From Oopsacas minuta (Eukaryota; Animalia; Porifera): 64,000 nt of DNA. The first letter of the stretch is position 1; each line of letters begins with the position of its first letter. Position numbers and translations under genes: made by a program. Location: contig JAKMXF010000088.1 of the NCBI GenBank assembly GCA_024704765.1, forward strand, positions 620,001 to 684,000, given 5' to 3'. The notes below the pieces were generated by a model. That model ran no database searches. It was given only the letters and a program-made list of their open reading frames with translations, and was not told where the DNA came from. Positions 1 through 64,000 of this stretch are shown in pieces.

Positions 1-619
1 TATGTAATATTAAATATATATGTTTAAAACCAAGGTTCATAACCGGGGTGCAGAGGCCCCTTGGAGGTCAACAGGATCTCAAAATTTGTACTGTAGGGGC
101 CCACGGGTGAAAACCATTGGTAAGCAATGTTTCAAACAGTGTCGCTGTTTGGGTATTTCCCAGGCCTCTGAGGGGTAAAATAGGGTAAATCAAAAATGAA
201 AGATTGCTAAATGATTGCACTATTCGCCAGGTATCGAAACCAAGCAATTTATAGTAAATAGCAAATGGTCGCTTTTTAATACATTAAAATTGGACCAGCT
301 GAGAAATTCATTTCTTATATAATTGGAAAATAATCAAATCACAATAAAATGGGATTACATATCATTCTCAAAACTGACTAATTAAATACTGGAATCAGTG
401 GTTTTGATTTATAATTGTCGATTTGGAGAATATTCTGACCATTTTTTGAGGCACAAGGAAGCAAGGGTTATGTCCATAGTAAGCGAAAAGTAAATAACAC
501 TTACTTATGGTTACATTCCATACACATACATACGTTGCCATGGTAGTCTCACAAGATTAAGAGAATGTGACTTGTAATGAGTTAGTTGCAAATAGATCCG
601 CATTAATTTTAAGACGATT

Positions 620-702
620 TTCTGATAGTCAACGAACTATTGATAGTCAACGAATTTCTGATAGTCAACGAATTTCTGATAGTAGGAAGAATTTTTGATA
701 GT
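620..702. repeat. Tandem repeat with an 18-bp unit
   Basis: (TTTCTGATAGTCAACGAA) about 3 copies, plus degenerate copies. Confidence 0.8.
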
Positions 703-898
703 GGTATTTCTTATCTAGCGAATCTATGGTAATCAGATAGCGGAGAAGAATTTGAATGGCATTACTTGTAATACTACTTTTAATACAGCTTTAAGGATCA
801 AATATACATACAGTGTAAGTTCGCGTATTAGCAAGCATGAATTCCTTTGCTAATACGCAAACTTACTTTCATAATACAAAATGGATTCTGAAACTTAC

Positions 899-3800
899 CT
901 TTCCCTTCTCAGCATTCTTCTCTTTTGGATGTTCTGTAAGAATATTTGATAGCAAATTCAATGCCGAAATTCTAGTCCTTATACTGATACATCTTGGTAG
1001 ACCTATTGGATTTTGAATATACGTATATGAATAATTTGACTGAGGTGTCTACAACGTATATCCTTACAAACCCTTGATTTTAAAAGGAATCAAGCAAACA
1101 TTCGCAAAATTATGTGACTTTTACCAGAATAACAAACAGAAATTGATATTCATAGATGTATTACTCGGAAATTCAGGGGTTGGTAATGTATGAAATTCAG
1201 AAATATGTAACTAACAATATTCTGGATCTGTACCAGCTATCCTCAACAACAGTCCTACCCAAGCTGTATTAGCAAAATGTGACCTCATTTTATCAGTGGA
1301 TGCAACACGCGACAAGTAATTGATATAAGATCCCATTGAGTATTCTCTATCATCGTTAGATATAGTACACCATAATTTCTCCAGCTGTTTGAGAGTTTCT
1401 GGATGGACAGGGTGGTTGAACTCAAATGGGAGAGATAGCTCAAGGAAATCTATCGGAGACTGTACTTGGAGATCGTTTCTAGAAATTCAAATAATATGAA
1501 ATTGACCCCTCGGGGCGTGTTTAGAGGTCAAATCCATAAGTATGGTATAAGAACTCATATACTTAAGCCATGGGCACAGTTTCTAATTAAATCGTCTCCT
1601 CAGTCAGGACAATGAATTGAAATTGACAGAAATATAACATGCTATTGATATATGTATAAAACTGCCAACTCCACCTGTTAATTCAATAAAGTCTAGTAAG
1701 AGTTTTGCTTATATAATTATTCGTAATAAGAAATTTGTTATATGCAAGTTCTATTAAATATTTTCATAGCATTTTTACACTCATTTCATATTGATGAAAA
1801 CTGCTGGATTGGACCCCTGATACTACCACAAACCTCAGTCAAGAATGGGGCAGATAGAATCGTATTTCACACCTCTGGCTGTATAACATACAGTCAACTC
1901 CTGTTATATCGAAGCTCAAGGGGCCGCGATAATTACTCCGATATGACCGATGGAATACATGTCCCTTTACGGTTTGGGATCATATTTGTACAATAACAGA
2001 CTTATATAGGCGGGCATTCCGAGATGTCCCTGTTAGATGTAACAGGAGTTGAGTCAGGAATTAAAGTAGTACAGATGTCTAAACTCATGGAAAGTAGAAA
2101 TCAGTTAAAGGGACAATAAATTATTAACACTGCTTAGAGTGTAATTATTTCGCAATTTCACGTCTACTAAGACAAACATGCTCATAGCCAGGAGTTTATA
2201 TGCTAATTATTTCGTGTCTACTAAGATAAATAAAGAATTAAGGTTAATATATTATTGCGTAAGAAGTCAAATGGAAGTGTGAAAACCTCTTGGCATATTT
2301 TAGGCAATTAACGAATGTCGCTATATTGGCGACAACTTTAAGTCATCCATGAAATTAGAAATATATTTACGCTACTGCCTTATTCGGAAAATACTACATT
2401 TTTTATGAGTAACCATAGTTACAACAGATGTTTAATAATATTTTTCGTATCCGAGAGAGAGAATTTTTAACAATTTTCTGCGAGTGTTATATTTGGTATA
2501 AATCGTATAATCGAGGTGTTAACAGAATGCACAGTAGAACTTGGGTAATAGGTACTATTCTCCAAGCTGATTTCTATTTTTATGCTAATCTTATAAGAAT
2601 AATATATCGGGATAGACGTACTCCAGTTAGTACGTAATAATTTTCGTTTCCAGAGAGGATACGTCTTATCTGAGTTCTAATGTATCGAATACAAGGGTGT
2701 GAATTTGAAACACATATTTTGCTGGTAAAAGTTAGAGAGAGAGTCACAGAAATTTCTAAGTCTAGAATTAAATACTATTAAATCTTATAAGAACGAGCAC
2801 GCTTCGGTTGCGAGAACTTCGGTGTCCGCACTCGGGGCTAAGCCCTCGAGTGTATAAACTCACACTAATACCTAGGTAACCCGGCGCCTTCATGCGTCAA
2901 GTTAAGAACAATCTATTTATTCCCTTCCTAGATTTCCTGGACCGTTTGCCACCCTGTATCCCAGGTTTCCTAATAGGAGGCATCTCCTCAAAAACAGTTG
3001 CTTGATCAATAATAATTTTACGAATTTACTCGCATATTTGTGTGCCTATACTGTCCTATAAGACAGCTCAGATCTGATAGGTCCAAATTTATACGACTAT
3101 TAAACCCTCAAATCTGATTGATCAATGTATTTTGTTACCTTCCTCGGTGGAGGGTTGGAGAGATCGCTTCAAAAACTAATAGATCGTTGTCGCAGGGCAA
3201 AATTACCCCTGTGTGGAATTTTCAGCTTTCTACGACATATTGTTTTTCCAAATAATTCTGGACAAACAAACATACAACAATCCAGTTTTTATTAATATAG
3301 ATTATAAATGTTAATACGAACAGAGCAAAAAAATTGTTTGAAAATGGCGAAAATCAAACAAAATCTGCTGTAAATCGTACGTTCTAGATTGTCTCAATGC
3401 TATCAATCGACCCGAATGAATTAGAAATAGAACAGTACTATCCATACTGTAACCAAATGATTTATGTAATAGCTTACAAATAATAGCTGTAAAAAACTTG
3501 GTTTAGTAATTAACCACATCTGCACTGAAGAACCGAAAAAATTTTCATTACAAAGTTGTAAATAACAACTTGCAAGATAAGCACTAGTGCAGGTGCGTAG
3601 ACTAATGAGCAGATCACAAATATATCGTGAAGTTAGTCATAAGACAATTTGTCACTTCATAGTTCACCAAAATACGTCAGTAGAGTTCATACACAGATGT
3701 AAAATGATTAGAAATATCAAAGGGGCTATACCACTCACTTTGAATCGTAGTCAACATCTTTTTGTCCTACAAAATAAAGATAACAAGTACAGTCGTCGCA

Positions 3801-6800
3801 ATAAACATTCTTTCAAACTGTTAACATACAAATTGGTTAAAAACAAGTTAGAACATTTGCTCTGTAGGTTTATAAAGAAATATAAACCCGATAATTATGC
3901 AAATCTTATATGATTCTCTGCATCCATAGATTTATCCTTTGATTCCTGTATATTTGCATAATTAACGGTAGAAGCTTTTAGCTGTAATAGCTTAATAGTG
4001 ATCCAAAGCTCGCTGAGATAAGACAATAATCGGGGGAGATGTGGTTTGGGAGAAATGTATAGGAATTATTGATCAAAGAGCCAGCTAACAAACATATGAA
4101 TATTCAAATGTTCCTTGAATTTAATATTTGAGAAAATTACAGCCGATTAAAGTCGATTGTATTTCTAAATATCTAATACAGTAAACTCTGATTATAATGA
4201 AGTTATTCTTTACCCCTTACAGCCAATCTGGCGTCCACGAACGACAGCAAGTAATAGATATTACTCCGATTATAACGATATGAAACCGGGTCTTGAGGGA
4301 TTCGTTATAACTAGAGTTTACTGCATTTATTGTATGTACTTTGCTTGGTATATTCGTCTGTATAAGGCTTTACGATTATCTTCGGTTTGTGCGGAATAAA
4401 CTGTCCTTCTAACTCTCCATACAATAATCCAACAACAGATTCCAGTACGGTGTGATTTAATTCTGATGAGTTATATCTAAAAAGTATAGAGTATAATATA
4501 TAAAGAGAATATTGGGCAAAATGGGACGATTTTGTTACCATTTTACTAAAGGAATTCTAGCTAGGTATAACGGTCAAATAGAAGTCCCAATTGGCATACT
4601 TGCGAACCCTCCCGTGTCTTATCGAGGGGATATTTTGAGAATCTGGAATTTAGCTTGTTTTGCTATATTTCTGGATATTTTAGGGTGTAATAGAGGGATT
4701 ATATCCCGGGGATTTGGAAATGAAAATGCCGGAAATTTGTAATAGTATATACACCGGTTTTTTAACGAATATAAACTCAAAATAAGCAAAATAAATATAT
4801 TAAAAATCCCGATATGAATTAATTAGAATAACTGTACATATAAAATGTGTTAATTAAATGTTTTAATGCAAAAAGAATCAAACTTGAATATTTTAAGAGA
4901 AAGATTGAATTTCACATTATCCAAATTCTTTCAAAAATTCACACCTAAAGCCCAGGTCATATCAATTACAGGACAATTAAATAGTAATTATCTTTTCCTC
5001 TAAATATAATGCTAGACCAGATGTCAAGTCTTGCTGATATTTTTGGTAAGACATAATTAGCTTGTCTCTACCATAAACGGACTATAGAGTATCTTAAGAG
5101 TTGTTTTGTTTGTACATCTGTTGGGTAACAAGGAAATTGATTACAGTGGAACCTCATTAAAATACCAGCACGGTTAATACCATCATATTTTGACTGTCCG
5201 TCGGTGTTCGTATGCACGAGATTATTGATTTATGTAATTGTTACTTTCGAAAGGGGGTTTGAAATCCTTTTTCTGGCCTGGCCTTGGGCATGCCAATCCT
5301 GGAACCGCCCCTGACTATGACCAAGAGAAGACAGTTAAATATTTTTATTTGGCTAATCTTGTAATCATAGCGAAGAAGATTAAAAATTATCCTTTAGAAT
5401 AGTGCAAATTTTCAAATAATTCGGCATATTTGATATATTTGGTAAGTTTTCTAGAATTCTATTTACTTCCTTGATAAACACGATAAACACATAGTTATGC
5501 AACAATTACATACCGTAAATCCTTTCCTTGACAACGGACAACAAACAGACAAACAATTGAGGTTTAATAATATAAATTATTCTATTTTTAAACCAAAAAA
5601 ATAAATTCGACAAAGATAAATCGAGCCAAAATTACAAATGTCTCTCCCCAAATATATTCGAACAGCTGATTAGTACCATATAACAAATGCAGGATATTCA
5701 CATTATCCCAGAAGATATTTGGAAGATTATCTTATTAGTTTTGTAATCAGTTCATTTGTGCTTATGTTAGCTGAAAGATCTAATTACCGCTATGAATAAT
5801 TCGGTATGGGTGAAGTTGTATAATTGGAATTTATAATCAAAAGCTCCAAGAATCTGTTCACAAGTTAAAGCTAGCTCAGACCAGACAAAATTTGTTTTTA
5901 ATTAATATTTCCCAGATTGGATCATTTCTAGCACGAAAAGGTGTGATTTCCCATGGAACATATTTTCTGGAAAACTATATATACTCCTATGGATTCGGAT
6001 AATTGAGATTATTTGGTTAGGAAGAATTCAGACACCAGCCGTCAACTACAGTTATATCTAAAACGGATATACAGAAATACCCGCTTATGAGGTGCGAAAT
6101 TGTACAAAAATGGTCCCAAACCGTCAAAGTAACATACATTCCATCGGTAATATCGAAGTAATTATCCCGGTCCCTTCAGTATAGATATAACGGGAGCTGA
6201 CTGTTTATTGTATTATGGGAATGAGGTCAATATTTGTATAATAAAAATAAGAAAATATTATTATGAGAACAAATATCTCAAAAATCAACCTCTGATTCAT
6301 AAAAGATAATTATGGATTCGACCTCTGAATACGTCCCAGGAGTGTGAAAATTTAAAGGTGTCAAATTCCTATGTTTAGCCTGTACAGTAGAGGAATTAGG
6401 TCAGGTGTAATAACTAATATGGTAACAATAAATAATATTTCCTTTGATATAATATAGGAATAGCTCTACCATGTTTGTGCTTAATAACATAATGTAAGAG
6501 ATAGATATGAGACAATACATGCAATCATTATACATATATGTTGATTATATTATCAAATGGTATACTGTAACCTCTAGAATGGGTACAAGGGAGGCTGAAA
6601 ATGCTACCCCCTTGGTGGAGGTTCATTCGTATAGGGCTAGAAATTCGCTCTATTTATTTCACACCATTTCATTTAACACCTATGAAATAAACAGCAAAAA
6701 TCATACCCTATAATAGCAGCAATATAGTAGAAGAGCATAGCAGCTATATTTCTTATACATCTCTCAAGTTTGTTATCCTCTGGGAATGGGAAGGGTAGTT

Positions 6801-9800
6801 TCGTACTGATGATACCTAGACAACGGTAATACACAATAGTTATGTACAGATTTCTATGTACAAAGCCCTCAACATTAATATAATAATACACTGGAGTTCG
6901 AATTATATGAATTGGCAAATGTGTGCGGGTAATTAATTGAGCGGGCATTTCACATCATAATTTGGCCGCGCAAACTCAATAATTTATAGGCGGGGAAATA
7001 GTAATTTAGGCGCGTAAGTGCCTGCTTTGATAAATATATTACATATGAAAACAGAAACATAGAACTGGTGTGGACCAATTTTATAATTTTCCAGTTATTG
7101 ATTATTGTGTGAGTATAAAATGTACAATTACAGAATTAAAATTTGTTTACGACAACAAATATGTTAATAAACAAGAACAGTACATAAAGTGAACAAATAA
7201 CAACAGTACAAACACAAGGCAGAGATAGTACTGCAGTACAAACCTTGCTTTGATCAGGTTTACTTTCAGTACAATAATGCATTGCAAGTACATACAAGCA
7301 AATTCAGTGCTATGCTAAGATTAGCAAACATAGATTTGCTTTCCTACTCAGTTATTAGATCATATTGCACTGACTGATGTGATGGCATAGCCTGAAGTGG
7401 ATACTTTAGGCACCATGATGAGGTTAGGACAAATATTAACCGCGTGTTATGGGCTAATTTATGCGCCATTTGGAGGTTATAGTAAATTTTAGGCGCCATA
7501 ATAAGCCAAATATTATTAATGACAAAGCTTTAGAAATATTTGTTATATGATTTACTTATCTCAAATCGCGATAAATTCTCAATTTTGAAAATATTTAACA
7601 AATCGCGGATTTGAAAAATAGCCTAACACGGGCCAGAATACTAAGGTATTCACTGGGCGTTCCCCCGATCAAATGGCGTCAGCATTTTCATTGTTGTTGT
7701 AAAAATAAATATGATTAAAGCAGTATTTAGCACATATGTATGTATGTATGTATATTTACACGTAGGACATGAGACAAAGTTTTACCATATTAATGGAAGC
7801 TAATCGGATTAAGAGGAAATCAATGACCCTAGTAGAAATTTGTTTGATCGAATGCTATTATAAGAATATCGTCAACAACTTGTTACACATTCCAAAGGTC
7901 CAATCTGTTTCCAGGTTGCTTTAATGCCAGGAGACAGAAAGTACTATGTTTCCACCAAAACATGTACATATGTATTGACTATTGAGTGAGTTCAGTGGTA
8001 TTAAGTTACAACAACAAGTGATTTGTATATCATACTGGAGAGAGTTTGAATATTCCTTTTGAAGAAGATAAGAGAAATTAGAAATTCATTAAATTGGAGA
8101 TATGTGTGTGTGTGTGTGTGGATACACCCTGTATAGTCACCTGGTAGTTGTAATATAATTAGTTACGTGGTTGGTTAGAAGGTGTTCTGTCTGAAAGGAT
8201 TCAGCTGTACAAAACACAGCATTTTCAGGTTTTTCGAATTGGACATCTTACATAATATGATACCCTTACATATTCCAAATCCCCTTGAGAGATGCTGGAA
8301 CAACAGCTATTCGCTCAACTAATGAAGTATGTTTTCTTAACAACACAGGAATGCATCCACATTCAATTCATACCAACCATTGTTTTCAAATCAACTACTC
8401 TCGAAATACTTCTATGATGGAAGACTTTTCAGTCTATTGAATGTGATAATGTTGCCATATATGGGCATAGGTCTTTTGAAATTTTGTGCCCTTTTTCGTG
8501 TTTTTCTGAGTGGTTTTTTCTGGCAAACAGTTGTGAAATATAGGTGCTAATCATATATAACAGGTTTATGTAAGGTTAGAAAACCTAAGTGCATGATATA
8601 GTATTAATAGAATTTGTCCATGTTGCTATAGGAAGTGAAAGCTACAAATGGAATTCTTGCAATAGTTTATAACAAAATTTGTAGAAATATTAAACGCAAC
8701 TTTCGGAAGTGACGAATTCCTGGCTAATAAGATATGAGGGTTACAAGTATGTTGAAAATATAGTTAGCATTAATGAATAATTCCTAAAGTTCAATCTGTG
8801 CGGACAGCTAGTATATTACTTGAATCATTTACAGAACACGATACATTGGAGACACGTCAATACAGTTAGTGCCTCAAATTAAAGTACCACGGTAAATAAA
8901 TATGCTATGTTGTCGGTAGATATAGTAATATTGGATATTTCTTACCAGATAGCTCAGCTAATACAGACAGTATGTGCGGAGAACAAACTTCATTAACATC
9001 AAAACAGTTGACTTTCCCTTGTAGCCATGACATGTTGATCACTAGATCCAAATAGAGAGGCACTTTCTCTTTCTCAACTAGTTAGAATTTAAATATTGTT
9101 AAAACGGGAGGGAATAGCCCTTGGAGAGGGCAGAGGGTGTTCCTTGGGAGACAACAGGATCTCAAAATATGGGAGGGTGTCTACAGAAGGTGTTAAAGGG
9201 GTACACGGAGTTTGAACGTTGGCATTTTAACCATCCCATAAGGCATAATATATATCCGCAATTATAACAAAAATAATAATATCATATCATATCCACATGA
9301 TGATGTAATTTGCAATTGAAATGTTATGATAATTGTTTGCCAATTACTGATGGATGACCCCTCCCATAGCCTCTAATACAAACTTTGAGAGTCTATAGAC
9401 CCCCAAGGGGTCCTAGTTGGGACTGTTGGATTAAATCTTACCTGCTTTTGTACATGCTTTCGCTGCTTGTGCGATTTTCTTGAATACATAGGTTAGAATT
9501 TTATTGAAAGCTGATTTGATTTTAAGTTGGAGATCTCTTGGTGCAGACGAAATGTTCCCCTAAATAAATGTATTATTTGTAATATCGTATTACTAATTCC
9601 AGGGAGTAAGTAGGACCAAAATCCACCCAACGACCACATGGCTCACAAACAGGCCAAATAGCCGATAAAATCAATAGCATCGTGCCGTCTCCACAAATGA
9701 CTAAAATACCACAAAATACACTAAAAATATTTGATAAATTATTCAAAGATTTGCACAATTGAAAGATTTCTCCTTTCCTCCTCCGACAATTATGATCAAA

Positions 9801-12800
9801 GACAACAAATTAAATATTCATATGAAAGGTGTAATTCGTAACTACAAAGTGTTGAAAGTGGTTGAATATGTCTGTAGCCACGATAAAGTTGTTCTTTCAT
9901 TAACCAATCAATTTTGAGCTTAGTTGTCATATTATCATAGTTAATACTAATCAGAATTCCCAAAATTAAAATATTTATAAGAGTTCAATAGAAAGTGGCA
10001 TATAAGAGCCACTTTTGTGACACAATATACAAAATTATTTTCAAAGAAACCTAGCGAAATTTATCAGCCACAAATTATAAACAGTGGCCAAGTTTCAGTT
10101 CCAATAACCAACAAAGAAAAAGGTGTCAACAAACCATAATAACAAAATTCCTCTTATTAAAGTTCTGTAATCCAGTATTTCCTAGTAAACTAGTCTGTAG
10201 GAGTCTGTAAGCTGTAGGTAGGATACTGCTTATTTGTCCGAGCGGTTTATTACCTCTGCTCAATAGGACACATTGTATTAGCTTGATTGCTTCATAGCGT
10301 AACTATATAGTATATTATTAATCATATTTTCACACCTTTGAGTATAGTAAAACAGTCAAAAGTGATACATTTAGGATAGCTCCTTGAGGGCCAGTTTCGA
10401 AGTTATAGTCCACCGGAAAAGGTGTGAAAATCAACACTTTTCACTGAGGTAATTCACATAAGTTTGCTCGGATATCTACTCGTGTATTAATCATATTTTC
10501 ACACCTTTGGTGTGTAATTAAAACACATAGTAACATTCCAGAGGTAATTAATGCATTATAGAAATAGAGTGTAAACTGAATGAGAATATATTCCCAGAGA
10601 ATCAGTACATTCAAAACTGAATGATTTCTTATACCTAACCAACTAATGGGAGAGTCATAAAAACTGAGAATTCCAAATTGTTAACAAATTTTAATAGTTT
10701 GTTACCTAGGTGATATAATTAGCAGACAGGTATGTGAATTTATTGATGTATAGTGTATTTCTAGCGGAATGACTACATATCTCACACATTCACACATTGT
10801 CCAAAATTTCGGGAATTTCAGAGTTTCTATGGCTGTCTTAACCTTGAGCATTCGAATTTTCGGGTCCCCAAAGTTTCATATTATTTGTTTATTTATTTGT
10901 TAGTTTGTTAGTTTGTTTGTTTGTTTGTTTGTTTGTTTGTTTGCTTGTTTGTTGTCTTGCCTTTCTACAACTCACCTCGGCTCGTTTTTTCTGGACTGCC
11001 ATAGTTTTAGCAATATTCTCCAAAAGATTTTCATTCCACTTACTCTGTAATTCTATTGGCTCAGCTAACACGCCAGACTTCTGTACTTCTGTCTGGTGTT
11101 TAGCCTTATAGGCTCTAATTGGTTCCAATAGGAACTCAGTTATTGTTGATATTATTTTTGATGAAAGTGTTGGTGATTTTATTTGTGTTTCAAAATGTTT
11201 TAAAGGGTCTTTTGACTGGAAATAAACAGCTATAGAATCCAACGGTGAATCTTTATCGTTCTAAAAATATTCCAAAATTTGACATAAATAGTTTTCACAA
11301 CTTAACAAATAAATAACAATCTGTTTACCTGAACATTGGAGGTGTCGATTTGTTGTTTAGTTGGTTCAAATGGTGCGACTGTTTTCTGAGAAGATTTACC
11401 TTGTTTCTTACTTTGATCTTTGACCTACGAAAATGTAATTAAATAACTAGAAATATACTAAAGTTCAATTACAGCATTTGTTGATATTTGGTATAGAATT
11501 GAAATTATCACTTAAGCATATTTGGCCTATCAGATTTGAGGGTTTAGCCAGTAAGCCTGTAATTCTTTTGGTTAAATTCGTAACACACATTAATGCAAAT
11601 TAATTCATTAATAGGTAATTCATTTGTACAATAACAACATTCCATTAACCACTGGAGGTAACTATGAATTAATTAAACCAAAACTCCACCCCATCATTGC
11701 TTTAAAATCAAAAACAACTAACGGACATTTCTAGAAAATATTTGAACCAACTTCCTAACAATAGAATTTACAATAAAATGACACAAACATTTGGCCTAAT
11801 CCGCAAAAAAATTTTTGGGAAAAAAATGAGCCAAAAGTTGTAAATACATCAAAGAAATATTTTTAATACAAATAAACCCTTTTTTAGCAAAAAAAATTAG
11901 TTCCAAATCATTCTAAAATCAATTCCAATTCATTTCGGAGATAGCACTGCAGTCTACGCGCATTATAATGGAGAATATACTAAGGTAAGTTATAGTATAA
12001 ATACAACATTTTCCATATAGAAATCTAACTCAAATTCTCATAGAAAACAAAGTCTGAAAAAAATCGTTTTATATAAAGATACTGTAACGAGAAAAATGGA
12101 AGAATCAAATGGAACAAAATGCCAGGGGTTAATGACGGTAACTAACAAACATCTAGTTTATGCTTCATTACAAGAAAGCGCGTTCACACCTAACAAACGA
12201 TGGAGGTTAAATACAATCCATAAAATTCACGTCTCTGATAAAAATAGTCTTTCATTCGAAACGGAAGACGAAAATATTTCTTTTGAGATGGAGAAGCCGA
12301 ACAAAGTTCTAAAATTAGTTAAAAAGCAGAAGAAAAAAATCCTGGAAAAAGAGAAAAAGCGAGCGCCAAAGTTTAACAAAGAATCTCGGAGAGCCAGTCT
12401 GGAAACTATCCTAGGAACCGTTGTGACACAAGGGAATGCACCTAATAAAATGATGAGGAGAAACACATCCATCGAACGAGTTGAGAAACATAGTTTCGAT
12501 TCGAATCACAGTCCAATCGTTTCAACACCTTCTAGACGGAATATGGCATTACCACCTGAGCCAATAGACAACCCATATTTCAATATGAGAGGGCGAAATA
12601 TGGGACGAAGCAACACCGACCTAGAACCCCTTCATGAGACCACACAGAGGGATTCATTTATGCGATATAGATCACTTCCACCTGTGGAGAACAAACCCAA
12701 TAAATCCTGCGATGCAATCCAGACACTTCCTATCGAAGAGAATTATGTTTATTCAAGTGGGATGTCTTCTTCTGAAGATGATTTTACAGACATGAAATCG

Positions 12801-15800
12801 ATGGAAGATCTGATAAACGAAAGGAAATACAAACTAGAAAAGTTGAAAAGAATTCCCACTAATAGACCCTATCGAACTAAATCCGTCTGTGATTTGTTAA
12901 ACGGCGATTATGTCGATTTAACTTTCGAAAAGGAAAACAGGAAGAGCCTGAACTTCGAACAATGCATATACGACAATTTACCTAATTCGGGATTATACGC
13001 AAACGGAAGTTGTCCGTTCGAAAGAATCCCAAATCTGCAAGACGATGATTGCCATTACGCCGAATTAGAGATAAAATCAAATGAATCGGGGGAAATTCAT
13101 CGAAACGAGGAATACTCAACTTACAGTAGAATAGATTTCATCGCGACACATGCTCTGGAAATGGCAAAAGAAAGTTTAAGAAGTGTCTGTTAATTACGTA
13201 TTAACCTTTCTGTAATTTTAATTGATTTTTAGTTAGAATTTATTAAACTCTTTCGACTGCAAAAATATCAAAATTTAATTATTAAAGAGGGAACTGTAAG
13301 AATCTCAGAAGTTCGATTTATATGAAAACACAAAAATAAATCGAATAATTATTTTAATCTCACTGTAACGACACAATAAATGTATGAACAAACAAACAAA
13401 CAAACAAACCAATAAATAAACAAACAAATAAACAAACCAACAAACCAATCTCAAAATAAACCCTAATTAACCATATCAACAGATAAACATCAACTTTTTG
13501 CCCAAAAATAAAAATTTGAATGTATTTTACATAAAATCAATGTATTCACAAATTGATATACAGGAGTTATCACTTATCAGAACACCCTTGGGAGTAGCAA
13601 TACATATTCTTATAACCGGTATATACAGGGGAACATGTTCTTATAACTGGTGTATACAGGGGAACATGTTCTTATAACTGGTGTATACAGGGGAACGTCA
13701 ACATTATGAGCGTTCTTATTGACGAGGTTCCTCTGTATTATACAAGAGTATATGAGAACTGTTTTCCAGAGGATAGTTCTTATAAGTGGTGTTCTTATAA
13801 GTGATACCAATGTGAATAATAATCAACCTTTGGATATGCTGTGTATTCACCTATTAGCAAGTGATTCATGTACTTAGTGTTCATTTTGTATTGGAGACAA
13901 TTCTTCTAATACAGTTTCTCATCCTTCTTCACCCGTGGACCCCTATACGCATATTAACACATTATGTGAACCCCTGCTGTCTTCGGTAGACAACAAAAGA
14001 GTTTTGAGAACCCCTGTCCTTCAACTATAAGCTATAATGACATCAAATATGTTTCTACGTCAATCAATCCGGGGTATATTCAAACGTTGCATTTTCTAAG
14101 CGAAATAATTCAAAACTAATTAAATATATTCAAAAACCCAATTATAATTCCGCTAACGAAAAATGATAAACAAAAATAAGTAATTACTAAATAATAAGAT
14201 ATTAATTGGAGAAACACGTAAATACGATTCGAAAGAATTTTTCTATTTTTGCCATAAGTAGAGGCTATGTTCTTTAATTGGCTGCCTGTTGGCGTATGTA
14301 GCAGGACAAAAAAATCCTTTGACATGTTTGCATATACGTAAAATGACATTAATTAGATCTGAATTGATTTTAAAGTGTATAGAATATACGGGGGAGATAT
14401 TTGAGAGAGCATTTGGAAGACGATACAGGCAACTCCAGTTATATCGAAGCTCAAGGGACCGTGATAATTAGTGTTAATTTGACTGTTCGTAATCATATTT
14501 GCATAATTCAGATTGCGATATGAGCGGGTATTTTGATATAACGAGAGTTGACTGTATTTCAACGAGTAAATAACTTCGTTCAACCCACACGGGAATACGT
14601 AATACACTTCTAATTTATTAGAAAGCAAACTATTACAGATATTGAATAATATCTTGAGTAATATTGCTTATTGGAAATTATTGAATATCGGAAAAGTTAG
14701 CTAAGTTTATGCGTAATATTATTGCATAATATGTGAGTAATATTCATATGAAAGTTTAAATAATATTACGGTGTAACTTCACAAACTGGGCCTCTGGAAA
14801 CGGGGAACTTCTGGAAACGGAATGAAAATTCATTGAGCGAATTCCTAGTCCCATACAAATGAACCTTCCAAAACGGGGGAATGGAGTAGCATTGTTCTGA
14901 AGGAGGGATGTGATAGGAAACTTCGCCATATGAGGATAGGGATTCATACACCATACTTATGGATTTGACCTCTGAACACGCCCCGGGGGTGAGGTGATAA
15001 AAAGGTAACAAATCCCAAGCCTCATTCCAAACGAATGAGGCAGAATTAATCATATTTCTTACATTCGTAGTAACATCATCTTGAACATCTTTGTGTACAG
15101 CAGGCGACACCATGAATATTAAGAACAAACACATGGCTCTTAGGGTCGCACAGAGTTGAGTGTAACTTTTCTCAGATGAAACTGTGTCCTCTTCAGAGGT
15201 GTCAAGTGGTCTCAATGAGAACAATTCTTTCCTGACTCGAAATATACTCTCATATGCTTCCAATAGTGACTCTGAAGTCTTGGCGCTAAATAGTTAATAT
15301 AATTTGCAAATTTCAATGAATATTAAATATAGTCTACTCACCCGTGTTTGTTAGCGATAATTTGTATTCTACAATGTTTGGCTATCACTGCCAGCATGCC
15401 ACATGACACCTCTCTCAACCCTATTACGTCATCGTCTGTATATGTGTCCCATTCTATAAAAACAATCAAACAAATAAACAAATATACAAACAAATATACA
15501 AACAAATAGATAAACAAGTAAACAAACAAACCTCCAAGCGTAGCAAACTGTATCAGCTGATTATAAGCCTCATAACAGCTGTGATTCTCTTCAGTACGCG
15601 CTTGCGCTAAATCTATAATCAACTTAGCAACGGAATCTGGCTCAGGAATGTCATAAGAATCAACAGCTGATTCATAAGTCAGTACACATTCAACTATTTG
15701 ATCCGCATTGGAGGGTAGAGAAGGTAGAATCTCATTGGTTGATTCCTTCCATTGAATTAAGCCTATTTAAAAAGGTAAATGCCTTTCTCCCCCCCGAGGG

Positions 15801-18800
15801 GTGTAGTACATACCAATCATGGTAACTATGGAAACCGGTGTTGGCAAATATATTCATGGTATACAGTGAGCACCCGTTATATCGAAGCTCAAGTGACCGC
15901 GATAATTACTTCGATATAACGGGAGTTGAGTGTTTATCTGTAAGTATTACCTTCTCTATAATTATCCTGTAAGCCGTTAGCGAACAAAACTGAATTACTC
16001 CAATCACCCACTATAGCTTCTACAGGATCCACAGGTATAGATGCTAGTTGTAGATTAAGTAACATGCCAAGAAGACATCCACAAGCCCTGTGTGTATCTA
16101 CTAACCAACACCACTCGGTTGGAAACTCAGTCGAAAGTGGAAGTGGTGATACAAGCAATGGATGAGAAATTTCTAGAATACAAAAGAATAAATTTCCAAT
16201 AATGACATATTCATGCGGCAGGTAAACTTGATGAGGTTGTTATACCTCCAATACTCCATTGGGCCTCTTGAGATTCACAGAGCATGCATATATCAGGAAT
16301 AGTTTCAACAGTCCTAGATAACTGTAGACATAGTTTTGTAATGGGATCGATTAGGTAGCTTAACTGATGTAGTGGAAATAACAATAGTCCGTGTGTAACC
16401 AATGGGATTATAGCGTTTGGAAAGTTGAGATCTACAGGGCAAGGAAAGTATAAATAGGATTGTTACACATCAATCAGTTTTTGGGAATTTACCGTTTATT
16501 AAATGTAGCTTTTCAGGATTTGTTAATGCGAGGAATTTTATTTTTTCTAAACATTCCAAACATCCAGGAAGAATCGTTTCCAAATGTTCTCTCAGAAATA
16601 TTTGTTGATTGTTAGTCTAAAATGAGTAATAAACACGTTAATAAAAAGTAAACAAAATATTGAAATCTGTGTATATGAGTTTTTCATTATGTTTATTTCA
16701 GGATTGTCATTAACAAATCCCGAGATTTCACTTTGTTCCCCCTCTCCAACAGTCCCCAACCTGGGTCATGGACGACAGTAGGTGGTCCACAGAATTTATA
16801 TAGGAATCACGGGGGCGAAAAAGGTTGGGGGAACCGCACCCTATTCTATCCGAAAACATCCATAGAAATCCCGAAGAAAAATAAATATATTACAGTGGAA
16901 TATTCCTTGACTTACCAACTCAGTTTTGATTGCAAAATTCGCGAAAATATGTTTATACAAGAGAATTAGAAAATCTCTAAAAAGTGAGATAATTTCAGGA
17001 GACATCCATTGGTTAGAAAAAGTGCTGCTGCCACTTGTGCCACTTTCAATTGGCTGGTTCTTAGATTCATCTATTTTCTTATCCTAAAATAATAAAAAAA
17101 TAGCTACAGTTAATACAAATGTTGAAGGTGTTACAGTCTACCCCCGTTATACCCAAGCTCAAGGGACCGCGATAATTACTTAGATATGAGCGGGTATTTC
17201 TATATCTAACAAGAGTTAAATTTACATATAAACAAACCATAATACAATAACCAACACAAGAATATTATACACACAAATACAAACAAACAAACAAGCTATG
17301 AGTTCGACAATATTTCAAATTTGCATTGCTGGAATAAAACGCACAACAAGCAATCAAGAATTCTCACCAAAAGACTATGAAATATGTATAACACGTGAGT
17401 CACAAATTGGTACATGGTCTCTGCCACTTTTCACACTTACAGCCAATTATGATCCCAGTGAAATGGCGCGTAATTATCTGTCACAAATAGCTGGTATTGA
17501 TTGTGGACAAATATTCTCTATAGATGTAAATAGCGAAGTGAAAGATCCGACGCATTACGTCACATTATGCTATGTGGCCACTGTGCCACATGAATCAGAA
17601 CCACAGACCAGACCATCAATTGAAGTGAAATTTGAAACACTTTCAAACACAATAGATATGTGCAATGACGCGTCCATTTTCAACCAATCACATACACAGA
17701 TTTTACGCGCCATAATTTCCTGGCTTAACGACCAACATTCCGACAAATTTATCCGAATCGATAAATTATTCAAAGGAGGAAGTGAAGCTTTTTCAATGCC
17801 AATTTCAATAAAAGCTCTCCTTGACAACCCTTTGAGCCAAAGGAATTTGGCACCAGAAGAGGATAAACTATTGGTTGCACTTGATAATCCAATATTCCAA
17901 TTTCTAATAGGAGAACAACTAACCACTTAACACCTATGAATCAATACAATCTTACCATATATGCTAATATATATTTCATCATTACATCTATTAGTTGAAT
18001 TAAAGTTGAGTTCTTTTGCTCGACATTTTGAATTGGGTTGCTTGGTGACATTGTGTCGGGGATTAGTGGGATTAGTAAACCAATTACTGTCTGTTCGTTG
18101 CCTAAACTGTCGAGCATGACTTGAAGTTGAATTAACTAGGAAATACAAACACGAATTACAGTTGTACCAACAAAATTACACTAAACGCTACCAAAGCAAT
18201 GTCCAACGTTTCTCCGTTTCAGATAGGCAAATTCAAAATGCAAATAAATAATTGAGTTAGACAGTTGAAAGTGTTAAAATCGAATTCTACGTCCCTGATT
18301 ACACCTAATTAGCAGGTGGAAACTAATCTCTAGGATATTTTTGAAATATTCAACTAAATGTGTGAAATATGATTAATCATATGATAAATAAGTTTGATAA
18401 TAATTAATATAGAATTGACCTCTTTAATTAGATTATGGATAGATAAACAATAATAATTAATAGAATATTTGTAGACCGTAGTTCCTATTCTCTGACACAC
18501 TAACTAATCTCCCGTTTGGAGTTATAGCTATTCCTTTGGGGTAACATAACATTCCTTGTTGGTGTCCCTCTGTTCCTATCTTGTGTAGGAGATTGCCTTC
18601 TGGAGAGAATACCCGAATTGTGTGAGAGTCCTCATCGCTAATACCAAAGTTATTAAGTGAATCTAGACAGAAGAAAAGAGGGCATAACACATCCATTCCT
18701 AGTCCACTGGTAATAAGGGAGTGTAGCTTGTGTCCTTCTAGGGTTAGCACGTGCATACAGGGGTTGTTATATGGGCACAGTATGTACACGTGGTCACGTG

Positions 18801-21800
18801 ACACTTTAACATCAAATGGTTTTGTCATAGACTGATGAGTAATGTTACGGAGATGGTTCAAGTCTGTGTCGTGTACGCTGATTCTGTCGTTATCCCTATC
18901 TGCTATAAACACGTGACCGATGGGATCTGTTGTTAGTTGACGAGGGAAATTGAATTGTCCGTTGTTTGATCCCACACTTCCTATCTTCCTAACAAGACTC
19001 ATATCAGTTAGTGTGAATTGGTTAATAGTGTGATCTACACAGCAGCTGACATACACATTCTCTCCATGTATAGCTATACCGTATGGCATATCCAGCTGTT
19101 CTTCACCCAGCTGATTGAGGTACTCTCCTGTATCAGAGAATATCTCTACTCTGTGATTGGAAGTATTAGCTACGAATATTTGGTTAGTAGCTTCATGTAT
19201 AGCTACACCTCGTGGATCATTCAACTGGCCAGGACCTGAACCTTTCTTCCCAGTAGCGATAGTAGACGTCTGGAATGTGGAATACTTTGGTACACTCACT
19301 AGTTCTTGCACAATATCTCCGAGGTGGGAAATACAAGTTTCTAATTCACATGTGTCACACTGCCACTTTAATACGCTCTCAATAGGATTGTTGATCCGCA
19401 GTTCTCGTAATTTGTCCTCCATCTCTTTGGTAATTCTCTCCTGCATGAACTGGAGGGGATTTTCCTTCAAATGTCCCTGTAGGTATGCTTGAGCCTCTGT
19501 CAGTTGTGTAGTCATTTCTTGTCGAGCGATCTCTGCGACTTTTTTCATCTTCTCGCATGTTGTGGACTTGTCTTAGTAGCTGAGCTCTACGGACGTTCAG
19601 TAGCCCTATGAGACCATCTATTGTGTAGTTAATGTGTGTCTCTATGGGGTCTACGACTTGAGGGGCAATAGCGAAGCGTTCTGCCATTTGATTTGTATAG
19701 AAGAAAAATTGAATTGTTGATATAGGAATTGGTTGCTAGGGAAATCTTAGTTATTTATAGCTGTTTATAATTTGCAGACAAACAAACAACTATTGTAGAT
19801 TATGTGAGTATATTTTTAGCAAAACAAACACGAGGTTATGCAAGTGTATGTCGTTGTGTCTCGTTGCTAGGAAACTGTAAGGAATGTGATAGAAAGTTCA
19901 TTCTTAGTTATTTTGTATAATGGCAACTTTACAGTTTTGAAAAACAGAATATCCAATTTCCTAAAATAATGAGATATGAAATGCTGCCTACCCGCTTGGC
20001 TAGATGCACATGATGCGATGCTGAAACAAGTACATCATTATCATTAACAGGGCCTTTCTATTTTTAATTGAGATAATATAGAGAGAGAGAGAGAGCACAG
20101 ATTTTGCCCATTTTAGTGTTACCTTCATTGAAATCACGGAAAATGTGAGCTCTGTATATATTATTCCTTTGTAAATATAGTTATACACGAACTTACTTGT
20201 CCTTTTGTTAGCTGAGTCCACTGTGAATTGTCTTTGGGAATCAGAGACCACAAGAAATGAAGTCTCTCATTTAGCGGGGGAATCAAGAGAGTAGCGCCTA
20301 GTTCTAACGTCTCGTTAACAGCCTAGAAATAGTCAATACTCTAGTCGGATGGGACATACGGTATAACGAGTTTCATTTTATTGAATAATTACTAAGAATT
20401 AACTAAAGTGGAGAATTGAATTTTACCAGCTTGAATTTGGTAATGTTGCAAACAGTAGACTCTAAATATGCGTAATTCAGGGTAAGCCCATTTTGATACA
20501 ATTAACCAATGAGTCACGGTATCGCTCGATTAACTGGAGCTATTTAATACAATCAACTCCCATTATATCAAAGCTCAAGGGACCGTGATAATTACTTCGA
20601 TGTAACCGGAGTTGACTGTACTAGTAGCATACTTGCCAACCTGAGTGAAGGAAAACGCGAGAAGTACATATTTGTATTAGGCTGAACTAGGATAAAGGGG
20701 GATATTAAAGGTTTTTGACAAGTTTTGGCGGGACAATACCCTCAACGTACGTCAGAAAATGCGAGACAGTTGGCAAGTATGTACACATGTGTCAGTTTCT
20801 GCCGAAGTGTCCCATATAACCGGTGAGCCTATTAATGGGAGCTATTAGGCTTATAAACCCACGTTTTGGATTGGCTGAGGAGTAGAAGAGTCCATCAATT
20901 TGAATAACAGCTGTCCTAGAGGTATGATCTCTTGACCAATAGAATCCTGGGAATTTGATAGGAATACTGAGCACTTTAGATGCAGTTTGAGTAGGTTTAG
21001 ACAGTCAACAACAAATTCAATGTTATCCCTAAACAACAAGTAAACAACAACAAAATATTATCGCTAAATACAATGATAAATAACTTACTCCAAAGAGTCA
21101 AAAGGTAGGTACGAGTCTGCATCAAAATTAGTGCAATATTTCTCTAAGAACTCTCTTAACATCTTGAAAGTGTTTTCATTCATGTCTAGGCAGAATGGCC
21201 AATTCATCTGAGAGTTATTCCTGTGAAAAATTAATATCTTTTGAAAAGTAAATATTCAAATACAGTGGAACCCCGGAAATATGATCACCCACGGGACCGA
21301 GAAAAATGGCCGTAATTTCGGGGTGGCCGTAATTGTGAAACTTGTTAATGTCTCTAGTATATTAAACGGGACTTTAAACAGTGCCCGGTATATCGAGGTG
21401 GCCGCTATTCTGGGGTGGTCGTTAAGCGGGGTTCCACTGTATATGGCAAGTTTTGGTGTGGTTTAAGTCTAGGGGTGTTAATCATTTTCACGTGATTACA
21501 ATTACAAGCAATAATATCAAACAATTACAAATATCATATTCACTCCCATCCCTAGACTTAACACCCCAAAACACAGTTATATTTCCAAACTAACAAATCT
21601 GTTGGCAAGGCTGTCCAGATAATGCTATGAGAAGTGCCAGCAGAAATTTGATTTATATTCCCTGATTCAGGTGTTATAATCTTAGTAGGTGAATATACTG
21701 GAGTGTTAGCGTGTCCAAGACCGCATTGACCGATGTTGTTACTACCCCACGCGTACACTGTGTGTTCTAGTAAATAAACAAATAAACAAACATTAATCAT

Positions 21801-22971
21801 ATTTATTCAAACAATCCAACTAATAAACAAACAAACAAACAAACTTTACCTTTAGTAAGAGCTAGACAATGACCATCTCCAACAGATATATCCACAATAA
21901 ACTCAAATGATAAAGTATTCATCTCCCAAGGTTCTAGACACGGACCCTCTGGCTCAGTACCTCTCCCTAGCGCGGAGCCTGACCCCCAGGAGTAGACCTA
22001 TAACATATGTAGCTGTCGTGTTAACATGTAAATTTAATTATTGTATAGAATATATTCGCACCTTTCCAGTAGTTGAAAGAGCGATTGAAACATGGTTACC
22101 AGATTGTATCTTAGATATGTGTAATCGAAGTGATGGAATTTCCTAAAATAGAATTATTAAAAGGTGTGAAATAAGTCAATATATAACTTACTCTAGGTAT
22201 CAATTGTCTGTTTGTGTTCCCATGACCAAGTTTACCTCCTTCTCCATTCCCCCAAGACCATACAGTTTTATCCTGACACAATGCCAACGTGTGTGTGTTG
22301 CCACATGACACCTGAGCCACGCCACTTAAAGTGGACACTAGTTTTGGTCTTGTGTAGGATAGCGTATCATTGTGGCCTATAAGGAAAGAAAGAATAACAT
22401 TGATAGTTTCAGTTTGTTTGTATATTTATAGTTCCATATACACCCAAATATTGGAATTATGTGTGAAAGTGTTTGTTTAATGGGATCACATAGGGACCAG
22501 GTCAGGTGTTGTTCCGATTAAGCAGTGGCTATATTAAGTGGAGTCTATTGTATGATATAAACACATAAACAAGTAAACAGACCCAGTTTTCCACTATCAC
22601 CATCTCCCCATGTGTATAGTTCTCCTTTAATAGTTATAGCTGCACTATGCTTCCAACCAACCGACACTGTCTTGATTATCTATATGAGTATAGTGTTAAT
22701 TGTTCGTGTGTTTGTTTGTTTGTTTGCTTGTTAGTTAGTTAGTTAGTTAGTTTGTTTGTTTGTTTGTTTGTTTGTTTGTTTGTTTGTCTGTTAATCTGTT
22801 CGTGTGTTAGTTTGATTGTTTACATATTTGTGTATTTGTTTGTTTGTTATTTACAGTTGATAACTTACCTTTCCAATAAAAGGCCCTTCTATTAATTTTG
22901 GAGATTTTTGTGTTGTAGAATAACCATGTCCCAATCTACCACTATCTCCTAAACACAATAATAATAATATC

Positions 22972-23009
<38 letters not shown>

Positions 23010-25576
23010 AAACAATCACCTTACCTTCACCCCAGCTATAAACTTGTCCTTCAGTAGTAAGAGCTAAGCTATGTCCATCTGATCCTCTTGAAGATGATAT
23101 ACAAGTAAACTTAACACCTTTCACTTCTACTCTAACCATATTAGGACTGTTATGAGAATTCCCTGTTCCTAACCTTCCATATAATCCCTACAGATATGTA
23201 TATATACAGGAAAAGTATTGAAACACCCTGCCACAATTGACAAGTGGCACAAATGGGCATGCCACTTTAGTTGCGAAGACTAAAGATGATTTCAAATATT
23301 CTTTAACATTAGATATCACAATACTATATCCATAGGGATCTATCAACATATTCATGCAATGTGCCATTCGTGCCACAAGTGGTACAGTACTGGATTAGCG
23401 AGGGTACTGAGGCCACTGTCTTGGTTCCTACCTTTCCACAAGCTTCATAATAACCATCTGAATAAACAACAAGCGTGCAGTATTGTCCAGCACAGACCTA
23501 TAAGGAAGATTACATAATGTTTGTTTGTTTGTTTGTTTGATTACTTACAAATAAACAATCAGACATCTTTGGCAGCTTAATAGCAGTAGGAGACTTATCA
23601 ATCACTCCCTCTCCTAATCCGAACTGACCACTACTATTAGATCCAAAAGCAAACACCTCACAAGAACCAGTGACGTCACCACTACTCGGTCTCGTTGTTA
23701 AAGCGTTACATCGTGAATTAGCCAACAAGAGGAGCTATCAAGAAAAGGTGTTAATACTTATAGGAACACCAGGGGAACAGTGAACCCCTGATTTATATTG
23801 ACACATTTGTAGACAGTTTTACAACACAAAACTCGTTAGTACCTGTCTGAACAGAAGGAATATAGCTCTATATAAAGTGATTTTTTCCTCTTCAACTATA
23901 ACTGGTCCCACTATTGATGAGTCGACAGTATTTACCTAAAGATTTATATACATATCAAATGGACACATTTAACACCTTTTAAGCCACTTTAAAATGTGTC
24001 CTTTTGGGCGACACAATCTCTAAAAGGTGTGAAAATATGAACTATACCTTAGATTCATACATCTCATTAATAAGATGTTGTAGATGCTCTCTGGATACAT
24101 ACGGTGTTGTCTCTGCCACTAAATCGACACATTTCATATCCAAAACGTGTGAAAAGTATTCCAATAATTGTGGCAGACTTGATTTCTCAATTGTAAGTGT
24201 CAAATGTGTCTCAGCAGCCAATGCACGGCTATAACTGTCAATTGCAGAAGAATGGAAGACAATTTGTCTCAGAAATGTCTCCAAGTCGTTGAGACACTTT
24301 TGGCCGAGAGGTGGCAACCGATGGTGTGGCGCCAAGAAGCTGGAAGGGAACTGTCTCAGTGTGTCTCGGAGGCAAGTCAACACCTAAATTTAGCCCTCTA
24401 TTAATGAGAAACTCGTTTCATTTCCACACAGGCAGACGGCCAATTCATGGAAAATTCCAATGACTCTACTTCTAATTATGTTAATTAAGAGTGTTAAAGG
24501 TGTGAAGATCAAATCACTACAATTCACTCGTTTTTAGTAAATATATTGTGTAGTTATTTATGTGATAGGCAAAGTTTATGGAGCTGAAACAAGTTATTAA
24601 TAAACAGAAGCTATATATGAAGTTACCTCAGCACATAACGATGTATCAGATTGTGGAAGTTGTTGTTGTTGATTTAATTGTTGTCTTAAGAGAGAGAAAA
24701 ACAGCTGTAAGCCTGTTCTAACACCTGTTTCTATGAGCATATCTGTTGTGGAGTGAGAGTGCTTGTCAATATCTGTGAACAATAATGTAAACATTCAACT
24801 CCTGTTACATTGAAGCTCAAGGAACCGAGATAATTACTTCGAACTGATGGAACATATGTTACTATAACTGTTTGGGATCATATTTGTACAAGTTCACACT
24901 TTGATATAAGCGGGTATTTTCATGTTAGGTATAACGGGAGTTGACCGAATACTTCACCGGTTACATCGAAGAAATTATCGCGGCCCCTTGAGCTAAGATA
25001 TACCGAGAATTGACTGTTGTTATTTACCTATTTGATGTGCCATATCGACACAAGTGCTACTCTGTCTAACACCTTTATGTTGCTGCTCTCTCAACACATA
25101 CATATTTTGTGAATGAACTATAGCCCCGTGTAGTCTAGCTATGACTATTAATCTCTGATGTAGAGCTATAACTGCTGGAGAATCGGAGAAGAGTCTTAAA
25201 GATTGCGTTTCTATGTTGTCCTGAAAGAATTTAAGGAATGTTGATAGTTCTTGTTCCTGTATGTACTTTGTTTCAAAGTCTGGGAGGTGTTTGAACAAAT
25301 TCCTAAAGGGGAGAGGGGAGGAGATAGGCGATGGGTCTTTCATTTTACTCTCTACCTCCTCTGTTTCAATAAGTTGATGGAATGCCTAAAATCGTAAAAT
25401 ACGTGTAAATACAGTGCAGGGATGTATTCATTATATTTTGTATATTTGTAAATATTAACAATAAACAAACAATTGTTTACTTGATTAAGTCCTTCTCTTG
25501 AGAAAATGTCCAAATAAGGAAAGTGAAGCCATTTTGAATGGAAACACTCTTTTTCTTGGTAACGGATTCCTGACAT
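899..25576 (-). CDS. HERC1: HERC1-like giant E3 ubiquitin ligase, multi-exon; N-terminal portion only, continues beyond the left edge
   Basis: Spliced exons match HERC1 in order. 25576 start MSGIRYQEK; 25020-25343 LPDFETKY...[18 protein letters not shown]; about 24600-24770 [24 protein letters not shown] (HERC1 SSTDALIEMGVRTGLSLLFALLRQ); RCC1 repeats 21600-23730 ([64 protein letters not shown]); about 20200-20310 [21 protein letters not shown]; about 17955-18135 [10 protein letters not shown]; 15063-15260 [23 protein letters not shown]; 9442-9560; about 1220-1475 [25 protein letters not shown]; 899-1002 [22 protein letters not shown] boundaries were seen where checked. Not all exons are resolved. 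Confidence 0.9.
1891..2055 (+). mobile_element. Tc1/mariner-type MITE family A (TIR CAGTCAACTCC[C/T]GTTATATC)
   Basis: Terminal inverted repeats preceded by TA, with the shared core GAAGCTCAAGGGACCGCGATAATTACT. Other full or partial copies lie near 4260, 6039, 14430, 15870, 17140, 20550, 24792, 24950, 26045, 29401, 34876 and 35805. Confidence 0.85.
3170..3303 (+). mobile_element. Possible non-autonomous Helitron/Helentron-type 3' end
   Basis: Ends with a short (AAAC) tract and TTTTATTAATATAGAT. A similar ending lies near 5520-5577. Resemblance only. Confidence 0.3.
6039..6203 (-). mobile_element. MITE family A copy
   Basis: Reverse-oriented copy with both TIRs recognisable. Confidence 0.75.
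12096..13193 (+). CDS. FRS2/DOK-like PTB-domain docking protein, single coding exon, nested antisense in a HERC1 intron
   Basis: 365-aa ORF. The N-terminal [12 protein letters not shown]...RWRLNTI...SLSFET resembles the IRS-type PTB fold. The tail has YxN motifs (YDNL, YANG) and C-terminal HYAELEI and [10 protein letters not shown], resembling the FRS2 SHP2 sites. The frame is open back to a ttccatatAG acceptor at 12020, so the 5' end is uncertain. Confidence 0.65.
   Translation: MEESNGTKCQGLMTVTNKHLVYASLQESAFTPNKRWRLNTIHKIHVSDKNSLSFETEDENISFEMEKPNKVLKLVKKQKKKILEKEKKRAPKFNKESRRASLETILGTVVTQGNAPNKMMRRNTSIERVEKHSFDSNHSPIVSTPSRRNMALPPEPIDNPYFNMRGRNMGRSNTDLEPLHETTQRDSFMRYRSLPPVENKPNKSCDAIQTLPIEENYVYSSGMSSSEDDFTDMKSMEDLINERKYKLEKLKRIPTNRPYRTKSVCDLLNGDYVDLTFEKENRKSLNFEQCIYDNLPNSGLYANGSCPFERIPNLQDDDCHYAELEIKSNESGEIHRNEEYSTYSRIDFIATHALEMAKESLRSVC
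13561..13808. mobile_element. MITE with an internal ~30-bp tandem repeat
   Basis: TATCACTTATCAGAACACC...GGTGTTCTTATAAGTGATA inverted ends. GTATACAGGGGAACATGTTCTTATAAC is repeated about 2.5 times. Relatives lie near 34690-34760 and 53810-53895. Confidence 0.65.
16748..16838. mobile_element. hAT-like MITE remnant
   Basis: CAGTCCCCAACCT...AAAAGGTTGGGGGAAC ends. Similar fragments lie near 30-120, 55645-55675 and 58853-58915. Confidence 0.45.
17298..17930 (+). CDS. Degenerate Nudix-fold protein (NrtR-like N-terminal domain), intronless, nested antisense in a HERC1 intron
   Basis: 210-aa [32 protein letters not shown] and [17 protein letters not shown] align by eye with the NrtR/Nudix motifs (VLLIKR..KGQWALP, DPRGRVISVAYFALV, LAFDHAEII). 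The Nudix box GX5EX7REUXEEXGU is not intact. Confidence 0.55.
   Translation: MSSTIFQICIAGIKRTTSNQEFSPKDYEICITRESQIGTWSLPLFTLTANYDPSEMARNYLSQIAGIDCGQIFSIDVNSEVKDPTHYVTLCYVATVPHESEPQTRPSIEVKFETLSNTIDMCNDASIFNQSHTQILRAIISWLNDQHSDKFIRIDKLFKGGSEAFSMPISIKALLDNPLSQRNLAPEEDKLLVALDNPIFQFLIGEQLTT
18457..19687 (-). pseudogene. Coiled-coil + NHL-repeat gene, copy A, nested in a HERC1 intron; +1 frameshift near codon 48, downstream 363 codons open
   Basis: Inverted near-copy of 41591-42820. It has six A's (GATGAAAAAAGTC, 19537-19549) where copy B has five. ORF 18457-19548 is intact from an ATG brought into frame by the extra base. Confidence 0.75.
19863..19875 (-). promoter_or_regulatory. RFX X-box-like site in the duplicated promoter of NHL copy A
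   Basis: GTTTCCTAGCAAC on the minus strand, identical to 41403-41415. Confidence 0.5.
21263..21439. mobile_element. Tc1/mariner-type MITE family B
   Basis: TA-CAGTGGAACCCCG...GCGGGGTTCCACTG-TA: near-perfect TIRs with a TA target duplication. Confidence 0.85.
24792..25016. mobile_element. MITE family A: full copy plus an adjacent inverted half copy
   Basis: CATTCAACTCCTGTTAC...TATAACGGGAGTTGACCG (24792-24947), then a reverse fragment ending GAATTGACTG at 25016. Confidence 0.75.
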
Positions 25577-25766
25577 AGGAATGTCAGATCAAACTAATAC
25601 AATAATATATATACAGAGAAATAAATTCGATGTTTTGAGTGTGAAAATATCCAAAATTCTTTGAGAGCAAAATATAAATCATAACGTCAACAACAACAAC
25701 AAATAAACAAATAAATGAGCAAATTGATACATGAATACCATATGATAAATATGATTAATCAAGGTG

Positions 25767-27407
25767 TTACTTAATCGGATTAGAAATTATCTCAGTATAG
25801 ACTCCATCGTCATGATCAGTGAAATGAACTTGTTTATGCTGTTTCTTCTCTTTATCAGCTGTGTACTCGATAAGGTTCATAAATGCTACCTATATGATAT
25901 ATGACACTTAATTAACCATATTTTCACACCTTTTGGTGAATATTCATAATTGTCTTATAGATTAGCTTTCACCTGCTAATTAGGGGTAAACAGGGACATA
26001 GAATTTGATTTTGACACTTTCAAAATACAAATATGGCCCCCCCCCCAACAGTCAAAGTAACACATATCCCATCGGTAATATCGAGGTAATTATCAGGGTG
26101 CATTCAGCTTCGATATAACAGGAGTTGACTGTAGTTCTAATTCATTCGAGAATATACCGGAAATACAGACACCTATAGTTTCAGTTACTAATTGTCCAGC
26201 TTAAAGAGCCTTCATGTGACCAATTATCTCACCTTAAGAGGGTCTCCACATGACCAGAGGAACAGGAGAGACACCAGAGATATGATCTCAGTTTTATTAC
26301 TACTGACCATTAAGTAATCATACTCATTGGGTACATGAATTATGAAGAAGTTATCGTGTAACAAACTGGAACTAATTTTAGATATGTCGTAGAATGGAAT
26401 TTGACGTTTGCATTCAAAGGTTTTTGGTTCTAAATTGCAGAGTCCGTGTTCTGTTATCACCAATGTTCTCTAAGTAAACAAATAAACAAATAAATAAACA
26501 AACACATAAGGGAACAAAAGTCAATGAATAAGTCAACAACAACAAACAAGTAAGTAAACAAATAAGTAATTATTAACAAGAGTATAAACAAGCATCAACA
26601 AACAAACAAACAAACAAACAAACCTCCTGTGCTTTTCCCTTTCTATTAACCTTAATAATCTTATCGGAATAATATACCAAATTACATCCTAGCTTCCTCA
26701 TAACACCTGGCATATTTGATATACCGACACTATCCTTAATCAGACCCTTAGTGACACTAGATTGTCTCCTTTTCTTTCTACGCATAAATGGCTTGTCTGT
26801 TGCTCCACACATGGCTGAAGTGGTTGAGTGGATTTCTGAGAAAAAGTGTCGACCTGATTCTGTGTCAATCGTAGAAGTTACAGTTCGTTTCTCTATTGCA
26901 TGCTGGATCCAAGATCGGGGTTGGAAGAAACAGAACTGGCGATCCTATAAGTATATTCATAGCATCACACCTCTGTAAGATGAATATTGTGTAGAGTAAT
27001 TCCATGTAATTGTTTGTTTGTTTGTTTATTCGTCAGTTTATTTGTATACTTGTTCGTAAACTTGTATAACTGTTTGTTTATTGGTTTGTTTACTTGTATA
27101 TCTGTTTGTTATTTGTTTGTTTCCCTGTTTATTAACTTACAGCTACAATATTAAACAGTGTATGTGTAGGAGACACAGGGTCCATTATTTGACCTAATAT
27201 CAGCTCCCCTGTACCTGGAGTATTCAAATTACTTCCTAAAGCAGTTGGTCTCATTTTTGGTACAATACTTGGGGAACTGTTATCTATTGATTTGATTACA
27301 AGAGGCCCCATCACCTCTTCGTCTGAGGCAGAATCGGAATCCTGGTCGACAGGCGGAGGGAATACTCCCCCTACAGAGTTCTTAGGGGTCAAGTCACTCT
27401 CTGCCAT
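25767..27407 (-). CDS. Stand-alone myosin tail homology-1 (TH1) domain protein, 4 coding exons
   Basis: Exons 27141-27407, 26625-26944, 26233-26469 and 25767-25889, all phase 0 with GT-AG boundaries. RRKKRRQSS...YYSDKIIKVNRKGKAQERTLVITE...KRQIPFYDISKISSSLLHDNFFIIHVPNEYDYLMVSSNKTEII matches the myosin-I TH1 pattern. No motor or IQ exons were found. Confidence 0.7.
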
Positions 27408-27718
27408 CAATTGGAACTATAACTGGAACTAATTAAATATCATTTAACAACATATAACACATAGGAGTTGGAAACCACTACACTAATGGTTTAATGCCTC
27501 TTATATGCCATAATTCTCTATTCCAAACCGTAGCCAGGAAACACTCAAAACTATGTGGCATGGAATGTGTCCCCAAGCCCAAAAGTAGCACAATTACGAC
27601 ACAGAGTATTTACGAATGATAACTAGTCATATAAATATCATTGATATAACTAAAAATATGAATTCTAAAATATTACAGTTTCATGCATTGAGGTGTCATA
27701 AAAGTGACGCGTGCCACT

Positions 27719-29265
27719 TCATATATCCATCCTTGCCAACTCGGATGTATACACATCAATAGATTCTTGGTCAAACAACACAAACGACACATTTTTAACA
27801 CTTGAGACACATCCTGATTCGAAATATCCTTTAATAGATTGAAGAATGCATTGTGCAGCTGTTTGCTTCGGGAAATTATTCCCCCCAGAAGAAATGGAAG
27901 GAAACGAAATGCTTTTGATGTTCTTATCACTAGCTAGTTTTAAGCACGACTTTACGGATTTGTTAAGAAGTGGGAGCGAATCTGTCTCTGACCAAGAGGG
28001 ACCATGTACATGTATGACGTACTCACAGGGGAGATTGCCAGCACCTACATAAGGACAGTAAGAATCATTTTGAGAAAAATGGTTTCCTTATATGCTTATG
28101 TAACCAAGGATGGTGGGTTAATGTATTCCATGAATAAGACAAACAAAAAAGTGTGCGAATTAACGAGGTTCCACTGTATATGCAAATTCGCGCTCCAAAC
28201 AAGCGAGGAGTGTCCAAAATGACCCAAAACAACATCCAAGCAGTTAAACAAAATCCACCATCTATGGTTAATAACTAATAAGAATATAAAGATATTCACC
28301 TGTAATAGTTGCTTCTCCAGTTTTCAGTGATACATGATGAGAATTGATCGCTGTCTGGAGTGGAGCTCCGCCCACTACTCCAAGAGCTGTACCCACCTGT
28401 CCTCCCAGACCTATACTAGAGGAGCAGGGGTGCACGACAGCGTCACATGATATATGAGCTAGGTTACCTTGTAGAACCTTTAGTGTTTGTCCATTGGATA
28501 GTACCCTACGGATTATGGAGGAATTAGTCAAGAATAGAAACTTAAAATTTGGTATGTAGGTGTGAAATAGCGTAAATAACAATATGTAAAAATATCAAAT
28601 TGATATATACACATATCTCTGAGAAAGTGTATGAAACACGTCGATAAGATTGGGGGGGTCTATATGCTGATATTATAATAGCTAATTTGGTTCATAACAC
28701 TGTAATTCATTGGTAAAATTCTATTTTTAGTACGGGGGTTAACTCACTTCTGAGAGAGGACATTAACTGGTCCCACAGGGTCCCTCTTCTTAGCAACAGC
28801 TGTGGAATTTGTCTGAAGTGGAAATAACCCAACGAATCCTGGTGCTGGAGCCATTGGTTTCAATTTCGGTTTGGATTTTGGTTTGGATTTTGGTTTGGAC
28901 ACTTTTTTCACACTAACAAATGGTGACACCTTATGTTTAGTTGGCACTAGTGATGAGTCAATATGTGGCATAATCCCACTACTTGGAATTGTGACACCTT
29001 TCAGCATGGAGTTCAGCTCGCTATCATTCGATACAGCTAGCATAATGTGTCGCGGGTTTATACGTGCACGTTTGTTATCACGAGCCGCGTTCCCTGCGAG
29101 CTCAAGAACTTCTGCGGTTAAGTATTCAAGGACAGCGGCTAGGTAGACAGGGGCTGCCTTCCCTAGTTGTTGTTTTGTTGATACTTTACGCATTTGTCTG
29201 TGTACCCGACTGACTGCGAATTGTAGACCTGCTCTCTTGGAGCGTGATTGTCTTTTGGATGACAT
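27719..29265 (-). CDS. MACROH2A1: Core histone macroH2A, 3 coding exons, about 349 aa
   Basis: Exon 28748-29265 encodes the H2A fold ([28 protein letters not shown]) plus a Lys/Pro linker. Exons 28300-28505 and 27719-28044 encode the macro domain (DAVVHPC...GGQVG; [24 protein letters not shown]; [12 protein letters not shown]). Exon phases join correctly. The paralog number is not meaningful here. Confidence 0.93.
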
Positions 29266-29400
29266 TTGATAGCTAGCGGGTAAATATTTTTAACTGTTAT
29301 AAGCTCTGTCATAATTAGCAGTGATATACAAGAGGAACAGTGCTAATTGACCCCCTGACTATATGTCTAGCACCTACCATGAGTATGATGAAATAAACAA

Positions 29401-29540
29401 ATGTTAACTCCTGTTATATCGAAGCTGAAGGGACCGCGATAATTACTTAGATATGACCGATGGAATATATGTTACTTTGACGGTTTGGAACCATATTTGT
29501 ACAATTTCACACCTCGATATAAGCGGGTATTTCTAAATGT
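29401..29540 (+). mobile_element. MITE family A copy just upstream of macroH2A
   Basis: AACTCCTGTTATATCGAAGCTGAAGGGACCGCGATAATTAC...GTTAGATATAAC. Confidence 0.75.
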
Positions 29541-29751
29541 CCGTGTTAGATATAACTGGCAAGCATAGGAGGATGTCCACAGAATGTGTTAAAATTTGTA
29601 TAGGGGGTACTGTTCCTCTAGACACCCTGCGGATGCCATATGGGTGCAAATCCCTGATCTCCTGTTGTGCTATGTAAGAATACAATATGAATCAATAATA
29701 ATAATAATAATTTATCCATATAAATAACAAGCATATCATCTAAAATTTGTC

Positions 29752-29838
<87 letters not shown>
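29752..29838. repeat. (CAA)n microsatellite
   Basis: Pure CAA run of roughly 29 units between NEDD4 and macroH2A. Shorter runs lie at 22970-23010 and elsewhere. Confidence 0.95.
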
Positions 29839-29839
<1 letters not shown>

Positions 29840-29945
29840 CAACAAACTTTAACATAGCATAAGGATAATATAGCTTATTAAAACAGATTGAAGTAAATAC
29901 CTCACAATTTGTTATTATTATTTGTATTATTGTTTACTTCCTGTG

Positions 29946-35994
<6,049 letters not shown>

Positions 35995-36913
35995 AACTAT
36001 TACCACTAATAGCTAAAGTAATAAGACTAAACAGCAGTAAGGATTCTGTAGTTTGTTATAGTTACACAAAATATGCGTTTGTTAACTCAGAGATATGATT
36101 AGTATACATTGAACTATCATAGCACAGACAGGTGTCATGTGGTTTATACCCTGTGGGAGTCATGTTATAGTCTGGGAACTAAGTGGGGCTAGGAGCGAAC
36201 CCATTGAGGATCGATTTTATTTGTAATTGGACAAGAAAGTTGGGACTCGGAAGATTAACGTGGTGGATCGGAGATCATTTGGGGGCAGCCGACGACACTG
36301 CTATGAGAAGCGAACCCCAGGCGGTGAAACAAAATACCAGAGGAAGCTTTTGACACGGACAAGAGACTCGAAACGCCGATAAAATCTTACCCCCTCCAAT
36401 ATCGAGACAATTAATAACAATATTAAACATTAAAGTATCAGAATATATCAACAAGAACTATATATATGTGTATATTGGAACTAATTAGCACAAATAATAA
36501 TTCAGAATAAATTCTGTATATTGAAAGTGGAACATATTCATATACGACCAGAGAGCATTGTCATAGAGTGTGTCGCTTTCAAAATAACTTGAGTTGGCAC
36601 ACGACAATCGCAAGTGGTTGTAACTAATAATACTATCGTCTAACTTTCATAATAGCATGTTAATAAAGAGATCCATTGTGTCCAGTGGGTAGCATTTTAT
36701 TGAGCGAGTTTTGAAGATTTTAGTTCTCCCTTGGAGATAAAGGAATTGCAAGATATGTCAATAAATTCATCGATAGTAAACAGATAAAAAGTTGTATTTA
36801 ATAAACACCTTTTATGGAACCAATTTAGCCCAAATTGGGAGTGTTAGAAGGCAAATAAATAAATAAAAATTTGCAATATTGTATGATTATTAACTAACAA
36901 AATTGTGTTGCAA

Positions 36914-39900
36914 TTACAAAAGTCTACCGCGACACTTTGGCATGCCACATAAACATTGTAACACCTTATTAGGCACACTTCCAATCTCATAATTGTAATC
37001 CCAAGTTAGTTCCGTATTAGCTTTGATGCGTTTTTTCGCGAAAAAAGCAACCCATGGGAACCTGAGGTCATGAGTATCTAAGAAAACTGTGTGTGTGAAT
37101 ATGTTAGGCTGACAGGAATGGTTGAAGTATCTGCCAATGTTCCCAACGAATTTTGCATCCATGACGTATGCTCCCTTTTCTGAATGTAGGCTGCGTATGT
37201 TGCGGTATGTGTTAGTGGTGGCATGAAGTGGTGTAGTGGTTTGGGTGTGTGGATAGAAGAAAGTGTCCTGTATCACTGGTGTCGCCTAGAAATGAGATAG
37301 GTGGAAAAATGTGTCGCATTGTGAATGTATAAGTTTTGTTACCCAATCATCTTCATCAGAAATAACAAGTACTTCAGCTTGAATACTGATTGGTTGTTCA
37401 GGATGAGATCCGTGTACTTGAGCTATAAAAGGAAGATCTTCACTAGTAAGCTCACTTGTAGATTCTGGTATTTTACCCTTAGTGACTGCTAGCAATAACT
37501 ACAGGGGAAATAACACTTGCGTCATATCCGATTTGAGCAACTATAAAGCCACCAAAGTGGCAGACCAAAGGTGTTATATACCATACAACAGGATTTGGTT
37601 AATGGGTCACTCAATGAGCCATGTGTCGAACCGTGACCCATGGTCCATTATATACAGTGGACTCCACTTAATAGAGCGCTGTTAATAGGAACATCCAGAT
37701 GTGATCCTATTAAGTGGAGTCTATTCTATTTATAGAGCCTACTTGTTGTGGGTTGGAATTGGAGTAGGATTCAGAGCCAATTAGCAAGGTGTCAGCCTTC
37801 TCAAGGAGATCAGCTGATTGGGATACATCTCCATTTGTTAACTTAAGCGCTGCTTCACACCATTCCTTAGGAAACCTGTCCTCTATCATTCCTAGCTTAG
37901 CTGATTCTATTAATGCTTCTGATTCATCAGCTAATTCTACCTATAGAATATATCCTGTTGTTATTTTGTTGTTTGTTAATAAAATCTCAAATTACAGCCT
38001 GGTGCGGACATAATTTTCGCTAATGATTACATGCACTCTGATTGCCCTAATATGATAGATGTGAAATATGATAGGTGTCCTAATCTCTAAAGGTGTGAAC
38101 AGGAAAGTGAAACTATAGTCGGCACAGTAAAAATAGTACCAAAATATTTTCCCTATCATTCACAACAGTTTCCTCCAGCTGTTGTTCTGAAGCACTAGAC
38201 TCGAAATCTGATTCGCTGTGACTGTCCAATAGAATTACGTCCTGTAAATCCATGTATCTTTCGGTGTCTGATAGGCGTAGTTTCTGAGAGAATTCCTCCT
38301 GTTACAAATTACAAATATCAAAGTTGTCCCGTACAGTCCGCATTGTATTAGGGGATTTGTAAGAAACTTAGCCTCGCGGTATGAGGATAAGGATTTTACC
38401 TCTGAACATGCCACGGGGAGTGAGGTTATTGAAAAGTGTCAAATCCGGACTGGGAACAACAATAAACAATCATTAAGTAAACATTTACAAACCGGATTCG
38501 TTGTTGGTTGTTGCAAAGAATTTGTAATAGGAATGTTCTCATTGTCCCTTTCATCTTTATTATCTTCCTGTAAAGCGCCGTAATAAGGCTCATACCTACA
38601 AATAAACAACATAAATATTTGTTTATTTGTTTATATTATCCCAATTTATTGTAGAACTGGTAAACAACAACAATAAACAAACGAATTTAATCAAATAAAC
38701 AATTAATGGTACGAGTTACATAATTTTCTGATACTTCGTCACGAATGCAGTAAATGCCTCCAGTTCATCTCCAGTGTTGAAACTATCACCTTTAGAACTG
38801 GAACTAATATGTTTTAAGGGGTGTATTTGACAAGAACCATCTGATAACGACAACACAATCTCACCATGTGGAAATGAAGTCGATCTTTCAGGAATCAAAT
38901 CAAAATTAATAATATCAATATTATCACACATTTTTTCCTTCGAGATACAAGCCAAATGATTTATCGACAGATCCCACACGGACAACTCTCCCTTCTCACT
39001 TAGCGTATAAACCACCAGTGGGTGGATACGTGACCACATAACACGTTTAAGCGACACAATTTCACCACTTGAACATGTCAAAATCGGGAATTTATACTCT
39101 CGGTTAAATATAGCGAAAAATCCGCCCGCATAACTAACGATAAAATAATCAGGAGCAAGCGGATGGAAGTCCAAGTAGGTTACGGGAGTGTTTTGATCTT
39201 TGATACAATGGGACTTGGGGATCGGGGGCTTGCCAGTGTGCCTACAGCCATGCATAACTAATCCATCAAGCGTTGCTATGTAATAATGATTCAAATCGAT
39301 TGGATGGAATATCAAAAGTGTCGCTAACACATTCGTCTTTAATTTGTAATTCGCGCGTGAGGGGGTGACAATTGCGATTGATGTGGACCGGATTAGCTTG
39401 ACACGAGCCCCTGGGGACATACCTAAGTCCACAAGGGAACCACACATTTCTGGATTCGATACTTCTGCTAGCACCCAGATATTTATAACACCTAAGATAT
39501 CAATAGATGCAATTTGGAATGATAATCCGGTCATTGTAATATCATCGAATAACCTTGCGGTTTTATGCGTTTCATCTGCATTCTTTGGGCGTGATATGGT
39601 AACTATGGAGGAGATTGGCGCCATATGTGAACCCTCGGTGGAAAGCATTGCAGTGGAGTATGAAGCAGGGCGTGTACGGAACCCATCTTCAATCGGCGAA
39701 GGTGTCAGAGTGTCAATTGTGTCGCGGAAATCCCAGACACAAATAGAGCCATTATCCATACCAGCAAAAGCTAAAAATAATCGCTGTGGACTAAAACAGC
39801 AACATACGGGTGTTGACTCACATTCCATCAACCGTTTTGGTTGGTAGGCATCATTTATGTTCCAGTGTGCTAATAGTCCTTTCCTAGCAACAGATAATGT

Positions 39901-42900
39901 AAAGGTATTTATAATTGAAGGAGCATAAGCAATGAGAAGAGAATTGGATTGCGTTTTAGAAACAGCTGTTGCGACAATTTCCCGTTTAGCAAGGATTGAT
40001 ATTTTGTTGAGATGTATCGGGTTGCTTTGTGTGAATTCAAAAAGTGGCATGGTGTCTGCATGCGACACATTTTGCACTAAATTTTGTGTATTTTCATCTA
40101 GGACGATACACATAATTTCTGAAGTTTTGAAGAAAAATGATAGAAAATTTGATGAATTTTCTGTCACTTCGAAATCAAGAGGTGTTTGTAATGTGTCCTC
40201 GATACCTGTACCACATGAACATTCACCACCTTCTGTGGAATGTTGTGTCCACTTTTCACGTATGAAAATTGTGTCGGTTTGGGTTTCACGGTCGAAATTA
40301 TCATCGTTACATTGCACTGCCACTTGTCGAGTCATATCGCGCCCAACTTGCTTAATATAAACATCGTATTCTGAAAGTGGAGAAATTTCTATCAAATCGA
40401 TCGACTGAAAATCCAAAACTAAAAGTGGCATTAAGTGGCTCAATCGTGTTTTTGTTTTCTCTATAATAGAATCCTTAACAACCACCTCTGTCTTCGGAAT
40501 GTGGAATTTTATAAACCCCCTGCCACTTAACTGAATTTGTGGTTTTTCTAAACTAATTTCTGATTTGGGTGGCACAACTTTGGGCTCATTTATTTGAACA
40601 ACCATTTGTTGATTTTCCATGTGAATTGCTTGTTTTATAAGATCGATATCATATTCTTGTTTCACAACAGAACCACTTCCATTTGTGTCGTCTGTACCAC
40701 TTGACACCTCTTCGAAATCCTCGTCATAACTTTCAAAATCTTCCGCATATGATTCAACTTCATCCTCGTCATTTAATTCCACCGGCTGCATTCCAATTGC
40801 AGGAACCGTATCTAGGATATCCTCTGGAATTTGAGATGGCTCCAACTTGGAGATATGGCTCTCAAGTGGCTGCGTTGAGCCACTTTTGTCAGATGCCATT
40901 TTTGTACTTTTTGTATTTTCAGTTTGTTTTGATTTTTCCTGTTTTCGAGGAATTTCATATTTGGCCTCTTTTGTTGTTTTATGTTTTTGCACAACTTTTT
41001 TAGTTTCTTTTGGAACTATCACTGATTTATCTTTAGTTCTGGTTTCAGATTTGAACTTTTTAGTGTCAAGTGGTATTTTAAGTCCTTCCTTTCTTAGGTG
41101 TGAAGTGGTTTCACTCTTTTTAGCCATAAATGGTTTGAGTTCGCTCGATTTCCAAGTTTCTTCTCTATTCTGGTCGCGCGCGCGTCCCTTAGATCTTCTC
41201 TCTGCCATATTTGCTAACAATGTGTGTATAAATACGATAAATAATAGTGTAGTGTAAATAAAAATAGATTTGGTATACACGCATTCAAATTTTCCTTCCC
41301 CAGATAGTAGTATACTGGAAATTGGATATTCTGTTTTCCAAAACTGTAAAGTTGCCATTATACAAAATAACTAAGAATGGACTTTCTATCACATTCCTTA
41401 CAGTTTCCTAGCAACGAGACACAGCGACATACACTTGCATAACCTCGTGTTTGTTTTGCTAAAAATATACTCACATAATCTACAATAGTTGTTTGTTTGT
41501 CTGCAAATTATAAACAGCTATAAATAACTAAGATTTCCCTAGCAACCAATTCCTATATCAACAATTCAATTTTTCTTCTATACAAATCAAATGGCAGAAC
41601 GCTTCGCTATTGCCCCTCAAGTCGTAGACCCCATAGAGACACACATTAATTACACAATAGATGGTCTCATAGGGCTACTGAACGTCCGTAGAGCTCAGCT
41701 GCTAAGACAAGTCCACAACATGCGAGAAGATGAAAAAGCCGCAGAGATCGCTCGACAAGAAATGACTACACAACTGACAGAGGCTCAAGCATACCTACAG
41801 GGACATTTGAAGGAAAATCCCCTCCAGTTCATGCAGGAGAGAATTACCAAAGAGATGGAGGACAAATTACGAGAATTGCGGATCAACAATCCTGTAGAGA
41901 GCGTATTAAAGTGGCAGTGTGACACATGTGAATTAGAAACTTGTATTTCCCGCCTGGGAGATATTATGCAAGAACCAGTGAGTGTACCAAAGTATTCCAC
42001 ATTCCAGACGTCTACTATCGCTACTGGGAAGAAAGGTTCAGGTCCTGGCCAGTTGATTGATCCACGAGGTGTAGCTATACATGAAGCTACTAACCAAATA
42101 TTCGTAGCTAATTATTTCAATAACAGAATAGAGATATTCTCTGATACAGGAGAGTACCTCAATCAGCTGGGTGTAGGACAACTGAATAGGCCATGGGGTA
42201 TAGCTATACATGGAGAGAATGTGTATGTCAGCTGCTGGGGAGATAGCACTATTAACCAATTCACACTAACTGACATGAATCTTGTTAGGAAGATAGGAGG
42301 TTGGGGATCAAACAACGGACAATTCAAATTGCCTTATCAACTAACAACAGATCCCATCGGTCACGTGTTTATAGCAGATAGGGGTAACAACAGAATCAGT
42401 ATACACGACACAGACCTGAACCATCTCCATAACATTACTCATCAGTCAATGACACAACCAGTTGATGTTAAAGTGTCACGTGACCGCGTGTACGTACTGT
42501 GCTCAAATAACAACCCCTGTATGCACGTGCTAACCCTAGAAGGAGACAAGCTACACTCCCTTATTACCTGTGGACTAGGAATGGATGTGTTACGCCCTTT
42601 CTTCTTCTGTCTAGATCCACTTAACAAATTTGTTATTAGCGATGTAGACACTCACTCAATTCGGGTATTCTCTCCAGAAGGCAATCTCCTACACAAGATA
42701 GGAACAGAGGGACACCAACAAGGAATGCTATATAACCCCCAAGGAATAGCTATAACTCCAAACGGGAGATTAGTTAGTGTGTCACATAATGAGAACTACG
42801 GTCTACAAATAATCTATTAGTTAATAAATTTGTTGTTTTGCTCAGTATCCTTTTGAATTATTAGCCAAAGGTGTGAAAATATTATTAATCATATGATAAA

Positions 42901-45900
42901 TAATGATACAGACATGTCATATGCTTCAACAGCCAATAGAATTGCAAGTTGAATAATATAGAAATGCATTATTGTACCCTGATTGGTCTAACTTTAACCA
43001 CCAAAAAGGTGTGAAAATATTCACTTTACAAAAATTTCATATCAGAAAGGAACTTAACACCCAAAAATGTAACCATGTGCCAAATTTAATCCATATCGGT
43101 CGAGTAGATACCTACACCAACAAACAAATAATAAACAAACACTTACCCTTCTTTCTTTGTCTCCATAACATCCAAATAGTCTAATTCAGCTAAGTAATCG
43201 TCCCCAAAATCGACCCCTCTCTCATTAGCTAGCTCATCATTATATATATACCCCGCATAGGTACAAATGAAAGCACCCTTGGGGATATCATCGATACACT
43301 TGATCCCCCATCCTTTGTTCTCAGTTTTAAAAACATGTAGCCTGGCTTGAATTCCATTCTGTATGACACGATTGCTACAGTTCGAACTACAACTACATCT
43401 GTTGTTACATTCATATATTGCTACTCCACAACTGCTTACTAGACGTCTGTTCTGGTATCTGTAATTGTGTAAATAATAATAACATCAACAACAACAACAA
43501 CAAAGGCATGTGTGTGTGGAATGTGATTAATCTAGGAAGATTTTCTAATATCTAAGCGATATCTTAACCTATCAGACATGCAGCCTTATATTCTATTCGC
43601 TAATAAAATTACAATCACGTGGTTTATATACATTTTGACACCTTTTTGAGACTATAAATTGATTGACTTAGGGGGCATTAAACTTACCCAAAGAAGTCTT
43701 TGGTCCTTGACATCTCGGCTGTAAGGAGACAACAGGCACATTTTGTCTTATCTTGACAATTATCAGTGCAATCACAACAAATCATGAACTCATTGTTTGT
43801 GTTGATGTTTACTCCATTATAGCATATACGTTTTGTTGTGTAGTTTAATGGGGGAAGTGGTTTTGTGTCGAGTTCATTGATGAAAGGGATTGGTATTCTA
43901 AGGTGTGAAAATATGTATAAATTATATAGTACAGGTGTGACTTACGGTTTCACAGCGCCTGTTTCCGAGATGTTCAAAAATCTATTTTGAATTTCAAATT
44001 TTCTTTGCAAATAATATAAATTTTCATTATTTCTGCTCAGAAAAGTTTGAGAAATATCCACCAATGTCAGATCTAATTTATGGAGATTTTTACCTTTCCT
44101 TTCCAAGTGTTAGATCGCCAATAAATAATTTCGGAGAAGTGTAGGTAACAAAAGTATTCTGTATATCAATAGAAGTATCCATTGAGAACATGTCTATGGA
44201 TACAGTTTGTGAGTTAGTTATGTGGATGTAGTATTCTATCTCATCTAGGGATCGTAGTCTCCTCTTGCAGGGGGCGATATAGTATACGTGGACGGGTTTT
44301 GATTTATGGGGTTGATAGTTCAGTTCCCGCTTCCAGCCTAATTGGAGGAATTATATTAAGTTCCTGTTTGTGAATGTTAACACCTTTGTACTGGGGACAT
44401 AAATCACATAGTACATACTATGGATCATAGTATTCTATACATGAATGAATTCACCAACTCTCTAACATGCTTCTGTGACGTATTGTGTCCCAGATTCCAT
44501 GGTTACCTCGTTGGTATTTGGCAAATATATAATCTACAGTTTTCTACCTAGAAATATTGGAATAGATAGTATATTGACTGGGTGTAGAGATGGCTGTAAA
44601 GTGGCATTTGTGACACAATCTGAGCCACAATTATGAGGTGTGAAAGTGGAATCTGGGAATATGAACTCGTCTCCATAAGTGATCCGTCGGAACACACGGG
44701 TCTTAGGGTCCCCTAGTGTTACCCTATTAGGTGTCTTTCTGGATAGAGCTGATTTGTTGGATGAACTAAATGTGTGAAAATTAATCATAAAATGATTGAA
44801 TAAGAAATGGCGCTCAAAACTAAAGTTATGTAAAAGGCGCCATTTACATATTAAGCTATTCCCCGGTTTAAATTCCCTCATATATTTAAGCGCCAGATCT
44901 TACCTGAATTTTGAATAACTATGTTCACTCAAAATACATTCCTCAAAAGGTTGACTCACTCCTGCCACAATGTCACATTCCGACACCTCTTCAATAAGTG
45001 GCTTACAATTTAGTTCCAATTTGTTTGTCTCGTTTAACCAGAAATCAATGGAATCTTGCATAGCCTGTGTCTCCAATGATCTGTCATATAAACTGCTATA
45101 TGTGTAACTATGGTTATTGAATAGGACAGCGTTTTGGTACTTAGCTTGACACTCTATTAATGAATCTCCTGCCAGAATTGTGCCCGGTCCCCAGTCAACA
45201 CGTGGGGCTATTAGTGGAATAAGAGGAACATGATTAAACCATAAAAATAACCAATCTTACACTCAATATTTGCAAATTGAAAATGGCGAAAAAGTGACAA
45301 TTGTGTCGACCTATCAGATTTGAGGGTTAGTCCAGTAGTTAGGTGGCTATCGTAAGAAGTGGCATACATAACACCTATATTGTCTATACCTTGTATGAAA
45401 TTTGGTTTATAAATATTCCTCCATTTCCTGCGTGTTACTGGCATATTAGAAATCTCTTCATTGTCTTCAGATATAATCTCATCATCCTGAGGTTCCAATG
45501 GGGGTGTTTCAACCAGAACTATATTCTTAGTTCCGGTAGTATTACATTCTGTGTAGTCACTATCATGATCTGACCCTTCAGCTGACTACGAATACAAGTT
45601 TTTAAAGGTGTAAAATTATTTGTAAATACTCTGCGGCAATTTTACGATGCCAATCCTTAGTTCCAATTGGTACTTACATCATAATCACTCGAAGAATTCT
45701 CATCAGTCAAATCATCTTCATAATCTATAGTCTGTAAAGTAATACTACTGTTTTCACACTCATCAATTTTTGTGAGTTCAGAGGTGTATTGTTCCAAAGG
45801 TTCTGTATCCTCGCACTCTAGGGGGTAAATAGGATGATTACTATAAAGTAAGGTGTGAAATTATTCACATATATAATTAAGTTAAAGCTGTTACCTAACC

Positions 45901-48233
45901 TATCAAATTATTCATGTATCAAATGGTAGACTACTATTACACATTTTGACTCTTTCGTAAAACATTTTGAACAGGACAGGTCCATTGTAATAGTGTCTCT
46001 AATTGTGCCAATATACGTAACAGAAGACGACCCAAAAGCTCATGCCACCTGTCCCACATTTATACCCATTTTGTCTCAACAGCCCATTAACTAAATACAG
46101 TAGACTCCGTCACATCGGGATCAGACCATTTAGACTCGATTAACCGGAGTCTACCGTATGCACATACTTGTATTGTCAATAGAATGTGACTTCTTTGTGA
46201 CATCCATTAATCCTGTATTGGTGTCAGATGCTTCGATACAAAAAGGACACAATTCATCAAATAACATTTGGGTAATTGTACAAGTGCTCCTTGTTATTAT
46301 GTCCTGTGTAGTGTCTGCTATTGATAGCAAGTTGAATAGCACCATAAATCTAGAGGATAGTGAGATTGTTTGTTTGTTTGTTTGTTTGTTTGTTTGTTTG
46401 TTGGTTGTTTACTCGACTGTACACAACACAATACACATATTTTCACACCTTGTAGAACCTCTATAAATCCATTCCTTCATATTTTGTTGTACAAAATGTA
46501 CTCTTGCTAAACTACAGTCCACATCCATCACAGATGGTTTACACCATTTTCCTCGCCACTCTGTGGTGATAACGTCCCCCTTATGGAGGCGAAGCATCCT
46601 CCTACGGGGGTACAACTTCAGGTACTCCTTGATGAAGTCTTTACTTGTCTTGCCTACCTCTTCCCAGACCTGCTTAGCTAGAAAGGTGTGAAAATATGAA
46701 TATAAATATCATAAATATTAAAACTGGATGGGTATTTTTGGCGGAATGTATTGAGGATCTGGTAAGAGCTAGTTGCATGAAAAGTGGCAAGAATGTGGCA
46801 CAAAGTGTGTCTAAGAACGTGTTGTTATATCCAACCGAAATCTCAAAAACTCTCTGAGAGAGGTGACGAAATATCCTGACCTATCAGGTTTACCCTCATA
46901 CATGAATGCTGGTATTCTATTGGGTAAGTTGGTGTGAAAATGGATTAAATGTGAGGTCCATTCAATGGGTAACAAATTGTACCCAAGGAGATATCACGCC
47001 CAACAGTGGGACACATAACTTACAGTATTTAGCCACCAGATACACATTATCTGGGGCCAAATATTGAGCAAACCCATCATCAAAGAATACAAGAATTCGA
47101 TTTCCATTTTCTTGACAGGATATCTCAGCTGCCACTCCAGCGTAGTATATGCCCAGCTGTCCATATAGAGCCACAATTCTGGCGCCTACTGTCACCTCTG
47201 TGACACTGTTGATGACACAAAGTTTGTTTCTTATCACAGACCTAGTAAACAACAATATAAACATCAACAAGTAGATATATATTACATTCATATACTTTTC
47301 AAAGAAATCGTCTCCACGGACATTGAAATAGGTGTTGTTAGAATGTGTGTGTACGATTGTACCCTTGTCCCAGTCTTTAGACTTCCTCATGACCAATACT
47401 TCAGTTCCTATTCTTAGTTCAGGTTGATGACACTTCATATCTTGTGTTATCTGTAGAATTGAAAAGAGTGTGTGTTTGTGTGTTTGTATATTTGTGTGTT
47501 TGTATGTTTGTGTGTTTGTTCGTTTACTTGTTTAATTACTTCTTTGCTTGTTTATCTATTTGTTTACATGTGTTGTTTGTTTGTGTGTCTTGTTGTTAGT
47601 AACATAAACCTATCACCTCATCATTAGAAACATCAAATTGTTTTGCGACATAATTATCAATTGGAGAAGTAGGTGTTAAGAGAGAAACAACTTGGTTAGT
47701 GTCACGAGGGACGAATTCCTCCTCAGGTGTGATAGGATCAGGAGCAGGACTTAAGACGGAGAGATCTATCTGAAGTCCTGACATTTTGGTCTCTATGACG
47801 CAAGAAGACCGCTCAGACGATCGTAGAGATTCATCTTCTATAAATAATGGTGGTTCTTAGCCATGAAGACACAAATATATACAGGAGCAATATGTTCCGT
47901 CGATATTACAATCAAATTACCATCACTACTATCCCCAGTGAATGTTTGCAAATTATTTCCACACCTTTTCCAGAAAACTTCTCCCCTCTTTTTCAAGTTT
48001 ACTTTTGTCTCAGTGATATTGTCCCTTATTATTGTATGATTATACTCGACACTACGAATACCCCGTGCTATCTGCTCGGATTTCTTCTCTAGGTCACGGA
48101 GTGTTGGTTGTATGTTTGATCTTGTGAGTGCCTCATTCAGACGTGTGATAAAATATTTGGACAGTTTGGGATCCATATGATCTACTATATGAGCAGGAAT
48201 CCGTTTAATAGGGAGATTGGACCAATTGGGCAT
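36914..48233 (-). CDS. SETDB1: SETDB1 H3K9 methyltransferase (Tudor domains, MBD, pre-SET, split SET, post-SET)
   Basis: Tudor exons (YYAGVAAE...[13 protein letters not shown]; EWIYRGSTR), MBD near 44170-44350 (GWKREL...[20 protein letters not shown]), SET-N at 43145-43350 ([22 protein letters not shown]), and SET-C at 36914-37276 ([16 protein letters not shown]...[13 protein letters not shown]...CRGRLL*). The start codon is uncertain (48233 or nearby). Confidence 0.92.
38716..41208 (-). CDS. DYNC2I1: WDR60 / dynein-2 intermediate chain 1, intronless, nested in a SETDB1 intron on the same strand
   Basis: Long ORF with a charged N-terminus, [27 protein letters not shown]...[17 protein letters not shown], and WD40 repeats ([16 protein letters not shown]). 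The likely start is MAERRSKG at 41208 rather than 41358. Confidence 0.85.
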   Translation of the reverse strand: MAERRSKGRARDQNREETWKSSELKPFMAKKSETTSHLRKEGLKIPLDTKKFKSETRTKDKSVIVPKETKKVVQKHKTTKEAKYEIPRKQEKSKQTENTKSTKMASDKSGSTQPLESHISKLEPSQIPEDILDTVPAIGMQPVELNDEDEVESYAEDFESYDEDFEEVSSGTDDTNGSGSVVKQEYDIDLIKQAIHMENQQMVVQINEPKVVPPKSEISLEKPQIQLSGRGFIKFHIPKTEVVVKDSIIEKTKTRLSHLMPLLVLDFQSIDLIEISPLSEYDVYIKQVGRDMTRQVAVQCNDDNFDRETQTDTIFIREKWTQHSTEGGECSCGTGIEDTLQTPLDFEVTENSSNFLSFFFKTSEIMCIVLDENTQNLVQNVSHADTMPLFEFTQSNPIHLNKISILAKREIVATAVSKTQSNSLLIAYAPSIINTFTLSVARKGLLAHWNINDAYQPKRLMECESTPVCCCFSPQRLFLAFAGMDNGSICVWDFRDTIDTLTPSPIEDGFRTRPASYSTAMLSTEGSHMAPISSIVTISRPKNADETHKTARLFDDITMTGLSFQIASIDILGVINIWVLAEVSNPEMCGSLVDLGMSPGARVKLIRSTSIAIVTPSRANYKLKTNVLATLLIFHPIDLNHYYIATLDGLVMHGCRHTGKPPIPKSHCIKDQNTPVTYLDFHPLAPDYFIVSYAGGFFAIFNREYKFPILTCSSGEIVSLKRVMWSRIHPLVVYTLSEKGELSVWDLSINHLACISKEKMCDNIDIINFDLIPERSTSFPHGEIVLSLSDGSCQIHPLKHISSSSKGDSFNTGDELEAFTAFVTKYQKIM
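41403..41415 (+). promoter_or_regulatory. RFX X-box in the WDR60/NHL bidirectional promoter
   Basis: GTTTCCTAGCAAC, about 195 bp upstream of the WDR60 ATG. Ciliary genes are established RFX targets. A second half-site, CCTAGCAAC, lies near 41498. Confidence 0.65.
41591..42820 (+). CDS. Coiled-coil + NHL-repeat (TRIM-NHL-like, lacking RING/B-box) protein, copy B, intronless, nested in a SETDB1 intron
   Basis: 409-aa ORF with a helical N-terminus, then repeated GxxGSGPGQLxxPRGVAI / [11 protein letters not shown] / [18 protein letters not shown] units. Confidence 0.88.
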   Translation: MAERFAIAPQVVDPIETHINYTIDGLIGLLNVRRAQLLRQVHNMREDEKAAEIARQEMTTQLTEAQAYLQGHLKENPLQFMQERITKEMEDKLRELRINNPVESVLKWQCDTCELETCISRLGDIMQEPVSVPKYSTFQTSTIATGKKGSGPGQLIDPRGVAIHEATNQIFVANYFNNRIEIFSDTGEYLNQLGVGQLNRPWGIAIHGENVYVSCWGDSTINQFTLTDMNLVRKIGGWGSNNGQFKLPYQLTTDPIGHVFIADRGNNRISIHDTDLNHLHNITHQSMTQPVDVKVSRDRVYVLCSNNNPCMHVLTLEGDKLHSLITCGLGMDVLRPFFFCLDPLNKFVISDVDTHSIRVFSPEGNLLHKIGTEGHQQGMLYNPQGIAITPNGRLVSVSHNENYGLQIIY

Positions 48234-48309
48234 AATGGTACGAGGAATAGCTCCGCTGAATAGGATCACCGTGATCCACTTGGCCAATGCATAGTGTTAA
48301 TAAACAAGA

Positions 48310-48420
48310 TTAATCATATTTTCACACCTTTTGGTGAATATTCAAATTGTCTTAGAGATTAGTTTCCACCTGCTAATTAGGGGTAAACAGGGACGTAGAA
48401 TTCGATTTTGACACTTTCAG
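48310..48420 (+). repeat. Dispersed ~110-bp repeat, three copies
   Basis: TTAATCATATTTTCACACCTTTTGGTGAATATTC...CACCTGCTAATTAGGGGTAAACAGGGAC...TTTTGACACTTTC. It also occurs at about 25915-26025 and, reversed, at 18266-18385. Confidence 0.8.
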
Positions 48421-48726
48421 ATGTCTAACACGAATATTGTCTCAATGTCCACTGTAATTAAATTAGTGATACTAAGGGGTACAGATCATTTATCATATTC
48501 TCACATATTATAAAAGTATTCACTTTAACCAATCAATGCAAAGTATTCCAGTAAAAAATATGTTGCATCGATTGGCTGATTGCTAATACACATAAGCAGA
48601 AATATTAATTAATCTAATAGTAAACAAAACAACAAAGAAACAAACAAAAAACAACATATAAGAATAGTAATAATTGTAGGTTGTAACCAGCATAATTCAT
48701 GAATAGTTGTTAGTTCTAATAAAGTG

Positions 48727-49788
48727 TTAATTATCCTCAACTAATCCAAAAAGTTTATTCAAACAAGAAGGATCAAGTTTACAGAGATCAAAATCAAATG
48801 TGGTTTTTGTCAGGGTATAGTGACCAGTCGATTCGACAACATTCACAATTTGTTGGAGTTTATTGGTGTCGGCTATGTTGTTCAATTGGCGATGAAGGTT
48901 TTTAAGTGTCGTTGTGTCCCAATTATTTGTCACGTCCATTTTTTCCACCTCATCCAATTGACTAGTACGCTTTTTATGAGGTTTTTCAACATTATCCAGT
49001 TTTGCTCGTTTTATTGGTTTCTCTTCTATTTTGTCTGTTCGCTTCTCTTTTTCAGGTTTTGGTTTAGTCTCAGATAGCAAAATTCCCCCGCCTTTTATTA
49101 GGCGGGATTTAAACTCTTCATTTGGAGTTTGGAATGTCAGCGTCTCACTACGTAGTTGATTTATAGGCGGGTCTTGCGCATTTGGTAGAAGTAAGTCATA
49201 CTCGAATAATTGAGATTTCAAATCGTCTTTATTTCTAAAGAATACTTCTATCCGCATATTGAAACTACCATAGCCGGACTCCTTTACCTGATAGGGTGGA
49301 TCTTTCACACCTGTAGAGAGGGAGGAGTTATAAATGGCACTAGATATAATGTGTCGAGGGTCAAATATATACATGTGTCGTAGTATTCGCGTGTATGAAA
49401 CTCGAAATGATGGTTTATTATATTATAAAGAAAATTGTAATCAAAATGTAATCGAAAGTAATTGTAATCGATTACAATTCAATCAAATTGCCTCATTCAG
49501 TCGTTTACATACATTTAAAAGGTGTGAAAATATGAATATATACCTCTCTTAGACTTTGAAAAACTTTCATGAAGATGGAACACAACTTTTTCAACAAAAT
49601 GTTTGATTTCGGCGTTGTCCTCACCCCTTACAAGAACGGTCCAATCATGAGTAAATCCATCAGGTGTCGGTTTCTTTCGCCAATTAGCCGTATGTCCCAA
49701 TACGAGTTTAACTTGGACAGCCTAAAAATAGATTTGTACAAGTCATAGTTCCATATTGGTAACTATAATATAATCTCAAACTCACCAT
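48727..49788 (-). CDS. MLLT3: AF9/ENL-family YEATS + AHD protein, 3 coding exons
   Basis: ATG-only exon 49786-49788; exon 49544-49721 ([10 protein letters not shown]...[11 protein letters not shown]...[14 protein letters not shown]); exon 48727-49310 ([15 protein letters not shown]; [16 protein letters not shown]...[11 protein letters not shown]). It is co-orthologous to MLLT1/MLLT3. Confidence 0.9.
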
Positions 49789-49912
49789 TTCTGTCACAGT
49801 GTATAAAAATCAATATGAAACAAGCTAATTGAACAATAAAACAGAAAATATCAATTTTCACACCTATGTGCCAGTGGCCATGGGAGCGTGCCATATTTTA
49901 GGCGCCAGAAAT

Positions 49913-52900
49913 TCAGGAAATAAGTATATTTAATTCAAGACATACAGATAGAATTTGTGATAAAACGAAGGTGTCATAATTAATAATATTTTCTAATATT
50001 TTGAATCCTGAAAATTTATCTAAATACTCCTCCAGTTTGATTATTTCTTTCGAAATATTCGATTTAGTTCCAAATTGTTTATTCATAACTTTCGTTAAAG
50101 AAAACAGCTTTATCATTGTTTGCGCGCCATAATCACATAGTTCCAATAAAGTGTCGTTGCTGGGGAATATACCTGGAATGTTTGTAAGGAAAATCGCAAT
50201 CAATTCTGTTATATATTTGAGTGCATTAGAAATTTGCTTTTGTTTAATATGCAATTTGGAACTATAAGTATGAAATATGATTAAATCGTAGAGTTGTAGA
50301 AAATTCTTTGATTTTTGAATAAGCAGCTGACAATTATTCGTGTCAAGTGGTTCCAAAATGTGGTTGCTTTTTAAAAAATACTTCTCAGAAAGTGTGAAAA
50401 ATGTTTTTGACTTTTCGTCTTTATTTCTAATTGAATCTTTCAACTTTTCAAACTCAATTTTTCCAAAATAATGATACGCCAAACTGAGGCTAAAAATAGT
50501 ATCATTTTTGGCGGGAAATATTTCTTCTAAAATAGAAATAGTTTGTACCAAAAGGTGTGAAATTTCGTTTGTAATATTTGGTTTCAATTCTTGGCTAAAC
50601 ATCAATTCAATTAATTGAAGTTTTACATTTGAAAGTTCATGTTTCAAATTGTTGCATAGTTCTGGGTTATCAACGTTGCCTAGCAACTTGATTCCGCTCT
50701 GGTATGCAGAAATAGCTTCATTATAATATTCATTGACTTGAGGTGTGAAAATATTCTTCCCAGTAGACTGATAAGCGCATATTCTCATTAAACGCGCCGA
50801 ATTGGAATAAACCAGAACTAAATTTAGAGCGTCATCTGATTGGTTGAAATAATGTATCGCATTCTGGAAGTATGTAAAGGCAGATTTGGCTAGTTCCAGT
50901 TTGGTATCGGAACTTAACTCTTTTTGGTTCAATATTGAATCCATACTAAGCAACCCAATTTCATTATAGGAATTTCCAAGGCGTTTCGATAAAGGTTTAC
51001 TAATAATTCTTGAGCTATTCTTAGAACGGGTCTCTATAAATAGATAACAATCAATTGAGTTGAGAATATTATCGGATGGATTTGAGGATATATGAACTGG
51101 CGGGATAAATGAATCAAAAATAATTTGATTGGAACTAAATGAGAGAATTGGTTTCAGTTCTGGGTCTTTTTCTAAAAAATCTTCCTGATGAGTTGAGATA
51201 TTTTGAGATTTACCAATTAGGCATAAAGCGTCACCCAATAACTGTAAAATTTTGAATCTTAGGAGGGAGATCGATTTGGCATTTTTCGAATCGCCGATAC
51301 ATGAAATAGTCCGCAAACAGTATTTTGCATATTTGACAACTTTACCAAGCATATCGAGGGTGAAATTTGATTGGCTGAGGATGTAGAAACAGACAGCTGC
51401 CTTTCTCATCATTTCACAAATATATTTTTTCATAAATTCAGTTTCATTTTGGAATTTTCGAGTTAGTTCCAGTGACGTAGTAATGTAATCAAGTGATACC
51501 CTAGCTCGCTCTTCATTGGAACCTAATTTTATTGGTGGCGGTGTTACCCGAGGTATTGTTCCATATTCATCTTCTGTCAGGTTTTCTATTGGCCAACTTA
51601 TAGGCATACTATCTGTAATTGGAACTAAATAATTTGATTTTTGTGAATCTTGTTTTGGATCACGTTTTTTCGATCTTTTCTTTGGATTTTTCACTGATTT
51701 AGATTGTTCCAGTTCTAGTTCCGGTTGTAATATCTCATCAATAAATTCCGCGCCTAAAAAGATCTCAGTTAACACCTCATAAGCGTATAGTTCCAGTTTC
51801 GATCCTCTTTCCGATCCCTTCAGTAGCCGTATAACCTGTTCCAACATATGCTTAACTGTACCCAATTCCTCTGGATATGTGTCACTATTTGGCGACAATT
51901 TGCGACACATTTGCGTGGCCACTTTATAGAACAACAGCGCCACAGGATCGACGAATGGATTCTCGAATTGTTGTGGCATTTCCCGCTCATTTTTGGTGTT
52001 AACCAATGATGTCAAATCGTATAACTTGATAATGTCTTCATCGCTGTCCCTTAACAACCAATAGGTATGTCCTTCTTTGGTACAATTAGCTTTCAAAAAA
52101 TGTAAAATATTTGAACAAATATTTGAGATTAAATCAGGAGAGAAGTTAGAATTTGGAAGTGTTGGAATTGTGTCGAGGTCAACCACTTCACAGTAACGTA
52201 TGATATTCTCTACACGGTATGCCATTAACACCTCTGGGACATTATTCATCAAGTTATCGAGCCACAAATCTATGCCAGTCAGGACATTTATTGGCATTGT
52301 GGCATCTTGGATGTACAGACTAACCGCAGGATGTGTACCCATTCCGAAAATTGGTAGATCACACCCAAGTAGCATACTATAGTCCTCAAAACGCCAAAAT
52401 ATGTCACGGAGAGATGGTCCATACGACACATTCATGCCACCTATAGTTGTCAGTGATAGTGGCTGGGGGGTGGAGCTAAGTACCAAGCCAGGGGGCTTGG
52501 AGGGCCCCCTGATGTCATCGTCACCCAAACTATATCTACGTTGACGTGGCTTATTTCTCATTTGTGTAACTGGAACTATTGCTTGGTTCAGTTCCAATTC
52601 CAATGATACTCCTTGTTTTGAAACTGGAACTATATCTGAAGTTAGTTCCGGTAAGGATAAAACCCGCGAAATTGTGAGATCTTTCTCTAAATTCTCATTT
52701 TTCGGATTTTTGTTCTTTTGAGAATTCAAGTTAAGGAAGAAATCGTCAAAAATTAAAGTTTTGCCAATTCTGTGAACAGCCAAACTAAATGGTTCTTGGG
52801 AAAATGGTATTTTAAATAGTGTCTTAATGTGTCGCGATGATGCGATTATGTCCAGTTGTGGGAAAATATGTGAATACTTGATGGCCTGATCTACATTTGA

Positions 52901-53002
52901 AAGTGGACGAGGTTCAGGTGGTTTCATGCCACTCTTATTAGTGGCACTAGGATCAAGTGTTAGTTCTTGTTGTGGGAATACTTTAGAGTTGCATTCTGCC
53001 AT
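49913..53002 (-). CDS. EDRF1: Erythroid differentiation-related factor 1 homolog, intronless, 1029 aa
   Basis: IKTLFKIPF...LAVHRIGKTLIFD; PINVLTGIDLWLDNLMNNVPEV; FLKANCTKEGHTYWL...IIKLYDLT; TPR-like C-terminus. Confidence 0.88.
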   Translation of the reverse strand: MAECNSKVFPQQELTLDPSATNKSGMKPPEPRPLSNVDQAIKYSHIFPQLDIIASSRHIKTLFKIPFSQEPFSLAVHRIGKTLIFDDFFLNLNSQKNKNPKNENLEKDLTISRVLSLPELTSDIVPVSKQGVSLELELNQAIVPVTQMRNKPRQRRYSLGDDDIRGPSKPPGLVLSSTPQPLSLTTIGGMNVSYGPSLRDIFWRFEDYSMLLGCDLPIFGMGTHPAVSLYIQDATMPINVLTGIDLWLDNLMNNVPEVLMAYRVENIIRYCEVVDLDTIPTLPNSNFSPDLISNICSNILHFLKANCTKEGHTYWLLRDSDEDIIKLYDLTSLVNTKNEREMPQQFENPFVDPVALLFYKVATQMCRKLSPNSDTYPEELGTVKHMLEQVIRLLKGSERGSKLELYAYEVLTEIFLGAEFIDEILQPELELEQSKSVKNPKKRSKKRDPKQDSQKSNYLVPITDSMPISWPIENLTEDEYGTIPRVTPPPIKLGSNEERARVSLDYITTSLELTRKFQNETEFMKKYICEMMRKAAVCFYILSQSNFTLDMLGKVVKYAKYCLRTISCIGDSKNAKSISLLRFKILQLLGDALCLIGKSQNISTHQEDFLEKDPELKPILSFSSNQIIFDSFIPPVHISSNPSDNILNSIDCYLFIETRSKNSSRIISKPLSKRLGNSYNEIGLLSMDSILNQKELSSDTKLELAKSAFTYFQNAIHYFNQSDDALNLVLVYSNSARLMRICAYQSTGKNIFTPQVNEYYNEAISAYQSGIKLLGNVDNPELCNNLKHELSNVKLQLIELMFSQELKPNITNEISHLLVQTISILEEIFPAKNDTIFSLSLAYHYFGKIEFEKLKDSIRNKDEKSKTFFTLSEKYFLKSNHILEPLDTNNCQLLIQKSKNFLQLYDLIIFHTYSSKLHIKQKQISNALKYITELIAIFLTNIPGIFPSNDTLLELCDYGAQTMIKLFSLTKVMNKQFGTKSNISKEIIKLEEYLDKFSGFKILENIINYDTFVLSQILSVCLELNILIS
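50675..50687 (+). promoter_or_regulatory. X-box palindrome inside the EDRF1 coding sequence
   Basis: GTTGCCTAGCAAC, identical to 62662-62674, about 890 bp upstream of the AF9 ATG. Function is not established. Confidence 0.25.
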
Positions 53003-53391
53003 GTGAATAACTAATTATAAAGGCGTGAAAATAATAACACGAGTGTCTTCCAATAAGATTATACAAAAAATCCTTAATATGCCCTCAGGGGTTTATCTAG
53101 ATGCCATGAAGGACACAAAGCACCTACCTTGACACTCAAATATGGATCGATATGTTACCGTCTCTTCCATCCATTTGTCTCAAGTTGTCACTCAATGTGT
53201 CGCAAAAGTGTCACAACCACATAAATTTAAATAACAACAAGCTAGTTAGTTCCACCATTAATAAATCAGTTAGAGTTATAATCTATAATAATAATAATGT
53301 TCATACAGTCAATGTTTATGAATTATTCAATATCATAGTTAGGCACATGCATAATAGCTAGAGGGAAAGTTGGTTTCAGTTCCAGTTCACT

Positions 53392-56300
53392 TCACACCGC
53401 CACTTCGGTTGTGCCAGGGATGAAATCGTCTTCTACTTGGACGTGCATACGCTTTATACTAAAAATAGATTTAAATAAGTAATTATTTCCCGCCTAAATC
53501 ACATAACCCGCTTAAAATTGTGTAATCCCGCGCCTAAATACCATCGATCCCGCATAAAATCGTCTATTTCCCGCCTAAATTCTAGACAAACTTTCTGGCG
53601 CGTTTAACAGCTGTCAATTAAGAAATTGAGAAATTTCTGGATTTAATTAAATATTATATAATTTCAAGGTGTGATAAATTGGAACTATACATACTTGGCT
53701 ACTGGTGTAGGGCTGGAAGGTCTTGGTCTACGGAGGATATCTTTAGATAGACTTGTCTTGCAGGAAGCTAGTCGTGACTCAACAGACTAAAAAATAAACA
53801 AATATACACGGTAGATAGCCGTTATAAGAATATACCGGTTACAAGCACATGTATTGCTACTCCCAAGGGTGTTCTTATAACCAGCACACACTGTACAAAC
53901 AAAATGGAACTGAACAACTAACCCCAACTTTTCTAAGAATGTCACCGAGTATTGATAGGGCTTGTAGTCTGTTCCCCTCTGGAAGGGGAGAGGGGGTTGT
54001 TGAGGCTGCTGTAGGTGCACAAAGTGGTTTGAATGGCTGTGCCTGGTTCTGTGTGGCTGTTGGAATCTGAGGTGGTGGTGCCATTTGTTGGGAAGGTATT
54101 TTCCCTCGTTTTTTCTCACGTGCTGTCATCTCTGTTCTCATATCTATAAACATCACAAATAAACACTACATCTCTTGTTAGTAATTGGAACTAACTGGAA
54201 CCAAACCGGAACCAAGTCAAACCAAGGAGTAATCAAACTGGAACAATATAGGAACCAAATAGGTACCAAACAGGACGAGAGTCACCATACGTCCAATAAC
54301 AATCTATCATAAACTGTAATGGTCTACTCACCTCGCAATTCATCCATCATTCGCTGCATTTCTCTCTTACAAGATGAGTCCTTATCTGTAATCTCTTGTT
54401 GTAAGTAAAAATTAGTCTCTACGGTCTAAAAATAGATACAAGACTATTAATAGAACATCAAGGAATTGGGAAGTAGAAGATTAGATATTTCTCTTGCTAT
54501 ACTACATTCCTACTTGTTGCTATGGGGATATGAAAGGAATGTAGTACTCTTATGTCATACATTATCAATCAAGCGGGTATGTTCCTCTTGAACAATTGGT
54601 ACATATATTATCATATACTTACCTCACTGAGTTTGGATTCTATATCTGTGAGTGATGACATTATAATTCTAAAAGATAATAACTATGATGATATAGGTTC
54701 ACAATCTGGAACTCATGGAGCCCTTGGTGTTGCACTGAGGACAGCAGGGCGTCCACAGGTGTTAAAAGGGTCACAGGTGAGAAAGGAGGTCAGAACTAAT
54801 CCCAGGAAACTGGAATTATGACCTATTGTATTATAACGGACATTACAACTGGTCAATAAGAAGTATTTGAGACAAATATGACCTCTTTCCTTAGCATTCC
54901 TTATCACAATTAGGTTTCCAAGGAAATACATGTTAATGGGAGTAACAACATTTATGTTCTCCATATTATGCCAATTAAATATGCAAGCAAATGATAAATA
55001 AAAGGTGTGAGAATATGTATATAACTAACTTCGTATTTTTCTCCAATTTATCATTTTCTATCTGTAGTAATGCCATATCTGTTTTGTATTTACTATTCTG
55101 TGTTGTGTATATTTGTAATTCATCTTGTAGTCTACTTATTGAGTGAGAATCCTCTGATCTGATCTTACGGAGATTTTCCTAGAAAGGTAGACATTTATGA
55201 GCCACTGTGCCACTTCAGACACATAGAAATAGCCATTAGGACACTTTGGGACACAATTTAAAAGCCACTGTGCCACTTAAGACACATATAAAGAGACACT
55301 ATATCACTTTATGACACAATTATAAGCTATTTCCCATTATTTGTTTGTTTATCAGTTTGTTTACTAGTATATATACATGTTATTCACCTTTAACTTTTGA
55401 CATTCCTCTTCCAGAGCAGAGCTTTTAGGCTCCAAACACGATATCTTATCCTCAGCTGTTTTAAGACTAATTTCTAACTCTAACTCCAGCTGTTCACTGA
55501 ACATACGGAATTCATTGTATTGATCCTCTTGTGCTTTGTATCTGTAAACAAATAGGCATATAATAACTAAACAACAACAACAACAACAACAAGGGAGACC
55601 CTAGGGCGTGATTAGAGGTCAAATGGTACATGAATCTCTATCGCGGGTGAAAAAGGTTGTAACCACCGCCCTATCCACATACCCGAGGCAAAGATTCTTA
55701 TCAATCCCTTCCTTCAGTTCGGACTGGTGGAGATAGAGACACAATTGAGACAATATGGAACTATAAACTATCGAATAATCATATGTTACTAATGATGACA
55801 TATAGTTTTAACTAAGCGGGTAACTTCCAATAGAATATAATTACAGGATAGGCAAATCAGATTACAGGATTTATTTAACAGGTGGAATTCATTCATAGTC
55901 TACTAAAGCATATTGTCAGCTGATTCAGCCAATGAAATTATTCAGTTAGCAAACTACATTCTTCAAAGGAAAATTAAGCTTTTGCTGAATATTGATTGGT
56001 TAATGAATTCTTTTCAAAACAAGATTACGTATCCACGTAGTTCGTAGAATAAATACAGACTTTAATTGTCTACGAATAAAACCCAAATTTTGTTCGCTCT
56101 TTGTCTAGAAAAAGGCGCAGTATTTAGGTGGTTTGGGCGGGAAATAAATTATACTAATAGAAGTCAATAATAGTCACGGGTACACTATCAGGAAGCCTTT
56201 ACATTGACTGATTAATGAAGTTTGTTCATTGAAAGCTTTCGTTAAAATTGCAGGAAAACTTCTATGATTTGAATTTCAGACATAAACCTCCAAAAGCTAA

Positions 56301-58165
56301 CACTTCTAATTTTGAATTCAAACTGCTCTCACTCTTGTTGTATCTTTGAATTCGAGCTTTTTGTGAATTTAATAATTATCCTAACCACGAATTATAATTC
56401 AATTCTAATTAACAGCTGTTTATGGACATATCAATGGAGTGTTGTAATTCAGCCAATAAAATTCAAGGGTTTTTATCCATTAAGAAGTGGTAAATGGTGA
56501 AATCTTATTGGTTACTTCCATTGGTGGATATAATGTATAGATGCGATAGGCTAGAATTCTATCCAATCAGATTCATTCTTAGGAAATGAAATAATTGTCT
56601 AAAAATATGATTAATAATATACGAAAAATGGTTTTTGAATAAGAAAATCTAATTAAGAGAGACACAAAATCATCAAATCAGGATTAATTACTTCCGGGAA
56701 ACTTTCAAAAATACAGTAGACTCTGCTTAATATGGTCACATCGGTGCCAGAGGCCAGTTTGACCCAACTAAGTGGAATAAAGGTGTTTACACGATAACCG
56801 TTTGATCCGATTACATACTTGTCTCCTATTGTAACTGTAAGAGGAGTAAACTGTAATATATTTACGTCAATCATGTTTGTATGTCTAAGAAATATTCTTA
56901 ATCCAATAAATTATCCAGGCGGGACGTTCAATTGTAAATTAACTTACAAAGTGTAACAGAATTTGTACCAGTAGATATTATGTCACCTCTAATGAGACGA
57001 CTCTATTGATCAGTAATCACGAGTGATGATATCTAAACTTGTGATTACACAAGGTGGAATTATCGTTAAAAGGTGAAAGTTGATTGGTTGAAATTGATAG
57101 TAGAATTATGAAAGAGGATAATCTCCCGACAAATTATCGTGGTTACCATAAATGTGAATTGGAATTCATTAAATATTCAAACGTAAATGAAACACAGACG
57201 AGTCTACCTACGAATCTGATTGGCTAATAATTGTTGTGTCTTTACGTTGTAATTAGAAACAAATCTGATTGGCTAAAGTGTTTTCATAAAGGAATACAGT
57301 AGAACTCGGATAAGACGTACTCGGCTTAAGACGTATACTCGGTTAAGACGTACACTCGGTTAAGACGTACACTCGGTTAAGACGTACACTCGGTTAAGAC
57401 GTACACTCGGTTAAGACGTATACTCGGTTAAGACGTATACTCGGCTTAAGACGTACTCGGCTTAAGACGTACACTCGGTTAAGACGTACACTCGGTTAAG
57501 ACGTACACTCGGTTAAGACGTACTATTTCTTATATCCCAAAATATCAGTCATCATTATTTGTAATGCAAACATATTCGGATAAGACGTACACTCGGTTAA
57601 GACGTACTAATTTCTGTTTCCCGAGGGGGTACGTCTTATCCGAGTTCTACTGTATATTAATTTTTAGAAGTTAAGCAATTCTGTAAAATTGATGGAGAAT
57701 GCCACTTAAAGGACACAAAATGTGTCGCATTTATGATGCCACTTCAGACAAGCATTAGAAATGAGAATCATTGAAATTGGCAAAAATGTAGCACTCAATA
57801 TTCAAACTCTAATTGCTAAACTACAAAGAGACTTACGCAGCTTTTAACACCTAGATTCGGTAGTAAAATATCCACGACCCAAAATCATATACCCCGCCAA
57901 AGCGCGCCTAAAATGCTCACAAAATCAGCCAATGTCATGTCTGTCTTGCTACAGTGTAACCTCCACAAACGAGTAAGGATTTTTCGGCTTTAAAATTGGT
58001 CGTAGCTAACAAACAAACAAACAAACAAACAAACAAATAAACAACTCACTTCTGATGATAATCATATGCTATTCCCTTCCAATAAATTACTGCCTCCTCT
58101 TTGCTTTCAAATGTTACATTCTTTTCAAACAAATCAACAAATTCCTTGTCCATTATTTCTGACAT
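53392..58165 (-). CDS. NDEL1: NudE-family dynein regulator (NDE1/NDEL1), multi-exon
   Basis: Exon 58050-58165 (FESKEEAVIYWKGIA); exon 55388-55541 (YNEFRMFSEQLELELEISL); exon near 53910-54140 (PLPEGNRLQALSILGDILRKVG); about 53695-53785 (SVESRLASCK); last exon with stop at 53392-53394. Middle exons are only partly resolved. Confidence 0.85.
53485..53605. promoter_or_regulatory. Cluster of E2F-like GC motifs in the last NDEL1 intron, upstream of EDRF1
   Basis: TTTCCCGCCTAAA twice, CCCGCTTAAA, CCCGCGCCTAAA, CCCGCATAAA and TTTCTGGCGCG within about 120 bp of otherwise AT-rich DNA. Confidence 0.4.
55198..55330. repeat. Degenerate ~60-bp tandem duplication in an NDEL1 intron
   Basis: GCCACTGTGCCACTT(C/A)AGACACATA...GACACAATTTA occurs twice. 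Confidence 0.65.
57297..57652. mobile_element. Tc1/mariner-type MITE family C with an internal 17-bp tandem array
   Basis: TA-CAGTAGAACTCGGATAAGACGTAC...GTACGTCTTATCCGAGTTCTACTG-TA. There are 13 tandem AAGACGTACACTCGGTT-type units plus 2 more. A degenerate relative lies at about 2531-2685. Confidence 0.9.
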
Positions 58166-58450
58166 TAAAATTCTATTTTACTAATTGGAACTAAAGAAAT
58201 ATCATGTGTGTATATATAGTCCCAAGTGGTGTAAAGGGGGCACAATGGATACGTAATACCTTGGTAACGAGATTGCTGTATGGAATGTTATCTAATCTAT
58301 GGGGTGGTTAACTTAGCAACGAAAACTATGTACGGTTTCTTGTAATTGTGTATATTGCATATTCAGCAAATATTTGAGACAATAATCTCTTGAATATGAA
58401 CAAATATGTTTATGGTGCTATGAGACGTGTTACCCCGTGTCCTTATCTCT

Positions 58451-58602
58451 CCGGTCCGGACTGAAGGAGACGATTTGATTAGAAACTATACCACAGGTAT
58501 GGGGTAGGGATTCATACACCTTACTTATGGATTTGACACCTCTGAACACGCCCTTGGGGTGAGGTTATTGAAGAGTGTCAAATCCTCTTGTCCGGACTGG
58601 GA
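58451..58602 (+). repeat. Dispersed structured repeat (GTCCGGACTG ends, GGATTTGACAC/GTGTCAAATCC stem)
   Basis: Best copy. Related copies lie at about 1505-1605 (reverse), 6312-6370, 14915-15016, 35898-35935, 38330-38453 and 55617-55735 (reverse). Confidence 0.8.
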
Positions 58603-59726
58603 GGTGTGAAACCAATTGATAGACATACTCACTCGCAAATCAGGCCAAATTCCAATGAGTTAATTTGGTTGGTAACTACTACTTGTATGGAGAAATAATT
58701 TTCCAATTATATGAAACTAAATATTATCTTAGATAATGTTACACATCATTTATTATCCAATGTGACACAATTATAAGGTTTGAGTGACCCGCTGCCACAA
58801 ACTCAAAAGTAGCAGGTGACCTGTCAACATTCCCACTATATCAATTACTATGGTAGTGTTCCCCATCCTGGGTCCCTATGGGCCAATTGACCCCAAGAGA
58901 ATCGAGAACACTGCCTTATGAAATACACAGTAGATATTATTATAATTGTCACATTGGATCTGCCAATGTTTGTGAATAATTTTGGGTAAATTTAGAATAT
59001 AATTGTTTGACCATCTAGTAATTACCAACCGGATACTGTAATTGGCCTATTTTGTGAGGATACGAATCCCAGCTCTTATTCCCTCGATTAGTAGCCCCAT
59101 GAATGATCCCTCCCTCACTGAGAGGTGTAAATATCTTACCCAATGGGTGTGAACATATCTACACCCCTTGGTGATATTTGAGGTAATATTACTGTGTATT
59201 CCAGATATAGTAAGAATTCTAAAAATGATAAACTCTTTTTGGGTAATAGGTAATAGGCTTTCATAAGATAACTCAGATTTCTATTGGCTAACTACTATGC
59301 CTATAGGTGAATCAGTAAATGAAAGTCATGTGTAATGGTAATAATGAGCTAATTCAATTATCTATTGTGTAAAAGTTCGGGGATTTACATACATGTTATT
59401 TACATATGTGATAATACCCTGGAAATTTAGAAGCATATTTTCGGGATTTTCTAGAGGGTAAGGTTTGGGATGTTAGATAATTTTAGCTATGAAAACTCCT
59501 GCGTAATTTAAATGAAATAATCTCCATTAGCATGCTCCAAAATGTCCTCCGCTACTCATGAGGGGGTCACATTTTGGGCGCCACGTGACCCCCTCCTCAC
59601 CCAATGGACCATAATCCAAAAGTAAATAAACATAACTTATTTGTGTTTATTATTGTGAATGTGATAAACATATAGAATGAATTAAAATTTTACGAATAAA
59701 AATTTAATTAAAATCACAAAAACAAT

Positions 59727-62529
59727 TCAAACTTGAATAGTTTTAATTTCCGAAAAAGGTCCATGACAACCTGAATGGTCAATGGAACGCACTACAAATG
59801 AATAACACTTCCCATTACCGATCCTCTGGAGGGTGCAGGCCATATGGGGGCATATGGCCTGGACCATACCAATGACTTTCCACTCGCCGATTGGGGGAGT
59901 TTGGATTTTTTCTGTATTTTGATGTACTTTTAGTTCATAGTTGGCAACAAGGCTAATGTTCTGTTCCTTAGTCAATAACCATGATATATTGACACTATTA
60001 TTAGGGTTTAGTTCCACTTTAATTTGTGGGATTGGAAGTGACATATTGAGTCTCACTGGAGGGGTGAAAAGTTTTTGTACCACTAGGGTTGATTTTTCAC
60101 TTTTTTTTTGTTCAATAATATTGTTTGTGTCGGTTAAGTCGATTGGCGAATTTGTCTGTTTTTTAGTAATTTCGGTCTGATTTTGAGGTGTTGTTGGTTT
60201 CAGCAATTTGGGGCTAGTTTTAAAATGTGGCGCAGCCGTCCTAGCACGGGCAATTGTCCCATTTTGTCCTGGAGATGCTCTGACTTGAACCGGACTCTGT
60301 ATAACTTGATTATTGACAGAGCCTCGGGTAGGAGTGTGTCTAAGGTTCAGGTGAAAATTCGGTGGTGTTGTGTTGAAACTATTTTGATTTGGATGGAACC
60401 TCATTCTTGGTATAGTTCCAGCACGAGGTGGAACATAATTGTCAATTGGACCCACACCTTGTTGGTAGATATATGGCGACACTATACTATGTCTAAACAC
60501 AGGACTAGGTGTGTGAGAAATGTGGTCTTTGATAGGTGTTTTGGGTGAGGGGACTGATCGTAACTATAAAGAGAACAAAACATTCAATTTACGGAACGGT
60601 TTCTCAAACTTTTATGAGCAATGGAACGTGACCAAATATGTCTACCCAGTCACGTTTGGTCAAATTGGTCATGGAGCTTCAACTTGACCAAATCACACAT
60701 AAATCTCTGTCACCACAAGTTGAGAAATCCAAATTTTACGGAATTATGCATAATTCATATATTGACCAATCAAAAGCCTGCCTCATAATTAGGCGCCAAA
60801 TTACTTTTTCGTTGTAGCTGTGGTTGGGTTGCCTAATAGATGAAATTTGATTGGTTGATTCAGGTTTCGGTTTGCGGGGGATTCTGCCTGTTCTAAGTGG
60901 TCTGCTTGGTTCTGGAAGTGGTGAGCCAAATGAAGGTGTCGGGATGGAATTAGCCGACACTTTTTGGTGGCACAATCCATTGTTTGGCTTGTCAATCACG
61001 CATTCCTTTGAGGCATAAATAATTGTAAAATACAGAATTTTTTCTATTCGTAACTTGGGGTGTATCTAGGTGTCTAAGTGGCAACTAGTGTCATTTCAAC
61101 AGCCATGAAGGACACAAAGTGTCGACAGAGGGACTCAAATTAGTACAGGAACAATAGGTTACCGTCCAAAGAGTGCCAGACCAGGAATACCTAAATACAC
61201 CCCGGGTTATCTGTCACTTGCCTGTTCAACATAAAAATGTATTTTCTCTAAATGTGTAATGAATTGTTCTGGACCATCCATGGTGTGATTGCATTTGGGG
61301 CATTCCTATAACATGATTCACATTTTAACACCTTCAAGTAGATCGTATTTCACAATCTGGTGATCATATTTACATTTTTCCAAAGACAAATCGCAACCAT
61401 AAACTCCAATTATGGAATTTATGGGTGAGAAATAAATTTGGAGAAATGACGCCAAGTTGGCTCTCGAATATTAAGACCAGAGAATATTAAGACTTTGATC
61501 CAACTTTTCTCGGAATTATAATATTCTGAACCCAATTATGTGTCATTTTACGAAAATGACACCTCCATGGCAATAAAATGCGACACATTAGAAGGTGTTA
61601 TGTTCCTATGGGTACATTTGTCAGTTGTAGTTACATACAATTTTGACTGAGGTTGGTACATATGAGGATTTGAATTTGAGGTTTTCAGTTTCCTTTCTGA
61701 GGAGTTTGTTCTCTCTGTCCAGTTTAGTGAGACGTTTCTGGACCTGATCCAAGCTCAAATTGAGACCTTCCATCTGTGGGATCATATTTCTGGAGATGAT
61801 ATCGTCTATACTGTCATATTTCCCGCCTATAATGTACTATTTTAGGAACTGGTCTCGGAATTCAGTTCACATTTGACTAAAATTGATGGAATTTGTTCTA
61901 AAGTGGCCAAAATGATTGTAAATGAGGGAAACTACGACGATTCACTCGTCTTTATGCAATAATTTCCTCGGATTTGACGTTATTCCCTCGATTCCACACC
62001 AAAATATAGCAAAAAATAGAAATAATTCCCGGATATTTCCAAAATTTCCCCTGGAAAAGATATGTAATCCCGGGAAGGTGGCAGGCAAGGTTGCCAATTA
62101 TGCTATTTCCAAATTTGAAATATAGATTCGCCACTTCTATTTGTGACCAATAGTAAATTGGATTCTTCGGTAAACAAATCGCTCGTTGAAGGACCTAATC
62201 CTGTTATTTGCCGTAAAGTATTCTATGAAAATATTGTAAATCAATTCACTCACCTTGAATTACGGCCTCAATGCCAGAATCCAAGCGCCTACAAAAATCA
62301 GAAAAAAATGAAAAAATGCGAAAACCAAAAATTCTCACTCACAAACCTTTTTTTGCCTGTAGCAGTAGATTTGGACATAAAAATTTGTAAACAAAATTCG
62401 AAAAATCAATCCACGTAAACAATAATAAACAGTATTTCCTCCCTGGTTACTAATTAATTCTTTCAAAATCCTTATCGATGTGGTTGCTTTAGAATTCAAT
62501 TTTATTTTCTCCACAGTCTGACATTGTCC
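59727..62529 (-). CDS. ATF7IP: ATF7IP/MCAF1/Windei homolog (coiled coil + C-terminal fibronectin-III-like domain); 5' end uncertain
   Basis: Exons 59727-60563, 60805-61005 and 61639-61826 join in phase. The C-terminus VNISW...ANYEL...EWKVIGMVQA...MACTL...YSFVVRSID..G.HGPFS matches the ATF7IP FN3 domain. The coiled coil is SLDQVQKRLTKLDRENKLLRKE. Exon 62451-62529 is tentative. Confidence 0.82.
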
Positions 62530-62661
62530 CTATTATTAGGCCTATTTTAGAGAATTTTAGCGGCTGCATTTCATTCACGCATCATTTGTAATTAAACACC
62601 CATAAATGTGAGAATTCCATTGCTCAATCAATAACACTATGCATATTTGTTATACACCCAC

Positions 62662-62718
62662 GTTGCCTAGCAACCATGGAATGTAGTCGTGTATGGTATC
62701 GATTACGCATGACGTCAT
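62662..62718 (+). promoter_or_regulatory. X-box and CRE in the divergent ATF7IP/GOLGA7 intergenic region
   Basis: GTTGCCTAGCAAC at 62662-62674 and the palindrome ATGACGTCAT at 62709-62718. Confidence 0.55.
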
Positions 62719-63326
62719 CATGTGACACATTTCTAAAGCTTCATAATCACGTTTTATGTTTTCATCAGTTTACAAATATTTAATTTGCATAATTAAATTA
62801 TCTACCAAATAAGCTTTCGAAAACAAATCTTAAAATAGAATTTCTAAATTTAGAAATGGTATAATCATATTTATGATGTAATATGATGGTATCTATACTA
62901 AAGTCAAATTCCTTTGTACCAGACACGTTACTATGTTGTGTAAATACTTGTATGGTATTAGAAGAAACTGGATAATTATATCGTTTTCTCTCAATGGGAT
63001 ATTTGACTTTTATAGAGGGAAAGGCTCTCAGTCTGTGAAATATCGATTTGTGATAATCTCACTTTTCTCAGGGCCTCAATTCATATGATCTAGTCAGGAG
63101 TGAGTTGAGTGGCGTGTGTTCCAGGGTGCTGGTGGGTAACTAAATGAGCCAACTTTCAGACAGGGGCGGTCACAGGATATAATTGGGCCTAATAAGGGGT
63201 AGATGGGATCTTGGGGCTACAAATTAGGTGTTAGATTCATAAGTAGAGTTACTCTTGAAAACCAAAAAATCTATTTTTCAGTTATTCAAAGTTTACTTTT
63301 TAGCTAAGGATTAGTTCCATAAGTAA

Positions 63327-63719
63327 ATGGCTACATTCAACATAGTTCCAGAACATAACAAGGTATTCCTATCACGTGATTACACTAATGGTACTGCCTG
63401 CAGGTTCAATATGGAACTACCAACGGAACTAAGAAATAACGTGTCTGAATCTCAATTCAAAGATACCGTCAAGCATATAAACGATATTTTTGCGGAGGCT
63501 GAACGATTGAGTTGTCGGTCTTATATGGAGGGCTGTTTAGGGTGTCTCACTGCGTACACAATTTTCTTATGTGTCCGTACACATTATGAGAAATGTGTCG
63601 ACAGGGTGGCACTTTATATTGTGCAGCAAAATAAAGATGTTTACGAGCCACTAGGTGTGAAGATTTGTGACCCGATGGAACGCGGTTTGAGGTGTATTGA
63701 GATACAGTATTGTATCTGA
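63327..63719 (+). CDS. GOLGA7: Golgin A7 / GCP16 (Ras palmitoyltransferase subunit), intronless
   Basis: KVFLSRDYTNGTACRF...IFAEAERL...YMEGCLGCLTAYTIFLC..THYEK...DPMERGLRCIEI. Confidence 0.93.
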   Translation: MATFNIVPEHNKVFLSRDYTNGTACRFNMELPTELRNNVSESQFKDTVKHINDIFAEAERLSCRSYMEGCLGCLTAYTIFLCVRTHYEKCVDRVALYIVQQNKDVYEPLGVKICDPMERGLRCIEIQYCI

Positions 63720-63762
63720 TTGTATTTATTTTTCTAATTTATCTCTTTTAAATAATACTCAC

Positions 63763-63930
63763 TCATATTACATATTTGAGGGATTCATGGTAACTAGGCT
63801 GTTGCCATCTTATAAACAAATAGATGCAGTCCTTGCTAGAACTCTGACATGAACTGACCTGGTCATTTAGTTTTGCCATTAACACAGTATGAACTCCAAA
63901 ATTGTGGCATAAACCACGTGGGCACAAATC
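63763..63930 (-). CDS. Possible terminal exon of an unidentified gene entering from the right edge
   Basis: A ttttgtAG acceptor at 63931-63932 is followed by 55 open codons (DLCPRGLCHNFG...) to a TGA. The frame and identity are uncertain. Confidence 0.3.
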   Translation of the reverse strand, partial: DLCPRGLCHNFGVHTVLMAKLNDQVSSCQSSSKDCIYLFIRWQQPSYHESLKYVI

Positions 63931-64000
63931 CTACAAAACTGGGTTTTAGCTCAATATTAATCGTAAAATCATAGGTCTTATTATGACATCAACTGGGACG

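What the first reader, a model, noticed from the sequence alone, without database searches (positions are those of the whole stretch)
18457..42820. Duplicated coiled-coil/NHL genes with hypervariable propeller loops: candidate diversifying recognition system
Seen: 18457-19961 (-) and 41318-42820 (+) are a ~1.5-kb inverted duplicate. The ~270-bp non-coding upstream part differs at only about 3 bases and the first ~47 codons look identical. The proteins nonetheless differ at about 50 residues, roughly 45 of them in the propeller. The changes recur at equivalent positions in each blade as multi-base codon swaps (AN-TS-N-H vs AN-YF-N-N; QL-DM-P-Y vs QL-NR-P-W; SC-CV-D-H vs SC-WG-D-S; QF-NF-P-R vs QF-KL-P-Y; ML-CY-P-K vs ML-YN-P-Q), while frameworks keep even synonymous sites. 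Established: the residues around the xxPxG loop and after the second strand form the top, ligand/RNA-binding face of NHL propellers (Brat, TRIM71). Inference: coding DNA more diverged than its promoter implies strong diversifying selection or patchwise gene conversion within a larger family. That would be an antibody/VLR-like variable surface on a cytosolic scaffold (no signal peptide), plausibly for innate immune or foreign-RNA recognition.
Basis: partly seen in the sequence, partly recalled or inferred. Interest (0 to 1): 0.82.

Follow-up and report, generated by a model that had tools for sequence, protein, structure and literature searches.

The report
Hypervariable-faced NHL propeller genes, glass sponge
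Two inverted copies (one frameshifted) of a small intronless gene belong to a family of over a hundred glass-sponge genes for a paired propeller-shaped protein whose partner-gripping residues change faster than silent sites and are swapped between copies, the mark of an inherited recognition repertoire whose targets are unknown.

Summary
The inverted duplicate is real (arms 18451-19961 and 41317-42826). Copy B (41591-42820, +) is an intact 409-codon gene.

The genome is the glass sponge Oopsacas minuta. These are two of more than 100 intronless coiled-coil + NHL-propeller genes. Each has a compact ~270-bp upstream region that is conserved in blocks.

I defined 30 ligand-contact positions in advance from the solved LIN41-RNA complex, five per blade. 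At these positions dN/dS is 3.3 (CI 2.0-6.0); across the rest of the propeller it is 0.68. Four paralogue pairs from two other assemblies gave the same pattern (2.2 against 0.49). Of the 45 A/B propeller differences, 23 fall on these 30 positions.

The copies are mosaics. A resembles B and L002 in the 5' 420 nt and L004 in the 3' 600 nt, and a recombination test gives p<0.001.

So diversifying selection and gene conversion are both supported. An immune or foreign-RNA role is untested: I found no RNA evidence, and the variable face is rich in aromatic residues with mixed charge, unlike the basic face of LIN41.

This scan has already reported the same family on several other pieces of this genome. 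I found no published description in the papers searched.

The parts
41591..42820 (+). Copy B: intact intronless gene, 409 codons plus stop. Residues 1-140 are helical (predicted coiled-coil dimerisation arm); residues 142-409 form a six-bladed NHL propeller.
   Evidence: ORF; translation; Pfam NHL E=4.6e-20; AF2 propeller pLDDT >90; Foldseek best match TRIM71/LIN41 NHL, TM 0.87
41317..41590 (+). Upstream region of copy B, block-conserved across the family (putative promoter/5'UTR). It holds TATAAATA at 41519-41526 (72 nt before the ATG) and CCTAGCAAC at 41407-41415 and 41538-41546.
   Evidence: 3 differences from copy A in 274 nt; alignable blocks in most O. minuta paralogues and in genes of two ENA assemblies; motif coordinates
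42014..42817 (+). Propeller of copy B. The 30 contact-equivalent codons are residues 156,157,159,175,176,199,200,202,216,217,246,247,249,264,265,288,289,291,305,306,334,335,337,352,353,381,382,384,399,400.
   Evidence: DSSP strands; mapping to LIN41 RNA-contact residues; dN/dS 3.30 against 0.68
18457..19687 (-). Copy A: the same gene with a +1 frameshift. Codons 1-48 are in one frame and the remaining ~361 codons are open in the next frame down to the same stop position. The 3' 600 nt are L004-like.
   Evidence: Alignment; translation with stops; ORF 18457-19548 of 363 aa; mosaic counts; only 6 private nucleotide states, against 7 in B
19540..19545 (-). A6 run (A5 in copy B and its relatives): the site of the frameshift. 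The insertion puts the ATG at 19546-19548 in frame with the propeller.
   Evidence: In one search, table 4, the X2 contig covers 19540 without a deletion, while the X1 contig there carries the deletion (B/L002-type).
19688..19961 (-). Upstream region of copy A, the same family promoter block (TATAAATA at 19752-19759 by the repeat's register).
   Evidence: Inverted repeat I2, 99%; alignments

Best explanation
Copies A and B are two dispersed members of a large, lineage-specifically expanded family of intronless genes in the glass sponge Oopsacas minuta. A carries a frameshift but shows no excess of private changes.

Each unit is a compact ~270-bp upstream region with a TATA box plus a 409-codon ORF. 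The protein has no RING or B-box. It consists of an N-terminal helical arm, predicted to pair antiparallel into a homodimer, followed by a six-bladed NHL propeller.

Five positions per blade are held under diversifying selection: the two residues before and the one after the proline of the xxPx turn, and the two residues after strand B. These are the positions that touch RNA in LIN41. The scaffold, the bottom loops and the helical arm are under purifying selection. Gene conversion or unequal recombination moves tracts between paralogues, so each gene is a mosaic with its own contact signature.

The result is a germline-encoded repertoire of different binding faces on a constant, probably bivalent and cytosolic, scaffold.

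Shown here: the family, the fold, the site-specific dN/dS, the mosaicism and the frameshift.

Inferred: the proteins bind diverse, fast-changing ligands. These could be non-self protein or nucleic acid, mobile elements, or allogeneic determinants in a syncytial animal. How binding would be signalled is unknown.
For: Family size: 103 scored matches out of 912 first-look candidates, about 20 intact at 75-89% identity. 1549 NHL-repeat candidates genome-wide. 974 relatives in the public protein set.

Fold: AF2 propeller pLDDT >90; TM 0.87 to the TRIM71 NHL domain.

Dimer: ipSAE 0.64 against a best control of 0.00. That mark was reached by 21 of 30 solved homodimers and 0 of 23 monomers. The three runs agree on at least 97% of contacts, and partner pLDDT is 76.

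Variable sites: mean entropy is 1.36 in BC loops and 0.85 in DA loops, against 0.3-0.5 elsewhere. 33 of the 45 most variable positions are shared with 39 proteins from other assemblies.

Selection (Nei-Gojobori counts, 8 disjoint paralogue pairs): top loops 2.11 (CI 1.38-3.42), bottom loops 0.23, N-terminal arm 0.36. The LIN41-contact-equivalent set gives 3.30 (2.02-6.01) against 0.68 for the rest. The replicate in two ENA assemblies gives 2.19 (1.2-4.27) against 0.49.

A/B pair: 23 of 45 propeller differences fall on the 30 contact positions, Fisher p=4e-15.

Contact positions average 32% pairwise identity against 88% for the rest of the propeller, and all 21 genes have a unique signature.

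Mosaicism: A and L004 differ at 3 sites in nt 700-1000, where A and B differ at 22. After nt 650, 17 of 18 informative four-taxon sites group A with L004. Long shared runs reach permutation p<=0.002 in 10 pairs. The PHI-type test gives 0 of 1000 permutations, also when restricted to third positions outside the top loops.
Against: No expression evidence. None of the runs that hold the stretch is recorded as RNA, and the data are contigs only. No ligand, no effector domain and no induction data are available.

The dN/dS values come from pairwise counting, not from a recombination-aware likelihood model. Whole-propeller dN/dS is only 1.14 (CI 0.85-1.54).

Synonymous difference is also about twice as high at the contact codons (0.129 against 0.066), so some local mutation or ancestry effect cannot be excluded.

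The assignment of loops to the top face rests on propeller topology and sequence mapping, not on 3D coordinates.

The dimer prediction is a model score only, and TRIM-like coiled coils are well represented among solved structures.

Copy A itself may be non-functional.
Confidence: 0.75

Rival explanations
1. Neutral decay: redundant young duplicates and pseudogenes drift under relaxed constraint, and the A/B differences are noise, with copy A a dead gene.
For: Copy A is frameshifted. About a third of the 30 best loci are truncated or contain stops. Whole-propeller dN/dS is close to 1.
Against: Relaxation gives omega near 1 everywhere. Here omega is 3.3 (CI lower bound 2.0) at 30 pre-defined positions and 0.2-0.7 elsewhere. 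The pattern repeats in other genomes. A has no excess of private changes (6 against 7 in B). Most A/B differences in the 3' half are shared with the intact gene L004.
Confidence: 0.04
2. A housekeeping regulatory family: like TRIM71 and Brat, each paralogue binds a different endogenous RNA or protein for post-transcriptional control. The divergence reflects past sub- or neofunctionalisation, not an ongoing arms race.
For: The closest solved folds are the RNA-binding NHL domains of TRIM71/LIN41. The variable positions are exactly the RNA-contact positions. NHL surfaces are known to re-evolve different RNA specificities (PMC5908797). A partly conserved core remains on the face (W202, R249, Y381, H219, N267 are common).
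Against: omega >1 persists among very young pairs (dS 0.05-0.1) in at least two genomes. Turnover by birth and death and conversion is high. Copies cluster by genome, not as orthologue pairs, which is unusual for fixed endogenous regulators. The face is not basic.
Confidence: 0.13
3. A selfish or mobile cassette: the promoter-plus-ORF unit spreads as a retrogene or transposon-borne gene, and its variation reflects element lineages.
For: The gene is intronless, carries its own promoter, is dispersed and inverted among ordinary genes (H2A, YEATS, EDRF1), and has sharp homology edges at -274 and just after the stop.
Against: No terminal repeats, target-site duplications, poly-A tail or transposase/RT were seen next to either copy. 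Homology ends at the stop codon and does not run into a 3'UTR. Mobility would not explain site-specific omega >1 on the ligand face. An earlier follow-up in this scan (s1-270230) also rejected a transposon.
Confidence: 0.04
4. Targeted mutation, not selection: the contact codons are mutational hot spots, or are rewritten by a dedicated diversifying mechanism.
For: Synonymous difference is about twice as high at contact codons in both data sets. Two-base changes occur in 11 codons where roughly 6 are expected (my estimate).
Against: Non-synonymous difference is raised about 8-fold against about 2-fold for synonymous. No template repeats or a reverse transcriptase were seen nearby. The variants are stable germline paralogues shared between copies.
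Confidence: 0.04

Closest known systems
TRIM-NHL proteins (TRIM71/LIN-41, Brat, TRIM2/3, Mei-P26)
   Same: Same six-bladed NHL fold (TM 0.87, about 27% identity to TRIM71), preceded by a coiled coil predicted to pair antiparallel. The ligand-contact positions are the same repeat positions that bind RNA in LIN41 (PMC5908797).
   Different: No RING, B-box or filamin domain, so there is no evident E3 ligase activity. TRIM-NHL proteins are single-copy conserved regulators; this family has more than 100 intronless copies with a hypervariable, non-basic face.
Fungal HNWD/HET-E/HET-D NLRs with hypervariable WD40 propellers (Paoletti et al. 2007, PMC1805685; PMC2873952)
   Same: A beta-propeller scaffold with a few positions per blade on the interaction face under positive selection, diversified further by exchange of repeats or tracts between paralogues. 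These are cytosolic non-self recognition proteins in a syncytial organism.
   Different: The fungal proteins use WD40 repeats, not NHL; exchange is between repeats within and between genes; and the propeller is fused to NACHT and HET cell-death domains. The sponge proteins have only a coiled coil. Function is shown genetically in fungi and is unknown here.
finTRIM and TRIM5/22 (B30.2/SPRY variable loops; van der Aa et al. 2009, PMC2657112)
   Same: Lineage-specific multigene expansion of coiled-coil proteins whose C-terminal binding domain has loops under positive selection. They are intracellular.
   Different: The binding domain is B30.2, not NHL. RING and B-box are retained. An antiviral role has experimental support for some members.
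Lamprey VLRs / antibody variable regions
   Same: A constant framework with concentrated variability at ligand-contact positions, and copying of donor tracts.
   Different: Those systems assemble or mutate somatically and are secreted or membrane-bound. Here all diversity is germline-encoded across paralogues, and the protein has no signal peptide.

Membership tests
NHL-repeat beta-propeller (Pfam PF01436) | Significant match to the NHL repeat profile | tested here: met
   E=4.6e-20, 71 bits against a cut-off of 20 for B; 7.8e-20 for A's long ORF
NHL-repeat beta-propeller (Pfam PF01436) | Six-bladed propeller fold superposing on solved NHL domains | tested here: met
   AF2 model with 24 strands in 6 blades, pLDDT >90; Foldseek hits 8j72, 6fq3, 7qrx with E about 1e-23 and target TM 0.87
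TRIM-NHL (RBCC-NHL) E3 ligases | N-terminal RING finger | tested here: not met
   No RING family in Pfam at E<=0.01. Residues 1-140 are modelled as helices only.
TRIM-NHL (RBCC-NHL) E3 ligases | B-box zinc finger(s) | tested here: not met
   No B-box match. There is no conserved Cys/His cluster: C113 of B is R in the family consensus.
TRIM-NHL (RBCC-NHL) E3 ligases | Antiparallel coiled-coil dimer preceding the C-terminal domain | tested here: inconclusive
   Helix 14-98. The homodimer model scores 0.64 against a best control of 0.00, with antiparallel contacts centred on residue 27. This is a prediction only.
Germline diversified recognition repertoire (finTRIM, fungal HNWD and similar) | Large lineage-specific multigene family | tested here: met
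   O. minuta copies form one clade separate from the copies of other assemblies (SH-aLRT 97, quick tree).
Germline diversified recognition repertoire (finTRIM, fungal HNWD and similar) | Variability concentrated on the ligand-binding surface | tested here: met
   Entropy by loop class. All twelve named LIN41 RNA-contact residues map to the hypervariable repeat positions. Contact positions average 32% identity against 88% for the rest. The face assignment is by topology, not by coordinates.
Germline diversified recognition repertoire (finTRIM, fungal HNWD and similar) | dN/dS >1 at those sites with a constrained scaffold | tested here: met
   3.30 (2.02-6.01) against 0.68; replicate 2.19 (1.2-4.27) against 0.49; pairwise Nei-Gojobori counts with codon bootstrap
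Germline diversified recognition repertoire (finTRIM, fungal HNWD and similar) | Recombination or gene conversion among members | tested here: met
   PHI-type permutation 0 of 1000
Germline diversified recognition repertoire (finTRIM, fungal HNWD and similar) | Demonstrated binding of non-self ligands, or induction on challenge | not testable with these tools
   No RNA runs found. No paper links Oopsacas with NHL.
Somatically diversified receptors (VLR/antibody-like) | Somatic assembly or hypermutation | not tested
   Only contigs of one sample were available. All the variation seen is between germline paralogues.

The most novel reading that the evidence does not exclude
The RING-less coiled-coil/NHL family is a cytosolic innate-immune or allorecognition receptor repertoire of glass sponges. 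Dimeric propellers with individually tuned faces would detect viral, microbial, transposon or allogeneic molecules inside the syncytium. They may signal through partners such as the caspase-NHL fusions noted elsewhere in this genome. This would be the first recognition repertoire built on the NHL fold, and one of the few known from a sponge.
Probability: 0.3. Interest if true: 0.85.

Novelty: new variant of a known kind. Interest (0 to 1): 0.62.

Why it matters
Germline repertoires with a constant scaffold and a positively selected binding face are a hallmark of non-self recognition. Known examples include TRIM5 and finTRIM, fungal NLR propellers and plant NLRs. None has been described on the NHL fold, and none for hexactinellid sponges, which are syncytial animals with almost no characterised immunity.

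The two glass-sponge genome papers (PMC10280926, PMC10282587) do not mention NHL or TRIM proteins, and no paper in the searched library links Oopsacas with NHL.

If the family is expressed and binds diverse ligands, it gives an entry point to how an early-branching animal discriminates foreign molecules inside a shared cytoplasm. It would also offer a natural library of NHL binding surfaces. The 30 contact positions defined here make the hypothesis directly testable.

Tried and rejected
- **Expression and frameshift check by reads.** The single run search found only runs of unknown kind, stored as contigs. Laying them showed short, paralogue-confounded contigs. One X2 contig supports the A6 allele. 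No contig with copy A's own letters at 19301 and 19325 was laid. Nothing can be said about transcription.
- **Is the promoter more conserved than neutral sites across genomes?** No. Upstream identity to the ENA genes is about 70%, the same as at four-fold degenerate sites. Only block conservation can be claimed.
- **Whole-propeller dN/dS as evidence of selection.** It is 1.14 (CI 0.85-1.54) and not significant by itself.
- **Careful ML tree.** It did not finish in 288 s, so only the quick tree is cited.
- **One alignment row (L007x)** was given in the wrong orientation and is ignored.
- **Transposon reading.** No terminal structures or enzymes were found.
- **Pseudogene-drift reading of copy A.** Rejected on the private-change count.
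- **3D mapping of variable residues.** The structure tool gives no coordinates, so the face assignment rests on strand topology and the LIN41 alignment.
- **The large representative protein search** was not used: the word search had already settled family membership.


Full report
**1. The observation**

A repeat search finds one long inverted pair. Arms 18451-19544 and 41733-42826 are 94% complementary, and arms 19541-19961 and 41317-41737 are 99% complementary. The two segments are offset by one base.

Copy B (41591-42820, +) is an intact 409-codon ORF. Copy A (18457-19687, -) has A6 where B has A5, at 19540-19545. Read from its first ATG, A runs into stops after codon 48. The next frame is open to the same stop position, and the insertion itself puts an ATG (19546-19548) in that frame, giving the 363-aa ORF.

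For counting only, I masked the codon at the break. On that basis the copies differ at 72 of 1230 bases and 50 residues, 45 of them in residues 142-409. The 274 upstream bases differ at 3 positions.

Three details need correcting:
- The frameshift was missed.
- Synonymous sites are not frozen. There are 14 synonymous differences, with pS about 0.05 in both halves of the gene.
- Only 11 of 61 changed codons carry two changes, and none carries three.

Short-read contigs from the sample that holds this sequence include one (run X2) that covers 19540 without a deletion, so the extra A is probably not a long-read artefact. A second contig (X1) carries the deletion and looks B- or L002-derived.

**2. 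What the genes are**

Pfam finds NHL repeats in both copies and nothing else of note, and no RING or B-box. An AlphaFold model built on 54 relatives gives a long helix at residues 14-98 (pLDDT 50-75) and a confident six-bladed propeller at residues 142-409 (pLDDT above 90). Foldseek places the propeller next to the NHL domains of TRIM71/LIN41, Thin, TRIM2/3 and Brat (E about 1e-23, target TM 0.87, about 27% identity).

A homodimer prediction for residues 1-140 passes the tool's mark:
- The score is 0.64 against a best control of 0.00.
- That mark was reached by 21 of 30 proteins solved as homodimers and 0 of 23 solved as monomers.
- The three runs agree on at least 97% of contacts, and partner pLDDT is 76.
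- The contacts are antiparallel and centred on residue 27.

This is a model score and may reflect memory of TRIM-like coiled coils. The N-terminus ([16 protein letters not shown]...) has no hydrophobic signal-like stretch, so I infer a cytosolic protein.

**3. Organism and family size**

The closest database proteins are named Oopsacas minuta, a glass sponge, under labels such as 'TRIM71-like', 'NHL repeat containing' or 'hypothetical'. In the window's own 61.5-Mb assembly, protein B finds 103 scored matches out of 912 first-look candidates. About 20 are intact copies at 75-89% identity, several are truncated or contain stops, and dozens more lie at 30-47%.

The NHL profile alone yields 1549 first-look candidates, and all 150 that were scored exceed the cut-off. 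No other copy lies in this window. The neighbours are ordinary genes: histone H2A, a YEATS/AHD protein, EDRF1, a Tudor protein and an fn3 protein.

More than a hundred proteins at 62-65% identity come from two ENA assemblies, ERZ25072730 and ERZ25069837. Their source organisms are not named. In a quick tree the O. minuta copies form one clade separate from them (SH-aLRT 97). That pattern fits expansion or homogenisation within each genome.

**4. Where the variation sits**

I used the DSSP strands of the model to label the loops. In 21 O. minuta genes, mean column entropy is 1.36 in B-C loops and 0.85 in D-A loops, against 0.28-0.50 in the A-B and C-D loops and in the strands. Of the 45 most variable propeller positions, 33 are also among the top 45 in the 39 ENA proteins. 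In beta-propellers the D-A and B-C loops form the 'top' face; this is established topology and my own knowledge.

To obtain a set defined independently of these data, I used the LIN41-RNA structure paper (PMC5908797). It names Cys563, Arg564, Arg581, Ser582, Arg611, Lys628, Asp629, Tyr658, Trp660, Arg676, Arg707 and Phe722 as the RNA contacts.

In the phmmer alignment to chain 6fpt_A (chain index plus 415 gives the residue number; the residue letters check out), all twelve fall on two repeat positions. One is the two residues before and the one after the proline of the xxPx turn leading into strand A. The other is the two residues after the last residue of strand B.

Transferred to the six blades of B, this gives 30 positions. 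Of the 45 A/B propeller differences, 23 hit these 30 positions out of 268 (odds ratio 32, Fisher p=4e-15). Across the close subfamily, these positions average 32% pairwise identity against 88% for the rest of the propeller, and all 21 genes have a unique 30-residue signature.

The hypervariable positions are rich in Tyr and Trp (22% aromatic against 7% elsewhere) and hold both basic and acidic residues. Net charge over the 30 positions ranges from -2 to +5. This resembles a protein- or ligand-binding paratope more than the basic pocket of LIN41.

**5. Selection**

I used Nei-Gojobori counts summed over eight disjoint nearest-paralogue pairs, with a bootstrap over codons.

| Codon class | dN/dS | 95% CI |
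|---|---|---|
| N-terminal arm | 0.36 | 0.27-0.49 |
| Bottom loops | 0.23 | 0.11-0.52 |
| Strands | 0.72 | 0.47-1.07 |
| Top loops (defined by DSSP) | 2.11 | 1.38-3.42 |
| 45 sites chosen from ENA protein entropy | 3.5 | 2.2-6.3 |
| 30 LIN41-contact-equivalent sites | 3.30 | 2.02-6.01 |
| Rest of the propeller | 0.68 | 0.47-0.97 |

For the A/B pair alone, the propeller gives 1.7 (52 non-synonymous against 9 synonymous differences) and the N-terminal arm gives 0.27.

As an independent replicate I fetched the DNA of four paralogue pairs from the two ENA assemblies. There dN/dS is 2.19 (1.20-4.27) at the 30 sites, 0.49 for the rest of the propeller and 0.46 for the arm.

Whole-propeller dN/dS is only 1.14 (0.85-1.54), so the signal is site-specific. 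Relaxed constraint cannot give values well above 1.

One caveat remains. Synonymous difference is also about twice as high at the contact codons (0.129 against 0.066 in O. minuta, 0.164 against 0.066 in the ENA pairs). I cannot tell whether this reflects older ancestry of the variable patches, a pathway artefact in multi-hit codons, or a local mutation bias. The non-synonymous excess, about 8-fold, is much larger.

**6. Mosaicism**

Segment-wise difference counts show partners switching along the gene.
- In nt 1-420, A, B and L002 differ from each other at 3-7 sites per segment, while L004 differs from them at 13-22.
- In nt 700-1000, A and L004 differ at 3 sites, while A and B differ at 22.
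- L005 is very distant in the 5' part (33-50 differences) but close to B in nt 420-700 (10 differences).

Among the four genes A, B, L002 and L004, 17 of the 18 informative sites after nt 650 group A with L004. A GENECONV-style run test gives 10 of 210 pairs at permutation p<=0.002, including A/L004 over nt 633-802. A PHI-type incompatibility test gives 0 of 1000 permutations as low as observed, both for all informative sites and for third-codon positions outside the top loops.

So A and B are not a simple duplicate pair. They share a recent 5' part with each other and with L002, and they have different 3' histories. Copy A has only 6 private nucleotide states (B has 7, L002 and L004 have 12 each). 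There is therefore no sign of decay since the frameshift.

**7. The upstream region**

The 274 bases before the ATG align in blocks across most of the subfamily. L004, L005, L020 and L023 have different upstream sequences. The same blocks align in the ENA genes.

The shared elements are TATAAATA, 72 nt before the ATG (41519-41526), and two copies of CCTAGCAAC (41407-41415 and 41538-41546). Homology between A and B stops about six bases after the stop codon.

Across genomes, upstream identity is about 70%, the same as at four-fold degenerate sites. I therefore claim block conservation of a family promoter or 5'UTR, not extra conservation overall.

For the A/B pair, the upstream divergence of 1.1% is lower than the synonymous divergence of 5%. 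This could be promoter constraint or a short recent conversion tract from -274 to about +150. I cannot separate the two.

**8. How it most likely works**

Shown here:
- a large family of promoter-plus-ORF units;
- a constant dimer-arm-plus-propeller scaffold under purifying selection;
- five ligand-contact positions per blade under diversifying selection;
- exchange of tracts between copies.

Inferred: each gene encodes a cytosolic, probably dimeric, binder with its own specificity. The repertoire would track ligands that themselves change fast, such as foreign or selfish protein or nucleic acid, or allogeneic determinants in a syncytial animal. How binding would be signalled is unknown, because the protein has no effector domain.

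**9. Comparison with known systems**

The fold and the contact positions are those of TRIM-NHL proteins. The defining RING and B-box are absent, so this is not a TRIM and the database name 'E3 ubiquitin-protein ligase TRIM71-like' is misleading.

The closest parallel in evolutionary behaviour is the fungal HNWD/HET-E family (PMC1805685, PMC2873952). There, a few positions per WD40 blade on the interaction face are positively selected and repeats are exchanged. Further parallels are the finTRIM and TRIM5 B30.2 loops (PMC2657112).

The antibody/VLR analogy holds only for the framework-plus-variable-patch layout. Nothing here indicates somatic diversification.

**10. Novelty and earlier findings**

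No paper in the searched library combines Oopsacas minuta with NHL. The two glass-sponge genome papers do not mention NHL or TRIM proteins. A search for NHL, positive selection and propeller found nothing relevant.

Within this scan, the same family has already been reported on at least eight other pieces of this genome, including its promoter and mosaic structure. My analysis was done independently on this window's subfamily and agrees with those reports.

What is new here:
- the a-priori contact set derived from the LIN41-RNA structure;
- the replicate in two other assemblies;
- the frameshift in copy A.

I rate it a new variant of a known kind: a diversified germline recognition repertoire on a scaffold not used this way elsewhere. 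The function is unproven.

Noticed in passing
window 38716-41358 (-): An 880-aa ORF with only weak WD40-like matches lies head-to-head with copy B. Its first ATG (41358) is 42 nt inside the repeated NHL upstream block, so either its true start is further downstream or the two genes share a bidirectional promoter region.
   Followed up: partly
window 17298-17930 (+): A 210-aa ORF lies just 3' of copy A. Another first-stage note calls it Nudix/NrtR-like (s1-218406). Pfam gave no family at E<=0.001 in my scan.
   Followed up: partly
window 41407-41415, 41538-41546, 41519-41526 (and the mirrored sites in 19688-19961): CCTAGCAAC occurs twice, together with a TATAAATA box 72 nt before the ATG. All three are kept in most O. 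minuta paralogues and in genes of two other assemblies. A polypyrimidine-AG (CCTTACAG, 41396-41403) lies upstream. The binding factor is unknown; the resemblance to an RFX X-box half site is only my recollection.
   Followed up: partly
window 10845-10999, 22664-22874, 26994-27136, 30633-30791: Four or more dispersed arrays of the same short-period (4/8/12-nt register) simple repeat, reported as direct-repeat family D1.
   Followed up: no
window 6089-6216 and 29388-29515: A second, short inverted repeat (128 nt, 84% complementary) unrelated to the NHL genes.
   Followed up: no
window 28744-29265 (-), 46962-47438 (-), 48727-49374 (-), 49913-53002 (-), 59727-60500 (-): Ordinary neighbours appear as long single ORFs: histone H2A, a Tudor_5 protein, a YEATS/AHD (ENL/AF9-like) protein, EDRF1 and an fn3 protein. 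The NHL copies here are dispersed among housekeeping genes and are not in a tandem array.
   Followed up: partly
30 contact-equivalent codons of the NHL genes (window 42014-42817 and loci L002-L038): Synonymous difference is about twice as high at the contact codons as in the rest of the propeller, in both O. minuta and the ENA pairs. This is unexplained.
   Followed up: partly
window 19718-19902 in run X5 (a different coded organism and sample): A 186-nt contig from another organism's run matches the non-coding upstream block of copy A with 4 mismatches and 1 gap. Very similar promoter blocks therefore exist outside the sequenced sample.
   Followed up: no
L031:1353-2584 and 20313-21224: In the ENA contig that carries P0058, there are NHL gene fragments 8 kb upstream and a hAT-transposase-like gene 9 kb downstream.
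   Followed up: no
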